A DNA stretch of 64,000 nucleotides from NCBI GenBank assembly GCA_023398815.1, contig JAEWRW010000020.1, positions 66,474 through 130,473 on the forward strand, read 5' to 3'. The notes beneath the pieces were generated by a model that did not search any database, was not told where the DNA came from, and saw only the letters and a program-made list of their open reading frames with translations. The translations under genes and the position numbers were made by a program. This DNA comes from Bacillota bacterium. Its GTDB lineage: Bacteria; Bacillota; Clostridia; Christensenellales; UMGS416. This document shows, piece after piece, positions 1-64,000 of this stretch (positions are counted from its first letter, which is position 1; each line of letters begins with the position of its first letter).

Positions 1-419
1 TGGCCCAGCAGGGTGGTGGGGGCCATCTGTCCGCCGGTCATGCCGTAGATGGCGTTGTTGATGAAGATGACGGTGATGTTCTCGCCCCGGGCGGCGGCGT
101 GCACAATCTCGGCCGCGCCGATGCTGGCCAGGTCGCCGTCACCCTGGTAACTGAACACCACGGCGTCGCGCTGGACGCGCTTGATGCCGGTGGCGACGGC
201 CGGCGCACGGCCGTGGGCGGCCTGCACCATGTCGCAGTTGAAGTAGTTGTAGGCAAACACCGCGCAGCCCACCGGCGCCACGCCCACGGCGCGCTCACCG
301 ACGCCCAGCTCCTCCAGCGACTCCGCCACCAAACGGTGGACAATGCCGTGGGTGCAGCCGGGGCAGTAGTGCATGGGCGCATCGGTGAGCATTTCGGTCT
401 TTTTAAAGACGATGGCCAT
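1..419 (-). CDS. 2-oxoacid:ferredoxin oxidoreductase, beta (TPP-binding) subunit; C-terminal part lies outside the window
   Basis: Correct frame is absent from the ORF track (no stop in window). Reverse translation from ATG at comp. 417-419 gives [30 protein letters not shown]...[46 protein letters not shown], i.e. the CPGC and GDG..N TPP-binding motifs of OFOR beta subunits. The start overlaps the stop of the alpha gene (TGATG). Confidence 0.85.
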
Positions 420-1486
420 CAGGCGTCACCTCCCGCCAGGGTCAGAATCTGTTGGAGCACGTCGCCGGGCATGGGCACCATGCCACCGGTGCGGCCATAG
501 AAGTGGACGGGCTTGCGTCCGGCCACGGCAATGCGTACGTCGTCCACCATCTGGCCGGTGCTCATCTCCACCACCAGCACCGCCTTGACGCTGGGGCTGG
601 CCGCTGCTTCGGCAACGATCTGCTCCGGGAAGGGCCACAGAGTGATGGGCCGCACCAGTGCCGCCTTCACGCCCTGCTTGGCCGCCTGGGTGATGGCGCT
701 GCGGGCAATGCGGGCTGTGGTGCCATAGGCGACCACCACGACCTGAGCTCCGTCGGTGTCATCGGCGGCGGCGCGGGTCTCCTGGGCGGCGATGGCGCGG
801 TAGTTTTCGTCCATCCGCTGGTTCACACGCTCCAGCACGACCGGGTCGATGTAGAGGGAAGTGGCGATGTTGTTGTGGTCGCGCCCCCGCCGGCCGGTCG
901 TCGCCCAGTCCTTGGGCGCGAGCGTCCGGGGCGTGTAGCGGCCAAACTCCACCGGCTCCATCATCTGCCCCAGCATGCCATCGCCCATCACCATCACCGG
1001 CACGCGGTATTGGTCGGCGATGTCAAAGGCCTCCTGGGTCAGGTCCACAGCCTCCTGAATGGAGGCGGGGGCCAGTACCACCGTGCGGTAGTCACCATGG
1101 CCGCCGCCGCGGGTGGCCTGGAAGTAGTCGCTCTGCGCCGGCTGGATGCTGCCCAGCCCAGGGCCGCCGCGCACCATGTTGACGATGACGCAGGGCAGGT
1201 CGGCCCCGGCGATGTAGGAGATGCCCTCCTGCTTCAGGCTGATGCCGGGGCTGGAGGACGATGTCATCGCCCGCGCGCCGGCCGCTGCCGCGCCAAAAAC
1301 CATGTTAATCGCCGCCACTTCGCTCTCCGCCTGCAGGAAGCAGCCGTCGACCTTGGGCATGCGGCGGGCCATGTATTCGGGGATCTCATTCTGCGGCGTG
1401 ATGGGATAACCGAAGAAATGCCGACAGCCGGCCTGGATGGCCGCCTCGGCAATGGCTTCGTTGCCCTTCATCAGAACCTTGGCCAT
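419..1486 (-). CDS. 2-oxoacid:ferredoxin oxidoreductase, alpha subunit (KorA/VorB family); substrate not assignable
   Basis: 355-aa [42 protein letters not shown]...[38 protein letters not shown], the typical N-terminal pyrimidine-binding domain of OFOR alpha subunits. It sits in a delta-alpha-beta operon order. Confidence 0.9.
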
Positions 1487-1497
1487 ACTGTTCCTCC

Positions 1498-1704
1498 TTA
1501 CCGTTCCACCTCAATGCAGACATCGGGGCACATGCGCGCGCAGCTCATGCAGCCAATGCATTTCGTCATGTCGGCGCAGCGTGCCGGGCTGTATCCTTTT
1601 CGGTTGATGACGCTGTCGTCCAATACCAGAATCCCCTTCGGGCAGACGCTGACGCACAGGCTGCAACCCTTGCAGGCGTCCGTGTTGATTCTGACCAATG
1701 CCAA
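1498..1704 (-). CDS. OFOR delta subunit, small 2x[4Fe-4S] ferredoxin-like protein
   Basis: C-terminal part of track ORF 1498..1848 carries CKGCSLCVSVCP and CIGCMSCARMCP clusters. I trimmed the start to TTG at comp. 1702-1704, which is preceded by GGAGGA (comp. 1711-1716) with a 6-nt spacer. The longer N-terminal extension has no RBS. Confidence 0.75.
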   Translation of the reverse strand: MALVRINTDACKGCSLCVSVCPKGILVLDDSVINRKGYSPARCADMTKCIGCMSCARMCPDVCIEVER

Positions 1705-1904
1705 GACAATTCCTCCGTTTCCTGCTCTATTCGCGAGCGTGGCTGCCCGGTCGGGCAACATGAGGTTATTATATTTCAATTCAACCAGAGGTGCAAGGAA
1801 TATTGACTGGATGACAGGATGGCAAGGCGCTTTTACCTTTACAATCATGTCGAAATATGCTAAAATGCCGCTGGCATTTCAAAGATTTCAGGAGGTGAAC
1901 GAAC

Positions 1905-2075
1905 GTGGCTTACAGCATTTCCGACGCGTGCATCAAGTGTGGCGCCTGCGAGGCCGAGTGCCCTGTCAGCGCCATTTCTGAGGGTGACAGCCAGTATCAG
2001 ATCAACGCGGACACCTGCATTTCCTGCGGCGCTTGCGCTAATGTCTGCCCGGTGGACGCCATCGCCGAGGGCTGA
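1905..2075 (+). CDS. fdx: clostridial-type 2x[4Fe-4S] ferredoxin (56 aa)
   Basis: Below the ORF-track size cut-off. GTG start follows AGGAGG (1890-1895). Translation is VAYSISDACIKCGACEAECPVSAISEGDSQYQINADTCISCGACANVCPVDAIAEG*, with two CxxCxxCxxxCP motifs. Confidence 0.8.
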   Translation: MAYSISDACIKCGACEAECPVSAISEGDSQYQINADTCISCGACANVCPVDAIAEG

Positions 2076-2360
2076 GCTTCGGCACTGACAATCGAAAATG
2101 GGGGAGGGGGTTCTTTGCAGGGCGAAGGGCTCCTTTCATTTTTTGCCCGTTCGTTGCCATTCGACACGAACTCCCACGCGCCACACGGGGCCTTTGCCTT
2201 GCGTATGGTAGTGTGTTCGTCTATACTATATCCAATTGATTCCACAAGGGCGGGCTTTCCGCCTAGAAGCATCTGCTGTCCGGTTGCGGCGGGCGGGGGG
2301 AGACCTCGCCGGTTTTTTGTGCGGTGCTGCCGGGCGGGTCGTTTCCAAGGGGGTATTTCA

Positions 2361-5015
2361 ATGAAGAAGAAACTGTCTCTGGTTCTGGCCATTCTCGTGG
2401 CTTTTGTGCTGGCCACCCCGGCACTGCCCGTTTCCGCTGTGGACTACAGCTACATCCGGGTCAAACTGACTTCCATGGGGAGCCCAACCTCGGTGCAGTT
2501 CAAGCTTAAGGGTGCCTACCGGGTCTCCGGCAAGTCCTCACTTGACCTGTATCCCAACATCACCTACACCCTGAAAGCGGCCAGTTCGGGCTCGGGCCTG
2601 ACATTGACCTACCACAACGGCGTCAAAACGGTCAACGTGAGTTTGGGGGCCAGCATCACCCTCAAGCAGTACAGCAACGGCTCGGCCGTCAACTTCCTGT
2701 ATCTCTATAATAAGAGCTACGGCTGGTGCTATTACGACGGCGACATGACGATCAGCCGGCCGTCGGGCAAAAAGACGCTCCAGCTCATTAATAAGGTTTA
2801 TTTGGAGACCTACATTTACGGCGTGGTGGCCTGTGAGATGAGTTCGGCCTGGCCCGCCGAGGCACTGAAGGCCCAGGCAATCACCTCCCGCACCTACGCC
2901 ATGCGCTTTCAGAAGGCAAATGCGGACGAATCCTCCGACATCGGCGACACCTCCACCTATCAGGTGTACGAGGGGTATCCCCTGAGCGGAGGCGCGGCGA
3001 TCAAGGCCATTCAGAGTGCGGTGACCGCCACCAAGGGCATGACCATTACCTACGACGGTGCCCTGGTGGACGGCATGTTCTCTGCCAGCAATGGCGGGCA
3101 GACCCGCTTGGCCACCACCAAGTGGCCCAGCAGCAAGAACACCTACCATGTGTTCAAGGACGACCCCTATGACCGGAAGAACGGCTCCAGCCCCTCGTTC
3201 CGCTACATCTTCCCGGTCAAGTTTGACAGCGCAACGCTCGGTTTGTTGAGCTCTACCGACCGCAAGAAAGTGGATACCATGTCTGCCCTGCTGAAGGAAA
3301 AACTGGTTCCGGTCATCAAGTCAAAATCCGGCATTACCGTGAAGGCCTCGGACATCAAACTCAACGCCATCAGCAGCGTCACCCGCAAATCGCTGCGCGA
3401 TGGTCTGCCCACCGGCAGCCTGGAGTTCACCCAGGTCGTCGTCGTCGTCAATGTGACCGTACCGGGTACACCCACCACCACGGCTTCACCTACCAAGACC
3501 GCGACGGCTACGCCCACCAAGACGGCTACGGCCACACCCACTGCAACCCCTACTGCCACAGTGACGGCGACCACTATCACCACCGCTACGGCCACGACGA
3601 CTGCCACGGCTACAGCCACTGCTACCGCGACCAGCACAGCCACGACGCAGGCGCAGTCCTCCGATGGGGCCGCAGTCAAGGTGCAGACGGTGGCCGCCGT
3701 CACCAATACACCTGCTGCCACCAGCGCCCCGGCCACCGCCAAGCCCGCCGCCAAGACCAATGCGACATCCAGCTACACCGGCGGCTATACGGTGACGCTG
3801 ACGTACACCGACGATGAGGGAGACCTCATCGGGGAGTTGAAGTCGCGTTTTGCCACTTATCACAGCCTGCTCAAGAGTAAAAACCTGTGGAACATGTACT
3901 ACATGAAGTCCTCCAACGGCAAGTTTTTCTACCTCATCGTGCGGGGGTATGGCCATGGCGTGGGCCTCAGCCAGCGCGGCGCCCAAGAGATGGCCAAGGA
4001 AGGCAAGACCTACGATGAGATTCTGGCCTTCTATTACAACATGGACACCAATGCCAAGGTCAAGAAGACCAGAGTGACGCTGACCTACAAGGCTCCTACC
4101 AAAGTGCCTGGCAACAGCAGTCCTGTGTATGGCAAGGTAACCAGCAGCACCCTCAACGTGCGCGCCGCTACCGACAGCAGCAAGGGTGCCATCGTGGGCA
4201 CGCTGAAGAAGAACGACTATGTGGAGATCCTGAGCACAAAGAGCAACGGCTGGTATCGCATCCTGGTGAAGAAGACCGGCCTGGCCGGCTATGTGGCCTC
4301 CCGTTACATCAAGAAGGTGTCGTCCACCCCTGCGCCCAGTGCTACCGTCACCCCAACGCCTGTCACCGGCAAGGTGGGGGGGCAGGACCTCAGAATGCGA
4401 AAGAGTCCCTCGTCCAGTGCTGACATCGTGACGACCATCCCCAAGAACTCCACGGTCACGGTGCTGGACACCAAGGCCGCGACCGGCTGGTACAAGGTGA
4501 AGTACAAGACCTACACCGGGTACTGCATGTCTCAGTACATTACCATCACCGGCAGCACGGCCACGCCAACCCCCACGCCCAGTGCCACGGCCAACAACAA
4601 GACCGTGCAGGGTAAAGCCAACGTGTCCGACTACCTGTCGCTGCGCGAATCGGCCGATACCGCGTCGGACCGGGTGGCCAAGATCCCTAAGAACGGAACG
4701 TTTTCCGTGACGAGTGTGGATAAGAAGCCCTCCTGGCTCAAGGTGAAGTACAGCAGCCAAACCGGCTACGTGCTGGCCAAGTATGTCATCATCGCCGGAA
4801 ACTCCACCTACAAGGCGTGCACCGTCACGGCCAGTACTCTCAACGTGCGCAAGACCGCCAGCACCGATGGTACGATTCTCGGCAAGCTCTCCAGCGGCAA
4901 CACCGTGGCCGTCACTGCCAAGACCACCGCGGGCGGCAAGGTGTGGTACAAGATCCTGTATGGCAGTGGCACGGGGTACATCCTCTCCGATTATTGTCGC
5001 ATCATGACCCAATAG
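2361..5015 (+). CDS. secreted SpoIID/LytB-domain protein with Thr/Ala/Pro-rich linker and four C-terminal SH3b domains
   Basis: Track ORF 2115..5015 trimmed to ATG 2361 (AAGGGGG RBS, signal peptide MKKKLSLVLAILVAFVLATPALPVSA). SpoIID motifs VYLETYIYGVVACEMSSAWPAEALKAQAITSRTYA and GYGHGVGLSQRGAQEMA are present. Four repeats of the SH3b pattern follow (LNVR...GWY.I....G.GYV...Y). Confidence 0.85.
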   Translation: MKKKLSLVLAILVAFVLATPALPVSAVDYSYIRVKLTSMGSPTSVQFKLKGAYRVSGKSSLDLYPNITYTLKAASSGSGLTLTYHNGVKTVNVSLGASITLKQYSNGSAVNFLYLYNKSYGWCYYDGDMTISRPSGKKTLQLINKVYLETYIYGVVACEMSSAWPAEALKAQAITSRTYAMRFQKANADESSDIGDTSTYQVYEGYPLSGGAAIKAIQSAVTATKGMTITYDGALVDGMFSASNGGQTRLATTKWPSSKNTYHVFKDDPYDRKNGSSPSFRYIFPVKFDSATLGLLSSTDRKKVDTMSALLKEKLVPVIKSKSGITVKASDIKLNAISSVTRKSLRDGLPTGSLEFTQVVVVVNVTVPGTPTTTASPTKTATATPTKTATATPTATPTATVTATTITTATATTTATATATATATSTATTQAQSSDGAAVKVQTVAAVTNTPAATSAPATAKPAAKTNATSSYTGGYTVTLTYTDDEGDLIGELKSRFATYHSLLKSKNLWNMYYMKSSNGKFFYLIVRGYGHGVGLSQRGAQEMAKEGKTYDEILAFYYNMDTNAKVKKTRVTLTYKAPTKVPGNSSPVYGKVTSSTLNVRAATDSSKGAIVGTLKKNDYVEILSTKSNGWYRILVKKTGLAGYVASRYIKKVSSTPAPSATVTPTPVTGKVGGQDLRMRKSPSSSADIVTTIPKNSTVTVLDTKAATGWYKVKYKTYTGYCMSQYITITGSTATPTPTPSATANNKTVQGKANVSDYLSLRESADTASDRVAKIPKNGTFSVTSVDKKPSWLKVKYSSQTGYVLAKYVIIAGNSTYKACTVTASTLNVRKTASTDGTILGKLSSGNTVAVTAKTTAGGKVWYKILYGSGTGYILSDYCRIMTQ
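3465..3765 (+). repeat. low-complexity imperfect tandem repeats encoding a T/A/P linker inside the SpoIID-like gene
   Basis: DNA is built of ACGGCTACGGCC / ACCAAGACC-type units encoding TPTTTASPTKTATATPTKTATATPTATPTATVTATTITTATATTTATATATATATSTATT... Confidence 0.7.
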
Positions 5016-5041
5016 GATAGTACCGCTCGCTTTCTGTATTT

Positions 5042-5078
5042 TAACCGCGGGGTTCCTTGGGAACCCCGCGGTTTCTTT
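5042..5078 (+). terminator. rho-independent terminator after the SpoIID-like gene
   Basis: Perfect 12-bp stem CCGCGGGGTTCC / GGAACCCCGCGG with a 3-nt loop, followed by TTTCTTTT. Confidence 0.85.
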
Positions 5079-5120
5079 TGCGATTAACCCCTTGTGGAAT
5101 ACAAAATCAATTTCCCTATT

Positions 5121-5137
5121 TGTAACAAAATTGTAAC
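5121..5137 (+). promoter_or_regulatory. WalR(YycF)-type direct-repeat box TGTAAC-N5-TGTAAC
   Basis: Sequence tatTTGTAACAAAATTGTAACAAAtcc. It matches the published WalR consensus TGTWAH-N5-TGTWAH at every position and lies about 40 bp upstream of the -10 of an NlpC/P60 gene. Confidence 0.4.
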
Positions 5138-5172
5138 AAATCCAGATTATGCGCTTGTTTTTGCTGGCCTCA

Positions 5173-5181
5173 TGCTATAAT
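5173..5181 (+). promoter_or_regulatory. extended -10 promoter element (TGcTATAAT) for the NlpC/P60 gene
   Basis: catGCTATAATatg contains TGnTATAAT, 48 nt upstream of the TTG start at 5229. The -35 (TTGTTT) is weak. Confidence 0.45.
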
Positions 5182-5228
5182 ATGCCCAGTCTTTTTGGCG
5201 TAACAATGGTTCGATCGGAGGTGCAGGA

Positions 5229-6449
5229 TTGCATACGAAAGCCAGATTGGTGTTGGCTGCCATCGTGATGGTGGGCCTTTCGATGGCGATGATGGCCGGT
5301 TCGGTTTCCGCTGACGAAGCGTTGAGGCGGGGAGACGAGGGCGATCGTGTGAAGGAGTTGCAGCAACTCCTGAAGAAAAGCGATTGCTACGATTATGGCA
5401 CGATCACCGGGTATTTCGGCGTATCCACAGAAAACGGCGTGAAGAAGTTCCAGTCCACCCACGGGCTGGAGGTGGATGGCGTGGCGGGCACGGCGACGAT
5501 CAATAAGTTGAAGTCCGCGTCCAAAGCCACCACCACAAACCCCGATTCGCTCAGCCTTGGTATGAGCGGCGACGACGTGACCGACATCCAGAAGCGTCTC
5601 AAAACGCTGGGCTTGTTCACCGAGCCCAAGGTCACCGGTTACTTCGGCCCCAAGACCGAGTCGGCAGTGAAACTCTTCCAGCAAGCCTCCGGCATGAAGG
5701 CCGACGGCATTGTGGGGAAGAAGACCAAGACCGCCATGTTCCAGAGCTTTAGCTCCACTACGCTGGCCGCCGGCATGAAGGGCAGCGCCGTGACCAAACT
5801 GCAGAAGCGATTAAAGACGCTGGGCTACTACGATGGCAGTGCTACCGGCCTCTATGGTCAGCTCACCGAGAAGGCTGTGGCCTATTATCAGAAGCTCAAC
5901 AAATTGACCGACGATGGCGTTGCGGGTAAAAAGACGCAGAGCTCCATCTATAGCAGCAAGGCCAAAACCGAGAAGGAAGCCCGTCGTTCGACGAGCTCAG
6001 ATTCCTCTGATAGCTCGTCCGACTCCGATTCCTCCAACGACGAGGACACCGACCAGAGCAGCAAGGGCCAGGCCAAGGGCGAAGCCGTGGTGGAGTACGC
6101 CAAGAAGTTCCTGGGTGTGCCCTACGTCTACGGTGGTGACGGCCCCAAGTCCTTCGACTGCACGGGTTTCACCTGCTATGTGTACAAGCACTTCGGTGTC
6201 AGTCTGCCCCGGTCGGCGCAGTCCCAGGGCTACTCTGACTACGGCGTGAAGATCACCAAGAAGTCGGACCTGATGCCCGGTGACCTGATCTTCTTCAACT
6301 CCCAGAGGGACAGTGACCGTTCGGACCACGCCGGTATCTACATCGGCAATGGCAAGTACATCCACGCGCCGTACACCGGCACCGTCGTGAAGATCAGCAA
6401 GCTTTCGGATCGGCACGATTTCTCCTGGGGGCGCCGGGTGTTCCAGTAA
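5229..6449 (+). CDS. secreted peptidoglycan endopeptidase: 4x PG_binding_1 repeats + Ser/Asp-rich linker + NlpC/P60 domain
   Basis: TTG start follows GGAGG. Repeats of the G..G..V..LQ..L..LG......G.FG..T..AV..FQ...GL..DG..G..T pattern are present. The C-terminus FDCTGFTCYVYKHFGVSLPRSAQSQ...GDLIFF......DHAGIYIGNGKYIHAP carries the NlpC/P60 Cys and His motifs. Confidence 0.9.
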   Translation: MHTKARLVLAAIVMVGLSMAMMAGSVSADEALRRGDEGDRVKELQQLLKKSDCYDYGTITGYFGVSTENGVKKFQSTHGLEVDGVAGTATINKLKSASKATTTNPDSLSLGMSGDDVTDIQKRLKTLGLFTEPKVTGYFGPKTESAVKLFQQASGMKADGIVGKKTKTAMFQSFSSTTLAAGMKGSAVTKLQKRLKTLGYYDGSATGLYGQLTEKAVAYYQKLNKLTDDGVAGKKTQSSIYSSKAKTEKEARRSTSSDSSDSSSDSDSSNDEDTDQSSKGQAKGEAVVEYAKKFLGVPYVYGGDGPKSFDCTGFTCYVYKHFGVSLPRSAQSQGYSDYGVKITKKSDLMPGDLIFFNSQRDSDRSDHAGIYIGNGKYIHAPYTGTVVKISKLSDRHDFSWGRRVFQ

Positions 6450-6585
6450 CCCACCCTGCATGTCACGGCCCGCGCAATCATTGCGCGGGCCGTTTTGCAT
6501 GCGTGTTGACCCTTCCCAATCCCTGCCATTTGCGGTAGGATGGTGAAAACAACCGCCGCCAGCCGGCGACAACAGGAGGATGGGT

Positions 6586-7872
6586 ATGACGGTGGAACGA
6601 AAGCCACAGCAGCTTGCTTTTTTGGATTGGGAGTTCGGTGTGTTCTTCCATTTTGGCATTCGCACCTTCTATGAGGGCCATCGGGACTGGGACATGCAGG
6701 AGATGCCGCTGGCAGGCTTCGCGCCCAGCGCGCTCGATTGCAACCAGTGGTGCGCTACCGCCAAGGCTGCCGGTGCGCGCTACGCCGTGCTTGTGTGCAA
6801 GCACCACGACGGCTTCGCCAACTGGCCCTCGGCCTATACCGACTATTCGGTGGCCCACACCCCCTGGAAGGATGGAAAGGGTGACGTCGTGCGGGAGTTT
6901 ACCGATGCCTGCCGCGCCAACGGGCTCAAGGTCGGGCTCTACTACTCCCCGGCCGAGTTTGGCTCCAAGGACCAGGAGGCCAAGGACTATGACGAGTACT
7001 TCATCCGCCAGGTGAGCGAGTTGCTGGGCAACTATGGCAAGGTCGATTACCTGTGGTTTGACGGCTGCGGCTCTGAGAATCACCGCTATGACACCGCCCG
7101 CATCGTGGCGACCATCCGCACCCTGCAGCCGGAGATACTGCTCTTCAATATGTGGGACCCTGACACCCGCTGGGTGGGCAATGAATCGGGCTACGCCCAC
7201 AACGCCAACTCCAACGTCGTCACTTCCACGGCGTTCTCGGTGTTCACCGAGATCCCCGACCAGCTGGATCGTCCCCGGTTCCTGCCGGTGGAGTGCGACT
7301 TCCGCATGCGGCTGGAGAATTGGTTTTTCAGCGACCGGGACGAACACACCGTCAAGAGCGTTGCAGAGTTGATGGGTATCTACTACTACTCGGTGGGGCG
7401 GGGTGCCAATTTTCTCATCAACATCGGCCCGGACCGCCGCGGCTTGCTGCCGGACGCCGATGCCCAGCGCCTGCTGGAGTTTGGTGAGGAGGTTCGCCGC
7501 CGGTTTGCCCACCCGCTGCCTGCCACGTTCACCAGTGAGGGTGCAACGGCATCCTGCCGGTTTGAGGAGCCCACGCTTGTGGACCACGTTGTGCTAACCG
7601 AATCGCTGACGGCTGACCAGCCCGTCGAGCGCTTCACTATCCGGGCCTACCCCTATTCCTATGGCCCGCCGGTCGTGGTGTACGAGGGCCACACCATCGG
7701 GCACAAGGCCATCTGTTCGTTCCCGCCGTTCCTCACCAAACAGGTGGAGATCACGCTGGAGGGTGCCGGCAGCGACAACCTGGAGTCCATGACAACGTAT
7801 TTCGTGGGCCGGTATCGAGGCGGCAGGCAAACGTGGAGGGGCTTCACTCAAACTCCAGGAAACCCATTTTGA
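6586..7872 (+). CDS. alpha-L-fucosidase (GH29 family)
   Basis: FGVFFHFGIRTF...WCATAKAAGARYAVLVCKHHDGFANWPS...GDVVREFTDACRANGLKVGLYYS...YLWFDG is the typical GH29 catalytic domain. I chose the second ATG (6586; AGGAGG at 6574-6579 with a 6-nt spacer); the track start is 6580. Confidence 0.8.
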   Translation: MTVERKPQQLAFLDWEFGVFFHFGIRTFYEGHRDWDMQEMPLAGFAPSALDCNQWCATAKAAGARYAVLVCKHHDGFANWPSAYTDYSVAHTPWKDGKGDVVREFTDACRANGLKVGLYYSPAEFGSKDQEAKDYDEYFIRQVSELLGNYGKVDYLWFDGCGSENHRYDTARIVATIRTLQPEILLFNMWDPDTRWVGNESGYAHNANSNVVTSTAFSVFTEIPDQLDRPRFLPVECDFRMRLENWFFSDRDEHTVKSVAELMGIYYYSVGRGANFLINIGPDRRGLLPDADAQRLLEFGEEVRRRFAHPLPATFTSEGATASCRFEEPTLVDHVVLTESLTADQPVERFTIRAYPYSYGPPVVVYEGHTIGHKAICSFPPFLTKQVEITLEGAGSDNLESMTTYFVGRYRGGRQTWRGFTQTPGNPF

Positions 7873-8557
7873 TGAGGTCGTCCCGGGTGATTTTGTCCTC
7901 CACCGTCAGCCCTGCGTCCTGCTGAAAGCGCTTCAGCGCCAGCGTCAGGTCGTAATCGTAGATGCCCGAGGCCCAGCCGTAGAAATAGCCCAGTTCCGAT
8001 AGCCGTTGCTGCACCGCCTTGACGTCGGCGCCGCGCTCACCGGGGCTGATGGTTTTGAAGCCTGTGCCAAAGGGCCCGTAGGGGCCGTTGCGCACGATGA
8101 CGGGCGTGCCCACGCTGACCATGTCGTAGAGCTTGCGAATGTCACGGTTGCGCATGCGGATGCAGCCGTGGCTGACCGCCGCGCCGATCTTGCCCTCGGC
8201 ATTGGTGCCGTGGATGCCATAGACGCCCCAGGGGACGTTGAGCCCCAGCCAACGCGCGCCGAAGCTTTTGCCCTTTTTGATGCCCTTGGAGGTGATTTCC
8301 CAGTCGCCGATGGGGGAGGCGAAGCCCGGCTTGCCGGTGGCAATGGGGAAGGACTGCACCAGTTCGCCGTTTTCCAAGAGGTACAGCCGCTTTTCGTCCA
8401 CATGAACCAGGATGACATAGTGATGCGCCGTCGCCTCGCTGGCGACGGCATGTTCCTGTCCATGCAGGCACTCGGCCAGCAGCGCCCCGGCATACAGCAA
8501 CGCCAGCGCGGCCAGCACCAGATTTCGGGCGGTCAGCAGTCTCCGCACACGGTTCAC
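7844..8557 (-). CDS. L,D-transpeptidase (YkuD domain) with C-terminal PG_binding_1 domain
   Basis: YkuD core FPIATGKPGFASPIGDWEI...GIHGTN....IGAAVSHGCIRMRNRDIRKLYD has the catalytic HGC. The C-terminus is GADVKAVQQRLSELGY. Track ORF (to 8758) was trimmed to GTG at 8557 (or 8548), just ahead of the TM anchor RRLLTARNLVLAALALLYAGALL. Start is uncertain. Confidence 0.8.
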   Translation of the reverse strand: MNRVRRLLTARNLVLAALALLYAGALLAECLHGQEHAVASEATAHHYVILVHVDEKRLYLLENGELVQSFPIATGKPGFASPIGDWEITSKGIKKGKSFGARWLGLNVPWGVYGIHGTNAEGKIGAAVSHGCIRMRNRDIRKLYDMVSVGTPVIVRNGPYGPFGTGFKTISPGERGADVKAVQQRLSELGYFYGWASGIYDYDLTLALKRFQQDAGLTVEDKITRDDLIKMGFLEFE

Positions 8558-8837
8558 CCCGTCCAGTATATTCGCCGGGAGCTGGGTTGATGTGAGGCGC
8601 GGACGATCCAGTTGCCGGTGTGCTGGCGTTGTGAATCCTTCTCGGGTCCAGTGTTTTTTTGGGGGAAGGACGCTGGAATGAGGACCTATGTAACTTGGCT
8701 GTATAGGCCATTGCGCAAGGGGAGCGTATGGTTTCGGATGGCAGGAGGTTCCTCTCACGAGACAAAGAAAGAGTCACTTTCGGTGAGACACATGCGGAGG
8801 CCCGATTGTTGAGGTGGAAAGCTTTTGTGAGATTGAC

Positions 8838-8866
8838 TTGTGATTTCTCACGTGTTTGGGTAAAAT
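8838..8866 (+). promoter_or_regulatory. candidate SigA-type promoter TTGTGA-17-TAAAAT
   Basis: Lies in the AT-richer patch upstream of the 8917 gene and is flanked by repeated TTGTGAGA motifs (8825-8832, 8874-8881). Confidence 0.35.
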
Positions 8867-8916
8867 AGAGATATTGTGAGAACACAATTTGACCACACTA
8901 TGGGGGCTAAGAATCT

Positions 8917-10704
8917 TTGCAGAAGCAGATGAAGTTGTTTCGGCGTAATAGCCGACCTTCTGGCCGATCAAATGATACCATGCTCCGGCGGCGGTCTCGC
9001 GTCAACCCGGTGGGGTTGAGCGTGGTCAGACCGGCCCGGAAGGGGATACTCCAGCGCATGGTGCGCGTGGCCAGGGTGCAATGGTGGCGCATGACCCGCC
9101 TGACCAAATGGCAGGCTCTTGCGCTGGGCGCTGTGTTGTTGCTGTGCGTGTCGGTGCCGGTGGGCCTGGCAGTCGCCCATGGGAGGGGCGGGGAACAGCC
9201 CGCGCTGAACGCCGTGGGCACCCCCAAGGCCACCGTGTCCGGGGCAGTGCAGATGGCTGCTGGGCAGCCGGACGTCACGCCTTCGGCGTCGGGGGACGCT
9301 TCAGCAGTGGGCGGCGACGCTACCGCTTCCCCATCGGCTACGGCTACGCCCGCCCCCACAGCCACGCCGGAGATTGATCCCTCCAACACCATCATCCGCC
9401 AGGGCGTCACCGCCCCAGTGGTGGCGGAGATTCAGAAACGCCTGATGGAACTGGACTACATGGGCGAGGACGAGCCGACCGAGTACTATGGCTCGGTCAC
9501 CGGTTCGGCCATCGCGCTCTTCCAGCGCCAGCACAAGCTTTCGGTGGATGGCGCGGTGGGTATGGAGACCTATACCCTGCTCATGGGCGACGAGGCGCAG
9601 AAGTATACCGTGATGGAGGGCGCGAGCGGCGAGGACGTCAAGGATCTGCAGGACCGCCTATATGAGCTGGGGTATCTGGAGAAGGTTACCGGGAACTTTG
9701 GCCAGCTCACGGCAAAAGCGGTTCAGAGCTTCCAGGAATACAATGGGCTGACCACGGACGGCAAGGTGGGCCAAAAGACGCGCGAACTGCTGTACAGCGC
9801 CGACGCCAAGGCCTATTTCCTCAAGTATGGCGAGCAGAGCAGCGAGGTCAAGACCTACCAGAATCGCCTGAAGACCTTGGGGTATTTGATGGCCGAGGCC
9901 GATGGGAAGTATGGCACGAATACCGTAACCGCCGTCCAGCGCTTTCAGGAGATCAACGGCCTGATCGCCGACGGCTTCCTGGGCCCGCAGACGGTGAAAC
10001 TGCTGATGTCCGGCTCCGCCCACGCCAACGCCCTCATCCTGGGCATGAGTGGCAGCGACATTGAGAATGTGCAGAAAAAGCTCAAAGCCTTGGGGTACAT
10101 GAAGTCCGTAACCGGTTACTTTGGCTCGGCGACGGAAGACGCGGTGAAGGCTTTCCAAAAGAGGAACGGGCTATCGTCCGACGGCACGGTTGGCAAAAAG
10201 ACGCTGAGCGTGTTAAGCTCCGGCAGCGCGAAGAAGGCTGGCTCAGACAGTGGCGGCGGCAGCGGTGGCGGTGGGGGCGATGATGACGATGACGATAACG
10301 ACAGCGGCGGTTCCTCCAACCTCAAGGGCGTGGAAAGGCTCATCTCCATTGCCGAAAGCAAGCTGGGCTGCAAGTATGTTTGGGGGGCGAAAGGCCCCAA
10401 CAAATTCGACTGTTCGGGTTTTGTGTACTATTGCCTCAATAAGGCTGGCGTCAAGCAGGGCTACCTGACCTCCAAAGGCTGGGCCAGCTCCCGCAGGTTC
10501 CAAAAGATCACTTCGACCAGCAAACTGAAGCGCGGCGACATCCTTGTCTTCAGCGGCGATTCAGCCGGGCATGTCGGCATCTACTTGGGCAATGGGCGCA
10601 TGATCGATGCTTCCTCCTCCAATGGCAAGGTCGTCAAGCGCAGCGGGCTGTGGAGTGGCTCCTATTGGTCCAGCCATTTCATCTGTGCCTTCCGCGTGTA
10701 CTGA
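8917..10704 (+). CDS. secreted peptidoglycan endopeptidase: 5x PG_binding_1 repeats + Gly/Asp linker + NlpC/P60 domain
   Basis: Repeated PG-binding modules are present. The linker is GSDSGGGSGGGGGDDDDDDNDSGGSS. The C-terminus FDCSGFVYYCLNKAGV...GDILVFSGDSAGHVGIYLGNGRMIDASS is an NlpC/P60 domain. Start is uncertain: TTG 8917, or internal ATGs, e.g. 9091 just before the TM segment WQALALGAVLLLCVSVPVGLAVA. Confidence 0.85.
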   Translation: MQKQMKLFRRNSRPSGRSNDTMLRRRSRVNPVGLSVVRPARKGILQRMVRVARVQWWRMTRLTKWQALALGAVLLLCVSVPVGLAVAHGRGGEQPALNAVGTPKATVSGAVQMAAGQPDVTPSASGDASAVGGDATASPSATATPAPTATPEIDPSNTIIRQGVTAPVVAEIQKRLMELDYMGEDEPTEYYGSVTGSAIALFQRQHKLSVDGAVGMETYTLLMGDEAQKYTVMEGASGEDVKDLQDRLYELGYLEKVTGNFGQLTAKAVQSFQEYNGLTTDGKVGQKTRELLYSADAKAYFLKYGEQSSEVKTYQNRLKTLGYLMAEADGKYGTNTVTAVQRFQEINGLIADGFLGPQTVKLLMSGSAHANALILGMSGSDIENVQKKLKALGYMKSVTGYFGSATEDAVKAFQKRNGLSSDGTVGKKTLSVLSSGSAKKAGSDSGGGSGGGGGDDDDDDNDSGGSSNLKGVERLISIAESKLGCKYVWGAKGPNKFDCSGFVYYCLNKAGVKQGYLTSKGWASSRRFQKITSTSKLKRGDILVFSGDSAGHVGIYLGNGRMIDASSSNGKVVKRSGLWSGSYWSSHFICAFRVY

Positions 10705-10891
10705 GAAATGCCTTTCGCGTCTGCCGCTGTGGCGACAGCCGCGATTCAAACAGCTTGTTCCCGTTATGGCTAGATCGGTCGCCGCACATGTCGCCGACCG
10801 ACCGATAAATTGTAGCTCTCATGCAGGCTTCCTAGTATACGTTGCGCCTTCGGGCGGAGTATTCTCTTCTGCTCGCACTGACCCTTCCTTT

Positions 10892-10930
10892 CCTCCCGCC
10901 GAATCAATCGGCGGGAGGTTCGTTTCCCTT
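10892..10930 (+). terminator. rho-independent terminator
   Basis: 11-bp GC-rich stem CCTCCCGCCGA / TCGGCGGGAGG followed by TTCGTTTCCCTTT. Confidence 0.7.
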
Positions 10931-11072
10931 TGCACGTTCTAGGGGTTTGCAGATACTCTGACGCACCGTGCCATTGACCCGCTGCGTTTTTGTGCGGGGT
11001 GATATGCTGGTGCGCCGCCTCGCAGGGTGATAGCGTGCTCCTATTCGACGGGGACGGGATTGACGTTGGGTG

Positions 11073-11835
11073 TCACTTTGCCGCCAGCAGGGTGAATTCG
11101 CCGGGGATACGGGCGTCGTCCCAGTGGGGGTGCTCGTGGAACTCCAGCAGGGTGAACCCGGCACCCAGCAGGCCATTGAGAGTGTCAGCGAGCGTGTAGA
11201 AGCGCAGGGAACAATCGGGGAAGGCAGCCTGTTCCTCTGGCGAAAAGAAGCTCTTGTAAGCCACATCGCCCCGGTGGATGCCGCTGTCGAAGTAGTCACC
11301 CGCCGCAGCTTCAGCGCTCTTGCCGATGTTGCCCACCGGTAGCACCTTGCGCAGGGGGTGGAAGTCGCTCAGCAGCAGCCGTCCGCCGGGCTTCAGGATG
11401 CGGTGCAGCGTGGCATAGAAGAGGCTGAGGTCTTGAAAGTAGTGCAGGATGCCGCCCTCCAGGTAGGCCAGGTCAAAGCAGCCATTCCATTGCTCGCCGG
11501 CCATGCAGAAGTCGCCCAGCTCGTATCCCAGCTCCACCCCGGCGCAGGCCGCCAGCTCCAGCGCGTAGCGTCGGTTCTCCTGCGAGAGGTCGAAGACCGT
11601 CACCTTCCGCCCCCAGCAGGGCCAGCGGCACGGCAATGCGGCCGTTGGAGCCACAGGGGTTGGCGATGCGCAAGCCCTGCACCTGCTCCAGCCACCGGCG
11701 GTGGTGCCGCAGGCGGGCGGCGGGGTCCCGCAGGAGTTCCTCCGCCTTCTCCTGTGGCGTGCCGTTGTTGCGGCACCAGAACTCATAGGCGCGGTGCTCC
11801 CAGGCTGTTTTGTTCTGCTGCGTGGCGTCAATCAT
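11073..11835 (-). pseudogene. class I SAM-dependent methyltransferase interrupted by a 1-nt frameshift in a homopolymer
   Basis: The N-terminal part is in ORF 11473..11835 (MIDATQQNKTAWEHRAYEFW...IANPCGSNGRIAVPLALLG). The C-terminal part is in ORF 11073..11831 (RKVTVFDLSQENRRYALELA...LKPGGRLLLSDFHP...). The frames switch at the C5 run 11610-11614; deleting one nt gives ...LALLGRKVTVFDLS... Confidence 0.75.
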
Positions 11836-12300
11836 GGCCGTCCTCCTGTGTCGGTGGTGTCACCCAGCGTGGCTTTGGCGAGGAGCCGCGTGGGCTAGAA
11901 TTCGTAAGGGGCCAGCCCTTCGATGCGGGCGGAGAAGAGCTTGAACTTCTCCATCATGAGGGGCAGCGCCTGCACAAGCCGTGTTGGTTTGTTGATGAGC
12001 ATACGCAAGTGGAGTAGGGGTGGTATCCAGCTATCATATCACAAATTCTATTGAGTTGCCTGCTTCCTGGTATCGCGTCAGGTTCCTGACGGCTGCCGGA
12101 TAGACAGGTGCTGTCCATTGTCCTCCAAGCGCGTCTATGGGTGGTCGTTTCCGGCCACGCCCGGGAGTGGTGTGGTATAATGAACCCAACAGAATGCGGC
12201 GCTGGGGTACCGCGAAGGCGTGAGTGCAGGTTGCCAGGATTGCGTGCCTAGGCCCATGCCCGGTGGAAGCGCCGGTAATCTGGCGGTGGAGGAGAATAAC

Positions 12301-14424
12301 GTGGAAGAAAACAAAGCAACCGTGCCGTGGTACAAACGGACCTACCGGTGGGCGCAGACCAACCTCACCGAGATCGACCCGGTGGCGTGCGACGTGGAGA
12401 TGTGGCGGCGCTTCTGGCGGGAGAACGACATTCAGGGGATCATCGTCAACGCTGCCGGCATCGTGGCCTATTACCCCAGCCAGTATGGCTTGCAGTACCG
12501 GGCCAAGTACCTGGGTGAGCGTGACCTGATGGGTGAGTTCACCCGTGCCGCGCGGGAGGAAGGCCTTGCCGTGCTGGCCCGCATGGACATCAACCGTGCC
12601 ACCGGGGAGTTTTACCGCGCGCACCCCGATTGGTTCGCCGTTGACCGGGAGGGGAACCCCTATACCGCCGGCGACCGGTACCTCTCCTGCATCAACAGTG
12701 GGTACTACAGGCAGTACACGCCGGATATTTTCCGCGAGGTCATCGACCGCTACCACCCCGATGGCTTCACCGACAACAGCTGGGCGGGCATCGCGGGCAT
12801 CTGTTACTGCAAAAATTGCCGCGAATCCTTCCGGCAATACGCAGGGTGCGAGCTGCCCGACGGGGTGGACTATGAGGATCCCATCTACCGCAAATGGCTG
12901 AAATGGAGCCAAATGTGCCGCACCGAGAACTGGAAACTCTTCAACCGCGTGGTGCGGGAGCACGGTGGGGAGGAGTGCCTTTGGATGGGTATGATCCATG
13001 GCAACCCCCTCTCTCAGGGCTATTTCCACTGCGACCTCAATGAAGTGCTGCGGGACGCCCCCGTCGTCATGCTGGACAGCCAGGGCAGGGACGCCGCGAC
13101 CGGTTTTGAGCAAAACGGCATCACCGGCGGCATGATGCATGGCCTGTGTGGTTGGGATGCCACCATGCCCGAGAGCATGAGTAACTATGCGCGCCTGGGA
13201 ATGACCTTCCGCCGCGCCGCCAACCCACCGGAGGAAGCGCGCCTGTGGATGGTGGAGGGGATTGCCGCGGGCATTTCGCCTTGGACACACTTCATTGGGG
13301 GTGCACAGGAGGATCGGCGGATGTTTGCCATTCCCGGGCCGGTGTTCCACTGGCACCGGGCGAATGAACGCCACCTGCACCACCGGACACCGTTGGCGAC
13401 CATTGGCTTGGGTTGGAGCCAGGACAATGTGCTCTTCTATGGCCGGGGCAACGCGGCCGAGATGGCCGGCCTGCCGTTCCGGGGCATGGCACAGGCCCTG
13501 ACCCGTGGCAGGCAGCAATACGTCCCCGTGCACCTGGATCGACTCCAGGACCCCGGCATCGATTTGCAGACCCTCGTGCTGCCAGACATCGCTGTGATGA
13601 GCGACGAGCAGTTGGAGAGCGTCTGTGCCTTTGTGCGGCGGGGCGGCAACCTCGTGTACTCCGGCACCACCGGCCTGTTGGATGGCTGGGGTGAAATGCG
13701 GAGTAGCTTCCCGCTGGATGAAGTCTGTGGTGTGCGCCGGTTGCGGGTGGAGGCTCCACGCCCCCACGCGTCGGTCAGCTGGGATGACTGCGCCAACCAC
13801 ACCTATCTGCGCCTGCCAGCCCATCGCCACGCCATTCTCAAGGGTTTTGAGGACACCGACATCCTGCCCTTTGGCGGCCTGCTGCACGCGGTGGAAGCGA
13901 ATGGCCTCGCCCCGGTGGCGACGTTCATTCCGCCGTTCCCCATCTACCCGCCGGAATTCAGCTACATGGAGACCACGCACACCGACCGGCCCGTCATTCT
14001 GGCGGGGGAGACGCCCTATGGCGGCAGGGTGGTGTACCTGGCGGGGGACATCGACCGTTGCTATGGCCGCACGCGCCTGCCCGACCTGGGGGGCTTGCTG
14101 GTCGGCTGCGTGCGCTGGGCCTCTGGTGAGCAGGCCGTGGAGGTCTTCGCCGACGCGTACCTCGACTGCAAGGCGTACAGGCAGGACGGCCGCGTCATCG
14201 TGCACCTCGTCAACTTGACCGGCGCGGGTCAATGGCCGGCCTATGTGGAACAGGCCCTGCCCACCGGCCCGGTGACCGTGGAGCTGGACACAACGATGCT
14301 GCCAGCGCCGACGGAGGCCTTCCTGACCGTGGCCGGGCGCAGGGCCAGCTTGGAACGCCGTGGAGACCGGTGGCGGGTGGAGATTGACAACGTGATGGGG
14401 CATGAGATGCTGGTTGTGGAGTGA
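12301..14424 (+). CDS. putative glycoside hydrolase (GHL6-like N-terminal TIM-barrel plus beta-galactosidase-trimerisation-like domain)
   Basis: Track ORF trimmed to GTG 12301 (GGAGGAG at 12288-12294, 6-nt spacer). WAQTNLTEIDP...GIIVNAAGIVAYYPS...LARMDINRA...HPDWFAVDREG resembles proteins usually annotated as beta-galactosidase trimerization domain-containing. The function label is from memory only. Confidence 0.5.
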   Translation: MEENKATVPWYKRTYRWAQTNLTEIDPVACDVEMWRRFWRENDIQGIIVNAAGIVAYYPSQYGLQYRAKYLGERDLMGEFTRAAREEGLAVLARMDINRATGEFYRAHPDWFAVDREGNPYTAGDRYLSCINSGYYRQYTPDIFREVIDRYHPDGFTDNSWAGIAGICYCKNCRESFRQYAGCELPDGVDYEDPIYRKWLKWSQMCRTENWKLFNRVVREHGGEECLWMGMIHGNPLSQGYFHCDLNEVLRDAPVVMLDSQGRDAATGFEQNGITGGMMHGLCGWDATMPESMSNYARLGMTFRRAANPPEEARLWMVEGIAAGISPWTHFIGGAQEDRRMFAIPGPVFHWHRANERHLHHRTPLATIGLGWSQDNVLFYGRGNAAEMAGLPFRGMAQALTRGRQQYVPVHLDRLQDPGIDLQTLVLPDIAVMSDEQLESVCAFVRRGGNLVYSGTTGLLDGWGEMRSSFPLDEVCGVRRLRVEAPRPHASVSWDDCANHTYLRLPAHRHAILKGFEDTDILPFGGLLHAVEANGLAPVATFIPPFPIYPPEFSYMETTHTDRPVILAGETPYGGRVVYLAGDIDRCYGRTRLPDLGGLLVGCVRWASGEQAVEVFADAYLDCKAYRQDGRVIVHLVNLTGAGQWPAYVEQALPTGPVTVELDTTMLPAPTEAFLTVAGRRASLERRGDRWRVEIDNVMGHEMLVVE

Positions 14425-14547
14425 GACCTCGACGACGAGCCCTTCGCTGGCACCCGATGCTCGGCACCCTCGAGCCGTGAGTTCTGCCGACCAGTGGGTC
14501 ATTCACAGCCAACGATAGACGATTCGGCAGGTAACCTGCCAACATAC

Positions 14548-14585
14548 AAAGGCCCCCGGAACTCTCGCGATTTCCGGGGGCCTTT
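14548..14585. terminator. bidirectional rho-independent terminator between convergent genes
   Basis: 14-bp stem AAAGGCCCCCGGAA / TTCCGGGGGCCTTT with A/T tracts on both sides. It lies between the hydrolase-like gene (+) and pcp (-). Confidence 0.85.
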
Positions 14586-14594
14586 CTTGCGTTA

Positions 14595-15212
14595 TTAGGG
14601 ATGCAAGGTGGCCGCGACCACGCCAATGGCAACGCCAATGCCTTGAGCAATGGTTTCGGTGGACATGCTCGGCACCGGGGTGGGGTGGGCCGCTGCCTGC
14701 GCGGTGGTGTAGGGCACGTGCAGGAACCCTGCGGGGGTGCGCAGGCCGTTCTGCTGCAAGAAATGCAGCACGCCGTACAGCAGGTGATTGCACACAAACG
14801 TGCCCGCCGTGTTGGACACACTGGCCGGCAGCCCCGCAGCGCGCATGGCCCCAACCATGGCCTTGATGGGCAGGGTGGAGAAGTAGGCGGACGGGCCATT
14901 GGGCTCGATGGGTACGTCCGTTGGTTGGTTGCCCTCGTTGTCCGGTATGGTGGCGTCGTCCATGTTGATGGCGACCCGCTCGGGCGTGAACCCGTACCGT
15001 CCACCGGCCTGGCCGATGCACAGCACGGCGTCGGGCCGCTCCCGGGCGATGGCGTCGGCCACAACCCCGACACTACGCCGGAACACGGTAGGCACCACAA
15101 GTTTGACGACATTGACCTCGCCTATCCGGTCGGGCACCAGCTTCACCGCCTCCTGCGCTGGGTTGATGGATTCCCCGCCGAAGGGGTCAAAGGCGGTCAG
15201 AAGCAGTTTCAT
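14595..15212 (-). CDS. pcp: pyroglutamyl-peptidase I
   Basis: MKLLLTAFDPFGGESINPAQEAV...VLCIGQAGGR...PERVAIN......PDNEGNQP...SNTAGTFVCNHLLYG...HVPY is the full-length Pcp signature, including the catalytic Cys in GTFVCN. Confidence 0.92.
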   Translation of the reverse strand: MKLLLTAFDPFGGESINPAQEAVKLVPDRIGEVNVVKLVVPTVFRRSVGVVADAIARERPDAVLCIGQAGGRYGFTPERVAINMDDATIPDNEGNQPTDVPIEPNGPSAYFSTLPIKAMVGAMRAAGLPASVSNTAGTFVCNHLLYGVLHFLQQNGLRTPAGFLHVPYTTAQAAAHPTPVPSMSTETIAQGIGVAIGVVAATLHP

Positions 15213-15283
15213 CGTGGCATCCTCCTGTGTCTGTTAATGAGTCGGTTGCAGCGTCGTGGCGGGGCACGCCTTCGCTGACGTTA

Positions 15284-15697
15284 TCACCGGTCCGTCAGCT
15301 GGTCGCCCCTGTCCAGCGCGGCCAGTTCCAGCTGGATGTACTTGGGGTATTTCCCCACCACCACGGTGTAGGCGTGGTCAATCATCCTGTGCAGTTCCTC
15401 GTCCGGCACCGTGCCATCCAGATTCACGGTGTTGAAGTGGGGCTGCTGAACGGGTGGGCAGTGGTAGCCGCGCGTCACCGAGCCCGTGTACAGCCCGCGG
15501 TAGTGCTCTGCCGAGATCGGGTCGCAGTTGAGCGTGACCTTTGGCTCACCCCGCAGCAAAAACGGTTGGGCAAAGATCCGTCCCTTGGCTTGGGAAGGCG
15601 CGCGTACCTTCACGACCGGGAGGGTCGGGTCAAACGGGAAATCCAGATAGGCTCCTGGCTTTTCAAGGCAATAATCAATGATCTGATCCAGCGTCAT
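15284..15697 (-). CDS. MmcQ/YjbR family DNA-binding protein
   Basis: Track ORF 15284..15928 trimmed to ATG at comp. 15695-15697 (GAGGTG RBS). MTLDQIIDYCLEKPGAYLDFPFDPTLPVVKV...IFA........TLNCDP.....L......V..GYH......NTV is the typical YjbR pattern. Confidence 0.75.
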   Translation of the reverse strand: MTLDQIIDYCLEKPGAYLDFPFDPTLPVVKVRAPSQAKGRIFAQPFLLRGEPKVTLNCDPISAEHYRGLYTGSVTRGYHCPPVQQPHFNTVNLDGTVPDEELHRMIDHAYTVVVGKYPKYIQLELAALDRGDQLTDR

Positions 15698-15864
15698 ATT
15701 GCACCTCGGATTTCCACAGCAAACAAAACGAACCAACGTATCCATCCTAATCCATGGGGCTTGGCGCAGGCAAGCAAAAAAATGCGAAACCGTGGCAGGG
15801 GGAGGCCCTGTGGCGTTGCTGGGTTGACGACGCTGACGAACCGCTCTCGGCCATCCCAGGCAAC

Positions 15865-15899
15865 AAAATAGCGAACCACAGGAGTGATTCGCCATTTTT
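15865..15899 (-). terminator. terminator hairpin, copy A of a repeated hairpin element
   Basis: AAAATAGCGAA-CCACAGGAGTGA-TTCGCCATTTTT lies downstream of the dsbA-like gene. It is nearly identical to the hairpin at 16649-16684. Confidence 0.65.
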
Positions 15900-15937
15900 G
15901 CTGAAGCCATTGGCGCAATGTCATTCACATCGCCAAC

Positions 15938-16450
15938 TCATTTGCAACAATCTTGCAGGAAAGCTGCCAATTGCTCCTCTGTCACGCCTACACCGCCTAC
16001 CGCGTCCAGCCGTTTGTCGCCACAGACAAAGGAGGGAACCGCCCATACCTTGTTGACCTCATAGGCATAGTCATTCGCTTCAGCGAGCGCCTTCGTGTAT
16101 GTGCCGTCTGTCAGAGCGGTCACAAACGCCCCCGTATCAATGCCCAGTGGTTTCACCGCTTCCGCCAATACCTGTGGATCGTCAATCTGTTGGTGCTCAT
16201 GGAAGTACATATCAAAAACGCGCTCGTTATACGCGGCAAGGTCAATGCCATGATCGCGCGCGAAAAACGCACCCATGACTGCTAAGTCGGCATACGGTTT
16301 ATGCTCGGGTTCTTCCACCTTTGGATGCGCTTCAACAGGCAGCCACGCAATTTCCGCCTGTGGGTAATCCACCAACAATTGCGTAAAACAACCCAGCCCG
16401 CGCAGGCAGTATGGGCAGGTGTGGTCAAAGAAAACTTCAATCTTGTTCAT
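15938..16450 (-). CDS. DsbA-family thioredoxin-fold oxidoreductase (CPYC active site)
   Basis: MNKIEVFFDHTCPYCLRG... has a CxxC motif at the N-terminus of a 170-aa DsbA/FrnE-like protein. It ends with VWAVPSFVCGDKRLDAVGGVG. Confidence 0.75.
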   Translation of the reverse strand: MNKIEVFFDHTCPYCLRGLGCFTQLLVDYPQAEIAWLPVEAHPKVEEPEHKPYADLAVMGAFFARDHGIDLAAYNERVFDMYFHEHQQIDDPQVLAEAVKPLGIDTGAFVTALTDGTYTKALAEANDYAYEVNKVWAVPSFVCGDKRLDAVGGVGVTEEQLAAFLQDCCK

Positions 16451-16648
16451 ATGTTTTAACCCCCTTATGTTCTTTGAGTGATCGTACCGCTATATTGCGG
16501 ATTACAAGTCTTTGTACATTTGGTCAGCCATTCTAAGAATGCCGGTACCACAATGATTACACGGTTTTACAGGAAAAACAATTGCATAAATAAGCTCTTT
16601 TTTGTGGAATGTGTTGACAAAAAAGCTGCAATGGATTGTCAGGCAAAG

Positions 16649-16684
16649 AAAAATCGCGAACCACAGAAGTGATTCGCGATTTTT
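16649..16684 (-). terminator. terminator hairpin, copy B of the repeated hairpin element, 15 nt downstream of tRNA-Leu
   Basis: AAAAATCGCGAA-CCACAGAAGTGA-TTCGCGATTTTT forms a perfect 11-bp stem, extendable by CAC/GTG around an AGAA tetraloop. Confidence 0.75.
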
Positions 16685-16698
16685 GCAGCTCTCGCCGC

Positions 16699-16782
16699 TG
16701 GTGCGATCGACCGGACTTGAACCGGTACGGGAATCCCACACGCCCCTCAAACGTGCGCGTCTGCCAGTTCCGCCACGATCGC
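16699..16782 (-). tRNA. tRNA-Leu (anticodon GAG), CCA encoded
   Basis: The reverse complement GCGATCGTGGCGGAACTGGCAGACGCGCACGTTTGAGGGGCGTGTGGGATTCCCGTACCGGTTCAAGTCCGGTCGATCGCACCA folds as a class II tRNA: 7-bp acceptor, Leu-type D arm, anticodon loop TTGAGGG, long variable arm and a GTTCAAGTC T-loop. Confidence 0.9.
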
Positions 16783-16859
16783 AGGCACTGCGTCGCGTTC
16801 CCAAAGCCGGTGAGGAGCCGAACCCGCCACGGAAACCGTGGGAGTGGAACGCGAAAGTT

Positions 16860-16888
16860 ATTATACGGGCCCCATTTCCGTTTGTCAA
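16860..16888 (-). promoter_or_regulatory. consensus SigA promoter TTGACA-17-TATAAT driving tRNA-Leu
   Basis: On the minus strand: cacaTTGACAaacggaaatggggcccgTATAATaac. Both hexamers are perfect with a 17-nt spacer, about 70 nt upstream of the mature tRNA 5' end. Confidence 0.8.
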
Positions 16889-17022
16889 TGTGTTTTTGGT
16901 GCGAATTGGTCGAGCGCGAGGCGAAGGAACGGGTTTTCTGGCGAAAGGCTCCGTTGGCTTGTGTTCCCGGTGGATATGCCGTAAAATGATGGAACTGGAA
17001 ATCCACGCCGCAGGGAGGGAAC

Positions 17023-18318
17023 ATGGCCTCAAAGGGTGCCCGGAAAACCAAAAGCAACCGCGAGCGCGTCCGGCGCAACAACCGGATTGCCATCGTGTTG
17101 TTGGCCTTGCTGGTGCCGCTGCTGCTGGTGGCGGCGCTGGGCGGCGGTGACGACGCGACCGGCGTGGCCGGCAGCTACACCGTGGCCGACGAGACACTCC
17201 CCGTGCTGGCGGCGGCCGACAGTGGGTCCAACGTTGTGACTACGCTCCGACAAGGCGATGAGGTGCAGGTACTCTCTTTGAGTGGCGCGTATTACAAGCT
17301 GGCGCTGGAGAGCGGGCAGGTTGGTTTTGCGCTGGCCCAGTCCCTGACGAGCAAGGCCACCACCATCAGCAACTGGACAAGCGAATACATCGATACCTCG
17401 AAACTGTACACCTACAGCCAGTGCCGCAAGGATATGAAGGAATTGGACGCGGCTTATGCTGACGCACGCATCGAGAACGTGGGGGAGAGCGTGCTGGGCA
17501 ACCCCATCGACGCGCTGGTGCTGGGCAACCCCAACGCCAAGCGGCGCATTCTGGTGCACGCCGCCATGCACGCGCGGGAGGGCATCACCACGCCGCTCGT
17601 CATGCGCCAGGCGGAGAATCTGCTGCAGGCCGCGAAGAAGAATGCCACCTACCAGGGTGTGAAGGCATCCACCCTGTTGAAGAACGTGGAAATCTGGGTT
17701 GTGCCGGTCGTCAACCCCGATGGGGTCAACCTGGTACAGAAGGGCATCGGCTCGGTGCCCGAGGACAAGCAGGCCAAGGTGCTGGCCCTCAACAAGGGCA
17801 GCAAGGACTTCTCCCGCTGGAAGGCCAACATCCGCGGCGTCGACCTCAACCGCAATTTCCCGGGCTATTGGGAGGAGGACCCGTCCTACCCCAAACCGGG
17901 GCCCCTCAATTTTGCAGGCACCGGCCCGTTGACTGAGCCCGAGAGCCAGGCGCTCTATGACCTGACGGTGGAGAAGGATTTCACCCTGACTGCCAGCTAC
18001 CACTGCGTGGGGGAGATTCTCTATTGGTATGGCCCCAAGCAGGGCATCTTGAACGAGCTCAACTACGTTTCGGCCAAGCAGATCTCCAAGCTCACTGGCT
18101 ATCGGGTGCTGTCCCGCTCCAGCCAGGACCCGAACGGCGGCTACCGGGATTGGTTCATGTGGCAGTATGCCCGCCAGGGATTTACCATTGAGGTGGCGAC
18201 GGGCAGCGCGCCCGTGCCGACGTCCTCGTTCCCGTCCATCTGGGGCAAGAATCGTCTGGTCATGGCCCACCTGGCCTGGATGGCATCACCCAAGTCCCTG
18301 CTGTCGCTGTTTGGCTGA
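17023..18318 (+). CDS. membrane-anchored M14-family zinc carboxypeptidase (gamma-D-glutamyl-meso-DAP peptidase-like) with SH3-like N-terminal domain
   Basis: TM segment IAIVLLALLVPLLLVAAL. The M14 core is GNPIDALVLGNPNAKRRILVHAAMHAREGITT...VEIWVVPVVNPDG...GVDLNRNFP. Confidence 0.85.
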   Translation: MASKGARKTKSNRERVRRNNRIAIVLLALLVPLLLVAALGGGDDATGVAGSYTVADETLPVLAAADSGSNVVTTLRQGDEVQVLSLSGAYYKLALESGQVGFALAQSLTSKATTISNWTSEYIDTSKLYTYSQCRKDMKELDAAYADARIENVGESVLGNPIDALVLGNPNAKRRILVHAAMHAREGITTPLVMRQAENLLQAAKKNATYQGVKASTLLKNVEIWVVPVVNPDGVNLVQKGIGSVPEDKQAKVLALNKGSKDFSRWKANIRGVDLNRNFPGYWEEDPSYPKPGPLNFAGTGPLTEPESQALYDLTVEKDFTLTASYHCVGEILYWYGPKQGILNELNYVSAKQISKLTGYRVLSRSSQDPNGGYRDWFMWQYARQGFTIEVATGSAPVPTSSFPSIWGKNRLVMAHLAWMASPKSLLSLFG

Positions 18319-18378
18319 CATTCCCCGGCAAAACTAGCCCTCAAACGCCTTAATTATGCGAAAACATCAATGTTTTGG

Positions 18379-18407
18379 TTGCGCTGGTAACTTTCATCGT
18401 TTATAAT
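18379..18407 (+). promoter_or_regulatory. SigA-type promoter TTGCGC-17-TATAAT, apparent native ppdK promoter now separated from ppdK by the island
   Basis: ggTTGCGCtggtaactttcatcgttTATAATacg. The last T of the -10 is the first base of the attL repeat. The same repeat, then a 43-nt leader and a GAGGAGG RBS, precede ppdK at 33610-33712. Confidence 0.65.
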
Positions 18408-18466
18408 ACGTAGTTGCGTGTAATACTTCTTTTGTGTGCGCTGGAAGGCCCTGGCAGGGGCAGCGC
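18407..18466 (+). repeat. attL: 60-bp direct repeat
   Basis: TACGTAGTTGCGTGTAATACTTCTTTTGTGTGCGCTGGAAGGCCCTGGCAGGGGCAGCGC. It is identical to 33610-33669 except at offsets 48 and 54 (C here, T there). Confidence 0.9.
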
Positions 18467-18538
18467 GTTAAGAATGGCTTGAATCCGTGGTTTCTAAGCG
18501 GGTTCAGGCCATTTTTGTTCTTATTATGGCACATTGTC

Positions 18539-18556
18539 AAATACACACAACTTTTT
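18539..18556. repeat. 18-bp sub-terminal inverted repeat, left copy (candidate integrase arm site)
   Basis: AAATACACACAACTTTTT is the exact reverse complement of 33539-33556. A related GTTGTGTAC lies at 18581-18589. Confidence 0.7.
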
Positions 18557-18634
18557 TATTTATTCAAAGAAAATCCAACAGTTGTGTACACTACAAAAAC
18601 CATTTTACCTTACTAAAAGGGATGGAATACAAAG

Positions 18635-19579
18635 ATGAAAACTATAAGTTCAAAGCCAATAAACCACACGATTACTAGCGCATACGAACTTTTCAAAACC
18701 GAATGCAGGATTAGAAACCTTGCATCTGCAACCATTGAACACTACAACTATTGCGTGTTACGGTTCAGCAAGTACATTGAGTGTGATACAACACCGATTT
18801 CCAGCGTGAACAGCGAAACAATTAGGGGATTTATACAGCACATGGCTAACGCTGGCTTGAAACCCAGTAGCATTAACATCAATCTTACTGGTGTTCGTGC
18901 GTTCCTCTATTGGGCCATGGAGCAGGGATTTGTTGCTGAATTTAAGATAAGGCACATCAAAGCAGATGAAACCGAACAGCCAGTTTATACAGAAGAAGAT
19001 TTATTGAAGCTGACAGAGAAGCCCAAAACAGATAAATTTGATGTTGTTCGTAACTGGTGTATTGTTTGTTTTGCCATTGCAACTGGTGTGAGGGTAAGAA
19101 CGCTTTGCAGTATCAACATTGAGGATATTTTGCTTGATGAAGAAGCTGTAATGATTCGGCAACAAAAGAACCGCAAGATAAAGAAGCTTCCACTTAGTAG
19201 TGGAATGGTTAAGATACTGAAAAACTACATCTGGACATATCTAGCAGATGAAGCAGGGGATTTCCCTTTGTTTCCTTCTAGCAGGGCAACACGCATGAGA
19301 GCGACAACAATGCAAAGCGCAATTCACAGATACAACAATTCCAGAGGTGTTGAAATAACTGCAATGCATGGTTTTCGCAGGGCATATGCAAAAATGTACA
19401 TCAAGAATGGTGGACGTATTGAAATGCTAAAGGAACTTATGTGTCATTCATCCATTAAGCAGACAGAGAAATACTATGATTTGTATACAGATGATTTGCG
19501 GCAAGGATATGAGGAATTGAATCCTCTGCAACAGCTTGTAGGTAAAACATCAAGGACAATCAAAACACGCAATAAATAG
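18635..19579 (+). CDS. int: tyrosine recombinase / phage-type integrase
   Basis: 314 aa. It has an N-terminal SAM-like core-binding domain (TIEHYNYCVLRFSKYI...TIRGFIQHM) and catalytic motifs ATGVRVRTL, HGFRRAYAKMY, MCHSSIKQTEKYY (R..HxxR..H..Y). Confidence 0.9.
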   Translation: MKTISSKPINHTITSAYELFKTECRIRNLASATIEHYNYCVLRFSKYIECDTTPISSVNSETIRGFIQHMANAGLKPSSININLTGVRAFLYWAMEQGFVAEFKIRHIKADETEQPVYTEEDLLKLTEKPKTDKFDVVRNWCIVCFAIATGVRVRTLCSINIEDILLDEEAVMIRQQKNRKIKKLPLSSGMVKILKNYIWTYLADEAGDFPLFPSSRATRMRATTMQSAIHRYNNSRGVEITAMHGFRRAYAKMYIKNGGRIEMLKELMCHSSIKQTEKYYDLYTDDLRQGYEELNPLQQLVGKTSRTIKTRNK

Positions 19580-19702
19580 AGCCTAGAATGCGTTTTACTT
19601 TGAAGTGGGACAACTTCACTACCAAGGCGTAAAAATTGATTCTGACCCCGAAATTCATGCGATTAAGGGCAAAAAGCCCTTACATAAGAAGGAGGAACAC
19701 CA

Positions 19703-19960
19703 ATGCCTAACCAAACCACCATCAACACCCTCACCGACAACCTTATCAACGACACCATGGCCGAACTCACTGGACTGGACAGCCGCACGATTCGCAAGTA
19801 CGACGGGCTTTTCCTGAATGAAGACAACGTGGAAACCGATGCAGAGCAAGAGACAGCCCAATACAGTGTCAATTGTCTTGTGTCCACCATACCTGACAGT
19901 GTGATTGAAACCGTGGGGTATGGGGGTACTGTCCCTGCTTACTGGCATCCTGCACTTTGA
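19703..19960 (+). CDS. hypothetical protein, possible HTH (MAELTGLDSRTIRKY)
   Basis: Strong AGGAGG RBS 7 nt upstream of the ATG. It overlaps a second ORF (19905..20105) in another frame, so a frameshifted single gene cannot be excluded. Confidence 0.4.
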   Translation: MPNQTTINTLTDNLINDTMAELTGLDSRTIRKYDGLFLNEDNVETDAEQETAQYSVNCLVSTIPDSVIETVGYGGTVPAYWHPAL

Positions 19961-20128
19961 TGCTGTTGGCTTGCTGGATGACGAAGTGGAAGCCTACAGC
20001 GTGGTTAAAGCCTATGAGCTGCTAAAGGCTTGCAGAGTGGTTAAGCCAATGTCCAATAAGGAATTTTCAGTTGACTGGGTTAAGTTGTATGGGCTGATTA
20101 CCTGAACTGATGTTGTACCCTCACTGGC

Positions 20129-20719
20129 TTATTGCTGGGGAGGGTTGCTTTGGCTTGAACAATCAAAATGTGATATCCCTCCGTATTCGTTGAGTAGATA
20201 TTTGAGTTGTGTATAATATTCATCCTTAATAACATATTTTTTGATGCCAGCACCATATCCATAGGACATGTATGATTGATGTGCTCTAGTTAAGTCATTA
20301 AATGGCGATGAATGAAGTAATGGGGAATCAAGTAATTTGGCATACTCGTGATAAGAACGCTTCTCAATGTTAAGCGGTGCATTACCGCTTTTAACCATTG
20401 TTATGAGAATATTATACTCATCCCCATCTAGTGTATCGACAAAAGACCTCATCTCTTCAAAGGCGTATCTGTTATGTTCCTTAATCGATTTTGAAGAGGA
20501 TATCTTTGTTGACAAACATGTGGATAGCCATTTTATTAGAATCACAGTAAGAAAAAATGAAACCCAAAGAAACATGCCATAAAGAATAACTCCAAGTTTT
20601 GTTCTTAAAATATAGTCGCTAGGAATAAAGAAATACGCTAAGCATGCAAGAACAAAAGATAATGTTGTTGGAACTAAATACTTTTCAAGAAAGATTTTAA
20701 GAACATCAATAAGCTTCAT
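20129..20719 (-). CDS. membrane protein, possibly superinfection-exclusion B (SieB)-like
   Basis: Start trimmed to ATG (comp. 20717-20719; GGGAG RBS). It has two N-terminal TM helices (TTLSFVLACLAYFFI, LGVILYGMFLWVSFFLTVILI) followed by a soluble domain containing LDGDEYNILITMVKSGNAPL. The SieB resemblance is from memory only. Confidence 0.35.
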   Translation of the reverse strand: MKLIDVLKIFLEKYLVPTTLSFVLACLAYFFIPSDYILRTKLGVILYGMFLWVSFFLTVILIKWLSTCLSTKISSSKSIKEHNRYAFEEMRSFVDTLDGDEYNILITMVKSGNAPLNIEKRSYHEYAKLLDSPLLHSSPFNDLTRAHQSYMSYGYGAGIKKYVIKDEYYTQLKYLLNEYGGISHFDCSSQSNPPQQ

Positions 20720-20814
20720 ACTGTATGCTCCCAATTCATGGTGCTTTGATTATACACTAATCAATGGATGTATCAAAGGGTAGCTTCTTCAAATCAAGAA
20801 TTCCAACTTAATAT

Positions 20815-21208
20815 ATGAAATATATACTACAGTGGGCTTGGCCAATAAAGCTGGAATTAAAAAGCCAGCTATAACAAACCCTATAACACCTAGCCTAAAT
20901 CAATGAATGGTGATGAGAAGGCCACAGGCTAACGCATTCAGAAATGGAAGGATTTCATTGTCTGGTTGGTAAGGGAGCAGGGGCTAGATGGACTGGGAAT
21001 TGACAGATGCAGAATTGAGGTTGCCTATTATTTTCCGACAAGAGCAAGACATGATGCTGATAACTATACAATCAAGTGGATTGGTGACGGTTTAGATATT
21101 TGTGGATTATTGGTAGATGATTCATTTTCAGTTGTAAAGAGGTTATCCATTCTTGGAGAGATTGACAAAGCCAACCCCAGAACAGAGATAAAAATAGAGG
21201 GGTTATAG
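20815..21208 (+). pseudogene. degraded RusA-family Holliday-junction resolvase gene
   Basis: ORF 20966..21208 encodes the RusA C-terminal core (IEVAYYFPTRARHDADNYTIKWIGDGLDICGLLVDDSFSVV...EIKIEGL). Upstream pieces (MKYILQWAWPIKLEL.., ..ITPSLNQ, ..MNGDEKATG*RIQKWKDFIVWLV) lie in shifted frames, with an in-frame TAA at 20930-20932. Confidence 0.55.
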
Positions 21209-21230
21209 TTTGTCTATAACCCCTTCGGTG

Positions 21231-21464
21231 CTAAAATTTGAAGTCCTTTACTTTTTCATACCAGTTGTGGCCTTCAACCGTTGCCATATAATAGGCCTTT
21301 CCATCATAACCCAATTCCATAATAAGTTTGTTGTCTAGCAACAAAACTAAATTGTACTGTATGGTTGCCATATTGATACCCATAATAGTAAGCAATATCT
21401 CCTTCGTTGCATATCCGCTTTCGATAATCCTTTTCAGAGTTTCAACAAAATATGTTGGATTCAT
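21231..21464 (-). CDS. small hypothetical protein, possibly winged-helix DNA-binding
   Basis: 77 aa with a GAGGGGAG RBS. The pattern LKRIIESGYATKEILLTIMGINMATIQYNLVLLLDNKLI resembles a wHTH. Confidence 0.4.
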   Translation of the reverse strand: MNPTYFVETLKRIIESGYATKEILLTIMGINMATIQYNLVLLLDNKLIMELGYDGKAYYMATVEGHNWYEKVKDFKF

Positions 21465-21602
21465 AACATACTCCCCTCAAGTTTTTTCTTAATAGTACAA
21501 TTTTATAGGTTAATCATCAAGTGCCTGTTTTGCATAGTATTCTACGGCTGTCCAATAATGAGTTTCGCAATTCTTATACAAAATAAAATCGGAGGTAGCA
21601 TA

Positions 21603-21896
21603 ATGGAATTTTCCCCGCCACTGGACAAAGGAATTGATAAAGAAGTAATTATATTAAGACAAAACGGAATAGAAACATATGAATCATGTCAGGGTGGCAA
21701 AGGGCATTCTTCGCCTGGCCCAATAGTAAATTTCCACGGCGAAAGTGCAGAGGGTTTTCGAGCATACACAATCGCCGTGGAAAATGGTCTGCGGGTTAGT
21801 GAATTGCGAAGAACATACCATGTGGAAGATGGAGAGTTAGTAGGCCCTACTTGGGAAATGACGTTCACACACTGTTTATTTTCCCGCGTCGTTTAG
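21603..21896 (+). CDS. hypothetical protein
   Basis: Track ORF 21558..21896 trimmed to ATG 21603, which follows GGAGGT. I recognise no motif (MEFSPPLDKGIDKEVIILRQNGIETYESCQGGKGH...). Confidence 0.4.
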   Translation: MEFSPPLDKGIDKEVIILRQNGIETYESCQGGKGHSSPGPIVNFHGESAEGFRAYTIAVENGLRVSELRRTYHVEDGELVGPTWEMTFTHCLFSRVV

Positions 21897-22043
21897 TTTT
21901 GAACAATGATTACATAGAGGTCTACCACCTGTTCCTGAAGTCAAGTACTTCTTTTCAATGTTGTTTCCTTCGGTGCATGCGCTATTGTTGTGATATACCG
22001 TTTCGCCGGGTCTTTTCGAATGAAATGCGGGTACTTTGGGCAT
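21876..22043 (-). CDS. small Cys-containing protein (55 aa)
   Basis: Track ORF trimmed to ATG at comp. 22041-22043, which follows AGGAGG. MPKVPAFHSKRPGETVYHNNSACTEGNNIEKKYLTSGTGGRPLCNHCSKLNDAGK has a Y-H-x3-C...C-x2-C pattern seen in small bacterial proteins of unknown function. Its 3' end overlaps the convergent ORF 21603..21896. Confidence 0.45.
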   Translation of the reverse strand: MPKVPAFHSKRPGETVYHNNSACTEGNNIEKKYLTSGTGGRPLCNHCSKLNDAGK

Positions 22044-22295
22044 GGTTGTATCCTCCTTTCTATTAATTGCCATAATTCTACATCTTATTGATATTAAAAG
22101 CAATATAAAATATATCTACATAAAATGCTATGAATCGACATTTCACCTGTGGGTTTGGCATAAAAAATGAGGGGCGTAAACCCTTCACATTGTGGGTAAA
22201 AGATATTTAATCTATCTGCTCGATTCGGCAATATCCTCCAAAATAGAATATTTCTATTTATGGTATAATTTAGAAAAATATTTGGAGGCATAATT

Positions 22296-22673
22296 ATGGA
22301 TCGTTATGTTCCGCAGCTAAGAAAGGGAATAGATTATACAAATACATCTGAAGAACAAAGAAAAGAAGAAAGGATATATTGGGAAAAGATGCTAAGTTAT
22401 CTTGAAGATATCAAAAATAATACATCCAACTTATCAAATATAGTTAATTTGCTTGTTGAGAATAACGAGAAACAAGACGAAATTATTGATATAATAAAAG
22501 AATTGTTGAGTATTACAGCTTTAAAAGGCAATCCGGAAGAGGCAATGTCCCTTTATCAGAAAGTTATTGATAGAATCAATAAGCTGAACAATGGCGCGGA
22601 CGCATTCATGAAACTAATGAATTTTTGTACGTTTGTCGGAGGAATGCTTCATCAACTTGGAATTCTTCAATAA
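22296..22673 (+). CDS. hypothetical protein (helical, 125 aa)
   Basis: GGAGG RBS. No recognisable motif. It is followed by a 37-aa ORF (22695..22808). Confidence 0.4.
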   Translation: MDRYVPQLRKGIDYTNTSEEQRKEERIYWEKMLSYLEDIKNNTSNLSNIVNLLVENNEKQDEIIDIIKELLSITALKGNPEEAMSLYQKVIDRINKLNNGADAFMKLMNFCTFVGGMLHQLGILQ

Positions 22674-22827
22674 ACAAATGACGGGAGAAGTAAAATGAAA
22701 AAACAAGACTATGGTGCAGTTCAATCCCTTGGAGCGGTTTTCGCTGAGGAAGAAAAGCATGTACCTAGACCGGCGAGCATTCCCCTATACACTACAGTCC
22801 CTTCGTAACATACAATCATATTAAGCA

Positions 22828-22872
22828 GGAAAACCCTTAGCCCCGGCTTAGGGGCCGGGGCAGGGTTTTCCT
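22828..22872. terminator. bidirectional terminator hairpin between convergent island genes
   Basis: GGAAAACCCT..CCCCGGC-TTAG-GGGCCGGGG..AGGGTTTTCC is a long GC-rich stem flanked by A/T. Confidence 0.75.
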
Positions 22873-22953
22873 GCATTATGATTACCTTATTTTGACATGA
22901 TTGAAATACTATAATACATTGTTATTTATATATAATATTTCTAATATGTCAAA

Positions 22954-23940
22954 TTATCGGAAGAAGAAGTGTGATAGATTTGTGCATTGCTCTATATATG
23001 ATTCCTTTGCGCGATACGATGGAATGTCATCCGGCCCAAAGTATCTCTCCAGTAGTTCGATTTGTCTCTTTCTCGCATTTTGAATAAATCGTTCAACAAA
23101 CAAACTTCTCAATTCATCCAGCGTGTCAACAGATTTATCGCATAGAATATCTTGAATGTCTTGTGTTTCCGAGACTAACCATATGTCATATGCAGAGTAT
23201 ATATAATCTATTCCGAATTCCTTATAAAGGAGCGATTGCAATTTTGTTTGGAATTCGTTAGTCTTGTCTCTCCAAAAAACATCATTTTCACATCCAAGTC
23301 CCATTTCATCCAGAACTTCGTGCCTCAGTTCCTTTTCTCTTGCCACCTCCTCGTCAGTTGCTTCCCTCAGTTTTGTCTTGTCAGAATGGCAAAATGCCAT
23401 TTCTTTTACTTTGTAATCAACAAGTCCTTGATTCTTAAGTGAAACTAAAACAGAATTAAGTGCTGATGCCAAACATGTTCTGGTTTGTTGATAAAACTCT
23501 TTAGTTATTCGTCTGTCTAGTTTAACTTGTAATTGTGACTCAAGTTCACTTATCAAATACCCATAATTTCGCGAGTCCATTTTTGTTATTTCTAGTGTTC
23601 TATAAACATGGAATAGTGACTGGTTACTAATAGGCACTGGATTATTCCATAAGTATGATAACAGTAAGGTTTCGAGGGCTTCCCCATATATCCTGTTGTT
23701 CATGTTCTTTTTCTTTCTTCCATCAACCCTTTCTTTGGGCTCACGATATATTTCTTCTATCCTGTAGGTTCTTCCATTTTTAGAGTAACTAAAATACCGT
23801 GCCCATTCTCGTAGTTGATAGACTTTCTTTTCTCCACCGCATATCCCTTCTCCTAAGGCTTTACAAAGTTCTTGATAGTCTTTGAATACTTTGTTTTCAT
23901 ATAAAAGATTTGTTGTAATAATTGATTGTTCTCCTTTCAA
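22954..23940 (-). CDS. hypothetical protein (328 aa)
   Basis: Long AT-rich ORF with coding-like composition. I recognise no motif. The start codon (TTG 23940) is uncertain. Confidence 0.45.
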   Translation of the reverse strand: MKGEQSIITTNLLYENKVFKDYQELCKALGEGICGGEKKVYQLREWARYFSYSKNGRTYRIEEIYREPKERVDGRKKKNMNNRIYGEALETLLLSYLWNNPVPISNQSLFHVYRTLEITKMDSRNYGYLISELESQLQVKLDRRITKEFYQQTRTCLASALNSVLVSLKNQGLVDYKVKEMAFCHSDKTKLREATDEEVAREKELRHEVLDEMGLGCENDVFWRDKTNEFQTKLQSLLYKEFGIDYIYSAYDIWLVSETQDIQDILCDKSVDTLDELRSLFVERFIQNARKRQIELLERYFGPDDIPSYRAKESYIEQCTNLSHFFFR

Positions 23941-23954
23941 TAAAATAAATTAAC

Positions 23955-23972
23955 TGTAGACAAAAGTCTACA
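23955..23972. promoter_or_regulatory. perfect palindrome TGTAGAC-AAAA-GTCTACA, candidate operator
   Basis: 7-bp arms with a 4-bp spacer, 15 bp upstream of the 22954..23940 ORF start. Confidence 0.35.
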
Positions 23973-24343
23973 ACAGAAAGCTAGGTATATCCAAACTTTA
24001 GTTGAGCTATTTGGGGATGACTCCAAGAGCAACAGAGAAAAGTGAATGTGCTTAACTTATGGCTGTATTATACCACAATCGGATCTATTTGTCAACCCCT
24101 ATATATTGAAGAAGACCTATGAATCCCCATTGCAGGATTATATGTAATCCCTCTATAATACTTAACCTTCCCCCAAATTATTCTAAGCTTACTACAGTTT
24201 AAATCTCTAGGGTGTGGTGTGGTTCGGGTAGCTCATAAACGAATTACTAAGGCAACACCATGCAATAATGGAAAATCACCCCCACTAAATTCACTTTTCC
24301 TGTGTTTTTTCTTTTAGGGAATATCTCATTGGGGTATAGTTTG

Positions 24344-24428
24344 TTGAAACATCAATAATTCGTTTCAATAGAGCATATGCAGCTAGTTTGAAATGTTTCA
24401 CAAATATTGTTGATTTATATGAAACATC
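24344..24428 (+). promoter_or_regulatory. res-like cluster of TGAAAC/GTTTCA repeats upstream of the resolvase gene
   Basis: The cluster contains TTGAAAC-N11-GTTTCAA (24344-24368), TGAAA-TG-TTTCA (24389-24400) and TGAAACATC (24420-24428). The last repeats 24345-24353. Confidence 0.45.
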
Positions 24429-24467
24429 CTGCTAACATTGCATTATCAAAATCAGGGGATGCAATGA

Positions 24468-25031
24468 ATGGCAAGAATCGGGTATGTAAGAGTTTCTACT
24501 AAAGAACAGAACACTGCTAGACAGGAAGTGTTGCTATCAGATTTAGGCGTAGATAAAGTTTTTGTTGACAAGGAAAGTGGAAAGGGCACAGACAGACCAG
24601 AGCTCAAGAAGATGCTGGACTACATACGAGAAGGCGACAGCATAATTGTAGAATCAATAAGCCGCTTTGCAAGAAATACACGAGACCTTCTCGACCTAAT
24701 TAGTAAGCTAGAAGGGAAAGGGGTTAAGTTTGTCAGCAAGAAGGAAGCTATTGATACCGATACCCCTACCGGGAAGTTCATGCTCACCGTGTTTGGTGCA
24801 GTAGCACAACTGGAACGTGATTATCTGTTGCAAAGACAGGCAGAAGGAATCGCAATAGCCAAAGAACAGAAGAAGTACAAGGGCCGGAGGAAGATTGAGA
24901 ATCCTAAGTTTGAAAAGGTGTATGGAGAGTGGAAAACAGGACTCATTACTGCGGTTAGGGCTATGGAGCTACTGGACATGAAGCGAAACACTTTTTATAG
25001 AAGGGTTGCTGAGTTTGAGAAGGAGGCGTAA
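24468..25031 (+). CDS. serine recombinase (resolvase/invertase family)
   Basis: MARIGYVRVSTKEQNTARQ...DKESGKGTDRPELKKMLDYIREGDSIIVESISRFARNTRDLL...GV.F.S..E.IDT.TP.GK....VFGA.AQLERD... followed by a C-terminal HTH (RNTFYRRV). The catalytic Ser lies in the YVRVST context. Confidence 0.92.
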   Translation: MARIGYVRVSTKEQNTARQEVLLSDLGVDKVFVDKESGKGTDRPELKKMLDYIREGDSIIVESISRFARNTRDLLDLISKLEGKGVKFVSKKEAIDTDTPTGKFMLTVFGAVAQLERDYLLQRQAEGIAIAKEQKKYKGRRKIENPKFEKVYGEWKTGLITAVRAMELLDMKRNTFYRRVAEFEKEA

Positions 25032-25194
25032 TATAGCTATGCACTTTTTCTGTGTTGTGGGCACCATCATACTCTTTAGGTCATGTATAGATGAGCGGCA
25101 GACACATTACGCTGATTTTAGATAAAAATATCTTGCTCTGATAAGATCACTGGTCTGTCGATAAAGCGCTTTTCAGATCTTCTTTCCTTCCACA

Positions 25195-25223
25195 TTGACA
25201 ATTGTAAGCACAAGTGATAAATT
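25195..25223 (+). promoter_or_regulatory. candidate promoter TTGACA-17-TAAATT of the candidate defence operon
   Basis: cacaTTGACAattgtaagcacaagtgaTAAATTatg lies about 50 nt upstream of the HTH gene start. Confidence 0.55.
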
Positions 25224-25249
25224 ATGAACAATTATGAGTAATTGTGAGC
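25220..25249 (+). repeat. three tandem 10-bp repeats AATTRTGARY overlapping and following the -10 (candidate operator)
   Basis: AATTATGAAC AATTATGAGT AATTGTGAGC, followed by AATGAATTAT. Confidence 0.5.
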
Positions 25250-25273
25250 AATGAATTATAGAAGGTGATGTGC

Positions 25274-25473
25274 ATGAGTAAAGAGTATATTACTCTCGCT
25301 GAATTAGCAAAGATGTTGAAGATAAGCAGAGCAACTATTGATCGCTGGAGAAAAGAAGGTATGCCATCCATAAGATTGGTAACGGAGTTAGGTTCATTGA
25401 AATCGATGTCCACAATTGGATTGCGGAACATAAGTCTGATCAAAAGTCAAAGCAAGAGGCCACCAGAGGGTAA
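25274..25473 (+). pseudogene. excisionase/MerR-type HTH (HTH_17-like) DNA-binding protein with a 1-nt frameshift at an A-run
   Basis: MSKEYITLAELAKMLKISRATIDRWRKEGMPSI is in frame 1. The canonical continuation KIGNGVRFIEIDVHNWIAEHKSDQKSKQEATRG* is in the next frame. One extra A at 25372-25373 (AA to AAA) restores a 66-aa protein ending at 25473. The track ORF 25265..25486 is the unrepaired reading. Confidence 0.65.
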
Positions 25474-25478
25474 TCGAT

Positions 25479-25931
25479 ATGATTAAGCTTTTGCAATTGA
25501 AAATACGCAGATTTTATAGAAGCACCTTCCAACGAAAAGGCTTCTGGTTGTCTTTTTTTCTTTTGGTATTTAGTTTCGTTGTATTGATAATGATTCTGTT
25601 TCCCGTAATTTATGACAGAGTGCCGCTCTATTCATACTTCGTTCGTGAATGGAAACTACCAGTTGCGTATGAACTTGATGGCCAAGTAGAGATAGTAGAT
25701 GCTGCTGGCAATGTTGTTAATACAAATGTTGAAGTTTTTATCGGGGGATATTCCACATCTGTTGATTCCAATGGACAGTTTAAATTAGTATTCTCAGCGC
25801 CATTAACGACTGAGTTATTTATCGTAATTAGGTATACAACTCCTTCAGGGCAAAACATTGTAAAAACTGAGCTATTAGTTATTAAAGAGGGAGTTCACAA
25901 AATTGAACAGGAGTTCAAGTATAATGCCTAG
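25479..25931 (+). CDS. single-pass membrane protein with CarboxypepD_reg-like beta-sandwich domain (operon gene 1)
   Basis: It has a basic N-terminus, the TM segment GFWLSFFLLVFSFVVLIMILFPVIY, then LDGQVEIVDAAGNVVNTNVEVFIGGYSTSVDSNGQFKLVF (pattern G.V.D..G.....V...G....TDSNG.F). The start is 5 nt after the repaired HTH stop. Confidence 0.6.
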   Translation: MIKLLQLKIRRFYRSTFQRKGFWLSFFLLVFSFVVLIMILFPVIYDRVPLYSYFVREWKLPVAYELDGQVEIVDAAGNVVNTNVEVFIGGYSTSVDSNGQFKLVFSAPLTTELFIVIRYTTPSGQNIVKTELLVIKEGVHKIEQEFKYNA

Positions 25932-27243
25932 TACTTATGAACTTGCAGTTATTGGTATGGGCCCTGCTGGAATCGGAGTAGCCGCAGCTCTTCAAAATTC
26001 ACCTATTTTCTTAAATACAATTTGTTTTGAGCGCGGCGAAGAGGTGAACGCTAAGAAGTGCATTGCTATTTATAAGTATCCTTGCTGCAATTCGAATACT
26101 TGTCATATCATTTCGGGTATTGGTGGGGCTTCGAGCTTAAGTAATGGTAAGCTAAGTCTCTTTCCTGCAGGTAGTGGACTTAAACGCTTTTTCGCAACTG
26201 AGCAGGAATTGGAAAGTTTGATGGCAGATGTAATCCAATCGCTTGAAATTGATGCCGGACTCAAGAAAGTGGAGATTGACAAAAAAGTAATATCTGATGC
26301 GAAAAAATTCTATTTAGCCAACGATATCACGTACAAGTATTACGATGTTTACGAGTTCGATGGAGATAAGTATCGCAACTATCTTGCATCGACAATCCAA
26401 TCTTTGACTAGTCATGGACTTCAGCTTCATGCAAAAGCAGACGTTATATCGATAGAACGAGATGATTCGAACTTATGGTATACTATCACCGTTGCTGAAA
26501 ATGGAGTAATAAATTTTTATAAGGCAAAAAGAATAGTATTAGCGGTGGGTTCAAGTCAAATTAATAATTACCTTGTTTCCGCGTTATCGGGCACAAAAGC
26601 AATCAACTATGAAATTGGGTTAAGAGTAGAATTGAAATCTGAGTGCTTCGGTGATCACCTGGACGCTCATGGTGACTTGAAGCTTATTAGCAAATCAGGA
26701 AGGACGTACTGCGTAACAAGGGGTGGAGCAATCGTATCATATAGAACTGATGGATATTCCTTGTTGGAGGGTTATGTTGATAAAAATCAATTAACTGATT
26801 ATTCAAATCTTGCAGTATTGGTTAAGGCAGATGATGAGGAAGAGCTTAACAAATTCTTTGGGAATTATTATGCCTTTTTCGGAGGTGTGCCCGTAAGGCA
26901 AAAGTATATCGATTATCAATTGGGTAACGTAAGCACCGGCTTCGTCCATACAACTTTGGCTAAATCACAAATAGGTGATATCAACAAAATGTTCCCTAAC
27001 TCTATAAATGAAGCGCTACGCGAATTTATAGATCATGTGATTGTCAAAACCATGCACATTGAAAAAGAAGCAATAACTATTGTCGCACCAGAGCTAAAAA
27101 CGGTTGTAAATTTCGAATTAACAGATCATTTCGAGATAACATCGCATTTATATGTCGTAGGAGCGGCCACCGGGAAATTTCGCGGTATTCTACAATCAAT
27201 ATGTTCTGGTGTACAATGTGGCAAATATATTTTAGGGGAGTGA
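25924..27243 (+). CDS. FAD/NAD(P)-binding oxidoreductase, COG2509-like (operon gene 2)
   Basis: I chose ATG 25924, which overlaps the gene 1 stop by 8 nt. It has an N-terminal Rossmann motif ELAVIGMGPAGIGVAAAL, then GIGGASSLSNGKLSL, and a C-terminal LYVVGAATGKFRGILQSICSGVQCGKYIL, as in uncharacterised FAD-dependent dehydrogenases. Confidence 0.65.
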   Translation: MPSTYELAVIGMGPAGIGVAAALQNSPIFLNTICFERGEEVNAKKCIAIYKYPCCNSNTCHIISGIGGASSLSNGKLSLFPAGSGLKRFFATEQELESLMADVIQSLEIDAGLKKVEIDKKVISDAKKFYLANDITYKYYDVYEFDGDKYRNYLASTIQSLTSHGLQLHAKADVISIERDDSNLWYTITVAENGVINFYKAKRIVLAVGSSQINNYLVSALSGTKAINYEIGLRVELKSECFGDHLDAHGDLKLISKSGRTYCVTRGGAIVSYRTDGYSLLEGYVDKNQLTDYSNLAVLVKADDEEELNKFFGNYYAFFGGVPVRQKYIDYQLGNVSTGFVHTTLAKSQIGDINKMFPNSINEALREFIDHVIVKTMHIEKEAITIVAPELKTVVNFELTDHFEITSHLYVVGAATGKFRGILQSICSGVQCGKYILGE

Positions 27244-27247
27244 GCTC

Positions 27248-28888
27248 ATGTATATTTGGGATGCCCTATATGGAAAGATTGAGTTCAATTCATTAGTTTA
27301 TAGATGCATGATGTCCCCTGAAGTTCAACGACTCAGGGAGGTTCGTTTGTGCAATATTAACTCACTGTGCATTACGGGTAGTTCAAACACTAATCGATTT
27401 GAGCATTCAATTGGCACTGCATACCTAGCATCTGTAAACATAGAGTCATCTGTTGAGAACCATCTAAAGCTCGACAAAAAAACTAAAGAGATATTAGTCA
27501 TAGCTGCATTGCTCCATGATGTAGCAAACGGCCCTTATGGGCATTCATATGAATATATCATGGAAAAACAAGGCTTTATTCCTGAAAAGGGTTTAGGTGA
27601 TGTTCTGTCGTTTGAAGGTACGGGCGTTAATAAAGTTGCCTATAAATTTTCCCCAATTTTTTTTGGTAAACTGAAAACGCTAAATAGCATACTTGATTCC
27701 GTACAAAAAGCTGAAGTTACAAGTATTATCTCTGGCGACCATACCTTAAGCAAATTAATTAGTTCGGAAATAGACCTTGACAATATTGATAATGTTTTTA
27801 GAATGGCTTATCATATGGGCTTGAGTTTTACCAAGGAAGCGCCTTTGCGCCTTGCACAAAATATGTATATTGAAGATGGAAATATACGTTTCAAAAGAGA
27901 GGTAGAGCCGTTTTTAAATGAATGGTTTGAGTTAAGAAAAAGGGTTTATAAGTTCTTGCTATTAAATCCTCAAGAATTTGCCGGTAAGTATATGCTAACT
28001 GAGGCAATGGACATTCTATTTGAGTGTGCTTCTGAAAACAAGGCGCGTGACAAAGATAATAAGCCTGTTTCCATTGAGTGGTACTATACTGACTATGAAC
28101 TAATGACCGAATTGAACGGCCTCACTGAAGTATGGCTTCCAAGAAAAACACTTCTATTTGATCGTATTGACCGTAATTTAATCAGCGATATTTTGCGATG
28201 CACTAATGAGATTGCCCAAAGAACAAACCTACAAAACTACATGCAGTCGTTGCTATTGCAAACATCAATAAAGGAGAAGGGGAAAAGTGGCAATTCTAAC
28301 AAATTGCAACTTAACGACAACTTCAGAATATTTATTTCCGCAAATAATGTTATTTCAGTTACAGACCGCAACATGGAATTCGAGATAAATGGTGATAAGC
28401 TATATAAAGTAGTTTATACCAAATACAATCCATCCCAAATTGTATCTCGATTAATGACTGGTGATCTTTATGACTGTCTGTTGATATTGGATACTAATGA
28501 TACAGGAAAGTACCCTCGGTTTCTGGATTATTCTTTGCGTATAAATATTGAAGCCGAACTTGAAGCAAAAATTAGAGCGGAAAAAGAATTTGCTCGTTTG
28601 AGTATTGGTGTACACCCAATTCTTGATAAAAATAAAACAAAGCGGCAATTGTCAATCGCTTTTGATGATACTGACAGGTTGTCAATCATTGGAGATTGCT
28701 CATCATGTAAACTCCTCATAGGTATTTTCATTAAGAATGAGCCCTATGGACTTAGTAGTGGAAAAATTCCCTTGGCAAAGCATCGCGAAAAGCTTGAAAA
28801 AATTGTATTTGACTACTTCGTCTCATTTTTCGAAAACGGCGCGAAGATAGTGCCATTATATGAGGAGGCGAATATTTATGGATATTGA
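27248..28888 (+). CDS. SAMHD1-like HD-domain (d)NTP phosphohydrolase with long uncharacterised C-terminal region (operon gene 3)
   Basis: WDALYGKIEF...SPEVQRLREVRL...NRFEHSIGTAYLA...IAALLHDVANGPYGHSYE...EIDLDNIDNVFRMAYHMGL gives the H..HD..D constellation and overall pattern of the dGTPase/SAMHD1 family. Residues from about 230 to 546 have no motif I recognise. Confidence 0.75.
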   Translation: MYIWDALYGKIEFNSLVYRCMMSPEVQRLREVRLCNINSLCITGSSNTNRFEHSIGTAYLASVNIESSVENHLKLDKKTKEILVIAALLHDVANGPYGHSYEYIMEKQGFIPEKGLGDVLSFEGTGVNKVAYKFSPIFFGKLKTLNSILDSVQKAEVTSIISGDHTLSKLISSEIDLDNIDNVFRMAYHMGLSFTKEAPLRLAQNMYIEDGNIRFKREVEPFLNEWFELRKRVYKFLLLNPQEFAGKYMLTEAMDILFECASENKARDKDNKPVSIEWYYTDYELMTELNGLTEVWLPRKTLLFDRIDRNLISDILRCTNEIAQRTNLQNYMQSLLLQTSIKEKGKSGNSNKLQLNDNFRIFISANNVISVTDRNMEFEINGDKLYKVVYTKYNPSQIVSRLMTGDLYDCLLILDTNDTGKYPRFLDYSLRINIEAELEAKIRAEKEFARLSIGVHPILDKNKTKRQLSIAFDDTDRLSIIGDCSSCKLLIGIFIKNEPYGLSSGKIPLAKHREKLEKIVFDYFVSFFENGAKIVPLYEEANIYGY

Positions 28889-30080
28889 TAACATACGAAA
28901 GAATATTAATAGTATTAATTGGAACTTTGACTTTACTATTACTTATGACTCTGGAATGATTCGTCCATTCAATTGTCGTAAATATTACTCATATCCAGCT
29001 ACCTTCATTCCGGAAATTCCATACACATTGATTGAGATTCTTTCGAAGAAAGGAGATGTGGTTCTTGACCCATTTGGTGGGATAGGAACAACATTTATGC
29101 AAGCCTTATCGTTGGAGAGAACCCCTCTGTCTTTTGATATTAATCCCATCGCTACAAATGTTTGCGAAACCCTGTATCGTTTGTTTGACCCAAATTTTGG
29201 GCACGAGGATGTGAAAAAGCAGCTCTTGGATTATTGTAGAGACTATGATAAAAATTATGATTATAGAAAGAAATTGGCTGGATACAAAATTGAACTAGGT
29301 GGATGGTTTGAAGATAACACATTTAATGAGCTTGCATATCTGTTATATAGATATCAGAACACACAAGTCTATAACCTAAGAATTGTACTTGGGCTTATTT
29401 TGCCAAGTATCTTGACCACGTTATCCAGCCAAAACAAAGGTTGGGCTTATATAGCGGATAATGTTAAACCGAAGTTTGATGAACTCCGACAAAAGAGTGT
29501 TTTAGATCATTACAAATCTACATTAAAAACATTACTAGGAGATGTGGAAAGTCAGTTAGGAAGCTTTCCGAAATCTTATCCTGATTTCTATCAACAATTA
29601 GCAGAGACCCCGAGGGTAATAGCAGATTCTATTGTGAATAGTAACCTTCGGGATAGCTCTGTCGATTTAGTCATTACATCTCCTCCATATCCGAGAATGA
29701 TAGATTATGTCAAATCGCAACGACTATCGTTTTATTTTTTTGACCTTAACTTCCACGAATATGTAGAAAGCGAAACGGGAGCAAGGTATCGTAGAAGTCG
29801 CCAGGATGCGTTGACGGAGTATGAGAAACAGATTTGTTTCGTAAACAAAAAAACCCTTGATTTACTAAAAATTGGTGGCTTTTTTTGTTTGGTGCTTCCG
29901 GATTACAATGTCGATGACAACAGAAAATCAGTGATAGAGAAGATTGTTAAATGGTATTCTGAGAATGGACTTACTGAGGTTGCTAAGATTGGTAGGTATA
30001 TTCCAAGCCATAAAAGAACACTTAGTATTCAGTGGGCAAGCTTGGTAAATGAACACATTTATATTTTCCAGAAAGGGTGA
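28878..30080 (+). CDS. amino (N4-C or N6-A) DNA methyltransferase, motif order I...IV (operon gene 4)
   Basis: I chose ATG 28878 (GAGGAGG RBS), which overlaps the HD gene stop by 11 nt. The AdoMet motif is VVLDPFGGIGTTFMQAL and the catalytic motif is VDLVITSPPYPRMIDY. No restriction endonuclease-like ORF is adjacent. Confidence 0.75.
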   Translation: MDIDNIRKNINSINWNFDFTITYDSGMIRPFNCRKYYSYPATFIPEIPYTLIEILSKKGDVVLDPFGGIGTTFMQALSLERTPLSFDINPIATNVCETLYRLFDPNFGHEDVKKQLLDYCRDYDKNYDYRKKLAGYKIELGGWFEDNTFNELAYLLYRYQNTQVYNLRIVLGLILPSILTTLSSQNKGWAYIADNVKPKFDELRQKSVLDHYKSTLKTLLGDVESQLGSFPKSYPDFYQQLAETPRVIADSIVNSNLRDSSVDLVITSPPYPRMIDYVKSQRLSFYFFDLNFHEYVESETGARYRRSRQDALTEYEKQICFVNKKTLDLLKIGGFFCLVLPDYNVDDNRKSVIEKIVKWYSENGLTEVAKIGRYIPSHKRTLSIQWASLVNEHIYIFQKG

Positions 30081-30085
30081 GCATT

Positions 30086-31273
30086 ATGCTTTATGAAGGA
30101 ATAATAATAACAGGTACTTCGTGTGTTGGTAAGAGCACTATAGCTAAGAAGTTGTGCGAACCTGATGTATATGGAAACTTTAGCTCCTTTGAAGTTGTGC
30201 CCGCAGTAACGACACGACCTCCAAGAAACGATGACTTTAACTATGGGTACATAGATGAAGCTGGATTTAAGAACTTGCTTAAACAGAATAGACTGTTAAC
30301 CAGCACGAAATATCGAGATAGACTATATGGGATCAAACGAGATAGGTATGAAGCTGTTTTGGGTAGAAATAAGTACCCCATATTAATCCTTGCTCCCGAT
30401 TCTTCAATGTCGTTGATGAACGATTTTAATGGTAGATTTATGTGCTTCTTCATTGATGCTGAGGATGAAGATCTTATAGAGCGCTTGCAAATTCGAGACA
30501 ACCGAGAAATATCTGATAATGAGAGGGCAAACTTAAAGAAACAGTTTGCGATAGACAGAAATAATGCGTATAAGGCAAACTATGTTCTTAAGAACAATGA
30601 TATTGATGTTTCGGTTTCTCTTACAAGACTGTTATGGGAACAAAGAAATCATGGGGGAGGCTTGTCATACAATATAATTAAATCAATGATAGAATGTGGA
30701 ATGCTTCTTGAGAATGCGGATACAATAGGAGTCAAAGGCGCGTCGTACGACTTGCTATTAGGCGATGAATACTATTACGCAGGGAAGATAAAGAAGCTTT
30801 CCGATACAGATCCTTTCCTAACAATTGAGCCTTATGATTACGCTATCGTTTCATGTAAAGAACGTGCCTGTATGCCACGCGATGTAATTGCAAGATTTGG
30901 TCTCACGGTGGGGCTATTCTGTCAAGGTATAATTTTATCAAACGGTCCCCAAATTGATCCCGGCTTTCAAGGAACATTGTTTTGTTTGCTTTTTAACACA
31001 TCCAATCGCGCAGTACATTTGAAGAGAGGAAAGCACTATGCATCCATCGAATTCAACAAATTAATAGAACCTGCGGAACCATATGTAGGCCAGTATCAGG
31101 GAACAGAGAAAATTATAGAATATATCCCTGCGAACGCTCTGCAGGGAGCGATTAACGAACTTAAGAAGGATATTGAAACGCTTAAAGATGAAAGCAAACT
31201 CATGCAGAATATTTACCTAGTGGTAGTAGGCTTAATGTTTGCAATAATATCCATTCTGCTGGTTCTTAGGTAG
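30086..31273 (+). CDS. fusion protein: guanylate-kinase-like P-loop domain + dCTP deaminase/dUTPase-fold domain + coiled coil + C-terminal TM helix (operon gene 5)
   Basis: The P-loop is IIITGTSCVGKSTIAKKL, with the GK-like AVTTRPPRNDDFNYGYIDEAGF...YGI. The Dcd-like region is GASYDLLLGDEYY...IEPYDYAIVSCKERACMPRDVIARFGLTVGLFCQGIILSNGPQIDPGFQGTLFCLLFNTSNRAVHLKRGKHYASIEF. The C-terminal TM is IYLVVVGLMFAIISILLVL. GTG 30077 overlaps the MTase stop; ATG 30086 has a GGGTGA RBS. Confidence 0.75.
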   Translation: MLYEGIIITGTSCVGKSTIAKKLCEPDVYGNFSSFEVVPAVTTRPPRNDDFNYGYIDEAGFKNLLKQNRLLTSTKYRDRLYGIKRDRYEAVLGRNKYPILILAPDSSMSLMNDFNGRFMCFFIDAEDEDLIERLQIRDNREISDNERANLKKQFAIDRNNAYKANYVLKNNDIDVSVSLTRLLWEQRNHGGGLSYNIIKSMIECGMLLENADTIGVKGASYDLLLGDEYYYAGKIKKLSDTDPFLTIEPYDYAIVSCKERACMPRDVIARFGLTVGLFCQGIILSNGPQIDPGFQGTLFCLLFNTSNRAVHLKRGKHYASIEFNKLIEPAEPYVGQYQGTEKIIEYIPANALQGAINELKKDIETLKDESKLMQNIYLVVVGLMFAIISILLVLR

Positions 31274-31627
31274 CTGCAATCAAAATCACTTCATAGAGTC
31301 AACAACACCAATCGCGTTGTGGTTATTTGTCATCCCTTGAAAAGCAAGTGCTAATCTCAGATACATTCTTAATTCCGTGTAGGAGGGGGGAGACCTTTTC
31401 CTATAACTAGTTAATATTGATTCTATTCCAGATGAAGGATATGACCAGATAGATATTGATGTAGGCAACTTAAAGACAGGGAAGAACACATTCACCTCGG
31501 ACGTGATGGTTTTGAGAACAGGGGCAGATATTCTGGGAATGCCGCTCTCTGGAGGTTCAGTTTCACCGTGACAAAGACGTAAAAGTGATATCATCTTTCA
31601 TAATATCCCAAGCATGTGAGGAGGAAC

Positions 31628-31813
31628 CTAGCTTTGTGTTGTGTCATCCTGTTTTTCATCAATATGACTTAATGCATATTGAATACACATAACGACCAAT
31701 TTATTCAGCGATATTCCCTTTTCATTGCAGATAGTTTCCATCTGTGAAACTAGTTGCTTTGAAATACGGAATGTTCTATTAACATATTCTTCTTTTTCAA
31801 TTCTGAATGACAT
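31628..31813 (-). CDS. ribbon-helix-helix (CopG/Arc-like) DNA-binding protein
   Basis: Trimmed to ATG (GGGAGGG RBS). MSFRIEKEEYVNRTFRISKQLVSQMETICNEKGISLNKLVVMCIQYAL shows a beta-strand followed by two helices, the pattern of RHH regulators. Confidence 0.55.
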   Translation of the reverse strand: MSFRIEKEEYVNRTFRISKQLVSQMETICNEKGISLNKLVVMCIQYALSHIDEKQDDTTQS

Positions 31814-31972
31814 AATAAACCCTCCCACACAATTTTAGTTGATGATTTCACGCATTTATACACATATAAAACAGCATAAAATACACTTGTTTATTGAGTT
31901 CATCTGTTGTATTATTTTGTTCACTTAATACGGATGTTTTCTACTAAAAACGAATATGGAGGACAAGACAAA

Positions 31973-33034
31973 ATGGAGAAAATACGCTCCTCGACAACCA
32001 TCAGGATGAATTCGAAATCCATATTAGTTCTAACTCTAGTATGCTCTGCCGTAGTTGTAGCGATTGTTGTAAGCCTTGTGCTACTTGTTCCCATGGTGAA
32101 GTATACTAAAGCAATGGCTCTATTTAATAATAAGGACTATGGTAATTCATCAAAATCTTTTTCGGAGATGGGTGACTATAGAGACTCAAAACAGATGGTT
32201 TTGGAATCTGATTACAATTATGCAAATCAATTGGTTGGGGAAAAGGAGTATGAAAGGGCAATCTCCATATTGTCACACATAGAAAATTACAAGGACAGTC
32301 AGGAAATTAAGAGGGAAGCAAACTACCTGTTCGCAAGGTTGAAAATTGATACGAAGGATTATAAGGCTGCAATTAGCATCCTCAAAAATCTTAACCAGTA
32401 CAAAGATAGCAGCGGCTTGTTGACAAGTGCTACTTATCATCAAGCAGTTCAATACTATGAAAGCGGAGATTTCAGCACATCTAAGCAATTATTCCAAAGC
32501 GTCAAAGATTACGAGGATACAGCAGACTACCTTTCTGACATAGAAATAATTGGAGCTATTCAAGGTACATGGGAAAAAAACTATACAGTAAGCAATGCAC
32601 CGCGTGACATCTTGATATTCCACGGCTGGATTGTAACGGATGTGAATTATTCCCTTGGCCTTACAGTTAGGGAATCGAAACTTTCGATTGAAGATGGGCT
32701 TGTTGCGGCTGGAACAAAGGATGAATATATGATGGAAACTTATCAGCAGCAAGGCGATAATAGCTTATGGGAACGGAATCATGTAAATGAGGAGGATAAA
32801 TCACAAGATATATTTATTGAGTACAGGAAAAGGAATAGCTCTACAGTTGTGCCTTCTCCCCCAGCCATCGGTATGACCAGAGATGAAGTTATAAATTCCC
32901 TGTGGGGGAAACCTAACCAAATTAATAAAACAACAACAGCGAATGGAGTGAGTGAACAATGGGTTTATTCTGATGATGTGGGCGGAGGATATGTATATTT
33001 TGAGGATGGTATTGTAGAGTCCATCCAAGAATAG
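31973..33034 (+). CDS. membrane-anchored protein with repeated helical (TPR-like, GDY.DS) motifs
   Basis: Trimmed to ATG 31973 (GGAGGA RBS). The TM is ILVLTLVCSAVVVAIVVSLVLLV. Repeats include F.EMGDYRDSKQ, IENYKDSQE, LNQYKDSSG and VKDYEDTADY. Confidence 0.55.
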   Translation: MEKIRSSTTIRMNSKSILVLTLVCSAVVVAIVVSLVLLVPMVKYTKAMALFNNKDYGNSSKSFSEMGDYRDSKQMVLESDYNYANQLVGEKEYERAISILSHIENYKDSQEIKREANYLFARLKIDTKDYKAAISILKNLNQYKDSSGLLTSATYHQAVQYYESGDFSTSKQLFQSVKDYEDTADYLSDIEIIGAIQGTWEKNYTVSNAPRDILIFHGWIVTDVNYSLGLTVRESKLSIEDGLVAAGTKDEYMMETYQQQGDNSLWERNHVNEEDKSQDIFIEYRKRNSSTVVPSPPAIGMTRDEVINSLWGKPNQINKTTTANGVSEQWVYSDDVGGGYVYFEDGIVESIQE

Positions 33035-33081
33035 TTGCATTTTTACCAGTAGATAAACTATTGATTGGAGTTTGATTTCAT

Positions 33082-33110
33082 ATGAGAGCGCTAATAGGCG
33101 CTCTCATTTC
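33082..33110 (+). terminator. rho-independent terminator after the last island gene
   Basis: ATGAGAGCGC-TAATAG-GCGCTCTCAT followed by TTCC; the T tract is short. Confidence 0.55.
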
Positions 33111-33538
33111 CAAAGACAATAAGCATGGGGAAGGGCACTCCCCCTTCATTTGAACAAGCGACTGTATACTTCTCGTTACACATCAATAAAGCGGTCTATT
33201 TTATTATGTTTTCAGCCCTAAAATCGATTTTTCCGATAGGGTAGTACAATTCCTCCACCTCGTTGAGAAAATCGATTTCAGCCCGTAGAAGCATATAAAG
33301 TTAATCACCTTGATGTGTTTTGGGGTTGGTAATCAGGCGAAGGTAATTTCCGTACTCCACAAACCTGAGGGGTATGGATGCAAAGAGGCAAGCAGAGTGA
33401 ATTTCTCAGCTTTGGATATGTATGTAGTGCGAGAATCAAAAGAGCAAATAAATTGTAGAAATAGCATATTGTGCTTACAGTTAAAATCCTGTACAATTAG
33501 TTTTCGGAAAATGGCGTTGATTGCGTTCTTTGAGAATC

Positions 33539-33556
33539 AAAAAGTTGTGTGTATTT
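33539..33556. repeat. 18-bp sub-terminal inverted repeat, right copy (candidate integrase arm site)
   Basis: AAAAAGTTGTGTGTATTT is followed by TTCAAAAACACAC, which can pair with GTGTGT. Confidence 0.7.
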
Positions 33557-33609
33557 TTCAAAAACACACGGCTTTAAGCCAGAAATTACGCGATTTTCTA
33601 CGTATCCGC

Positions 33610-33669
33610 TACGTAGTTGCGTGTAATACTTCTTTTGTGTGCGCTGGAAGGCCCTGGTAGGGGTAGCGC
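33610..33669 (+). repeat. attR: 60-bp direct repeat
   Basis: TACGTAGTTGCGTGTAATACTTCTTTTGTGTGCGCTGGAAGGCCCTGGTAGGGGTAGCGC; 58/60 identical to 18407-18466. Confidence 0.9.
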
Positions 33670-33712
33670 ACGGCTTTGTTTACCCAACATATAACATAGA
33701 GGAGGAAACTGA

Positions 33713-36340
<2,628 letters not shown>

Positions 36341-36356
36341 CCCACGTCCAATGACG

Positions 36357-36395
36357 GTCAGGCGGCGCGGCGCGCGTCGCCTGACTTTCTGTTTC
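36357..36395 (+). terminator. rho-independent terminator after ppdK
   Basis: GTCAGGCG...CGCCTGAC stem enclosing a GC-rich loop, followed by TTTCTGTTT. Confidence 0.7.
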
Positions 36396-36575
36396 CGAAC
36401 CGGCGGCCCAACCCAGGCGACACACCCGTGCGCGACACCCTTCGCGGACAGGCTTTGCCGATTTTACCCGGCCCTTTGCAGGAAAACAGAGCATTTCGTC
36501 GAATAGTTACCCTCCATACGGCAGGCGGTGGGGGAGGGACCCACCGATGCCGTGTGACACGGGAAAGGAGCTGCG

Positions 36576-38393
36576 ATGCCCGGTTTTTTCGCCGAGGAGT
36601 TTTTGTCGGAGGTATTGGCCCGCAACGACATCGTTGACGTCGTCGGCGAATATGTGCAGTTGCGGCGCAAGGGTGACCGGTACTGGGGCCTGTGCCCCTT
36701 CCATGGCGAAAAAACGCCGTCCTTCAGCGTGAAGCAGGACAAGCAGTTCTACTATTGCTTTGGTTGCCATGCCGCCGGCAACGCCTTCCAGTTCGTGCAG
36801 AACATTGAGAAGTGCGACTTCCCCGAGGCGGTGGAGCACCTGGCCCAGCGGGCAGGGATGGAGCTGCCGGCACGCCAGTCGGGCGGCGACAGCCGCCAGC
36901 GGGAGGAACTACGCACCACGCTCTATGAGATTGGGCGGGCGGCGGGCCGTTTCTACCACGAGAAGCTCTACACCCGCGAGGGATTCGTCGGGCTGGAGTA
37001 TCTGCAGCGGCGGGGCCTGACCGAGCGAATCATCAAGCGGTTCGGCTTGGGGTTCGCGCCCAACAACCACGACGAGGCTCTCCGCTTCCTGGAGGCACAG
37101 GGCTTCAGTCGTGAGCATCTGAAGCTCTTTGCCGTGGCGGGGGAGAAGGAAGGCCGCTGGTACGACTACTTTCGCAACCGCATCATGTTCCCCATCATCG
37201 ATCGAAGGGGACGGGTCATCGGTTTCGGCGGGCGAGTGATGGACGATTCCCAGCCCAAGTACCTGAACTCCCCGGAAACGCCGGTGTTCAACAAGCGCCA
37301 GAACCTCTTTGGCCTGAACCTGGTGGGGCAGTTGCGCAGTTTGGAGCGGCTGGTCATCGTGGAGGGGTACATGGACGTCATTTCCATGCACCAGGCCGGG
37401 GTGCCCTACACGGTGGCGTCGCTGGGCACGGCACTCACCGAGGAGCAGGCGCGGCTCATGAAGCGCTACTGCACCGAGGTGTTCATCGCCTACGATGGCG
37501 ACTCCGCCGGGCAGAAGGCCACCATGCGGTCGCTGGACATCCTGCGGGACGCGGGGCTCTCGGTGCGGGTGCTGCAGTTCCCCGATGGCATGGACCCCGA
37601 CGACTATGCCAAGCGCTTCGGCCTTGCGGGGCTGGAGGAACTGATGGACAAGGCCCCCCAGGCGGTGGACTACAAGCTGCGTTCCATCGCCGCGGGGCAC
37701 GACCTGCGCAACGAGGAAGGACGCCGCCGCTACGTGGCCGAGGCCTGCCGGGAGGTACTCTCCAAGCTCACCAGCCCTGTGGAGATGGACATCTACGTCA
37801 AACGCGTGAGCCGCGAGGCCGGTGTGTCAGAAATGGCCATCTACGAGGAGGCGGGGTTGGAACGCTCTGCCAGAAAAGCCGCGGAGTATAGCGCCAGAGG
37901 CAGCAGGAATACTAATGCAGTAACGGACGGCCCCTCCCAAATATTGGAGAACGAACCCCGCAGCCAGCCACGGGACAACGCCCGGCGAGACGCCGAATGT
38001 TATCTGTTGCGCCTGGCGATGGAGGAAGACACTTGGGCCCGCAAGCTCGCGGAGAATTGGACGATTGAGACGTTCCGCCAGGAGCGGCAGGAGCTGGCGC
38101 GGTTGGTGCTGAGCGGGCAGGCCGTGGCTATCCCCACGACGGAGCTGATGAGCCGCTTGCCCGATGGCGAACAGGGCGAATTGGCGCGCATCCTGCTGCT
38201 GAACCTGCCCGAACCTGAGAACCGCGCCCAACTGTATGCGGATTGCGCCGCCACCCTGCGGGACAGGGAACGGGCAGAGGAGCTGGAACGCCTGCGGGAG
38301 GAATTGCAGCAACCGGGGCTCACTGACGAAGAAAAGACCACGCTCAAGCAGCGTTTGCAGGAATTGTTGCTGCGGCAGCGGAACAGATACTGA
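36576..38393 (+). CDS. dnaG: DNA primase
   Basis: The zinc-ribbon is CPFHGEKTPSFSVKQDKQFYYCFGCHAAGNAFQF. The TOPRIM region is VIVEGYMDVISMHQAG...AYDGDSAGQKAT. It lies immediately upstream of sigA, as in the conserved MMS operon. Confidence 0.95.
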   Translation: MPGFFAEEFLSEVLARNDIVDVVGEYVQLRRKGDRYWGLCPFHGEKTPSFSVKQDKQFYYCFGCHAAGNAFQFVQNIEKCDFPEAVEHLAQRAGMELPARQSGGDSRQREELRTTLYEIGRAAGRFYHEKLYTREGFVGLEYLQRRGLTERIIKRFGLGFAPNNHDEALRFLEAQGFSREHLKLFAVAGEKEGRWYDYFRNRIMFPIIDRRGRVIGFGGRVMDDSQPKYLNSPETPVFNKRQNLFGLNLVGQLRSLERLVIVEGYMDVISMHQAGVPYTVASLGTALTEEQARLMKRYCTEVFIAYDGDSAGQKATMRSLDILRDAGLSVRVLQFPDGMDPDDYAKRFGLAGLEELMDKAPQAVDYKLRSIAAGHDLRNEEGRRRYVAEACREVLSKLTSPVEMDIYVKRVSREAGVSEMAIYEEAGLERSARKAAEYSARGSRNTNAVTDGPSQILENEPRSQPRDNARRDAECYLLRLAMEEDTWARKLAENWTIETFRQERQELARLVLSGQAVAIPTTELMSRLPDGEQGELARILLLNLPEPENRAQLYADCAATLRDRERAEELERLREELQQPGLTDEEKTTLKQRLQELLLRQRNRY

Positions 38394-38456
38394 GGAGGGA
38401 CGGCATTGGCCGATCGGAACACAAATGGCACGGGTACACCGGAAGGAGCAGATTTG

Positions 38457-39761
<1,305 letters not shown>

Positions 39762-39779
39762 ATCGAAGAGTGTTTATGC

Positions 39780-39814
39780 GACCGCCGGCAGTGGCTTGCC
39801 GGCGGTCTTTTTTG
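39780..39814 (+). terminator. rho-independent terminator after sigA
   Basis: GACCGCCGGCA-GTGGCT-TGCCGGCGGTC followed by TTTTTT. Confidence 0.9.
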
Positions 39815-39940
39815 CGCATTTAGCCGCACAAGGCGGGAAGTGTCGCCCCCCGGGTGTGAAAAATCCCTTTCATGGTGCACGAATGTTGTCAACTCTTGCA
39901 GGAACCTGTGAAAAATGCGAAGAGTTTACCAGGGAAGATA

Positions 39941-39969
39941 TTGTATGTTTTTTTATTTGAAAGTATAAT
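39941..39969 (+). promoter_or_regulatory. SigA-type promoter TTGTAT-17-TATAAT
   Basis: ataTTGTATgtttttttatttgaaagTATAATaat. It is bracketed by the inverted repeat CCAGGGAA (39928-39935) / TTCCCTGG (39988-39995). Confidence 0.6.
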
Positions 39970-40018
39970 AATCCACATATGTTACACATTCCCTGGCAGT
40001 GAGTGAGGAGAGTGCGGC

Positions 40019-40711
40019 GTGGAACGAGTGGATGAAGCGGCCTTCCTGTACGAGGATCTGATTTGCAAGATCCAGGGTGTTTTCTCTGCCAAGGTAAAGG
40101 TAGATGAGGTCGACGGCGAAATCATTGAGTGCCATGTGCTGGCCGACCGCACCCGGAACATCAAACAGCTCGTGCGAGACGTGCAATCGGCGCTCATGGC
40201 CAAGTTCCACGTGGATTTGGATTACAAGCTCATTAGCGTCGCCCAGGTAGACAACTTGGACGATATGATACAAAGCAAGCCCGAGGAACCGGAAACGGGA
40301 AAGGCAGAGGCACCTCGCGTACAGCTCAAAAGCTTCATGATGGGTTACGAGGGCAATAACATCAAGGCTTCGGTAACCCTGGGTATCGGCGGCAACGCCT
40401 ACAATGGCGAGGCCGTTGCGTCGGGCAGTGCGTCCAGCCGTTTCAAGACCCTGGCGCAGGCTGTGGTCAATGCCGTCAACTACAACGCAGATGCCGCACT
40501 CACGCTCAGCGTGCTGGATGTGCAGCGCTTTAACATCAACGGCCAGAACGCGTATGCCGTTGCCATGTACTATCGCTGCATGGGAAGGGAGGATGTACTG
40601 CTCGGTTCTGCCATCATCCGGGAGGATGAGAACATGGCGGTGGTGAAGGCGGCCCTTGACGCCTTGAACCGCAGGGTATTCACCACCAATTTTCAAACTG
40701 GGAACCATTAG
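40019..40711 (+). CDS. hypothetical protein; C-terminal half faintly resembles a LeuA-allosteric/dimerisation-type fold
   Basis: GTG start follows GAGGAG. 230 aa. The pattern GSASSRFKTLAQAVVNAVN...VLDVQRFNINGQNAYAVAMYY...LLGSAIIREDENMAVVKAALDALNRR supports only a tentative similarity. Confidence 0.45.
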   Translation: MERVDEAAFLYEDLICKIQGVFSAKVKVDEVDGEIIECHVLADRTRNIKQLVRDVQSALMAKFHVDLDYKLISVAQVDNLDDMIQSKPEEPETGKAEAPRVQLKSFMMGYEGNNIKASVTLGIGGNAYNGEAVASGSASSRFKTLAQAVVNAVNYNADAALTLSVLDVQRFNINGQNAYAVAMYYRCMGREDVLLGSAIIREDENMAVVKAALDALNRRVFTTNFQTGNH

Positions 40712-40947
40712 GCCCGGTCGGCTAGTCATGAACAAAGCGTAGCGATTCTATAGCCTGCCTGTTAGCGGATGGCAGAGAAATCGATGGGAGGCTATATCAA
40801 TGAAGGCGAGAGTTCTCGTTGCCATTATGTCCTTGGCTTCTTTGTTGCTGGCTGGCGGCGCTACCCTGATCTGGAAGTAACTCTTCACTTAGACTTAGAG
40901 CGAGCCAATTTCCGACCGGGCCTAATTTCCATCATAGAGGAGTCGAT

Positions 40948-42285
40948 ATGCAGGTCACGCAGCGCCCCATGAAGAAGTGGCTGTCACCCGTCTATATCGC
41001 GGCATTTTCCGTGTTGGGCGTGCTATTGGCTTTCGCGCCTGTCCGCGCGTATTGGGGCGCGGTTTTTGCAAGCAACGACATTCAGGATCAGCTCATCGAG
41101 CTTGCCATTTTGACCATCATTCTGGCGTTGACCCGCTCCATGGATCTTCCGCTGCCCGGCCTGCGCATGGGGGGCGACGCGGTAGACATCTCGTCGGTGG
41201 CCATCTTTGCGGCCTATTTGGCCAAGGGTGCCGGCGGGGCCATCAGCGCCATCGTCATCAGCGCGTTCTTCACCTTCTCACGCTTTGAAAATGGGAAGAT
41301 CCAGCACATTTTCAATACGGCTTTTGTCAAAACACTCTTCAATAACATCAATCTGGTGGTTTCCGTTGCGCTGGGTGCCTGGGCCTTTGAGGCTGTGGGC
41401 GGGCACCCCGGCACGTTGGCGGGGTTACAGCTGCCTGGGGTCATCGGCCCCTCCCTGCTGTATCTGTTGGTGTCGCTGTTCTCCGATGTCATTGGCATGG
41501 TTGTGCTGTTCCACCTGATGCGCGGCGCGCCGCTGCTGGCCACCATGGTGGATAGTCTGCGCTCCCTTGGCCCAAAGCTCATGGCCCTGTCGCCCATCGG
41601 GTTTTTCCTGGCGTATCTGTTCATGATCCAGGGCGGTTCCTACATGGCGCTACTGTTCTTTGTGCCGCTCATGTTCGCGCGTTTTGCCTTCAAGCTCTAT
41701 CTGGATAGCAAGGAGCAATTTCTGCATACCATCAGCACGTTGACCAACGCCATCGAGGCCAAGGACGAATACACCGAGGGTCACTCCAAGCGCGTGGCAC
41801 AGTATTCGCTCGATATTGCCACGGCCATGGGCCTGAAGCCCGCCCAGCTGGAGAACATCAAGATTGGCGCGGTGCTGCACGACATTGGCAAAATCGGCAT
41901 CGAAGATCACATTCTGCAAAAGCCCGCTCACCTGGACGACGAGGAGTGGAACCGGATTCAGCAGCACCCCGAGATCGGCATCAAGATTTTGGAGGACGTC
42001 AAGCTGGGCAAGGTCGTCAAGGACATGATTGAGCTGCACCACATCCATTACGACCGCAGTGGATACCCCGAGGGACACCGCGGTGACGATCTGTCGACGG
42101 AGGTGCACATCATCATGCTGGCGGACGCCTATGACGCCATGACCAGCGACCGGCCCTACCGCAAGGCCATGAGCGATGAGATGGCGCTTTCCATCATCCG
42201 CAAGGAGCGCGGCAAGCAGTTCCACCCCGATATTGTGGATGTCTTTCTCGCCATGAAGGAACGGGAGGCGTTGACGCAGCCATGA
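40948..42285 (+). CDS. multi-pass membrane HD-GYP domain protein (putative c-di-GMP phosphodiesterase)
   Basis: About 240 aa of N-terminal TM helices. Then TEGHSKRVAQYSLDIA...IGAVLHDIGKIGI...LHHIHYDRSGYPEG...IMLADAYDAMTSDRPYRKA, which gives the HD and (degenerate) HHExxDGxGYP motifs. Confidence 0.85.
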   Translation: MQVTQRPMKKWLSPVYIAAFSVLGVLLAFAPVRAYWGAVFASNDIQDQLIELAILTIILALTRSMDLPLPGLRMGGDAVDISSVAIFAAYLAKGAGGAISAIVISAFFTFSRFENGKIQHIFNTAFVKTLFNNINLVVSVALGAWAFEAVGGHPGTLAGLQLPGVIGPSLLYLLVSLFSDVIGMVVLFHLMRGAPLLATMVDSLRSLGPKLMALSPIGFFLAYLFMIQGGSYMALLFFVPLMFARFAFKLYLDSKEQFLHTISTLTNAIEAKDEYTEGHSKRVAQYSLDIATAMGLKPAQLENIKIGAVLHDIGKIGIEDHILQKPAHLDDEEWNRIQQHPEIGIKILEDVKLGKVVKDMIELHHIHYDRSGYPEGHRGDDLSTEVHIIMLADAYDAMTSDRPYRKAMSDEMALSIIRKERGKQFHPDIVDVFLAMKEREALTQP

Positions 42286-43778
42286 CCATGCTGGTGTTTG
42301 TGCTCCTGGGTCTGCTCATCGGCTTTTTCCGCGCCGGTGGCATCAGCGGCCTGGCGCGGATTCCTTTGCGTCAGCCATGGTTGCTGGTGGTGGCGCTGGC
42401 AATGCAGTTGGCCCTGATGATTGCCGGGCCTTTGGTGCCCGGCTTTTTTGCGGGCAGGATGATGCTGGTGCAGGTGCTGCGCTTCCTGCCGCTCATCCTG
42501 TTCGTGGCGTTCAACGCCCGCGATTGGCGCATCGATGTGGCCGGGTTGGGGGTGGTGCTGAATGCCGCGGTTATCCTGGCCAACGAGGGACGCATGCCGG
42601 TGCACTGGATGGTGCGTGACATGCCGGCCCTGGCCCAGAGCGTGCAGCACATTCTGGAGGGTTCCGTTCCCGACTATATGATTATGACCGGCGCGGGCAG
42701 TGCCCGCCTGTGGGTGTTGGGTGATCTGTTGGCGTACCCGGTGTTCCAAACGGTGGGCCTTGCCAGCGTGGGCGACTTGGTGCTGGGGCTGGGCGTGCTG
42801 CTGTGGCTGCAGCACGCCATGGTTCGCTATGCGGCGGGCCGCCATGTGCGTGGTTCCCTGGCGCGGGAGCCGCGAGCCTTTGAGCGCGTGCCGGAGGCCG
42901 TGATGATGGACGCTCCGGCCGCGCCTGTGGCGGCCGAGAGGGTGGTGACTTCGCCGGCGGATACTGCCATCCCCAGTGGCAGGCAGAACATCGAGAAACC
43001 GCCGATCCCTGTGGAGCAGGTTGAGCCTGAGCCTGAGCCCATCGGCGAGCCTGAATCCCAACTGGACAACGAACTCCCCGCTGTGGAGCCCATGCGCCTG
43101 CCGCCCCGGCTGCAGGCCATCGCCACGCTGGTGGAGGGGGACAGCCGTGTGGCCGACATCGGTGCTGACCATGGCAAGCTGGCCGTCCACCTGGCCCAAC
43201 GCGGCACTCCGGTCGTCATCGCCACCGACATCAGCGCCGATTCCCTGGCCAAGACCCAAATGCTGGTGCGGGAGCAAGGCCTGGAGGATCGAGTGCGCTG
43301 TCGCCTGGGGGACGGCCTGCGCAAGCTCCGCCCCGGCGAGGTGGATACGCTTGTCATCGCCGGCATGGGCGGGCCCACCATCTGTGCCATCCTGGATGAG
43401 GGGCGGCGGGTCACCGACACGGTGGGCAAACTGGTGTTGCAACCCATGAACGCCATCGGCACCGTGCGCCGTTGGCTGGCGGAGAACGGCTTTGCCCTGG
43501 CGGGGGAGGAACTGGTGGAGGACGACGGGCGGCTGTATCAGATTTTGTGTGCGGTGCCCGGCGCTGAGCCGCTCCTGCCGGAGACGCTCTTTGACCTGGA
43601 GATTGGACACCTGCTGGTGGAGCGGCGGCACCCGCTGCTGGGCCGCCTGCTGCGGGATCGCATCGCCACCATCGATGGAATCCTGGAGGAGATCGCGGCC
43701 ATCGACAGCCCCAAGGCCAACGCCCGTCGGCTGGAGCTCGCCGAACTCCGGCGCCGCTGTGAGGAGAACCTGCCATGA
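42282..43778 (+). CDS. trmK: apparent fusion: DUF5317-like membrane domain + acidic/Pro linker + tRNA (adenine22-N1)-methyltransferase TrmK domain
   Basis: The ATGA overlaps the HD-GYP stop. The N-terminal 190 aa are hydrophobic (ANEGRMPV, SVGDLVLGLGVLLW). From M271 (ATG 43092) comes the TrmK signature RLQAIATLVEGDSRVADIGADHGKLAVHLAQRG...ATDISADSL...GDGL...DTLVIAGMGG. There is no stop between the two parts. Confidence 0.7.
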   Translation: MTMLVFVLLGLLIGFFRAGGISGLARIPLRQPWLLVVALAMQLALMIAGPLVPGFFAGRMMLVQVLRFLPLILFVAFNARDWRIDVAGLGVVLNAAVILANEGRMPVHWMVRDMPALAQSVQHILEGSVPDYMIMTGAGSARLWVLGDLLAYPVFQTVGLASVGDLVLGLGVLLWLQHAMVRYAAGRHVRGSLAREPRAFERVPEAVMMDAPAAPVAAERVVTSPADTAIPSGRQNIEKPPIPVEQVEPEPEPIGEPESQLDNELPAVEPMRLPPRLQAIATLVEGDSRVADIGADHGKLAVHLAQRGTPVVIATDISADSLAKTQMLVREQGLEDRVRCRLGDGLRKLRPGEVDTLVIAGMGGPTICAILDEGRRVTDTVGKLVLQPMNAIGTVRRWLAENGFALAGEELVEDDGRLYQILCAVPGAEPLLPETLFDLEIGHLLVERRHPLLGRLLRDRIATIDGILEEIAAIDSPKANARRLELAELRRRCEENLP

Positions 43779-44566
43779 CACCCACCGTTCATGATGTGGT
43801 GACCCTGCTGGAGGCTTGGGCACCCGCGGCCACGGCCGAGGCCTGGGACAATGTGGGTCTGCAGGTTGGACGATGGGAGAGTGCCATTGACACGGCGCTC
43901 ATCGCCCTGGACGTGGACGAGGCGGTGCTGGCCCATGCTCGGCAGATCGGCGCGGGGCTCATCATCAGCCACCATCCGGTGCTTTTCCGCCCGGTGACGG
44001 CGGTGGAGGATCGCACGTTGGCCGGACGGTTGGTGCTGGGGGCCGCGGAGGGCGGCGTGGCGCTCTTTGCCGCCCACACCAACCTGGATCGGGCCGATGG
44101 TGGTGTCAACGATGCGCTGTGTGCCGCCGTGGGGCTGCAGGCGACGCCGGTGGGCGGCGAGCAAATAGGCCGCTTGGCCCAGCTGGACGAGGCAATTGCC
44201 TTGGGCGATTGGGCAGCCCTGGTGCGCGATCGCTTGGGGGCTGACGCCGTGCGCGTCACCGGCCCGGCAGACCGCCCGGTGCGGAGGGTCTATGTGCTCT
44301 CTGGCGCGGGCCGGTCAGAGATTGACGCCGCCTTGGCCTGCCATGCCGATGTGCTTTTGACCGGCGAGATTGGCTACCATGATGGGCAGAAGGCGCTGTA
44401 TGCCGGCCTGTCGGTGGTGGAAGCCGGCCATTATGAAACCGAAGCGCCTGTGTTGCGCACCATAGAAAAGCATTTACAAACCGAATTCCAACGGTTACAA
44501 TATAAGATACGGACAGTTGTATGGGAACAGTCCACCTGTCCCTTTTGGTATGTCCGCGGGCGTTGA
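43775..44566 (+). CDS. Nif3-like dinuclear metal centre protein (YqfO family)
   Basis: WDNVGLQVG...IALDVDEAVLAHARQIGAGLIISHHPVLFRP...AAHTNLDRADGGVNDAL...GHYETE. The ATGA overlaps the trmK stop, and the trmK-yqfO order is conserved. Confidence 0.9.
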   Translation: MTPTVHDVVTLLEAWAPAATAEAWDNVGLQVGRWESAIDTALIALDVDEAVLAHARQIGAGLIISHHPVLFRPVTAVEDRTLAGRLVLGAAEGGVALFAAHTNLDRADGGVNDALCAAVGLQATPVGGEQIGRLAQLDEAIALGDWAALVRDRLGADAVRVTGPADRPVRRVYVLSGAGRSEIDAALACHADVLLTGEIGYHDGQKALYAGLSVVEAGHYETEAPVLRTIEKHLQTEFQRLQYKIRTVVWEQSTCPFWYVRGR

Positions 44567-44684
44567 TGGCCCGCAGACGCATCCATAAGCCGATTGACGA
44601 AAGAGGGGACCGCCCCTCTTTTCCCTACGATTTTGCCGGTGGGGCGGCGTGCCGTCCCATGATCAACAACCAGGAGGGAATGAA

Positions 44685-45401
44685 ATGGATCAACAGGTAC
44701 AGTTGCTGTGGCAATACCAGGAGATTGACCTGCAGGTGGCGGGGGTGGAGAAGAAACTGCGCATGTCGCCCACACGCAAAAAGCTGGTGGAGGCGCGGGA
44801 TTATCTGCTCAACTCCCAGAACCGCATGAAAAAGATGGAGGCCGATGCCGGCGAGCTGCGCATCAACTTTGACGCTGTGCGCAAGCGCTACGAATACCAG
44901 TACAACGAGCTCAGCAGCCTGTCCCACTACATTGCCGAAGGGGACCGCAACACCACCCTGCAAGAGGTGGAGCAGATGCGCAAAGAGCTTGTGGAGATTC
45001 AGAACAACCTGACCCGCAGCGAGCGCGACCTGCAGAAGATCATCGAGCGGTTGGATGCCATCCAGACCACGGTCAACAAGATTGTCGCCACCGTGCCCAA
45101 GGCCAAGCGCGACTATGCGGCGTTCAAGGATGTTTATGACAAGGAAGCCGCCGTGATCGCCCAGGAGACCGCACCCTTCCGCACCAAGATGGGGGATTTG
45201 GAGAAGCAGATTGGCCCCAAGCTCATGACGCGCTACAAGAACATCAAGAAGACGCGCGCTAACCCGCTGGCACCCCTGCGCGACAACCGCTGCAGCGGCT
45301 GCAACATGGAGCTGCCGTCGGTGGCGCTCAAAAAGGCGGTGGAGGCCGACGCGCCGCTCGACTGTGAGAACTGCGGGCGCATGCTGTTCCTGGAACAATA
45401 A
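44685..45401 (+). CDS. coiled-coil protein with C-terminal C4 zinc ribbon (COG1579 family)
   Basis: Trimmed to ATG 44685 (AGGAGGG RBS). It has a long heptad-rich region and ends with CSGCNMELPS...LDCENCGRMLF. Confidence 0.8.
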   Translation: MDQQVQLLWQYQEIDLQVAGVEKKLRMSPTRKKLVEARDYLLNSQNRMKKMEADAGELRINFDAVRKRYEYQYNELSSLSHYIAEGDRNTTLQEVEQMRKELVEIQNNLTRSERDLQKIIERLDAIQTTVNKIVATVPKAKRDYAAFKDVYDKEAAVIAQETAPFRTKMGDLEKQIGPKLMTRYKNIKKTRANPLAPLRDNRCSGCNMELPSVALKKAVEADAPLDCENCGRMLFLEQ

Positions 45402-45444
45402 GGCGCTTTGACAGCCATGATGGGCTGTGCTAAAATAACATAGT

Positions 45445-45797
45445 TTGTGAGCAAGCTGGACGGCCGCGGCGGCAGAGATGCCGACGAGGAAAGTCCGAGC
45501 ACCGCAAGGCAGGGTGCTGGGTAACTCCCAGTGGAGGCGACTCTAAGGAAAGTGCAACAGAGAAATACCGCCGCGGCAGTGGTTTCGACCATCCGCGGTA
45601 AGGGTGAAAAGGCGAGGTAAGAGCTCACCAGCGGCCTGGCGACAGGCACGGCTATGTAAACCCCACCCGGTGCAAGATCGGGGGATATTCGCGGTTGCCC
45701 GCCGCATTCCCCTCACATCGCTGGAGCCCGTCGGTAACGGCGGGCCTAGATAGATGGCCGTTCAAGACAGAACTCGGCTTATAGGCTTGTCTCACAA
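45445..45797 (+). ncRNA. rnpB: RNase P RNA, bacterial type A
   Basis: Hallmarks are GAGGAAAGTCCGAGC (P4 5' strand), AACAGAGAAATACCGCC, GGTAAGGGTGAAAAGGCGAGGTAAGAGCTCACCAG, GTAAACCCCACC and ACAGAACTCGGCTTATAG (P4 3' strand). P1 pairs GTGAGCAAGC with GCTTGTCTCAC. The ends are good to about 5 nt. Confidence 0.88.
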
Positions 45798-45801
45798 TCG
45801 T

Positions 45802-45835
45802 GGCCGATGGAGTAACCAGCTCCATCGGCCTTTTT
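45802..45835 (+). terminator. rho-independent terminator after rnpB
   Basis: GGCCGATGGAG-TAACCAG-CTCCATCGGCC followed by TTTTT. Confidence 0.85.
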
Positions 45836-46194
45836 CGTGGTTGTCGCTTCGCGCCAACCACGAGTGGGGAGGTTCTTGTTCCGACCATCACTTGCCATGT
45901 GACGTACACGCCGCCACATGGCTTCCCTTTTTCGCTCTCATCCGGGCTTTCTACGAAAGAAACGCGCCTGCGGGCAGGGAGGGCCAACTGCCTCGCGCGG
46001 GTTGCTTCGAGCCACGGCCGGATGAACCGGCTCGTGGCACCGGACTTTAAGTTCTGGTGAGGGTTGTACCTCGCACAAGCTTATTGGAGAATGGAGAAAT
46101 GCTTGTGGGCTGGCAGGGGTCAGCCCCCGCGGGTTGCTACATGCCGCTGGCGGGTCAACCGCCAACGCGGCAATGAGATCTTGCTCTTTTCTGC

Positions 46195-46845
46195 TTACAA
46201 CTGTTGCAGGCAGTCCCACACGCCGCTGATGTCGGCGCAGACGGCGTCGGCCCCGGCGGCCAGCAGCCGCTCGCGGGGGAAGGACGTCGTCACCGCCACG
46301 CAGCGTGCCCCGGCGGCTTGGGCGGCGGCAATGCCACTCAGAGCATCCTCCACCACCACGCAGCGGGTGGGGTGGACGCCACAGCCCTTGGCCGCCGCCA
46401 GATAGATGTCTGGCGCTGGCTTCTTGGCTGCCACGTCATCGCCGCTCACCAGGGCGGTGAACAGCTCCTCCGGGATGGCCGCTGCCCGCAGGTTCAGCTG
46501 TACCTTCACAAGGTCGGCGGCGCTGGCCAGCGCGATGGCGATGCCAGCTGTCCGCAGGCGGTGGAGCAGCGGCAGTGTGCCTTGGTAGCGGCCAATTCTC
46601 TCGTCCACAATGTTCCCGTAAATCTCATACACTCGCTCTTTCATGCCCGTGTGGTAGGGCACACCATGCAGCTCGGCCACCCCGCCGATGAAGCGATCCT
46701 CCCCCATGCCGGTGAAGGCGTGGAAATCAGCAGCGGCCGCCTCCACCCCAAACTCCCGCAGGCCGCGAATTGCCGCCTCGGTGATGACGGGTTCGCTATT
46801 TACCAGCACGCCATCCATGTCAAAGAGCACCGCATCGAAGTTCAT
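46195..46845 (-). CDS. HAD-IA family hydrolase (phosphatase / beta-phosphoglucomutase-like)
   Basis: Trimmed to ATG (AAGGAG RBS). MNFDAVLFDMDGVLVNSE (motif I DxDG), ALASAA (motif II), KKPAPDIYL, VVEDALSGIAAAQAAG (motif IV). Confidence 0.85.
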   Translation of the reverse strand: MNFDAVLFDMDGVLVNSEPVITEAAIRGLREFGVEAAAADFHAFTGMGEDRFIGGVAELHGVPYHTGMKERVYEIYGNIVDERIGRYQGTLPLLHRLRTAGIAIALASAADLVKVQLNLRAAAIPEELFTALVSGDDVAAKKPAPDIYLAAAKGCGVHPTRCVVVEDALSGIAAAQAAGARCVAVTTSFPRERLLAAGADAVCADISGVWDCLQQL

Positions 46846-46997
46846 TCCATCGCTCCTTGCGTTTTTCGGTATCATACGTCCTTTTCTGCGTATTTACAAC
46901 GCTTACGTAGAATGCACAACCCGGAATCGGCCGAAAATGTATACGGACGCCCAACGGCAGGAAAAATGAAGGGACAATCTCAAGCGTGGGGTGTGGT

Positions 46998-49900
46998 ATG
47001 GAATCGTATTGGCCGCTTCTTGTCGTCGCTATCCTGGTGGTGCTGGTGGGGGCGTTTTTTCTCCTGCGGCGGCGTGGCGGCCAACCCGCCCCCAGCGCTG
47101 CCGCCGTGCAGCTGGATCAGGAGAGCATCCGCGGCGTGGCGGGGAACCTGGCCCGCAGCCAGCGGGCGGAGGACGGTGCCGACCATCTCTCCGCCGGGCA
47201 GCTGGAGGAGGCCGTCGAGGCCATCCGCCAGGCTCACCGATTGCTGGCGTCCATCCCCGAGGATGAAGACTTGGTGCCGGCGGGGCGGTGGATCCTGGAT
47301 AACTTCTTTCTGTTGGAGCAGGAGTGCCACCGGGTGCGGAGCCTCTTGCAGGCCGGCCCCGAACGCCTGCCCATCGTTCGTACTGATGGTTGTCCTCGGG
47401 TGCTCTGGCTGTCGGACAGCTTGCTGAGCTACACCAATGGCCGGCTGGACTCTGACACGCTGACCATGTACCTCAACGAATACCAGAAGAAATCTCCCCT
47501 GACGGTGAAGGAGCTGTGGATTCTGCCGGCCTTCCTGCGGCTGGCGGTTCTGAAGCGCGTGGCCGAGGTCGCCGTGGCCTGCGTTGACACCCAAAAGCAG
47601 TGGGACGGGGCCGAGACCCTGGCAGACTTCATGCTCTCCACCTCGGGGGACGAAGTGGCCTGGCAGATTCATATCCGCCGCATCCCCTGGATGCGCCAGG
47701 ACAATTTAGGCGGTGCGTTCCTGGAGCGGCTGTCCGTGCGCCTGATGGAACAGGGCGAAAACGCCGGGCAGGCCCTGGGCTGGCTTGACCAGTTGCTGAG
47801 CGAGCGCGGCTTCATCCTGGAGGATCAGATTGCCAGCTCTCACCACCGGCAGAGCATGGAAAAGCTGCTCATCGGCAACTGCATGGACAGCCTGCGATTC
47901 CTGGATGCCCTTAACTGGCTGGATCTCTTCCGCGAGGTCAGCGTGGTGGAGAGAACACTGATGCAGGACCCCAGCGGCGTCTATCCGCGTATGGACGAGC
48001 AGAGCCGCAGCCTTTACCGCCGACGGGTGGAGCGGCTGAGCCAGCGGTGGAAGGTCTCCGAACTGCACCTGACGCGCATGGCAGTGCAGTGCGCAACCGA
48101 GCACGCCGCCAGCGCCTACGAAAAGGAACGGCACATCGGCTTCTACCTCATTGGCGATGGGCTGCCACAGCTGGCGGGCAAGGTGCGCGGTAAACCGCCT
48201 GCCAACCGCCCCGGCCTGCGGCTGACGGCCTACGCCGGGGATATCTGGGCGGTGGCGGTGGTGTTGGCCGTGCTGGCGGCGTGGCTGCTGCCCGGGTGGG
48301 GCCTTCGTGTTCCCTTCCTGCTGGCAGCGGTGCTGACAGCCACCAAGCTCACCGTGTTCCTGGTGGACGAGACCGTGCGTCGCCACGTGCCCAGCGAGGT
48401 CATTCCCGCGCTGGACTTGAAGGACGGCATCCCCGACGAGGGCCGTACGGTCGTGGTTATCCCGGCGCTCGTGACGGACGAGGGGCGGCTGCAGGCTCTA
48501 TTGGGGCAGCTGGAGACACTCTATCTGCGGCATGGCGGGCAGAACCTACGCTACTGCCTGCTGGCCGATTTCCGCGACTCCGCCCAGCCCGACGCCGCCC
48601 AGGATGACCGGTTGCTGCGGCTGGGCCAGCAGGGGATGGAGGCACTCAACCAAACCTACGAGGCCGACCACTTCTTCTTCCTCATCCGCCGGCGGGTGTT
48701 CTGCCCCGCTGAGGACGTTTACATGGGGCGGGAGCGTAAGCGCGGCGCGCTGGAGGATTTCAACCGCCTGCTGTTGACCGGCGATGCCGGGCCGTTCCTG
48801 GAGCTGGATACCCGCCCCGATGGCCTTGCGGACGCGCGCTACGTGCTGACGCTGGACGCCGACACCGAGCTGCCCCACGACTGTGCCGCCCGGCTCATTG
48901 GCATGATGCTGCACCCCCTGAACCGCCCGGAGGTGAAGAACGGTGCGGTGCGGCGGGGGTACGGCTTGCTGCAGCCCCGGGTGGAGATGGCCTCGGGCGC
49001 GTCGCGCCAATCGGCCTTTGCCGCGGTGTTCACCGGCCAATGCGGCCTGGATCACTACACCGGCGCGGTGGCCGATGCCTACCAGGATCTCTTCGGCGAG
49101 GGCATCTTCACCGGCAAGGGCATCTACGACCTGGCCGTCTTCCACGAGGTGCTGGATGGCGCACTGCCCGAGAACCGGGTGCTCTCCCACGACCTCATCG
49201 AGGGAAGCTACGTGCGTGCGGGCTTTGTCAGCGACAGCGCCGTCGTCGATGGCTTTCCCTCCACCGTCCACTCCTACTTTGCCCGCATGCATCGGTGGAT
49301 TCGAGGGGATTGGCAGCTCATCGGGTGGCTGGGGCGGAAGGCCCCCGGCGGCCGACCCAACCCCATCAACCGCTTGTCGCGGCACAAGCTGGGCGACAAC
49401 CTGCGCCGGTCGCTGGTGCCCATTGGGCAGGTGGCGGCGCTGCTGCTGGCCACGACAGGCGGGCGGCTGTGGGCGGGGCTGGCGCTGGTGTTCCTCAGTG
49501 AGGCCACGCCCGCGCTGGTGGGCCTGTGCAGCCGGTTGCGGCGGCGGGCCGGCGGCACGGCGGGGCTGGCGCTGCGGGCCTCCCGGGCGGATTTGCAGCG
49601 GCCGTTCTACAACCTGCTCTTTCTGCCCCAGGAGGCTTGGACGGCTCTCCACGCCATCGCCACCAGCCTGTGGCGCATGGCGGTCAGCCGCAAGCACCTA
49701 CTGCAATGGACGACGGCGGCTGACGCCGAGCGCGGGCGGCCAAAGACCGTTGGCGCCACCTGGCGGGCGCTGTGGGTGTGCCCGGCTGCGGCGGTGGTGC
49801 TGGCGGCGCTGGCGCTGCTGGCCCCGGGCTGGGGCGGGCGGGCCTGGGGTGTGGTTGGCCTGCTGTGGTTGCTGGCCCCCGCGGTTGCCTGGCGCATCAG

Positions 49901-52900
49901 CCAGCCCATCCGCGAGGAACGGGAGGAACTGACCGACGAACAGCGCCGCGCCGTGCGCCTGGTGGCCCGGCGTACCTGGCATTACTACGAGCGCTTTGTG
50001 ACCGCCGAGGAGCACTACCTCGCGCCGGATAACTTTCAGGAGTACCCATTCAAGGGTGTGGCGGCCCGCACGTCGCCCACCAACATCGGGCTCTCGCTGG
50101 TGGCCAATGCTGCGGCGATGGACCTGGGGTATCTGACGCCCCGGCGCATGCTGGAGCGGACGGCCCAGACGCTGGAGACGATGAACGGCCTGCAAAAGTG
50201 GCAGGGGCACCTCTACAACTGGTATGACACCCGCACTAACGAACCACTGCGGCCGCTCTATGTCTCCACCGTAGACAGCGGCAACCTGATGGCCTACCTG
50301 CTGCTGGCGGCGGAAGCGGCGGAGGAAGCCGGCGGGGGGCCTCTCTTCCGCACTGCCTGCGTGGATGGCCTGGTGGATACCATCCGCGCGCTGTGCGAGA
50401 AGAAGCCAGACGAGCGTCTGCTGGGCTTCGCGGATGAACTCATGGCGCTGGGGCGGCAGGGGTCGCTCAAGACCCTGGCCGAGTTGGCTGACCGCATTGC
50501 CGGGGCGGCCAGCGACCTCACCAGCAAGTGGGCAGGGCTGCTGACCGACCAGGTGGACGACCTGATGGATGAGTTGGAGCCGGTGGCAGAGGCCATGACC
50601 CTGCTGGCCGAGGCAGGCGAAGCCCCCGCTGGTGACTGGGAGACGCTGGCGTCCCCCGCCGCCTGGCAGGAGGGCGGCATGGTGGAGCGAGCGATTGCAG
50701 CGGCCCAGGCCAAGGGTGAGCAACCTCGCCTGCAGGAGCTGCTGGTGCGCCTGCGAGATCGCTTTGACGAGAGACGATCCCTGGGGGTGGAGCTGGCCAG
50801 CCGCCTGCGCCGCGCTGCCGGGGAGATGAACCTGCAGGCCCTCTACGACCGCAGCCGCGACCTTTTCCACATCGGCTGCAACGTGGAGCAGAGCAAACTC
50901 AGCAACTCCTACTACGATCTGCTGGCATCAGAGGCGCGGCTGACGAGCCTCATCGCCGTGGGGTGGGGCCGGGTGCCGGCGCGCCACTGGCGCAAGCTGG
51001 GCCGGGCGCTGACGCTGGCCGGCGGCGGCGTGCCGCTCTTGTCTTGGGGCGGCACCATGTTTGAATACCTGATGCCCGCGCTCACCGTGCGGCACCCCTC
51101 CTGCACCCTGCTGGGGGAGACCGTCCGCGCCATCGTGGCCTGCCAACAGCAGTACGGCCAGGCCAAGGGCGTGCCCTGGGGCATCTCTGAGTCAGGCTAC
51201 CACGAGTTTGACCTCAACCTAAATTACCAGTACCGATCCTTCGGCGTGCCGGCACTGGGCATGCGCGCTGGCCTTGCGCGGGATCTGGTCATCGCGCCTT
51301 ACGCGTCGCTCATGGCACTGCCCTTTGCCCCGGTCGCCGCGGTGGAGAACATGAACCGCCTTATCACCCTGGGGATGCTGGGGGAGTATGGCATGTATGA
51401 GGCCATGGACTACACCCCCGAGCGCCGGCAGGAGAAGGACCCTTTCAAGATTGTGAAAAGCTACATGGTGCACCACCAGGGCATGGCGCTGGCGGCGATG
51501 GACAACCTGCTGTGCGATGACGCGCTGCAGCGGCGCTTCCATCGCATCCCGCAGGTGCGCTCGGTGGAGCTGCTGATGGAGGAACGCGCCCCCAGCCAGG
51601 GAACGGTGCTGGAGCGGTACGAGGCCGAGGAGAGCGCCCCCCGGGGCCGCAAGCCGCGGGAGGTGCGCATGGTGCGCACCATCCCTAGTGGCGAAGGCCT
51701 GTGGCCGCCGGAGACGCACCTTCTTTCCAACGGCAGCTACGTGGTGCAGATCGCCGCCAGCGGGGCGGGGCAGAGCAGGTGGGAGGGCCTCTCGCTCAAT
51801 CGTTGGCGGGACGACGCCGTGACCCAGGACTGGGGCGTGTTCTTCTATGTGAAGGACCAGGAGGACGGCCGGGTGTGGACGACGACATCCCAGCCCCACG
51901 TCGCCCCACCGGACGAGTACGAAACGGTGTTTGAGCCCCATATGGCACTCTTTCGCCGGCGGGATGGAGACGTGGCCACCTGCACCGAGCTCTGTGTGCT
52001 GCCCGACAGCCCCAGCGAGGTGCGGCGGCTGACGTTCTCCAACCGTGGGGAGCGCCCCCGGCAGCTGGAGGTGACCGCCTACTTTGAACTGTGCCTGAAC
52101 GCCCAGGCCGCCGATGAGGCCCACACGGCATTCCAGAACCTCTTCGTGCAGACCGAGGTATTGCCCGAGGCCGGCGTGGTGCTGGCCCGCCGCCGCCCGC
52201 GCGACACCAAGGAGGGTACCCCTTACCTGGCCTGCCGCTTTGTGGGGCAGGGGCCTATCGCGCCGGTACAGTTTGATACCTCACGGGAGGCATGCCTGGG
52301 CCGGGGGCACACGGTGCGCAACCCCGCGTTCATCCAGGGTGGCCGGGTGCTGGGCAGCACCGAGGGCAACGTGCTGGACCCCGCCATCTGCCTGCGGGCC
52401 ACGGTGACGCTGCCGGCCAATGCCACGGTGTGCCTCACGTTTCTCATGAGCTGCGGGTGGGACCGGCAGAAGGTGCTGGCCCTCTCGGAGTCGCTGGCCA
52501 ACGCCGGCGCCATCGACCGGGCCTTTGAGATGGCCTGGACCCAGGAACAGGCCAACATGCGGTACCTGGGTGTCAAGACCAACCAACTGCGGCTCTTCGC
52601 GGCCATGACCTCTGCGGTGCTCTACAGCCAGCCGGTGGCCCGGGTGCGACACCCCATGTTGGAGTCGGTGCCCGCCGGGCAGAGCGCCCTGTGGCAGATG
52701 GGCATCTCCGGCGATCTGCCCATCGTTCTTGTTAAGGTGGGGGAGATGGAACACCTGGAGTCGGTCAAGCACCTGCTGCTGGCCCATGCTTGGTGGCGCT
52801 TTAAGGGCCTGGCCGTCGATCTGGTGTTGCTCAATGAATACGGCAACGACTACCGCCGACCGATCCTCGACCGCCTGCATGACGTGGTGATGGCCAGCCA

Positions 52901-55526
52901 TGAGCGTGAGCACCTCAACAAACGTGGCGGCATCCACCTGCTGACGACCAACCAACTGAAACCCGAAGCGCTGCGCACGCTGCTGGCGGCGGCCCGTTGC
53001 GTGCTCAAGGCCGGACAGCCGCTGACGCCCCAGCTGCGCCCGCTGCTGGCCGGGCAGGCCGCCCCGCCCCCGCGGGAACGCGTCCTGCCAGAGCGCTGGG
53101 AGGAAGCGCCGCTGTCGGAGGTCGAGACCGTCTTCGACAACGGCACCGGCGGTTTTGCCACCGGGGGGGAGGAGTACGTCATCCGCCTGGAGGAGGGACT
53201 TACCACGCCGCTGCCCTGGTGCAATGTGCTGGCCAACCCCACCTTTGGCCTGGTGGCCACCGAGGCTGGCCCCGGCTACACCTGGCGGGGGAACAGCCGG
53301 GAGAACAAGCTGACCCCCTGGTACAACGACCCGGTGACGGGCCGCGCGGGGGAGGCCCTGTACCTGCGGGACCGCGATACCGGCGACTTCTGGAGCCTGT
53401 CCGCCGCACCGGCTCGGGGCAAGGGGCCCTATCGTGTGCGCCACGGCCAGGGGTGGACGACCTACGAGTACGGCGGCTACGGCCTCTCGCAGGAGTACAC
53501 GATCTTCGTGCCGGTGGAGGGCAATGTCCGCGTGGGGCTGGTCAAAGTCTTCAACCCCGGCCCCCGCGCGCGGGAGATTGACCTCACCTGGTACTGCGAC
53601 TTTGTGCTGGGGGTTGCGCGGGAGCAGACCGCGCCATTCCTCGCTGTGCACCGTGATGGCCAAACCGGCGCCCTGTGGGTGGAGAATGGCTACCGCGATG
53701 AGGAGCGCGGCCAGCGACTGTTCTTTGCAATTCCTGGGCAGGAGACGACCTACACTGCCAGCCGCACCGAGTTTCTGGGCGTGCCCGGCACGCTGGAGAA
53801 CCCCGCCGGCATGTACCGGCAGGAGCTCTCCGGCAGCCTCGGCGTGGGCCTGGGGGGCTGCGGCGCGCTGCGTTTTGCCTTGCGCATTCCGCCGGGGCTG
53901 TCGCGGCAGGTCGTGCTGCTCCTGGGGCAGGAGGAATCGCTGGAGGAGTGCCGGCGCACCATTGGGCGCTTCGGCGGCGTCGACCAGGCCAAGGCCGCCC
54001 TGCGGGAGGTCTGCCAGCAGTGGAACCGCGAGCTTTCGGCCTTCCGCGTCAAAACGCCCGACAGTGCCATGGATCTGATGGTCAACCGCTGGTTGCTCTA
54101 CCAAACCAAGGCGGCCCGGGTGCTGGGCCGTGCAGGGTTCTACCAGGCGGGTGGGGCGATCGGCTTCCGCGACCAACTGCAGGACATGCTGAGCCTGATG
54201 TGGACCGACCCCGACGGCGTGCGTGAGCACATTGTGGAGAGCGCCGCCCACCAGTTTGAGGGTGGCGACGTGCAGCACTGGTGGCACCCGCCCACTCGCG
54301 GGGTGCGCACCCACATCACCGACGATCTGGTGTTCCTGCCCTTTGTCACCGCGGATTACATTGAGCACACCGGCGACGTGGCGATCCTCGATGAGGATGT
54401 GTTCTACCTGAAGGACGTGCCCATCCCAGAAGGACAGGAGGATTGGTACGGCGTGGCTGAAGTGTCGGAGGTGTCGGAGCCCCTGTACCTGCACTGCCTG
54501 CGGGCCCTGCGGCGGGCGGCGCGCACCGGCGAGCATGGGTTGCCCCTCATCGGCACCGGCGATTGGAACGACGCCATGAACTCGGTGGGCGACGAAGGCC
54601 GGGGGGAGAGCGTGTGGCTTGGCTGGTTCCTGAGCGTCACCCAGCGGCGCTTCGCCACCGTCATCCGGCGCATTGGCCTGGGCGAGGACGCCGACGAACT
54701 GGAGAAAGGTGCCGCCGCGCTGGAGGCTGCGCTGGAGGAGCATGGTTGGGACGGCGCGTGGTACCGGCGGGCGTTCTTCGACGACGGCACGCCGCTGGGT
54801 TCGGCCATCAACGACGAGTGCCGCATTGACTGCATCTCCCAGGCCTGGGCGGCCATCTCGGGCCGGGGCAACCCCCAACGGGTGCAGAGCGCCATGCAGG
54901 CGGTGGAGAAGCATCTGGTGAGCTGGGAGGACGGCATCCTGCGCCTGCTGTGGCCGCCCTTTGCCAATACGGCCCAGGAGCCGGGCTACATCAAGGGGTA
55001 TCTGGCCGGTGTGCGGGAGAATGGCGGCCAGTACACCCACGGCGCGCTGTGGGCGGTGTGGGCCTATGCCGCCATGGGCCTGGGGGATATGGCCTGGCGG
55101 CTGCTCTACATGCTCAACCCCATCCAGCACGGCGGGTCGCCCATGGGGCGCGACCGCTACAAAGCTGAGCCCTACGTGGTGGCGGCCGACGTCTACTCCA
55201 TGCCGCCACTGACTGGCCGAGGCGGGTGGACGTGGTACACCGGTTCGGCGTCGTGGATGTACCGCATCGCTATGGAGGAGCTGCTGGGCCTGAAGTGGTT
55301 CGGGGATCATATTGTCATTGAGCCGTGCATCCCGGCCATCTGGCGGGAGTACACGATGGAGGCCCGCCACGGCAACACGCGCTACCTCATCCGGGTGGAG
55401 AATGCTCGCGGTGTCTGCACCGGCGTGCGCCAGGTCATCCTCGATGGTGCGGCCCTGCCGGAGAACAAGATCCCCCTGACTGGCGACGGCGAGACCCACC
55501 ACATCCACGTGCTGATGGGTCGGTGA
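46998..55526 (+). CDS. cyclic beta-1,2-glucan synthase-like giant multidomain protein (TM regions + GT84-like glycosyltransferase + central alpha-barrel region + GH94-like phosphorylase domain)
   Basis: About 2840 aa. GT motifs are VVVIPALV, LTLDADTELP, LLQPRVE and SHDLIEGSYVRAGFVSD...RWIRGDWQ. The central region has RTSPTNIGLSL...LYNWYDT...VSTVDSGNL. The C-terminal GH94-like region has GFRDQLQD, QHWWHP, IGTGDWNDAMN, GESVWLGWF, GGQYTHGALW and GGWTWYTGSASWMYR. Confidence 0.85.
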   Translation: MESYWPLLVVAILVVLVGAFFLLRRRGGQPAPSAAAVQLDQESIRGVAGNLARSQRAEDGADHLSAGQLEEAVEAIRQAHRLLASIPEDEDLVPAGRWILDNFFLLEQECHRVRSLLQAGPERLPIVRTDGCPRVLWLSDSLLSYTNGRLDSDTLTMYLNEYQKKSPLTVKELWILPAFLRLAVLKRVAEVAVACVDTQKQWDGAETLADFMLSTSGDEVAWQIHIRRIPWMRQDNLGGAFLERLSVRLMEQGENAGQALGWLDQLLSERGFILEDQIASSHHRQSMEKLLIGNCMDSLRFLDALNWLDLFREVSVVERTLMQDPSGVYPRMDEQSRSLYRRRVERLSQRWKVSELHLTRMAVQCATEHAASAYEKERHIGFYLIGDGLPQLAGKVRGKPPANRPGLRLTAYAGDIWAVAVVLAVLAAWLLPGWGLRVPFLLAAVLTATKLTVFLVDETVRRHVPSEVIPALDLKDGIPDEGRTVVVIPALVTDEGRLQALLGQLETLYLRHGGQNLRYCLLADFRDSAQPDAAQDDRLLRLGQQGMEALNQTYEADHFFFLIRRRVFCPAEDVYMGRERKRGALEDFNRLLLTGDAGPFLELDTRPDGLADARYVLTLDADTELPHDCAARLIGMMLHPLNRPEVKNGAVRRGYGLLQPRVEMASGASRQSAFAAVFTGQCGLDHYTGAVADAYQDLFGEGIFTGKGIYDLAVFHEVLDGALPENRVLSHDLIEGSYVRAGFVSDSAVVDGFPSTVHSYFARMHRWIRGDWQLIGWLGRKAPGGRPNPINRLSRHKLGDNLRRSLVPIGQVAALLLATTGGRLWAGLALVFLSEATPALVGLCSRLRRRAGGTAGLALRASRADLQRPFYNLLFLPQEAWTALHAIATSLWRMAVSRKHLLQWTTAADAERGRPKTVGATWRALWVCPAAAVVLAALALLAPGWGGRAWGVVGLLWLLAPAVAWRISQPIREEREELTDEQRRAVRLVARRTWHYYERFVTAEEHYLAPDNFQEYPFKGVAARTSPTNIGLSLVANAAAMDLGYLTPRRMLERTAQTLETMNGLQKWQGHLYNWYDTRTNEPLRPLYVSTVDSGNLMAYLLLAAEAAEEAGGGPLFRTACVDGLVDTIRALCEKKPDERLLGFADELMALGRQGSLKTLAELADRIAGAASDLTSKWAGLLTDQVDDLMDELEPVAEAMTLLAEAGEAPAGDWETLASPAAWQEGGMVERAIAAAQAKGEQPRLQELLVRLRDRFDERRSLGVELASRLRRAAGEMNLQALYDRSRDLFHIGCNVEQSKLSNSYYDLLASEARLTSLIAVGWGRVPARHWRKLGRALTLAGGGVPLLSWGGTMFEYLMPALTVRHPSCTLLGETVRAIVACQQQYGQAKGVPWGISESGYHEFDLNLNYQYRSFGVPALGMRAGLARDLVIAPYASLMALPFAPVAAVENMNRLITLGMLGEYGMYEAMDYTPERRQEKDPFKIVKSYMVHHQGMALAAMDNLLCDDALQRRFHRIPQVRSVELLMEERAPSQGTVLERYEAEESAPRGRKPREVRMVRTIPSGEGLWPPETHLLSNGSYVVQIAASGAGQSRWEGLSLNRWRDDAVTQDWGVFFYVKDQEDGRVWTTTSQPHVAPPDEYETVFEPHMALFRRRDGDVATCTELCVLPDSPSEVRRLTFSNRGERPRQLEVTAYFELCLNAQAADEAHTAFQNLFVQTEVLPEAGVVLARRRPRDTKEGTPYLACRFVGQGPIAPVQFDTSREACLGRGHTVRNPAFIQGGRVLGSTEGNVLDPAICLRATVTLPANATVCLTFLMSCGWDRQKVLALSESLANAGAIDRAFEMAWTQEQANMRYLGVKTNQLRLFAAMTSAVLYSQPVARVRHPMLESVPAGQSALWQMGISGDLPIVLVKVGEMEHLESVKHLLLAHAWWRFKGLAVDLVLLNEYGNDYRRPILDRLHDVVMASHEREHLNKRGGIHLLTTNQLKPEALRTLLAAARCVLKAGQPLTPQLRPLLAGQAAPPPRERVLPERWEEAPLSEVETVFDNGTGGFATGGEEYVIRLEEGLTTPLPWCNVLANPTFGLVATEAGPGYTWRGNSRENKLTPWYNDPVTGRAGEALYLRDRDTGDFWSLSAAPARGKGPYRVRHGQGWTTYEYGGYGLSQEYTIFVPVEGNVRVGLVKVFNPGPRAREIDLTWYCDFVLGVAREQTAPFLAVHRDGQTGALWVENGYRDEERGQRLFFAIPGQETTYTASRTEFLGVPGTLENPAGMYRQELSGSLGVGLGGCGALRFALRIPPGLSRQVVLLLGQEESLEECRRTIGRFGGVDQAKAALREVCQQWNRELSAFRVKTPDSAMDLMVNRWLLYQTKAARVLGRAGFYQAGGAIGFRDQLQDMLSLMWTDPDGVREHIVESAAHQFEGGDVQHWWHPPTRGVRTHITDDLVFLPFVTADYIEHTGDVAILDEDVFYLKDVPIPEGQEDWYGVAEVSEVSEPLYLHCLRALRRAARTGEHGLPLIGTGDWNDAMNSVGDEGRGESVWLGWFLSVTQRRFATVIRRIGLGEDADELEKGAAALEAALEEHGWDGAWYRRAFFDDGTPLGSAINDECRIDCISQAWAAISGRGNPQRVQSAMQAVEKHLVSWEDGILRLLWPPFANTAQEPGYIKGYLAGVRENGGQYTHGALWAVWAYAAMGLGDMAWRLLYMLNPIQHGGSPMGRDRYKAEPYVVAADVYSMPPLTGRGGWTWYTGSASWMYRIAMEELLGLKWFGDHIVIEPCIPAIWREYTMEARHGNTRYLIRVENARGVCTGVRQVILDGAALPENKIPLTGDGETHHIHVLMGR

Positions 55527-55579
55527 GTTGCCTGTGCCCCGCCCCCGTGCTATGATACGCAAGACTGGAGGTGGGGCCG

Positions 55580-56662
55580 ATGGCACAACGTGATGGCGCA
55601 ACCGGGGCCGCTGTGTGGCAGGCATTGCTGGCGGCGTTGCTCTTTGGGCTGAACACGCCCTTCTCCAAGCTGCTGCTGGGCAGCGTTCCGCCCATGCTGC
55701 TGGCGGGGCTCCTTTACCTGGGCGCGGCGGCGGGCATGGGTGTGGTGTGGGCCATCACCCGCCGTAGGGCAGACCACCGGGAGGCGCGGCTGATGCGAGC
55801 CGACGGCAAATGGGTGGTGCTGATGATCGTGCTCGACATTGCCGCGCCGTTCCTGCTGCTCTCCGGCATTGCCCGCACCACTGCGGCCAACGCCGCGTTG
55901 CTCACCAACTTTGAGATGGTGACCACCACACTGGTGGCGCTGCTCTTCTTCCGGGAGGCCATTGGCCGCCGCATGTGGGCGGCGCTGGGGGTCATCACGC
56001 TGGCAAGCCTGCTGTTGGCGGTGGACTTTTGGAATGGGGAAGCATTGCACTTTTCTGCCGGGTCGCTGTTGGTGCTGGCCGCCTGCGCCTGCTGGGGGCT
56101 GGAGAACAACTGTACCCGCAATCTCTCAGGCAAGGACCCGGTGCAGGTTGTGCTGGTCAAGGGGGTCGGCTCAGGCACGGGGGCGTTGCTGTTGGCCCTG
56201 GGCAGCGAGAGGCTGGCGGGCGTGGGCCTGCCCCAGGTTGGTGCCGCGCTGGCGCTGGGTTTTGTGGCCTATGGGCTCAGCATCCTGTTCTACGTGCGGG
56301 CCCAACGCACACTGGGCGCGGCACGCACCAGCCTCTATTATGCCGCCGCGCCGTTCCTGGGCGTGGGGCTCAGCTTCCTGCTGCTGGGGGAGAAGCCCGC
56401 CGCCCGCTTTGCCGTGGCCGCGGTGCTCATGGCCGCTGGCGTGCTGCTGGCCACTGCTGAGCGGCACCGACACCTGCACCACCATGGTGTACTGGCGCAC
56501 GACCACCGCCACAGCCATGTAGACGGCCACCACACCCACCACCATGAGGGTGTGGAGGACGCCAACCTGGTGCATGCCCACCCCCACCAGCATGAGGTGC
56601 TGGAGCACGCCCATGAGCACCGGCCCGACCTGCACCACCGGCACAGCCACGGCAAGGATTGA
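55580..56662 (+). CDS. DMT-superfamily (EamA) transporter with histidine-rich C-terminal tail
   Basis: Trimmed to ATG 55580 (GGAGGTG RBS). It has ten predicted hydrophobic segments in two EamA halves (ALLAALLFGLNTPFSK..., ACACWGLENNCTR...). The last ~66 aa contain about 25 His (HRHLHHHGVLAHDHRHSHVDGHHTHHHEG...HAHEHRPDLHHRHSHGKD). Confidence 0.8.
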   Translation: MAQRDGATGAAVWQALLAALLFGLNTPFSKLLLGSVPPMLLAGLLYLGAAAGMGVVWAITRRRADHREARLMRADGKWVVLMIVLDIAAPFLLLSGIARTTAANAALLTNFEMVTTTLVALLFFREAIGRRMWAALGVITLASLLLAVDFWNGEALHFSAGSLLVLAACACWGLENNCTRNLSGKDPVQVVLVKGVGSGTGALLLALGSERLAGVGLPQVGAALALGFVAYGLSILFYVRAQRTLGAARTSLYYAAAPFLGVGLSFLLLGEKPAARFAVAAVLMAAGVLLATAERHRHLHHHGVLAHDHRHSHVDGHHTHHHEGVEDANLVHAHPHQHEVLEHAHEHRPDLHHRHSHGKD

Positions 56663-56836
56663 GCTTGGCAGCCCGTTTCCCCTTTTCGCATTGGTTCATT
56701 CCGCAGCGCACGTCACATACTACCCGCGCGGGCCTGGCAATGTCGGGCCTGTTAAAATCCCTTGCAATGTTGTAAAATTGTGGTAAGCTTATATGCCTGC
56801 CACAAGATATGGCGGCAATCCCTGTGAGGAGGAACC

Positions 56837-58798
56837 ATGTCCGAACGTTACGATGCCAGCGAGATCAAGGTGCTGGAGGGGCTGGATGCCGTGCGCATGC
56901 GCCCCGGCATGTACATTGGCACCACCGGTGTGCGCGGTCTGCACCACATGCTATGGGAGATTGTCGACAACGCCGTGGACGAAGCGCTGGGGGGCTTTGC
57001 CGACGAGGTGACGATCACGCTGCACGAGGACAACAGCGCCACCGTCACCGACAATGGCCGGGGCATCCCGGTGGATATGCACCCCAAGCTTAAAGTGCCG
57101 GGCGTACAGGTGGTGTACACCCAGCTTCATGCCGGCGGCAAGTTTGAAGGCGGTGCCTATAATTATTCCGGCGGGTTGCACGGCGTGGGCGCGTCGGTCG
57201 TCAATGCCCTGTCGCAGTGGGTGAAGGTTGAGATCCACAAGGAAGGCCGTATCTACCGGATGGAATTTGAAAGCGCCTACTCCACCAGTAAGAAGAAGGT
57301 GGAGCCGGGCAAGGTGAAGGTTCCCCTGGCGGAGGTGGGCAAGACCTTTGAATCCGGCACCCGTGTCACCTTCAAGCCCGACCCTGCCGTCTTTGAGACC
57401 GTGCGCTTCAACCGTGACACGGTGGAGCGGCGCTTGAAAGAGCTGGCGTTTCTCAACCGCGGCCTCAAAATCGCATTCACCGATGAGCGACAGGAGAGCG
57501 GCGAGACCGAGCCCTACCGCCAAGGGTTCCACTACGAGGGTGGCATTGTTGACTTTGTGAAGTACCTCAATGCCGAAAAGAGCGTCCTGCACGACCGACC
57601 CATCCTGCTGGAGGGGAAGGTCAACGACATGGAAATCCTCATCGCCATGCAATACACAGAGAGTTACACCGAGAGCGTGTTTTCCTACGTCAACAACATC
57701 CCCACCACCGAGGGCGGCATGCACGAGACGGGCTTGCGCTCGGCACTCACCAAGGTGATGAACGACTACGTCAAGCGCAACAACCTCCTCAAGGACAAGG
57801 AGAGCGGGCTGGCGGGGGAGGACTTCCGCGAGGGGCTCACGGCGGTCATCGCCATGAAGATGCATAACGTCCAGTTTGAAGGCCAGACCAAGACAAAGCT
57901 CGGCAATACCGAGGCCCGCCAGGCGGTGGAGTCGCTGGTGGGGGAGAAACTGCCGGCCTACTTAAACGACCTCAAGCATGCAGAGACCGCCAACAAGATT
58001 GTGGAGAAGGCCATCAAAGCGGCCCGCGTGCGCGAGGCCGCCCGCAAAGCCAAGGACCTGGCCCGTAAGAAAAGCGCCCTGGAGAGTGCGCCGCTCGTTG
58101 GCAAGCTATCGAGCTGCACCGGGCGGAAGCCCGAGGAGAACGAGCTGTTCATCGTGGAGGGCGACTCGGCAGGCGGCTCGGCCAAGCAGGGCCGGGATCG
58201 GCGGTTTCAGGCCATCCTGCCGCTGCGGGGCAAGCCCCTCAATTGCGAGCGCCGCCAGCTCGACGCTGTGCTGGCCAATGAGGAGTATCGCTCGGTCATC
58301 ACGGCCTTGGGCACCGGCATCGCCGAGGATTTTGACATCACCAACCTCCGCTATCATAAGGTCATCATCCTCTCGGATGCTGACCACGACGGCGCGCACA
58401 TTCGCGCGATCCTGTTGACGTTCTTCTTCCGCTACATGAAGGAACTCATCACCGACGGGCACCTGTTCATCGGCCAGCCGCCGCTCTACCGGGTGCGGCG
58501 GGGCAGCAAGACGCAGTATGCCTACGACGACCGGGAGCTCCAACGGGTGACCGAGGAAATGGGCCGCGGCTATGACCTGCAGCGGTACAAGGGACTGGGC
58601 GAGATGAACCCCGAACAGCTGTGGGAGACGACGCTGAACCCCGACCACCGCAAACTTGTCCGCGTCACGGTGGAGGACGCCGCCGACGCCGACCGGCTCA
58701 TCACCATCCTCATGGGGGACAAGGTGGAGCCCAGGCGTGATTACATCAGCGCCCACGCCTACTTCAACCGCGAGGATAGCTTCGCGAAGCTCGTGTAA
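56837..58798 (+). CDS. type IIA DNA topoisomerase subunit B (GyrB/ParE family; context favours ParE)
   Basis: GHKL ATPase region: [18 protein letters not shown]...[15 protein letters not shown]...DNGRGIP. TOPRIM region: [20 protein letters not shown]...PLRGK. It also has [12 protein letters not shown]. It is adjacent to an A subunit lacking a GyrA box. Confidence 0.9.
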
Positions 58799-58813
58799 CA
58801 GGGGAGAGGGACC

Positions 58814-61270
58814 ATGCCAAAGAAGACCAACGACGGCGGCGAACTGCGCGGCGAGGAAATCATCGACCAGAGCTTCGACGACGTCATCCACAATTCCATG
58901 ATGCCCTATGCCGAGACCGTCATTCTGGACCGCGCACTGCCGCGGGTGGAGGACGGCCTCAAGCCCGTGCAGCGCCGTATTCTGTACACCATGAGCGAGT
59001 TGGGCGTGACGCCCGACAAGCCACACAAGAAGTCGGCCCGCATCGTGGGTGATACGATGGGTAAATACCACCCCCATGGCGACTCCTCCATCTACGAGGC
59101 CATGGTGCGCATGGCGCAAGATTTCAACATGCGTGGCATGTTGGTGGATGGTCACGGCAACTATGGCTCGGTGGATGGCGACAGCGCCGCCGCCATGCGC
59201 TACACCGAGGCCCGCATGACTCCCTTGGCGCTGGAGCTGCTGCGTGATATCGAAAAGGACACGGTGTCCTTTTCTCTCAATTTTGACGACTCCCTGAAGG
59301 AGCCGGACATGCTGCCCGGGCGCTTCCCCAACCTCTTGGTGAACGGGGCGCTTGGCATCGCCGTGGGCCTGGCCACCAACATCCCCACCCACAACCTGGG
59401 CGAGGTCATTGACTGCGTCATCGCCCAGATGGACAACCCTGACATTACGCTGGACGGCTTGATGGAAAAGCTGAAAGGCCCGGACTTCCCCACCGGCGGC
59501 ATCATCGTCGGGCGGGAGGGTATCCGCCAGGCCTACGAGACGGGGCGGGGTAAGGTTGTCGTGCGTGCCAAGGCCGAGATTGAACGGGGCAACGGCGGCC
59601 GGCAGTCCATCGTCATCACCGAGATTCCCTTCCAGGTCAACAAGGCCAAGATGCTCGAGAACATCCTCGCCCTGCAGGAGAGCCACAAAGGCATCCTGAC
59701 CGGCATCAGCGACATCCGTGACGAGTCCGACCGCAACGGCATGCGGGCGGTCATCGACCTCAAGAAGGACGCCGATGGCCAGAAGATACTGGAGTATCTC
59801 TACAAGTATTCAGACCTGCAGATCAACTACAACGTCAACATGGTTGCCATTGCTGATGGCAAGCCGAAGCTCTTAACCTTGAAGGAGATCAACACCCACT
59901 ACATCCGCTACCAGGAGGAGGTCGTTACCCGCCGCACGCGCTACGACCTGGAGCGGGCCGAGGAGCGGGAGCACATTTTGCAGGGGTTGCTCATCGCCAT
60001 CCGCAACATCGACGAGGTGGTGCGCATCATCCGCCGCTCCAAAACGACATCAGAGGCGAAAACGAACCTCATGCACGCCTTTTCGCTCACCGGCGTGCAG
60101 GCCCAGGCGATCCTGGATATGCGCCTGGCACGCCTGACCTCACTGGAGGTGGAGAAGCTGGAGGAGGAACTGCGGGAGGTGCAGCGCCTCATCCGGGAGT
60201 TGAAGGCCATTTTGAAATCCCGCACCAAGCTGCTGGAGGTCATCAAGAACGAACTCCTGGGCATCCGCAAGAGCTATGCCGACGGCCGCCGCACGCGCAT
60301 TGTGAGCGCCGAGGCCGTCAAGGAGTTCCGCGCTGAGGACTTTGTGGTGGTGGAGGAGACCGTGCTCATCGCCACGGCTCTGGGGTTTGTCAAGCGCATG
60401 CAGCCCAACGCCTACGGCCGCAGCAACCGCACCACCCCGCCGGATGGCCTGCTGGACGACGACACGGTGCTACTGGTGGAGCCCACCAACACCGCTATGC
60501 GGGCGCTCTTCTTCACCGACCGCGGCAACGTCTATCAGCTGCCGGTTTCTGAACTGCCCGAAGGCCGTTGGCGCGACCGCGGCGAGCACCTCTCCGCCTT
60601 CATTGCCGGTTATGGCAAGGGCGAGCGGCTGGTGTCGGTGTTGCTGCTCGATAAGATCCCCGAGTACGGCCAGATGATCTTCTTCACCGCCCAGGGGATG
60701 GTGAAGAAAACCGAGATTGGCGAATACGACACCCGCACCCGCAAGGTGGTGGCCTGCGGCTTGAAGGACGGCGACCGCGTGATCGCCGCCGAGTTCTGCA
60801 AGCGGGGCGACCTGGCGGCGCTCCTCACCCGCAATGGACTGGGCATGGCCATCAAGGTGACCCAGGTGGAGCCCACGGGCCGGGCGACCAAAGGTGTGAA
60901 AGCCATCACCCTCAACGCCGGCGACGAGTTGCTGGCGGCCTTCCTGGTGGACGAGAGCAACGAAATTGTGCTGCTGACCGACCGTGGCTACGGCAAGCGC
61001 ATCATGGCGCTGGAGTTGCCGGTGCAGGCCCGTGCCGGCAAGGGGCGCCTAGTCGTCGCATTCACCAAGAACGGCTCCAACGGCACAGGCCTGCGTGCGG
61101 TGTTCAAGGTCGTCGAGCCCTTTGAGCTGACAATCGGCCAGACCAGCGGGGCAGAAACGACAATCCTCACCAGCGCGCTGGCCTTGGAGGGGCTGGCCAC
61201 CGGCGGCAAAATGGTGTCGCTGGTGATGCTGGACGACCAGATCAACCGGGTGACGAAGGTACCGGGGTGA
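58814..61270 (+). CDS. type IIA DNA topoisomerase subunit A (GyrA/ParC family; no GyrA box seen, ParC-like)
   Basis: [44 protein letters not shown], and the active-site region [10 protein letters not shown]. The C-terminal beta-pinwheel lacks a QRRGGKG-type motif ([17 protein letters not shown] instead). Confidence 0.9.
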
Positions 61271-61436
61271 GAGTAGAGGTTATCTTCGAATGACCCCAGG
61301 TGTTGGATCGGGAACAGATGTCAATATAGGCGAGATGAAACAACCACAACTGCATTGACAAACATATCGGGCTTACGTATTATTTGCGTATCGCTTTCTA
61401 TTGTTATACCTGTATAGCTGTGAAGGAGACAGGGTC

Positions 61437-63677
61437 ATGCAGAAACTATCCCGTTGCTTGGTTTTGACGTTTTTGTTGGTTGTTGTGAGTCTTCACACTG
61501 CCCACGCCGCCACAACAGTCACATCCGGCGATTTTGAGTACACGGTCACGGACGGGAAGGCCACTGTGACCCGATATGCGGGTTCGGCGACGGAGGTAAC
61601 CATTCCCGAAGCTTTGGGCGGATATCCGGTCGTGGCAATTGGAAAGGCTGCCTTTGTGAGCCGACCACAGTTGGTTTCCGTTGGCTTTCCCGAAGGACTT
61701 TTGCAGATTGGAGCGGAAGCATTCCGAAGCTGCTCCTCATTGGAAAACATTGTGTTACCGGATGGGATGATAAGGTTAGGCGATTATGCATTCTCGGGTT
61801 GCACGTCTTTGACGGATTTTATCATTCCGGACAGCGTCACCAGTTTGGGTGCTGGAATTTGCAGTTATTGTGAGAATATGGTCAGTGTCTCGATCGGGGA
61901 TGGGTTGGACGCCATCCCATATGATTCCTTTTCATTTTGCAAGAGTCTGGCAAAGGTGACGTACGGTAAGGGCATCACGAGCATTGGTGTCGGTGCTTTT
62001 TCTTGCACGGCCCTGACAGAAGCGACGATTCCTTCCAGCGTTACCCACCTCGGTGAAAGTTCGTTTAGCGGTTGCAAAGCACTGAAGAAAGCGGTGGTTC
62101 CCGACGGAATTCGTTCGCTGTCATCGGGCATTTTTAGCGGATGCAGTTCCTTGGAATCCGTCGTGCTGCCAAAGGGACTGCTGAGCATCGATGCTTGCGT
62201 TTTCCGCGGGTGCGAGAAACTGTCCAGCATCACCCTCCCCGCGTCTCTGGAATGGATTGGGAGTGGGGCCTTTGAGAAGGCCGGCCTTAAGAGTATTACC
62301 ATTCCACCTAAAATCACCGCATTGAACGGAGATACGTTCCAGGAGTGCCGACAGTTACAGCGCCTGACTATTCCTGATACAGTCAAGAGCATGGGCAACT
62401 CGGTTTTCGCTGGGTGCGATGGACTGACCAGTGTTGTGATCAGCAAGGGAGTACAACGCATTGAGTATGGTGTGTTTGCCGGTTGCACGAAGCTGACGAC
62501 CGTTACTATGTCGGACAATGTCACCTACATTGGCACGTCGGCCTTTACCCATTGCGATAGTCTCACTGGCATTGCACTATCCGAGGGGCTGACCACCATT
62601 GACTCCGAAGCATTTGCGTATTGCGCCAGTCTCCAGAGCGTTGTCATCCCAGAGGGGGTCAGAGACATTGGCGATGCGGCGTTTTATGCCTGTTCCAGTT
62701 TAGTGGGAGCGCATTTTCAGACCACTGCACCTTCGTCTGATCATTTTGGATTTCAGGTTTTTGATGAGGCGGCTAAGAACTTTTCAATCTATTTTTTAAG
62801 CAACAAGTCTCATTGGACGCAGCCCGTTTGGCAGGAATACCCCTCGAAGCAAGAACCGGCGCCAGCCAATCTACGTGCCACCAGCGAATCCTATCGCAGT
62901 ATAGCGCTCCAATGGTCATTTTCCGGTTCCGCCGTCGGCTATGAGATTTGGAGGTTGAAACCGGGCGACGACATGTATGGTCTGGCGGGTACCTCGACGA
63001 CCACCCGTTTTACAGACGTCGGATTGAACATGGGAACTAGCTATCAGTACGTCATTCGTCCCTACGGGTTTGCCGGCCCCGCCGCGTATTACATGAGCCT
63101 GTCATCGTTCGCATCGGGGAAGCCCGCACTCTCCAAGCCCAAGGTGACGGTGGCGTCCACTGGATACAACCGTGTCAAGGTCAGGTGGGGCAAGGTAGAG
63201 GGTGCGAAGGGATACCGGTTGTACCGCGCCACAAGTAAGTCCGGTACTTACAAGCTCATCGAGGAAACCACATCGTTGAGTTATACAGACAAGAGCCTAA
63301 CAACCGGAAAGACCTATTACTACAAGGTGAAGGCGTACCGTACTGTCAGTGGTACAAAGAAGTATGGTTCGTATTCAACGGTTGTGAGTGGAAAGCCAGT
63401 ACCGGCAGCGCCAACGAGCGTGAAAGTGAGCCGTGTCTCCGACAGTTCAGTTAAGATTACTTGGTACAAAGTCAGCGGTGCCACCAAATACCAGGTGTAC
63501 CGGGCCACAAGCAAGGGCGGTACCTATTCCAGGGTGGCGGAAACCAATAGCCTTAGTTATACAAACAAAAGTTTGAAGGATGGAACGACTTATTATTACA
63601 AGGTGAGGGCCTACCACACCGAAAGCGGCAAAAAGGTGTACGGCTCCTATGGCGCGGTGGTTTCCGCTACCCCGTAA
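61437..63677 (+). CDS. secreted surface protein: BspA-type leucine-rich repeats (LRR_5) followed by fibronectin type III domains
   Basis: Trimmed to ATG 61437 (AAGGAG RBS). The signal peptide is MQKLSRCLVLTFLLVVVSLHTAHA. There are more than 12 repeats of the IP..V..IG..AF.GC..L pattern. The C-terminal FN3 repeats include GYRLYRATSKSGTYKLI...YYYKVKAY and KYQVYRATSKGGTYSRV...YYYKVRAY. Confidence 0.85.
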   Translation: MQKLSRCLVLTFLLVVVSLHTAHAATTVTSGDFEYTVTDGKATVTRYAGSATEVTIPEALGGYPVVAIGKAAFVSRPQLVSVGFPEGLLQIGAEAFRSCSSLENIVLPDGMIRLGDYAFSGCTSLTDFIIPDSVTSLGAGICSYCENMVSVSIGDGLDAIPYDSFSFCKSLAKVTYGKGITSIGVGAFSCTALTEATIPSSVTHLGESSFSGCKALKKAVVPDGIRSLSSGIFSGCSSLESVVLPKGLLSIDACVFRGCEKLSSITLPASLEWIGSGAFEKAGLKSITIPPKITALNGDTFQECRQLQRLTIPDTVKSMGNSVFAGCDGLTSVVISKGVQRIEYGVFAGCTKLTTVTMSDNVTYIGTSAFTHCDSLTGIALSEGLTTIDSEAFAYCASLQSVVIPEGVRDIGDAAFYACSSLVGAHFQTTAPSSDHFGFQVFDEAAKNFSIYFLSNKSHWTQPVWQEYPSKQEPAPANLRATSESYRSIALQWSFSGSAVGYEIWRLKPGDDMYGLAGTSTTTRFTDVGLNMGTSYQYVIRPYGFAGPAAYYMSLSSFASGKPALSKPKVTVASTGYNRVKVRWGKVEGAKGYRLYRATSKSGTYKLIEETTSLSYTDKSLTTGKTYYYKVKAYRTVSGTKKYGSYSTVVSGKPVPAAPTSVKVSRVSDSSVKITWYKVSGATKYQVYRATSKGGTYSRVAETNSLSYTNKSLKDGTTYYYKVRAYHTESGKKVYGSYGAVVSATP

Positions 63678-63701
63678 GGAGCATCTATCAAGAGCGAGTA
63701 T

Positions 63702-63728
63702 AAAAACTCCGCCAGTGGCGGAGTTTTT
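63702..63728 (+). terminator. rho-independent (bidirectional) terminator
   Basis: AAAAACTCCGCC-AGT-GGCGGAGTTTTT lies between the convergent LRR gene and the MFS gene. Confidence 0.85.
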
Positions 63729-63760
63729 ATCTCATATGCTGGGGTGCTTCCATGTGTCAA

Positions 63761-64000
63761 TCATAGTTGCTGTGGGGATGGGACATCATGGTTTCGCCGC
63801 CCCACCCACTGCGCCACAGCATAGTACCCCACCGCCACCAGCACGGCGGCGCTCACCCACAGTGCGAAAGTCTGCACGCCAATGCGGTCGATGAGAACCC
63901 CGCCCAGGAGGTTGCCAACGATGCCGGCCACAGTAACGGCCGAGACGTAGATCGTCTGGGCCGAGGCCTTGAGTTCGTCGGGGGCCAGGGTGTAGATGTA
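63761..64000 (-). CDS. MFS-type transporter, C-terminal fragment (5' part outside the window)
   Basis: Not in the ORF track (no start in window). The reverse frame from 64000 reads YIYTLAPDELKASAQTIYVSAVTVAGIVGNLLGGVLIDRIGVQTFALWVSAAVLVAVGYYAVAQW...*, with the stop at comp. 63761-63763. These look like the last two TM helices of an MFS permease. Confidence 0.6.
   Translation of the reverse strand, partial: YIYTLAPDELKASAQTIYVSAVTVAGIVGNLLGGVLIDRIGVQTFALWVSAAVLVAVGYYAVAQWVGRRNHDVPSPQQL

Follow-up and report, generated by a model that had tools for sequence, protein, structure and literature searches.

Integration of a 15.2-kb island at the ppdK leader may reshuffle the upstream signals of ppdK and of the island's integrase gene

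The 64,000-nt stretch of DNA that was analysed (the window), from an uncultured gut bacterium of the Clostridia with a high GC content, carries an integrative island with attL and attR sites and an adjoining integrase gene (int), located directly upstream of the gene for pyruvate, phosphate dikinase (ppdK). With a probability of roughly 0.8, this 15.2-kb island was integrated at the ppdK promoter/leader by site-specific recombination, which may have reshuffled the upstream signals of both int and ppdK. The features concerned are:

17023-18318, plus strand: host M14-peptidase gene (Pfam Peptidase_M14), which sits next to ppdK, on its left, where no island interrupts the locus, as in the sister species (L084/L085)
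18379-18407, plus strand: P1, sigma-70-type ppdK promoter TTGCGC-17-TATAAT (sequence, phylogenetic footprinting), now facing attL and int
18407-18466, plus strand: attL core copy, 60 nt, C at offsets 48 and 54 (sequence, repeat search, alignment)
18412-18423, plus strand: core copy of the motif AGTTGYGTGTAW, with two mismatches to the arm motif
18419-18427, plus strand: attL copy of TGTAATACT, an extended -10-like or operator element conserved in relatives
18467-33609, no strand: island-specific DNA, 15,143 bp, 35-43% GC, missing in L084/L085
18534-18560, no strand: terminal inverted repeat (27 nt), left arm, with AGTTGTGTGTAT in minus-strand orientation; arm-type Int site (candidate)
18635-19579, plus strand: int, Xer-like two-domain tyrosine integrase of 314 aa (Pfam Phage_integrase, 2.4e-25, and a SAM-like N-terminal domain)
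24468-25031, plus strand: small serine recombinase of the resolvase/invertase type (Pfam Resolvase, 5e-42)
25265-31273, plus strand: six-gene cargo cassette (domain searches, shared gene order)
31907-33034, plus strand: TPR-repeat membrane protein, final plus-strand island gene (ORF and domain search)
33082-33107, plus strand: hairpin with a 10-bp stem 3' of the final island gene, with a weak T-tract (sequence)
33469-33497, plus strand: candidate outward-reading island promoter TTGTGC-17-TACAAT, scoring 10.2 on a crude matrix (P1: 11.5)
33530-33557, plus strand: candidate outward-reading island promoter TTGAGA-16-TATTTT, score 10.5, overlapping the right-hand inverted-repeat arm
33535-33561, no strand: terminal inverted repeat (27 nt), right arm, with AGTTGTGTGTAT in plus-strand orientation
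33610-33669, plus strand: attR core copy, 60 nt, T at offsets 48 and 54 (sequence, repeat search, alignment)
33622-33630, plus strand: attR copy of TGTAATACT, kept immediately before ppdK, where it may act as a residual promoter (P2)
33638-33681, plus strand: leader hairpin GUGCGCUG...UAGCGCAC, then GGCUUUGUUU (folding, alignment)
33713-36340, plus strand: ppdK, intact, 875 aa, three Pfam domains

The two core copies form a direct repeat that is identical at 58 of 60 positions, the two differences lying at offsets 48 and 54 (0-based; C and C in attL, T and T in attR), just as the original prediction had described it; the repeat indeed begins at the final T of TATAAT and ends 43 nt before the ppdK ATG (33713). 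It is the only long repeat pair in the 17-35 kb part of the window, and no significant similarity extends beyond either repeat edge, i.e. the edges are sharp. The GC content steps exactly at the repeats, from 0.60-0.65 in the host to 0.35-0.40 in the DNA between them, with values of 0.57-0.66 and 0.35-0.43 in the comparison of host and island composition (the element measures 15,203 bp including one core copy). In the sister species the locus is empty, the peptidase gene, a 192-nt spacer (reconstruction predicts 191 nt) and ppdK being contiguous. This junction is 91% identical to, and colinear with, the island-deleted window, and is crossed by a single 10.46-kb alignment of 89% identity, while PpdK shares 98% of its amino acids with the L084 orthologue (108 synonymous and 18 non-synonymous codon differences). 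The empty site that had been predicted therefore exists, with the homologue of 18379-18466 continuing directly into that of 33670 onwards, and the comparison with related genomes, which had been set beforehand as the refuting test, found the sister-species locus uninterrupted. Att repeats, an adjacent intact integrase, an empty site and a distinct composition are among the marks of a tyrosine-recombinase-type island, and the proposed integrated island, with its integrase adjoining attL, is confirmed by the repeats, the GC step, the empty site and the aligned catalytic residues.

The integrase gene starts after a gap of 168 nt from attL, and its product matches Phage_integrase over the full length, the catalytic R, K, HxxR, H and Y aligning with those of XerD/XerA. 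It shares the fold class of XerA, XerC and XerD but was rejected as an orthologue of any of them, since its scores stay below the NCBIfam equivalog cut-offs (138.8 against 220, 116.7 against 335 and 113.8 against 330, respectively). Among 5.8 billion proteins, its only relatives are 100%-identical copies and one homologue of 31% identity. The arms of the terminal inverted repeat are 89% complementary, and the AGTTGYGTGTAW core motif is possibly a core-type binding site of the integrase. The island's copy of the core, although part of an element of 37% GC, matches the lineage-specific host spacer at 58/60 positions, more closely than the sister species does. No tRNA, tmRNA or Rfam family was found at the core, the closest tRNA gene being a tRNA-Leu at 16699-16782. 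The earlier claim that the two mismatches place strand exchange to the left of offset 48 does not hold, because differences flanking a crossover on either side survive recombination; in the single empty site that could be compared, offset 48 is T (attR-like) and offset 54 is C/CC (attL-like).

As to the kind of element, a prophage was rejected: when the island ORFs were scanned against Pfam and PHROGs, no capsid, tail, terminase or lysis genes turned up, the matches being limited to the integrase, HTH proteins, a fragment of RusA and families whose function is not assigned. An integrative conjugative or mobilisable element was likewise rejected, with no match to a relaxase, coupling protein or type IV secretion in Pfam and NCBIfam searches of the same ORFs. 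The island has no match in phage, plasmid, IMG/VR and JGI collections, and none of its genes could be assigned with confidence as an excisionase (the sole HTH_17 gene is part of the cargo cassette). It is known from one species, in which all copies found are 100% identical and integrated at a single site, and no circular or empty form was recovered from that species, so that its current mobility is putative.

The native promoter P1 consists of TTGCGC (18379-18384), a spacer of 17 nt and TATAAT (18402-18407). Its status as a real promoter, as originally proposed, is borne out by phylogenetic footprinting in four lineages, in which the block TTGGTTGC-N-GTTTATAATAC keeps a constant distance from ppdK between diverged flanks, P1 ending 94-103 nt before the ppdK ATG despite different upstream genes. 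Of the promoters scored ahead of ppdK, P1 ranks first in the window as well as in L084, L086 and L101, and its score of 11.5 (crude matrix) is equalled or exceeded in only 6 of 242 host segments of 200 nt. Its -35 matches TTGACA at only three of six positions, which is why it is missing from a consensus promoter scan. On its left side the shared segment begins with the final -10 base of P1, which leaves this promoter 15.2 kb away from ppdK and puts it 228 nt ahead of int.

All statements on the expression of ppdK and int are inferred from sequence. The geometry fits the proposed reading of P1 toward attL and int, and the terminator scan predicted no terminator-like site in 18000-19000, including the stretch between P1 and int. 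Transcripts from P1 would start at about 18412-18414, cross the attL core and run on into int. The hairpin that had been noticed in the repeat does exist (-18.8 kcal/mol), but its stability is no better than that of shuffled sequence (z = -0.3), and it is conserved in the closest relative and not further. According to the alignment, the U-rich tail of the leader hairpin is host DNA outside the core, present only at attR/attB and missing at attL, and P1 transcripts should therefore continue into int.

On the other side of the island, ppdK is intact and presumably must still be expressed, for which TGTAATACT in the attR core, the two right-arm promoters and/or read-through from the island could serve. 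The suggestion that ppdK was separated from its promoter is thus right for P1 but not overall, as TGTAATACT stays with the gene and the island candidates score 10.2 and 10.5; ppdK may not be promoterless after integration. Elements of the form TGnRATAYT occur upstream of ppdK in 6/6 relatives and, in the window, only as the two core copies; in L088 and L100 the element is the -10 of the top-scoring promoter, TTGAAC-17/18-(TG)TAATAT(T), and in L086 and L101 it forms the 5' arm of a leader hairpin. Scores of at least 10.2 on the crude matrix are reached in 9 of 75 island segments of 200 nt, i.e. the island candidates do no better than chance in AT-rich DNA and are not exceptional. Of the island terminator proposed at 33082-33110 the hairpin is present, but it was not called by the terminator scan because only 2-3 T come after it. 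In an excised circle the right-arm promoters would face int, and integration may consequently swap the upstream signals of int and ppdK.

Several other explanations bear on the island as a structure. The window is a metagenome contig and the element's core copy matches the host unusually well, which would fit an assembly chimera or a 60-bp target-site duplication by a non-integrase mechanism. Such an origin is hardly credible, given that both junctions were recovered in independent assemblies from several samples and by different assemblers, that the 60-nt repeat is shorter than k = 141 (as read from the contig name k141_45181), that the two mismatches suit attP x attB recombination better than a fresh duplication, and that there is no transposase. 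The island structure is not an assembly artefact, because the attL junction recurs with 100% identity in contigs assembled separately from other samples and the cargo-ppdK neighbourhood is found in three contigs. It is also rather unlikely, though far less so, that the island is an immobile, fixed remnant, i.e. a degraded prophage or defence island kept for its cargo, whose integrase and att sites are relics in a promoter context without function. What is left of phage genes amounts to fragments (80 aa of a RusA protein, and PHROG families without an assigned function), structural, replication and transfer genes are missing, and all occurrences represent one site in one species; yet the integrase is full length with every catalytic residue kept, the att repeats are identical at 58/60 positions and the terminal inverted repeats are 89% complementary.

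The remaining explanations concern transcription. Since both att sites carry TGTAATACT, ppdK would keep a promoter of its own and its native leader if this element were a functional promoter, or one of two tandem promoters, which would make the insertion near-neutral for ppdK transcription. This possibility carries some weight, albeit with the odds against it: the element is kept upstream of ppdK in each of the six relatives and serves as the -10 of the best promoter in L088 and L100, and the island-bearing strain, with its intact ppdK, is represented by a 381-kb contig and found in several samples, but no usable -35 accompanies the element in the window or in L084, L086 and L101 (score 7.2 against 11.5 for P1), at attR its upstream context is now island DNA (GTATCC), and it could be an operator or initial transcribed sequence instead, given its place in a hairpin arm in L086/L101. 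A more far-reaching proposal is that of a reversible switch by reciprocal promoter exchange, in which P1 drives int and island promoters drive ppdK in the integrated state, and excision returns ppdK to its native control and joins int to the right-arm promoters of the island again. With int under the ppdK promoter, the integrase level, and hence excision, would report the glycolytic/central-carbon state of the host. The 228-nt distance between P1 and int, in which no terminator was predicted, the 500-nt non-coding right arm with two plus-strand candidates facing int in the circle, the exclusion of the leader U-tract from attL and the precedents of ICEclc Pcirc, HK022-torS and active lysogeny are all in line with such a switch. 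It is nevertheless quite improbable, as there is no sign of excision (the island being found only integrated and invariant), no excisionase was identified and the promoter candidates are at the chance level of AT-rich DNA.

Integration with a possible reshuffling of upstream signals, the preferred reading, is an ordinary kind of event, for which HK022/torS and ICEclc Pcirc are close precedents. Phage HK022 displaces the torS promoters of E. coli and supplies its own (Carey et al. 2019, PMC6814406); there, as here, a tyrosine-integrase element occupies the upstream regulatory region of a host gene, and an element promoter near the junction can drive that gene (PMC6814406), for which the present island has candidates only. 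HK022 transcripts were mapped experimentally, whereas the present island is known from its sequence; HK022 has its int pointing with the 3' end toward the host gene, but the int of the present island lies at the other end and follows the host promoter that was displaced. Further differences are the identity segment of 60 bp and the lack of phage structural genes in the 15-kb island. In ICEclc, the outward promoter Pcirc, opposite the integrase end, is fused to int only in the circle (Sentchilo et al. 2003, in PMC5812530), which makes integrase expression dependent on the integration state. Unlike the present island, ICEclc is conjugative and inserts into a tRNA-Gly gene at its 3' end, where the identity spans 18 bp; the outward promoters here are predicted ones, and integration additionally sets a host promoter before int.

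In active lysogeny (Listeria phi10403S in comK, S. aureus Sa3int in hlb and B. subtilis SPbeta in spsM; PMC7397523, PMC6597384, PMC5499854), a site-specific element likewise breaks a host gene or its expression signals, which precise excision would restore. Those elements cut a coding sequence or operon and their excision has been shown, whereas ppdK has an intact coding sequence and has kept the greater part of its leader. S. pyogenes SpyCIM1 in mutL is a further case of active lysogeny. As Williams is said to have described in 2002, islands that target tRNA or tmRNA genes have an extended attP/attB identity; the present island resembles them in its long identity block to one side of the crossover, beyond the need of recombination, and in the integrase adjoining att, but its target is not an RNA gene. 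The gene ppdK itself is known as an attachment locus of tyrosine recombinases, since PvCTn-like conjugative transposons target its 3' end in Bacteroidota (PMC11005914), with imperfect direct repeats, as in the present island, and with read-through across the att sites, which is predicted here too. That site, in another phylum, at the 3' coding end with the stop codon regenerated, with a 20-bp motif and used by conjugative elements, is unrelated to the present one.

PPDK-type glycolysis is common in Clostridia. If the effects on expression are real, the locus would show cleanly, in nature, how a mobile element can rewire a gene of central glycolysis while its own recombinase comes under the control of a housekeeping promoter, and nothing similar has been described for this uncultured lineage of gut bacteria; should the reciprocal exchange be true, a core glycolytic gene would be reversibly under the control of a mobile element. 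Irrespective of expression, the site defines an attB/attP pair precisely and comes with an integrase that is compact (314 aa), has almost no relatives in current databases and could be tried as a recombination tool. The more valuable lead is probably the cargo, a cassette of methylase and nucleotide-enzyme genes that encodes, in order, an HTH_17 protein, a 150-aa membrane protein, a FAD-binding-like protein, a SAMHD1-like HD protein, an N6/N4 DNA methylase and a guanylate-kinase-like/dCTP-deaminase-like fusion. It is apparently undescribed, being absent from PADLOC 2.0 and from the literature searched. The same gene order is repeated in L102-L106, at 46-77% amino acid identity, and cassettes of this type are met again in defence-island contexts.

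The region has a single long repeat, a direct repeat of 60 nt. Its two copies differ at offsets 48 and 54 (0-based; C,C in the left copy, T,T in the right copy), and no homology extends beyond it at either edge, similarity ending sharply. Between the copies, the GC content drops from ~0.60-0.65 in the host to 0.35-0.40. The left copy starts at the last T of the TATAAT in TTGCGC-17-TATAAT (P1), while the right copy ends 43 nt upstream of the ATG (33713) of ppdK, which encodes a full three-domain pyruvate, phosphate dikinase. Repeat, GC drop and sharp edges together confirm the original prediction of an island bounded by a direct repeat at the ppdK leader, all coordinates of which were correct. 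Its wider interpretation is partly supported: the insertion at the repeat stands, whereas the proposed side of the crossover does not, and a promoterless ppdK does not follow.

Features of the island and its flanks (window coordinates)
18379-18407: P1, TTGCGC-17-TATAAT
18407-18466: left copy of the 60-nt repeat (core), attL
18635-19579: int, first island gene, 168 nt inside attL, 314-aa two-domain tyrosine recombinase
25265-31273, plus strand: six-gene cargo cassette, with relatives on contigs L102-L106 at ~4197-10185
33469-33497: candidate island promoter TTGTGC-17-TACAAT, score 10.2 (P1, 11.5)
33530-33557: candidate island promoter TTGAGA-16-TATTTT, score 10.5 (P1, 11.5)
33610-33669: right copy of the core, attR
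33713-36340: ppdK

A tRNA-Leu(GAG) gene (16699-16782, minus strand), with attL 1.6 kb to its right, is not the attachment site.

In the GTDB species genomes the best PpdK match among those listed had 74% identity and was of no use for attB, and an island-free relative was located via protein clusters of PpdK instead. The closest PpdK relative (98% aa identity) belongs to a sister species and lies on one scaffold with two records, L084 (ENA) and L085 (GCA_023409755.1), where an M14 peptidase gene, 192 nt and ppdK follow each other; for the island-deleted spacer of the window (18319-18466 joined to 33670-33712), 191 nt are expected. The junction rebuilt in this way is colinear with the scaffold (91%), and the L084 locus aligns with the island-deleted window as a single 10.46-kb block of 89% identity that crosses the junction. 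The contiguous site expected of island-free relatives is thus present, which means that the island is an insertion, or was precisely lost in the relative, exactly at the repeat. The empty site thus comes from one independent genome, that of a sister species, and no genome of the window's own species lacking the island was found.

Synteny between the window and L084 is lost 5' of the peptidase gene. The order ppdK-dnaG-rpoD (window 36576 onwards) is kept in all relatives (L084, L086, L088, L100, L101), and the gene 5' of ppdK varies among them (M14 peptidase, MpsC-like, recO, or unknown), making the 5' side of ppdK a recurrent rearrangement point. A class A RNase P RNA lies at 45448-45798.

The window derives from ENA contig k141_45181. 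Its attL junction is 100% identical in separately assembled contigs of other samples, and the neighbourhood of cargo and ppdK was recovered in three contigs. Two Logan contigs of a further run (L003/L095) end inside the core, at the branch point that a k = 31 graph has for an integrated island, a break pattern that is uninformative on circular forms. Given the junctions repeated across separate assemblies and these expected breaks, an assembly chimera is very unlikely. Promoter/core patterns had no match in two scans of JGI metagenomes or in one of IMG/VR; the integrase had none in IMG/VR, and a megablast of the island against phage and plasmid records was empty too. No second island copy, attP or same-species empty site turned up in any of these collections. 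All island copies found are integrated at the ppdK site; the island may be fixed, and these copies do not establish present-day mobility.

The two mismatches do not place strand exchange left of offset 48, as had been claimed, because positions at which attP and attB differ survive recombination whether they lie left or right of the exchange. This logic is symmetric, so that the side of the crossover can be decided from the host allele only, and the empty site of L084 carries the attR base, T, at offset 48, but a C with one additional C at offset 54, which is nearer to attL. Xer-type 11-N(5-8)-11 palindromes in the reconstructed attP and attB did not exceed chance. A perfect palindrome at the attR edge (CTACGTA-TCCGC-TACGTAG) was rejected as the overlap region, since attB differs there. 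Both core copies have the lineage-specific bases of this host, which differ from the sister species (L084 5895-5955) by two substitutions and one indel, so that an element of 37% GC carries a 58/60 copy of a fast-evolving, non-coding host spacer. Such a close attP match could possibly stem from long cycling in this one species, from capture of host DNA by aberrant excision, or from gene conversion between attL and attR.

P1 is absent from the list of a consensus scanner, because its -35 matches the consensus at 3/6 positions only. It was compared in four lineages, namely the window, L084, and the ppdK-bearing relatives L086 and L101 (PpdK 89-90% identical, different upstream genes). In 4/4 of these, TTGGTTGC-N-GTTTATAATAC followed by TGCGTG..ATACT is kept, with the neighbouring spacer diverged past alignment, and in each of them P1 is the top-scoring promoter 5' of ppdK (by a crude -35/-10 matrix), its -10 ending 94-103 nt from the ATG. 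Equally high scores occur in 6 of 242 host windows of 200 nt. Conservation and scores bear out the reading of TTGCGC-17-TATAAT as the ppdK promoter, and on these sequence grounds it is accepted as such. Transcription from P1 is predicted to start at ~18412-18414, which would give a native leader of ~98 nt with its first ~54 nt inside the core.

That the island separates ppdK from its promoter holds for P1, but it does not prove ppdK promoterless, as an element in the core and candidates in the island remain. Core positions 13-21 (TGTAATACT) are conserved as TGnRATAYT 5' of ppdK in all six relatives examined, and the attR core keeps them; in the sister lineage L088/L100, this element makes up the -10 of the top-scoring promoter, TTGAAC-17/18-(TG)TAATAT(T). 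TGTAATACT could be an additional promoter of extended -10 type or else an operator; an operator reading of TGCGTGNRATACT was tried and rejected, there being no further copies in the window. Both island promoter candidates sit in the 500-nt non-coding right arm, and 9 of 75 AT-rich island windows reach such scores, so that they are candidates rather than evidence. Since ppdK is intact and the island-bearing strain was abundant enough for assembly of a 381-kb contig, some ppdK expression is likely.

In L088/L100, two promoter modules ~20 nt apart (TTGCAT-17-CAATAT, then TTGAAC-17-TAATAT) lie 220-290 nt 5' of ppdK, with a leader of ~220 nt. This naturally rearranged layout could help to tell the roles of the two promoter elements apart.

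P1 faces the attL core and then int, with 228 nt from its -10 to the int ATG and no terminator-like site predicted in between. The native leader contains a GC-rich hairpin (GUGCGCUG...UAGCGCAC, -18.8 kcal/mol) followed by GGCUUUGUUU. On its right side the core stops practically where the 3' arm of the hairpin stem stops, so that the U-rich tail, which the original prediction does not mention, stays with ppdK and is replaced at attL by GUUAAGAAUGG. If hairpin and tail attenuate transcription, this brake would be missing toward int. Compared with shuffled sequence the hairpin has no added stability (z = -0.3), and it is conserved in the closest relative only; Rfam returned no riboswitch or known leader RNA, even at E <= 1.

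The leaders of L086/L101 share a conserved module, GCGUGCGAUA, which makes up the 5' arm of a hairpin with UUUAUU/UUUGUU directly behind it. In the window leader (33619-33671), UGUGCGC can pair upstream (a weak hairpin, -6 kcal/mol) or downstream (the strong hairpin plus U-tract), and in the minimum-energy fold a pyrimidine run, CUUCUUUU, can pair with the ribosome-binding site AGAGGAGG. These alternative pairings suggest that the ppdK leader may act by attenuation, although no leader fold beats its shuffled controls.

The int product has a SAM-like N-terminal and a Phage_integrase catalytic domain and aligns at full length to XerA and XerD structures, with the catalytic Arg, Lys, His-x-x-Arg, His and Tyr positions all present. 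Its score is far under the NCBIfam Xer equivalog cut-offs, which makes it Xer-like in fold but no chromosomal Xer. It is almost an orphan: 5.8 billion clustered proteins held identical copies and a single homologue of 31% identity, whose Logan contig (L098, 15.6 kb) has RecT and a helicase/methylase pair beside the gene and gave no att information. Near the island ends, a 27-nt terminal inverted repeat (18534-18560 / 33535-33561) is 89% complementary, and its central motif AGTTGTGTGTAT recurs in the core as AGTTGCGTGTAA with two mismatches; arm-type and core-type sites of one integrase would look like this.

The remaining island comprises small ORFs (a RusA fragment and PHROG families of unknown function), a small serine recombinase, the cargo cassette and a TPR membrane protein. 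A prophage or conjugative element was rejected, as the island showed no genes for capsid, tail, terminase, lysis, relaxase or secretion functions. An 80-aa ORF (20966-21208) matches only the C-terminal half of the RusA Holliday-junction resolvase, i.e. a truncated phage gene, which suggests that the island's left part is what remains of a decayed prophage.

It is proposed that an integrative island recombined via a shared 60-bp segment starting at the -10/+1 boundary of ppdK. Integration would join P1 to int and leave ppdK reliant on the core-internal element and/or island promoters. Once excised as a circle, the island would have its right-arm promoters facing int, so that int and ppdK would trade upstream signals on integration. 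For each of these proposed steps a precedent is documented. HK022 displaces or ablates the torS promoters and provides its own (PMC6814406), and the outward Pcirc of ICEclc drives intB13 in the circle only (PMC5812530); active-lysogeny switches are a further parallel. As an att locus, ppdK has been reported at its 3' end only, in Bacteroidota (PMC11005914).

The cargo cassette is of more interest than the insertion itself. Its genes encode, in order, an HTH_17 regulator, a 150-aa membrane protein, a 446-aa FAD/NAD-binding-like protein (no PDB sequence match), a 546-aa protein with a SAMHD1-like HD dNTPase N-terminus, an N6/N4 DNA methylase, and a fusion of guanylate-kinase-like and trimeric dCTP-deaminase-like parts with a C-terminal membrane helix. 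PADLOC 2.0 models recognised none of it but a generic MTase_II, and no paper on it was found. The published defensive dCTP deaminase combines a kinase with a zinc-deaminase, from which the island fusion differs; the fusion family has >650 cluster representatives. The gene order is repeated in other gut contigs at 46-77% aa identity, beside a large serine recombinase, a PemK toxin and a NACHT NTPase. The cassette is a candidate for an undescribed defence system of methylation and nucleotide-pool type.

An imperfect 43-nt inverted repeat (23797-23839 / 25343-25385; 72% complementary, ~15-nt core) flanks the small serine recombinase gene together with the 530-nt spacer 5' of it, and the enclosed segment could be invertible, which is also compatible with chance.

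What the first reader, a model, noticed from the sequence alone, without database searches (positions are those of the whole stretch)
25195..31273. Composite, translationally coupled operon combining two nucleotide-depletion effectors with FAD, methyltransferase and membrane partners: candidate undescribed defence system
Six co-directional genes follow a TTGACA-17-TAAATT promoter. They are separated by gaps of 5 nt or less, or they overlap (25924/25931, 28878/28888, 30077-30086/30080).

Gene order:
- HTH protein (frameshifted)
- TM + beta-sandwich protein
- COG2509-like FAD/NAD(P) protein
- SAMHD1-like HD phosphohydrolase
- amino-DNA methyltransferase (FGG...SPPY)
- guanylate-kinase-like::dCTP-deaminase-like::TM fusion

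Kinase-dCTP-deaminase fusions and SAMHD1-like dGTPases are each published as stand-alone anti-phage nucleotide-depletion defences (Tal et al., Nat Microbiol 2022). Here both are locked into one operon with three further conserved-looking partners. Two of the proteins are membrane anchored, and the operon rides on an integrative island. I know of no described system with this architecture.

An alternative reading is a DNA or nucleotide modification module: kinase + deaminase + HD dNTPase + MTase + flavoprotein recalls phage thymidine or cytosine hypermodification pathways.
Basis: partly seen in the sequence, partly recalled or inferred. Interest (0 to 1): 0.92.

Follow-up and report, generated by a model that had tools for sequence, protein, structure and literature searches.

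The report
Uncharacterised six-gene nucleotide-enzyme defence-island cassette

Summary
Six co-directional, overlapping or nearly abutting genes (25274-31273) follow a conserved promoter and operator on a 15.2-kb low-GC integrative island.

The four-enzyme core keeps one order down to 25-45% identity in 47 species genomes. It comprises a COG2509-type flavoprotein, a SAMHD1-like HD hydrolase, an SPPY methyltransferase and a tail-anchored guanylate-kinase::dCTP-deaminase-fold protein. The hosts span at least eight bacterial phyla and several archaeal lineages. Flanks vary and include integrases, IS elements, relaxases, type I R-M, Septu, Hachiman-like, Lamassu/Thoeris-like, SoFic, NACHT and toxin-antitoxin genes. 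The cassette is essentially absent from phage and plasmid collections.

No PADLOC, NCBIfam or literature entry describes it.

The "two depletion effectors" reading is weakened. The deaminase-fold domain lacks the catalytic Glu and the Ser/Arg motif in every member. The HD protein replaces three SAMHD1 substrate-contact residues. A three-gene variant lacks both HD and methyltransferase.

Best reading (confidence 0.45): a new, HTH-autoregulated, nucleotide-centred defence cassette with a methylation arm. The biochemistry is inferred, not shown.

The parts
18392..18466 (.). attL-like direct repeat bounding the 15.2-kb low-GC island
   Evidence: 75-nt direct repeat, 88% identical to 33595-33669. 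The GC drop begins here.
18635..19579 (+). Tyrosine integrase of the island
   Evidence: Pfam Phage_integrase 2.4e-25 plus SAM-like N-terminal domains.
24468..25031 (+). Serine resolvase/invertase directly upstream of the cassette
   Evidence: Pfam Resolvase 5.1e-42. Large serine recombinases also sit directly upstream in L003 and L060.
25195..25223 (+). Promoter: TTGACA, 17 nt, TAAATT, with TG before the -10
   Evidence: The -35 TTGAC is conserved in homologous loci.
25214..25248 (+). Putative operator: four (A/G)TGA units at a 10-bp period (25215, 25225, 25235, 25245), overlapping the -10 box and the 5' UTR
   Evidence: These are invariant columns in an alignment of 7 upstream regions that are otherwise about 50% identical.
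25274..25474 (+). HTH_17 regulator, frameshifted in this genome by a 1-nt deletion near 25369. Repaired product is 66 aa.
   Evidence: Pfam HTH_17 9e-06 and PADLOC mad1 3.7e-07. Frameshift shown against L001, L003 and L011.
25479..25931 (+). 150-aa membrane protein: basic N-terminus, one TM helix (residues 26-44), small beta domain with a conserved GGY motif
   Evidence: Hydropathy 3.11. Alignment with type A and variant B homologues. An equivalent TM ORF lies directly upstream of the first enzyme gene in 15-17 of 29 loci, depending on the hydropathy cut-off. No Pfam or PADLOC hit.
25924..27243 (+). COG2509-type flavoprotein (439 aa) with GxGxxG and four invariant Cys (C46, C54, C60, C263)
   Evidence: AF2 pLDDT 84. 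Best PDB match is 3NLC (VP0956), E 1e-18, TM 0.72. Motif conservation in 27 loci.
27248..28888 (+). SAMHD1-like HD phosphohydrolase (546 aa) with a divergent substrate pocket and a variable insert at residues 301-400
   Evidence: PDB SAMHD1 4.4e-12. Fold search returns SAMHD1 and EF1143. H53, H90, D91, D176, D178 and D181 are invariant in 30 sequences. Conservation profile.
28878..30080 (+). Amino-methyltransferase (400 aa) with motif I DPFxGxGTT before motif IV TSPPYP
   Evidence: Pfam N6_N4_Mtase 8.9e-16. Nearest solved relatives are N4-cytosine methyltransferases. Both motifs are invariant in 29 sequences, and there is a conserved block at residues 181-200 between them.
30077..31273 (+). 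Guanylate-kinase-like P-loop domain (residues 9-180), dCTP-deaminase/dUTPase-fold domain (about 200-347), coiled coil, and C-terminal TM anchor (379-397)
   Evidence: Pfam Guanylate_kin 1.5e-11 and DCD 9.7e-10. Alignments. Hydropathy 3.04.
33595..33669 (.). attR-like direct repeat, just upstream of ppdK (33713-36340)

Best explanation
This is a horizontally mobile, HTH-autoregulated immune cassette of a kind not yet described. It acts on (deoxy)nucleotides at the membrane.

Shown here:
- Five or six genes are inherited as one translationally coupled unit across Bacteria and Archaea.
- Their flanks keep changing and often include defence genes.
- The catalytic or cofactor motifs of the kinase P-loop, HD metal site, methyltransferase and flavoprotein are conserved.
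- The most conserved element of all is a dCTP-deaminase-fold domain that cannot be a canonical deaminase.

Inferred:
- The ancestral module is the triad of TM/beta-domain protein, tail-anchored (kinase)::DCD-fold protein and COG2509 flavoprotein. This triad exists alone as variant B. There its flavoprotein carries an extra DUF7768 domain that I suspect is nucleotide-processing.
- The DCD-fold domain keeps the conserved ID-P-G-F Asp and aromatic residue and the C-terminal YxGxYQ arm. It has lost the deaminase Glu, Ser and Arg and gained invariant Cys and Gln. I propose that it binds a pyrimidine deoxynucleotide as a sensor, or performs non-deaminase chemistry on it together with the flavoprotein.
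- In the six-gene form, the SPPY methyltransferase marks host DNA (m4C or m6A) as self.
- The SAMHD1-like HD enzyme is the executioner. It hydrolyses a nucleotide substrate and so starves invading DNA of precursors. The kinase domain feeds dNMPs released during infection into that sink.
- The HTH protein represses the operon through the 4 x TGA operator, as C proteins do in R-M systems. In this genome the HTH is frameshifted, so the operon may be derepressed or decaying.
For: Conserved unit:
- The same gene order and sizes occur in L001-L008 and L059-L064.
- FAD-HD-MT-GK::DCD is the usual order in the genome-contig loci that carry all four genes, down to 25-45% identity. The hosts are Bacillota, Bacteroidota, Acidobacteriota, Chloroflexota, Actinomycetota, Verrucomicrobiota, Desulfobacterota, Methanoperedens, ANME-1, Bathyarchaeia, Heimdallarchaeota and Halobacteria.

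Mobility and defence context:
- In the window it sits on an att-bounded island with an integrase.
- It assembles alone as 5-10 kb contigs in 120 of 147 index blocks.
- Neighbours include type I R-M, PemK with NACHT, Phd/ParE, three SoFic genes at 4e-43, Septu PtuA 4.7e-148 with PtuB 2.7e-61, HamB/PDC-M23B 4.6e-156 and an LmuA/ThsA-like SIR2 5e-49.

Enzyme motifs are conserved in 27-30 divergent sequences.

The DCD-fold domain is the most conserved block yet lacks the deaminase residues.

Variant B lacks HD and methyltransferase. Its flavoprotein carries DUF7768.

The operator is conserved.

The cassette is not phage-borne or plasmid-borne.

No model or paper describes it (literature searches). 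A 2026 review lists only stand-alone dCTP deaminase and dGTPase, and notes that SAMHD1-like bacterial proteins may remain unidentified.
Against: - No experiment and no direct functional evidence exists.
- Defence-island association is anecdotal: about 6 of 10 distinct contexts, with no statistical enrichment computed. The bulk scan of 108 flanking ORFs was heterogeneous. Some copies sit among metabolic genes (L062).
- No protein with an obvious DNA-sensing, nuclease or ATPase role is present, so it is unclear how methylation status would be read.
- The substrate pocket of the HD protein differs from SAMHD1, so dNTPase activity is not assured.
- The methyltransferase has a conserved inter-motif block instead of a hypervariable target-recognition domain. 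That fits a dedicated pathway enzyme as well as a self-marking enzyme.
- The roles of the flavoprotein and of the extracytoplasmic beta domain are unexplained.
Confidence: 0.45

Rival explanations
1. The operon couples two bona fide dNTP-depletion effectors, each working as in Tal et al. 2022, with accessory partners. One is a kinase::dCTP deaminase that converts dCTP to dUTP or dUMP. The other is a SAMHD1-like dNTPase.
For: - Pfam and NCBIfam domain hits: DCD 9.7e-10, dCTP_deam 1.9e-15, Guanylate_kin 1.5e-11, HD 4.7e-06.
- Sequence and fold similarity to SAMHD1.
- The HD metal tetrad is invariant.
- The kinase-plus-DCD architecture recalls the published defensive enzyme (from my own knowledge, and the review).
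Against: - The catalytic Glu (TLEL in 4xjc and 2qxx, ITLELFN in a viral enzyme) is Leu in all members. The GRSSxGRLG motif is replaced.
- There is no PADLOC hit for the kinase::DCD protein. The dGTPase hit is only 14 bits. NCBIfam scores are far below cut-offs: 57 against 92.8, and 21.5 against 152.
- SAMHD1 substrate-contact residues are replaced.
- These proteins were found only inside the cassette or its variants (plus a few stand-alone DCD-TM genes of unknown context, such as L048), not as the single-gene systems described.
Confidence: 0.12
2. A host-encoded nucleotide or DNA modification pathway. Kinase, pyrimidine-nucleotide-binding dUTPase-fold protein, flavoprotein, HD phosphohydrolase and methyltransferase act in sequence. 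They make a modified deoxynucleotide or base, for self-DNA protection or as an antimetabolite. They are not a sense-and-kill system.
For: - All enzymatic motifs are conserved.
- The methyltransferase inter-motif region carries a conserved block, unlike the variable specificity domains of R-M enzymes.
- The invariant Cys and Gln in the DCD-fold pocket and the 4-Cys flavoprotein suggest redox or C5-type chemistry.
- COG2509-like flavoproteins occur in a few viruses, including a Campylobacter phage.
- Variant B fuses the flavoprotein to DUF7768.
- From my own knowledge, thymidine hypermodification pathways use kinases and related enzymes.
Against: - The cassette is essentially absent from phage genomes.
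- No base-exchange, glycosyltransferase or DNA-polymerase-linked component is present.
- Two components are membrane-anchored, which is odd for a soluble pathway.
- Distribution is sporadic and MGE-borne, beside defence genes.
- Variant B works without methyltransferase and HD.
Confidence: 0.2
3. Two independent systems lie side by side. One is an R-M-like pair: a methyltransferase plus an HD protein acting as a metal-dependent nuclease, controlled by a C-protein-like HTH. The other is a separate membrane triad (TM protein, DCD-TM, flavoprotein).
For: - The triad exists alone as variant B.
- HD and methyltransferase are gained or lost together.
- HTH plus operator resembles C-protein control.
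- In L006 the HD gene is split while the methyltransferase is intact. No locus was seen with an intact HD and a broken methyltransferase.
Against: - HD and methyltransferase are inserted between the flavoprotein and the DCD gene, and overlap their neighbours.
- This interleaved order recurs from Clostridia to archaea.
- No HD-methyltransferase pair without the other genes was seen among the loci examined.
- The HD protein is SAMHD1-like, not Cas3-like.
- The split genes come from long-read assemblies and may be sequencing errors.
Confidence: 0.1
4. A selfish stabilisation or exclusion module of integrative elements, for example post-segregational killing or exclusion of competing MGEs, with no dedicated anti-phage role.
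For: - It always lies on or next to mobile DNA: integrases, resolvases, relaxases, IS21.
- TA modules are frequent neighbours.
Against: - The unit has five or six genes with four enzymes, far more complex than known addiction modules.
- It is also found next to Septu, Hachiman-like, Lamassu-like and SoFic genes.
Confidence: 0.08

Closest known systems
Defensive kinase-dCTP deaminase (Tal et al., Nat Microbiol 2022; summarised in PMC13276650)
   Same: An N-terminal P-loop nucleotide-kinase domain is fused to a dCTP-deaminase/dUTPase-fold domain. It is found in defence islands.
   Different: - Here the catalytic Glu and the Ser/Arg motif are absent in every member.
- The protein is tail-anchored in the membrane.
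- It was not seen as a single-gene kinase-deaminase system; it occurs inside the cassette, variant B or as a shorter DCD-TM gene.
- No PADLOC model matches it.
Defensive dGTPase / SAMHD1 / EF1143 dNTP triphosphohydrolases
   Same: HD fold, an invariant H...HD...D metal site, and SAMHD1-like N-terminal motifs.
   Different: - The positions that align with K, Y and D of the IDVDKFDYLARD motif are N, N and M.
- It carries a 100-residue variable insert and a distinct C-terminal half.
- It scores below the family thresholds.
- It is always paired with a methyltransferase.
Methylation-associated multi-gene defence systems (MADS, BREX/Pgl, DISARM)
   Same: A small HTH gene leads the operon, with a weak mad1 match. 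A DNA amino-methyltransferase is embedded among non-nuclease partners. The unit is mobile and lies in defence islands.
   Different: None of the defining proteins is present: mad3-8, PglZ, BrxC, BrxL, DrmA or DrmB. There are no PADLOC hits. The NCBIfam MADS1 and MADS2 scores are 14.5 against a cut-off of 80, and 16.1 against 720.
COG2509 flavoproteins (PDB 3NLC, VP0956; function unknown)
   Same: Whole-chain fold (TM 0.72), GxGxxG, and a Cys-rich loop.
   Different: Only about 23% identical to the housekeeping clostridial COG2509 proteins. Here it is dedicated to a mobile cassette. In variant B it is fused to DUF7768.
Phage thymidine/cytosine hypermodification modules
   Same: A mix of nucleotide kinase, pyrimidine-nucleotide-binding enzyme, methyltransferase and redox enzyme.
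   Different: It is not encoded by phages. It has no DNA glycosyl or aminoacyl transferases. Its components are membrane-anchored.

Membership tests
Defensive kinase-dCTP deaminase (Tal 2022) | dCTP-deaminase/dUTPase-fold domain | tested here: met
   Pfam DCD 9.7e-10. PDB 9ln0 at 3e-17.
Defensive kinase-dCTP deaminase (Tal 2022) | Deaminase catalytic Glu (TLE) and the GRSSxGR Ser/Arg motif | tested here: not met
   LFCLLFN and GLTVGLFCQG in 29 of 29 loci and in remote relatives. A canonical viral enzyme keeps both motifs.
Defensive kinase-dCTP deaminase (Tal 2022) | Match to the curated defence model | tested here: not met
   No PADLOC family at E <= 0.1 for the window protein, for variant B or for distant members.
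Defensive kinase-dCTP deaminase (Tal 2022) | dCTP depletion during infection | not testable with these tools
   Needs LC-MS of nucleotide pools.
dGTPase / SAMHD1-type dNTP triphosphohydrolase | H...HD...D metal-binding tetrad | tested here: met
   H53, H90, D91 and D176/D178 are invariant in 30 sequences.
dGTPase / SAMHD1-type dNTP triphosphohydrolase | Substrate-contact residues of the D-x-D-K-x-D-Y-x-x-R-D motif | tested here: not met
   IDLDNIDNVFRM against IDVDKFDYLARD. K becomes N and Y becomes N, both invariant in 30 sequences. D becomes M in the window protein; that column was not tabulated across loci. The roles of these residues are from my knowledge of human SAMHD1.
dGTPase / SAMHD1-type dNTP triphosphohydrolase | Reaches the family model thresholds | tested here: not met
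   NCBIfam dGTP_triPase 21.5 bits against a cut-off of 152. PADLOC dGTPase E 0.0057.
dGTPase / SAMHD1-type dNTP triphosphohydrolase | Overall fold | tested here: inconclusive
   Foldseek top hits are all SAMHD1 or EF1143, but TM is only 0.42-0.54 on a model with pLDDT 74.
MADS | mad1 HTH and mad2 methyltransferase at equivalog level; mad3-mad8 present | tested here: not met
   The PADLOC mad1 hit (3.7e-07) covers only the HTH. NCBIfam MADS1 scores 14.5 against 80, and MADS2 16.1 against 720. No other mad hits in the cassette.
BREX / DISARM / Pgl | PglZ, BrxC/PglY, BrxL, or DrmA/B/C | tested here: not met
   No PADLOC hit for any non-methyltransferase protein of the cassette.
Type II R-M with C protein | Active amino-methyltransferase motifs | tested here: met
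   DPFxGxGTT and TSPPYP are invariant. PADLOC MTase_II 3.5e-23.
Type II R-M with C protein | Cognate restriction endonuclease | tested here: inconclusive
   No recognisable nuclease domain. The HD protein could in principle be a nuclease, but it is SAMHD1-like.
Phage DNA hypermodification module | Encoded in phage genomes | tested here: not met
   0 full-length hits in 50,697 phage records. 1 weak locus in 2.9 million IMG/VR contigs.
COG2509 flavoprotein | VP0956-like fold with a dinucleotide-binding GxGxxG | tested here: met
   3NLC at E 1e-18, TM 0.72. GxGxxG invariant.

The most novel reading that the evidence does not exclude
A previously unrecognised class of prokaryotic immune system, spread by HGT through Bacteria and Archaea. 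Its conserved heart is a membrane-tethered, catalytically rewired dUTPase/dCTP-deaminase-fold protein that works with a 4-Cys COG2509 flavoprotein and a surface-exposed beta-domain protein. This heart surveys or chemically alters the deoxynucleotide pool. In the six-gene form it controls a SAMHD1-like hydrolase and a DNA methyltransferase. That would be a new sensing and effector logic. It would also give the first function for COG2509 flavoproteins and for this DCD-fold clade (733 representative clusters at E <= 1e-10).
Probability: 0.4. Interest if true: 0.9.

Novelty: categorically new. Interest (0 to 1): 0.8.

Why it matters
If it is a defence system, it adds a new architecture to nucleotide-based immunity. 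It has a bacterial SAMHD1 relative wired to DNA methylation and to a membrane module. It is present in human-gut Clostridia, soil Acidobacteriota and methane-cycling archaea alike.

It would assign roles to three orphan protein families:
- COG2509 flavoproteins;
- the non-catalytic DCD-fold/TM clade;
- DUF7768.

It would also test the suggestion, made in a 2026 review, that unidentified SAMHD1-like proteins act in bacterial defence.

Practically, the cassette is only about 6 kb, is self-contained and has its own promoter and operator, so it can be cloned and tested directly.

Tried and rejected
1. **Already-named system.** PADLOC v2 and NCBIfam r20 were negative for all non-methyltransferase proteins, for variant B and for distant members. 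Ten full-text searches found nothing relevant. Two of those searches were badly chosen and uninformative.

2. **Phage or plasmid origin.** tblastn against phage and plasmid collections gave only single-domain hits. IMG/VR gave one weak locus.

3. **"Bacteriophage sp." virome contigs that match the flavoprotein**. These turned out to be bacterial chromosomal fragments carrying housekeeping COG2509 genes beside dnaX, recR and smpB. They are not phage.

4. **Campylobacter-phage COG2509 lead**. I could not follow it up because there was no tblastn hit.

5. **Bulk scan of 108 flanking ORFs**. It shows heterogeneity and MGE and defence genes, but the tool gives no per-protein counts, so I computed no enrichment statistic.

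6. **PDB sequence search of the variant B DUF7768 domain.** No hit.

7. **Source organism.** Not identified. The identical proteins lie on a 381-kb metagenome contig.

8. **Terminator downstream of 31273.** No convincing one was found.

Full report
**What is in the window**

Between 18.4 and 33.7 kb the GC content falls from about 0.6 to 0.34-0.40. The low-GC block is bounded by 75-nt direct repeats at 18392-18466 and 33595-33669. It starts with a tyrosine integrase at 18635-19579. It is inserted just upstream of a pyruvate phosphate dikinase gene. So this is a 15.2-kb integrative island.

- HTH, 25274-25474;
- a 150-aa membrane protein, 25479-25931;
- a 439-aa flavoprotein, 25924-27243;
- a 546-aa HD protein, 27248-28888;
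- a 400-aa methyltransferase, 28878-30080;
- a 395/398-aa kinase::DCD::TM fusion, 30077 or 30086 to 31273.

The junctions are overlaps of 8, 11 and 4 nt, or gaps of 4-5 nt, exactly as reported. TTGACA-17-TAAATT lies at 25195-25223.

The HTH is frameshifted. Compared with three homologues there is a single-base deletion near 25369. The repaired frame ends at 25472-25474, four bases before the next start codon. The deletion is not in a real A-run. That is the only inaccuracy in the observation.

**Domains**

- Pfam, NCBIfam and PHROGs confirm HTH_17, HD, N6_N4_Mtase, Guanylate_kin and DCD.
- The flavoprotein reaches no Pfam threshold. An AlphaFold model built on 45 homologues (pLDDT 84) superposes on 3NLC, the COG2509 protein VP0956, with TM 0.72.
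- The HD protein resembles SAMHD1 in sequence (4.4e-12) and in fold.
- The methyltransferase has motif I before motif IV (SPPY). Its nearest solved relatives are N4-cytosine enzymes.
- Hydropathy shows one strong TM segment near the N-terminus of the 150-aa protein and one at the extreme C-terminus of the kinase::DCD protein.

**It is one conserved unit**

Homologues of the fusion protein form 652 clusters. The HD protein gives 1068 and the flavoprotein 168.

Every neighbourhood inspected for close homologues shows the same six genes with the same sizes and overlaps (67/150/440/545/400/395 aa), while the flanks differ.

A scan of one genome per species found 47 loci. They come from Bacillota, Bacteroidota, Acidobacteriota, Chloroflexota, Actinomycetota, Verrucomicrobiota, Desulfobacterota, Spirochaetes and others. 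They also come from Methanoperedens, ANME-1, Bathyarchaeia, Heimdallarchaeota, Thermoplasmatales and Halobacteria. tblastn shows flavoprotein, HD, methyltransferase and kinase::DCD in that order in most of the loci that carry all four genes, down to 25-45% identity. In three loci (L029, L038, L041) the flavoprotein gene lies downstream instead, on the opposite strand in L029. A TM protein of 140-165 aa precedes them in 15-17 of 29 loci, depending on the hydropathy cut-off.

Upstream of the HTH gene, seven loci that are otherwise about 50% identical share a -35 TTGAC. They also share four (A/G)TGA units at a 10-bp period that overlap the -10 box. In the window these lie at 25215, 25225, 25235 and 25245. 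I read this as the operator of the HTH protein (inference).

**Mobility and context**

The cassette is rare: 47 of 185,579 species representatives, with a pattern-limited search. Its distribution is patchy across domains of life. Here it is far more AT-rich than its host. In gut metagenomes it usually assembles on its own as a 5-10 kb contig (120 of 147 index blocks for one variant). All of this indicates frequent horizontal transfer.

Its neighbours include:
- integrases, serine recombinases, IS21, relaxases and MobC;
- type I R-M;
- PemK and a 1541-aa NACHT protein;
- Phd/ParE and RelB/ParE;
- three SoFic genes (4e-43);
- Septu PtuA/PtuB (4.7e-148 and 2.7e-61);
- a HamB/PDC-M23B helicase (4.6e-156);
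- an LmuA/ThsA-like SIR2 protein (5e-49).

One copy lies among sugar-metabolism genes and one beside a phage sheath gene.

I could not compute a formal enrichment. Roughly 6 of 10 independent contexts carry defence or TA genes within 10 kb.

The cassette is not a phage or plasmid module. There was no full-length hit in 50,697 phage or 72,556 plasmid records, and one weak locus in 2.9 million viral contigs.

**The enzymes look active, but the two 'effectors' are not the published ones**

Across 27-30 divergent sequences:
- the P-loop (GxxxxGK[ST]) and the TTRxxR guanylate-kinase motif are kept;
- the H...HD...D tetrad is invariant;
- DPFxGxGTT and TSPPYP are invariant;
- the flavoprotein keeps GxGxxG and four invariant cysteines (C46, C54, C60, C263), probably a metal or Fe-S site.

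The dCTP-deaminase-fold domain is the most conserved stretch of the whole cassette. Yet where true dCTP deaminases have GRSSxGRLG...IDPGFxGxITLELxN, every member has (R/K)F(G/D)LTVGLFCQG...IDPGFxGxLFCLLFN. The true deaminases used for comparison were 4xjc, 2qxx and a Methanobacteriales virus enzyme. The catalytic Glu is Leu, and the Ser/Arg pair is gone. Cys282, Gln283 and Cys303 are new near-invariant residues.

The same signature extends to a wider clade of membrane-anchored DCD-fold proteins. That clade has 99 representative clusters at E <= 1e-30 and 733 at E <= 1e-10. Members occur with or without a P-loop domain, and none hits PADLOC.

In the HD protein, the motif that aligns with SAMHD1's IDVDKFDYLARD reads IDLDNIDNVFRM. 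The positions of K and Y are invariant Asn. The position of the second D is Met in the window protein; that column was not tabulated across loci. From my knowledge of human SAMHD1, these are K312, Y315 and D319, which contact the dNTP. So dNTPase activity is plausible but not assured.

The methyltransferase carries a conserved block (residues 181-200) between its catalytic motifs in bacteria and archaea alike. This argues for a fixed target and against diversifying specificity.

**A three-gene variant**

In L039, L042/L044, L047 and L049 the order is TM/beta-domain protein, then (degenerate kinase)::DCD::TM, then a longer flavoprotein of 560-570 aa. There is no HD and no methyltransferase. The extra C-terminal domain of that flavoprotein is Pfam DUF7768. 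Its conserved pattern reminds me of nucleoside 2-deoxyribosyltransferase-like Rossmann domains. That is a recollection, not a test.

These variant loci sit directly beside Septu, Hachiman-like and Lamassu/Thoeris-like genes. The triad therefore looks like the core module, with HD plus methyltransferase as an added arm.

**Interpretation**

The best-supported statement is descriptive. This is a conserved, mobile, defence-island-associated multi-enzyme cassette built around nucleotide-binding folds, and it is not described in the resources I could search.

I commit to the following mechanism at 0.45 confidence:
- The DCD-fold::TM protein, together with the flavoprotein and the surface beta-domain protein, senses or chemically alters a pyrimidine deoxynucleotide at the membrane.
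- The methyltransferase marks self DNA.
- The HD enzyme, fed by the kinase domain, drains nucleotide precursors on infection.
- The HTH protein autoregulates through the 4 x TGA operator.

The rivals are:
- a nucleotide or DNA modification pathway (0.2);
- two juxtaposed systems (0.1);
- an MGE addiction or exclusion module (0.08).

**Novelty**

None of the defining features of the defensive dCTP deaminase, dGTPase, MADS, BREX/DISARM or type II R-M families is fully met (see the membership table). NCBIfam (June 2026) and PADLOC give no name. A 2026 review lists only stand-alone dCTP deaminase and dGTPase, and explicitly anticipates unidentified SAMHD1-like defence proteins.

I therefore rate it as a new kind of system built from known folds. 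The caveat is that its function is untested.

In this particular genome the regulator is frameshifted, so the copy may be derepressed or on its way to decay. The other five genes are intact.

Noticed in passing
window 18392-18466 and 33595-33669: 75-nt direct repeats (88% identical) bound a 15.2-kb low-GC island. A tyrosine integrase lies at its left end. The island is inserted just upstream of ppdK (33713-36340). tRNA-Leu(GAG) at 16699-16782 lies 1.6 kb outside and is not the attachment site.
   Followed up: partly
window 25214-25248: Four (A/G)TGA units at an exact 10-bp period overlap the -10 box. They are invariant in seven homologous loci. Probably the operator of the HTH regulator.
   Followed up: partly
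L039, L042/L044, L047, L049 (e.g. L042:4040-7113): A three-gene variant: TM/beta-domain protein, (degenerate kinase)::DCD::TM, and a long flavoprotein with a C-terminal DUF7768 domain. It has no HD or methyltransferase. It lies directly beside Septu, Hachiman-like or SIR2/LmuA-like genes.
   Followed up: partly
window 25924-27243 (protein residues 46, 54, 60, 263): Four cysteines are invariant from Clostridia to archaea. They lie in a loop that AlphaFold leaves disordered. Housekeeping COG2509 proteins have a CxxCxxC-type cluster at the same place. This suggests an Fe-S or Zn site.
   Followed up: no
index statistics for P0051 and P0028: The cassette very often assembles alone as a 5-10 kb contig in gut metagenomes (120 of 147 blocks). 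This is expected if the same unit sits in many genomic contexts within one sample.
   Followed up: no
L059:1107-1970: A separate 287-aa DCD/dUTPase-domain gene lies 4 kb upstream of one cassette copy, on a mobilisable element with a relaxase and NikA. It has no PADLOC hit.
   Followed up: no
L057 (BK063678.1, Methanobacteriales virus) 4989-6199: This virus encodes separate guanylate kinase and canonical dCTP deaminase genes (GRSSVGRLG...ITLELFN) next to thymidylate synthase. It served as a useful positive control for the catalytic motifs.
   Followed up: yes
L065-L068 (MT836034, MT836509, MT836377, MT835770): GenBank 'UNVERIFIED Bacteriophage sp.' virome contigs carry dnaX, recR, smpB, ABC transporters and housekeeping COG2509 genes. 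They look like bacterial chromosomal fragments, not phage.
   Followed up: partly
window 20129-23940 and 31628-33034: The other island genes have no informative family hit. These are a 201-aa TM protein, ORFs of 112, 125 and 328 aa, a 66-aa ORF on the minus strand, and a 375-aa TM protein whose only hit is a sub-threshold match to the TPR-type ANAPC3 family.
   Followed up: partly
L006 and L008: In two long-read assemblies the HD gene (L006), or both the HD and methyltransferase genes (L008), are split while the other genes are intact. No locus showed an intact HD with a broken methyltransferase. These could be decay or sequencing errors.
   Followed up: no

Follow-up and report, generated by a model that had tools for sequence, protein, structure and literature searches.

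The window analysed here, a stretch of 64,000 nucleotides of bacterial DNA, contains a gene whose product combines a guanylate-kinase-like domain, a domain of the Dcd/dUTPase fold (hereafter DCD domain) and a hydrophobic C-terminal helix. The initial annotation implied that this protein is a membrane-tethered version of the defensive kinase-dCTP deaminases, a class to which DcdV/AvcD of Vibrio is conceptually related. The question is then whether the DCD domain is a deaminase at all, and what kind of system the protein and its neighbours may form.

Domains and residues of the kinase-DCD-TM protein

The kinase-DCD-TM gene (30086..31273, + strand) gives a stop-free translation of 395 aa, including an NMP-kinase-like domain, the DCD domain, a coiled coil and a C-terminal transmembrane (TM) anchor. 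An alternative GTG start at 30077 would add three residues, while the ATG start was chosen by the gene callers. This order of domains, first proposed in the initial annotation, was borne out by Pfam matches, hydropathy, heptad analysis and the AlphaFold2 model of the 395-aa protein (pLDDT 91.9, pTM 0.85), and the motifs named there were all detected, GTSCVGKST at residues 10-18, TTRPPR at 42-47, YGI at 81-83 and IDPGFQGTLFCLLFN at 290-304. The architecture is common to hundreds of bacterial and archaeal homologues, and is not due to chance, because it is kept as a whole, tail included, at 100% coverage in more than 120 homologues of 59-80% identity among the matches listed. Judged from its sequence, the 395-aa protein does indeed unite a nucleotide kinase with a domain of the dCTP-deaminase/dUTPase fold and a membrane anchor.

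The guanylate-kinase-fold domain covers residues 1-188 (30086..30649, + strand), as indicated by Pfam and NCBIfam matches (Pfam Guanylate_kin, residues 6-178, E 1.5e-11, above the gathering score), by the alignment to yeast guanylate kinase (4f4j) and by Foldseek comparison with guanylate kinases (TMt 0.75-0.82). As in guanylate kinase (Gmk), the fold, the P-loop (G10-T18, nt 30113-30139, + strand), the lid arginines and the Arg and Tyr residues for binding of the NMP phosphate (R44, R47, Y53 and Y81) are retained. In contrast, the guanine-specific Glu69 and Ser80 of the yeast enzyme are replaced by Thr and Ile, and the score against the Gmk equivalog model TIGR03263 is 60 bits against a cut-off of 160. 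The best reading of the domain is a P-loop kinase of NMP type that looks active and shares the fold, but not the guanine specificity, of guanylate kinases.

The DCD domain is located at residues 195-345 (30668..31120, + strand), as defined by Pfam, alignments and Foldseek, and its match to Pfam DCD (PF22769, residues 198-325, E 9.6e-10) exceeds the gathering score. It is the most conserved region of the whole protein, with long invariant stretches spanning the nucleotide-pocket motifs ASYDL, QIDPG and PYxGxYQ. Among the residues of dUTPase motifs, D222 of motif I (ASYDL) is at least 90% conserved and D291 of motif III (IDPG) is invariant in alignment A3, and the C-terminal PYxGxYQ arm is also retained. 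The catalytic residues of Dcd, for which the initial annotation had proposed an alignment, turned out to be replaced. After alignment to E. coli Dcd (1xs1/1xs4) and 4xjc, the positions R110, S111, S112, R115 and E138 of Dcd correspond to T274, V275, G276, C279 and L301. In Dcd, S111 and R115 belong to the RSSLAR motif, and E138 is the catalytic Glu by which the attacking water is activated. The E138 column was assigned with two chains that both align at L301, namely 1xs4, with the E138A mutation, and 2j4h, with Glu at this position. Glu was detected in this column in none of the 95 genomic homologues and in one of about 130 cluster representatives. Motif II of dUTPases, with the pattern (R/K)S(S/G) for binding of the phosphate chain, is replaced by T274-V275-G276, and in distant relatives the Arg of this motif is retained but not the Ser.

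The initial annotation had also named a closer match to dUTPase as a point against the deaminase reading, and such a match was found. The top sequence match is to archaeal dUTPases (9ln0 P45 and 8y1w; E 3e-17 for the single protein and 1e-32 for the family profile), and the same group gave the top structural match of the model in Foldseek (TMt 0.81-0.85, rmsd 1.3-1.6 Å); the Dcd structures 4xjc and 2qxx were matched with a probability of 1.00. The score against TIGR02274, the dCTP deaminase equivalog, is 57 bits, below the cut-off of 92.8. The best reading of these alignments is that the DCD domain keeps the nucleotide-binding framework and has lost the dCTP-deaminase chemistry. Pyrophosphatase activity would be doubtful as well, because the Ser of motif II is missing.

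Based on these residues, two explanations taken from the domain names can be weighed. If the protein were a member of the defensive kinase-dCTP deaminase class, tethered to the membrane and depleting dCTP by deamination upon infection, this would accord with the kinase-plus-'dCTP deaminase' annotation obtained from Pfam and NCBIfam matches, with the location of the gene on a mobile island, and with the N-terminal kinase, which is also needed in the published system. Such membership is, however, very unlikely, since S111, R115 and E138 are changed to V, C and L with no Glu in the E138 column of any of the 95 loci, the TIGR02274 score stays below the cut-off with dUTPases as the closest structures, and the published enzyme is of the zinc cytidine-deaminase fold. 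In agreement with this, PADLOC found no family for the kinase-DCD-TM protein at E ≤ 0.01, the dCTP deaminase models included. A housekeeping enzyme in which guanylate kinase and dCTP deaminase are joined for normal nucleotide metabolism, to which only the domain names point, has practically no likelihood: both domains stay far under the equivalog cut-offs, specificity and catalytic residues are lost, and the gene is carried on a low-GC island with att-like repeats and is distributed patchily across phyla. The current 'guanylate kinase / dCTP deaminase' annotation is probably misleading.

Downstream of the DCD domain, a heptad-repeat (coiled-coil) helix at residues 349-375 (31130..31210, + strand), with a conserved INELKKE motif, was recognized by heptad analysis and AlphaFold2, and runs directly into a C-terminal TM helix at residues 376-394 (31211..31267, + strand), which is followed by a single Arg as in a tail anchor. 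The claim that this hydrophobic helix is a membrane tether held up in the sequence: the 19 residues 376-394 (IYLVVVGLMFAIISILLVL) average 3.04 on the Kyte-Doolittle scale, far above the usual threshold of 1.6, and form the sole segment above the threshold in the 395-aa protein, with neither a second TM segment nor a signal peptide. A TM segment C-terminal to the DCD domain is conserved, fragments excepted, in nearly all representatives of the 50%-identity clusters and in nearly all genomic loci. The a/d heptad is continuous from 350 to 395, with hydrophobic residues at 12 of the 13 a/d positions, and AlphaFold2 predicts a single unbroken helix for residues 355-394. The best reading is a predicted tail-anchored protein with its bulk on the cytoplasmic side, probably a trimer as judged by its fold family and heptad pattern. 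Continuing into the membrane helix, the heptad helix would keep such a trimer of dUTPase type on the inner side of the membrane.

The operon, its variants and the mobile island

The kinase-DCD-TM gene is the last member of an operon in the order HTH protein, bitopic membrane protein, flavoprotein, HD hydrolase, SPPY methyltransferase (MTase) and kinase-DCD-TM protein. The junctions between the cassette genes are overlaps or gaps of 4-5 nt, and the cassette is a tight, translationally coupled operon. At its head, downstream from a promoter-like site (25195-25223), is located a gene for a small DNA-binding protein of HTH_17 or excisionase-like type (25265..25486, + strand), detected in close relatives only. 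A simple scan for terminators 3' of the kinase-DCD-TM gene found none.

The second gene, 'gene 1' (25479..25931, + strand; alignment A7), encodes a bitopic membrane protein. The protein has a basic N-terminus, a single TM helix and, over about 100 aa, a beta-rich domain carrying a conserved GG(Y/F) motif; in the best reading of its topology, the beta domain would face outward. The flavoprotein (25924..27243, + strand) is an FAD-binding Rossmann protein of COG2509/VP0956 type with an invariant GxGxxG motif. A sequence search of PDB with this protein gave no significant match, but its predicted structure best matches the FAD-dependent dehydrogenase VP0956 (3nlc, TMq 0.70). It differs from the VP0956/COG2509 proteins, a family itself uncharacterised, in a four-Cys insert. 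The SAMHD1-like HD phosphohydrolase (27248..28888, + strand) matches SAMHD1 (6brg) in a phmmer search of PDB (E 4e-12) and its H...HD...GH motif residues are kept in all 56 HD homologues that are ungapped at those columns. The N6_N4 DNA methyltransferase (28878..30080, + strand) carries motif I DPFGGIGTT and motif IV TSPPY. The catalytic motifs of these three partner proteins, FAD, HD and MTase, are essentially invariant across homologues.

For comparison of the surroundings, a total of 95 genomic loci were examined. The order (TM150)-FAD-HD-MTase-kinaseDCD, in which TM150 stands for the gene-1 family, recurs, with identities as low as 26-32%, in about 58 loci of many phyla. The constant core of the cassette consists of the flavoprotein and the DCD-TM protein, and the flavoprotein still adjoins the DCD-TM gene where the latter encodes a standalone protein of 216 aa. 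In many relatives the P-loop is degenerate, while the module of DCD domain, coiled coil and TM helix stays; for these variant N-terminal domains Pfam indicated no alternative domain, and they represent degenerate kinase domains. In 47 loci the kinase has an intact P-loop and is accompanied by both the HD and MTase proteins, an association confounded by phylogeny, and P-loop, HD and MTase are all lost together in six variant loci. The gene-1 family is present in 31 of the 95 loci, and in a shorter variant of the cassette it is located directly beside the DCD gene, so that the connection to the gene-1 TM protein suggested in the initial annotation is backed by synteny. TM150 is missing in all 13 loci in which the DCD protein has a long tail after the TM helix, although this association is also confounded by phylogeny.

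This pattern of variation bears on the possibility that the DCD-like domain is a pseudoenzyme, serving solely as a trimeric scaffold that would fix the kinase to the membrane beside the gene-1 protein, perhaps along with the flavoprotein, HD and MTase proteins. The persistence of the DCD-coiled-coil-TM module next to degenerate P-loops, the loss of the motif II catalytic residues of both Dcd and dUTPase, and the complementarity between TM150 presence and post-TM tail length would all be in agreement with a scaffold. We nevertheless regard this as unlikely, for the domain is the most conserved of the protein and the invariance of its pocket motifs goes beyond the needs of a scaffold. Such extreme conservation could also stem from a different chemistry instead of sensing.

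The distribution of the protein is patchy over many phyla. A scan of one genome per species gave 280 relatives from bacteria and archaea, the latter including ANME, Methanoperedens and Heimdallarchaeota. Against plasmids and phages, tblastn detected no full-length relative; all it gave were guanylate kinases standing alone on Acinetobacter plasmids, distant matches to the DCD domain only on Priestia and rhizobial plasmids, and dUTPases of archaeal viruses. Foldseek against viral models gave single-domain matches only, and a scan of IMG/VR gave eight relatives, all of 27-35% identity. An origin from phage nucleotide metabolism was set aside, because the viral matches are rare, distant or of one domain.

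In the window, the cassette is carried by an integrative island of 15.2 kb and low GC content (0.37, against 0.62 for the host). The island is bounded by a 75-nt att-like direct repeat, the left copy at 18392..18466 and the right copy, with 88% identity, at 33595..33669, 15,203 nt from the left one. It encodes a tyrosine integrase (18635..19579, + strand) and, just upstream of the cassette, a serine resolvase (24468..25031, + strand). Integration at a tRNA-Leu gene was considered and rejected, the tRNA being located 1.6 kb outside the repeat-bounded island. In a qualitative survey of the flanks of 36 loci, integrases and transposases were found, together with PADLOC matches to Type III MTase, PD-Lambda-1, GajB, DRT, HamB, AriA and mad genes. 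In loci L001-4, PemK and a NACHT protein of 1541 aa are present. The best reading is that the operon travels as cargo of integrative elements across bacteria and archaea. A serine recombinase adjoins the cassette in unrelated loci, too.

For the cassette proteins themselves, the PADLOC scan gave no model for four of the five; the MTase matches a generic Type II MTase, and the HD protein showed a 14-bit match to dGTPase. A literature search found no description of the cassette. The five-gene cassette is widespread and apparently undescribed.

Possible roles of the cassette

From its gene content and surroundings, the cassette may be proposed to be a nucleotide-centred immunity or conflict system around a membrane-anchored, trimeric, non-deaminase nucleotide-binding module, a proposal to which we give an even chance. 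For this immunity system, the following course of events can be drawn. The methyltransferase would mark self DNA. The DCD-like trimer, working at the membrane together with the flavoprotein, would be a sensor or regulator that binds, and possibly hydrolyses, a deoxynucleotide. The response of the triggered system would fall to the kinase and the SAMHD1-like hydrolase, with the dNTP pool or unmethylated DNA as their target. Such a mechanism would not run through dCTP deamination.

A more specific form of this proposal, which we put forward only tentatively, starts from the constant core. The DCD-coiled-coil-TM module and its obligate COG2509-type flavoprotein would constitute the core of an immune module, spread across prokaryotes and so far overlooked, in which a catalytically repurposed membrane trimer of the dUTPase fold senses a nucleotide or an envelope event, and the active kinase, the SAMHD1-like hydrolase and the MTase would be an optional add-on for response and self/non-self discrimination. 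An envelope signal might then enter via the ectodomain protein of gene 1 or via the post-TM tail of the DCD protein itself.

The same set of enzymes can also be arranged as a metabolic pathway. The DCD-like domain would then be an active dNTP pyrophosphatase of unusual specificity, the kinase would re-phosphorylate the resulting dNMP, and together with the flavoprotein, HD and MTase proteins they would make or clear a modified (deoxy)nucleotide. Such a pathway might yield an antiviral analogue of a nucleotide, or else a precursor used in modifying DNA. In phage nucleotide pathways, the reactions of a dUTPase-type enzyme and an NMP kinase are consecutive steps (T4 gp56 and gp1). This precedent favours the pathway, as do the retained Asp residues of motifs I and III along with the C-terminal arm, the loss of guanine specificity in the kinase, the catalytic motifs kept in all partner enzymes, and the co-variation of the P-loop with HD and MTase. 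The pathway is nevertheless doubtful, since the phosphate grip of both dUTPases and Dcd, the Arg-Ser-Ser of motif II, is missing, and the cassette contains neither a thymidylate-synthase-like enzyme nor another enzyme modifying the base of free nucleotides, its methyltransferase belonging to the DNA N6/N4 family. In addition, a membrane anchor is not expected for soluble metabolism, and the cassette is almost absent from phages.

As an immunity system, the cassette would add a widespread family to the nucleotide-centred defences, and it would be the first of these to employ a non-deaminase protein of the dUTPase fold anchored in the membrane. It would also provide a functional context for the orphan COG2509 flavoproteins. 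That a SAMHD1-like enzyme is paired here with a DNA methyltransferase raises the question of whether the substrate of the HD protein is dNTPs or unmethylated DNA.

Relation to known nucleotide enzymes and defences

With the archaeal Dcd-type dUTPases (Pyrococcus P45, 9ln0; Thermococcus pacificus, 8y1w), the DCD domain shares its compactness, at about 150 aa, as well as the PYxGxYQ arm and a hydrophobic residue in place of the deaminase Glu. In contrast, the archaeal enzymes have RSSLAR as the phosphate-binding motif where LTVGLFC is found here, and they are soluble, single-domain proteins without kinase, coiled coil or TM helix. With Dcd and the bifunctional dCTP deaminase-dUTPases (1xs1; B. 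halodurans 4xjc; M. tuberculosis 2qxx) are shared the beta-barrel fold and Pfam clan, the aspartates of motifs I and III and the C-terminal lid. The protein of the window differs from this group in the replacement of S111, R115 and E138 altogether, in its score below the TIGR02274 cut-off, and in its extra domains and membrane anchor.

As for the defensive dGTPases and SAMHD1, it is the neighbouring HD protein that is related, matching SAMHD1 and bacterial HD dNTPases (E 4e-12) with the metal-binding H/HD/H residues kept. Its match to the dGTPase model of PADLOC amounts, however, to just 14 bits, and it is always paired with the DNA methyltransferase and the kinase-DCD-TM protein, never alone.

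The defensive kinase-dCTP deaminase described by Tal et al. (E. coli AW1.7) is a protein of 576 aa with a zinc-dependent cytidine-deaminase domain (C370/C401), and the P-loop of its N-terminal kinase is needed for function. Both proteins have an N-terminal P-loop kinase and a C-terminal pyrimidine-nucleotide domain, and, like the published system on its mobile or defence islands, the gene of the window is carried on a mobile island. The system of Tal et al. is, however, a single gene with no transmembrane segment reported, and its zinc cytidine deaminase with Cys ligands is of a fold unrelated to the Dcd/dUTPase fold. Because the deaminase domain of the published family has this different fold, the 395-aa protein is not its tethered version. 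The resemblance is analogous, and the layout of a kinase joined to a pyrimidine-nucleotide domain represents a convergent architecture that arose on two unrelated folds.

A conserved cassette on a mobile island

The genomic context of the kinase-DCD-TM protein, in which guanylate-kinase-fold and Dcd/dUTPase-fold domains are joined to a transmembrane (TM) helix, is the main finding. Its gene (30086-31273) is the last of an operon that starts with an HTH_17 protein gene (25265-25486), followed by those for a bitopic membrane protein (gene 1; 25479-25931), an FAD-binding protein (25924-27243), an HD protein (27248-28888) and an N6_N4 methyltransferase (28878-30080), all junctions being overlaps or gaps of 4-5 nt. 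The identical gene order was detected at a homologue of 63% identity and at homologues of 26-32% identity. After HMMs of the window proteins were run on all 95 fetched loci with homologues, the order [TM150]-FAD-HD-MTase-kinaseDCD, TM150 being the family of gene 1, was found in approximately 58 loci from many phyla, forming a conserved cassette.

A match to SAMHD1 (E 4e-12) was found for the HD protein, with the metal-binding residues kept in all 56 homologues ungapped at those columns, and the TSPPY and DPFxGxGTT motifs of the methyltransferase are nearly invariant among homologues. For the partner flavoprotein, no sequence match was found in PDB, and the nearest structure to its model (pLDDT 84) is 3nlc, an uncharacterised VP0956/COG2509 protein. 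About half of its homologues (~39/70 in the family alignment) carry a four-Cys insert. Its cysteines C34, C46, C54 and C60, invariant among closer relatives, lie in or adjoin the insert 43-72, which the model, below pLDDT 50 there, leaves unplaced; the cysteines could form a metal or Fe-S site.

Two variants of the cassette were detected. In the short cassette (L046, L050, L052, L055, L056 and L059), which is devoid of the HD and methyltransferase genes, a small TM protein (TM150) and a DCD-TM protein are followed by a longer flavoprotein of ~570-600 aa, and the kinase P-loop is degenerate in 6/6 loci. In L011-L014, a standalone 216-aa DCD-TM gene (L011:8001-8651) shares an overlap with the end of a 488-aa flavoprotein gene, an HD-CE (PF24391) gene comes next, and the neighbours are a nucleoside 2-deoxyribosyltransferase-like gene, two ~880-aa unknowns, a PIN gene and nrdR; what is encoded here seems to be a different system with the same two core proteins. 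The flavoprotein and the DCD-TM protein therefore represent the constant core. An intact P-loop is found together with both HD and methyltransferase genes in 47 loci and alone in one (related loci being counted, not phylogenetically independent), and on these counts the kinase activity, HD protein and methyltransferase behave as a linked add-on to this core.

The setting of the cassette is mobile. The two copies of a 75-nt direct repeat (88% identity; 18392-18466 and 33595-33669; 15,203 nt apart) mark the exact ends of a low-GC block (GC 0.37 vs 0.62), with a tyrosine integrase gene (18635-19579) adjoining the left copy and a resolvase gene directly upstream of the cassette. This block is a 15.2-kb integrative island, inserted directly upstream of a gene (33713-36340) for pyruvate phosphate dikinase. 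The tRNA-Leu(gag) gene (16699-16782, minus strand) was rejected as integration site; it is located ~1.6 kb left of the island, the M14 carboxypeptidase gene (17023-18318) lying between. In other loci the cassette neighbours serine recombinases, PemK and a NACHT protein of 1541 aa. Integrases and transposases occur in the flanking regions of 36 diverse loci, together with matches to components of Type III and Type I restriction-modification and to PD-Lambda-1, GajB, DRT, HamB, AriA and mad genes. No full-length relative of the kinase-DCD-TM protein was found in the plasmid and phage collections, such relatives are very rare in IMG/VR, and none of the viral models matches kinase and DCD domains at once.

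The island also encodes a 201-aa protein (20129-20734, minus strand), which has hydrophobic helices at the N-terminus and matches SieB (superinfection exclusion) weakly, below cut-off (E 0.005), and a short fragment like the RusA C-terminus (20966-21208, plus strand), hinting at a decayed prophage or satellite. The stretch from the cassette to the right repeat encodes two more proteins, one of 375 aa (31907-33034, plus strand), which has an N-terminal TM helix and matches TPR-like families weakly, and a divergently oriented one of 66 aa without family match (31628-31828, minus strand), neither being conserved beside the cassette in other loci.

Architecture, membrane anchor and spread of the family

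The open ORF on the plus strand encodes 395 aa; a GTG start 3 codons upstream is possible, the ATG being chosen by gene callers on identical public contigs. Pfam places Guanylate_kin at residues 6-178 and DCD (dCTP-deaminase-like) at 198-325, both above gathering score; the NCBIfam scores are 60 bits vs the equivalog cut-off of 160 for guanylate kinase and 57 bits vs 92.8 for Dcd. The sole strongly hydrophobic segment covers 19 residues (376-394; mean Kyte-Doolittle 3.04), and the helix before it shows a continuous a/d heptad, hydrophobic at 12/13 positions. The AlphaFold2 model from 51 input sequences (pLDDT 91.9, pTM 0.85) consists of the kinase domain, a beta-barrel domain and a single helix (355-394). 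All features of the architecture proposed in the initial annotation, a P-loop kinase, a Dcd fold, a helix and a TM segment, are thus present.

A word-indexed search gave >550 relatives, the best 120 of which all have full coverage and lengths of 385-413 aa. In the alignment of 27 relatives (59-80% identity), conservation is highest in the DCD-like domain, in the INELKKE helix and in the hydrophobic tail, the kinase domain being more variable. Among the 50%-identity cluster representatives, searched exhaustively, 104 clusters were found at E <= 1e-30, and in nearly all non-fragment representatives a hydrophobic helix directly follows the DCD domain, the membrane anchor being part of the family. 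Three forms exist: tail-anchored as in the window; 430-490 aa, the 60-100 aa past the TM helix being coiled-coil or low-complexity sequence; and ~220 aa, with only DCD domain, helix and TM segment. A one-genome-per-species scan detected 280 relatives. The bacterial hosts are Bacillota, Bacteroidota, Acidobacteriota, Chloroflexota, Proteobacteria (such as Pseudomonas cedrina and Bradyrhizobium retamae) and Deinococcus, and the archaeal hosts include Methanoperedens, ANME-1, Bathyarchaeia, Halobacteria and Heimdallarchaeota. In Rhodopseudomonas rhenobacensis (L082:7815-13826), two distant DCD-like TM proteins stand back to back, adjoining an adenylosuccinate-synthetase-like gene and an RNase-H-like/AAA_18 gene beside MobA/TraD conjugation genes.

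The gene-1 family, with a basic N-terminus, one TM helix and a ~100-aa beta-rich domain with a GG(Y/F) motif, was found in 31 of the 95 loci. It is present in most loci with a tail-anchored DCD protein and absent from all 13 loci, among those with upstream sequence, in which the DCD protein has a long tail; in proteobacterial and other distant loci (L008-L010, L062, L065-L074 and L077), the DCD protein continues for 60-100 residues past the TM helix, presumably outside the cell, and gene 1 never occurs. This complementarity, confounded by phylogeny, supports the earlier suggestion that the two membrane proteins act together.

Residues of the kinase and DCD domains

Alignment with yeast guanylate kinase indicated that the P-loop, both TTRxxR arginines and the tyrosines holding the NMP phosphate are kept. 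The guanine-recognising Glu69 and Ser80 are replaced by Thr and Ile, and the kinase substrate is therefore probably other than GMP. The P-loop has degenerated in many relatives.

The module profile was aligned to solved structures, including E. coli Dcd and B. halodurans Dcd-dUTPase. S111, R115 and E138 have established roles in Dcd. The Dcd segment G-R110-S111-S112-L-A-R115-L-G, which serves in phosphate binding and catalysis, corresponds to L-T274-V275-G276-L-F-C279-Q-G, and the catalytic E138 of E. coli Dcd to L301, the register of this column being fixed by chain 2j4h, which has the Glu, and chain 1xs4, the E138A mutant, as both align there. The column is occupied by L, M, P, V, G, F or R, with Glu in none of the 95 genomic homologues and in 1 of ~130 cluster representatives. 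Pro stands at this column in more distant DCD-like TM proteins.

The dUTPases of Pyrococcus ('P45') and Thermococcus pacificus match the domain best, in sequence as well as structure; they likewise lack the Glu but keep RSSLAR, lost in the kinase-DCD-TM family. As judged from these alignments, the deaminase residues are lost, an outcome that the initial annotation itself named as a refutation, and the domain cannot be maintained as its dCTP deaminase. The aspartates D222 of motif I (ASYDL) and D291 of motif III (QIDPG) are retained, as is the PYxGxYQ arm at the C-terminus, and therefore the framework of the nucleotide pocket persists while the known chemistries do not. In PDB 9ln0, 9ln3 and 8y1w, the depositors' molecule name is 'dCTP deaminase', the entry titles read dUTPase, and the chains are dUTPases; such naming probably explains the dCTP deaminase annotation of relatives.

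Proposed role and comparison with known systems

The kinase-DCD-TM protein would be a cytoplasm-facing trimer held at the membrane, its DCD-like domain serving in nucleotide binding or atypical hydrolysis. The cassette would function in immunity, where the methyltransferase may mark self and the kinase and SAMHD1-like enzyme may act on nucleotides or DNA. We give this overall reading an even chance of being correct. Its main rivals, an active nucleotide-conversion pathway and, slightly less probable, a pure scaffold, are both considered unlikely. PADLOC has no model for 4/5 cassette proteins, and no description of the cassette was found in the literature searched. We rate the cassette as a putative nucleotide-centred, methylation-linked conflict system, known enzyme folds being arranged in an undescribed combination; that the core pair of DCD-TM protein and flavoprotein is new in kind has a real, though lesser, chance.

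The defensive dCTP deaminase of Tal et al. (preprint) is a 576-aa protein with an N-terminal kinase and a cytosine deaminase domain that depends on zinc; defence is abolished by C370A and C401A in this domain. The DCD domain is of a different fold, and the kinase-DCD-TM protein has no match in PADLOC, which has models of that family. It is thus not a membrane-tethered version of this enzyme, and very probably falls outside both known kinds of dCTP deaminase. The likeness between the two is convergent, in layout only.
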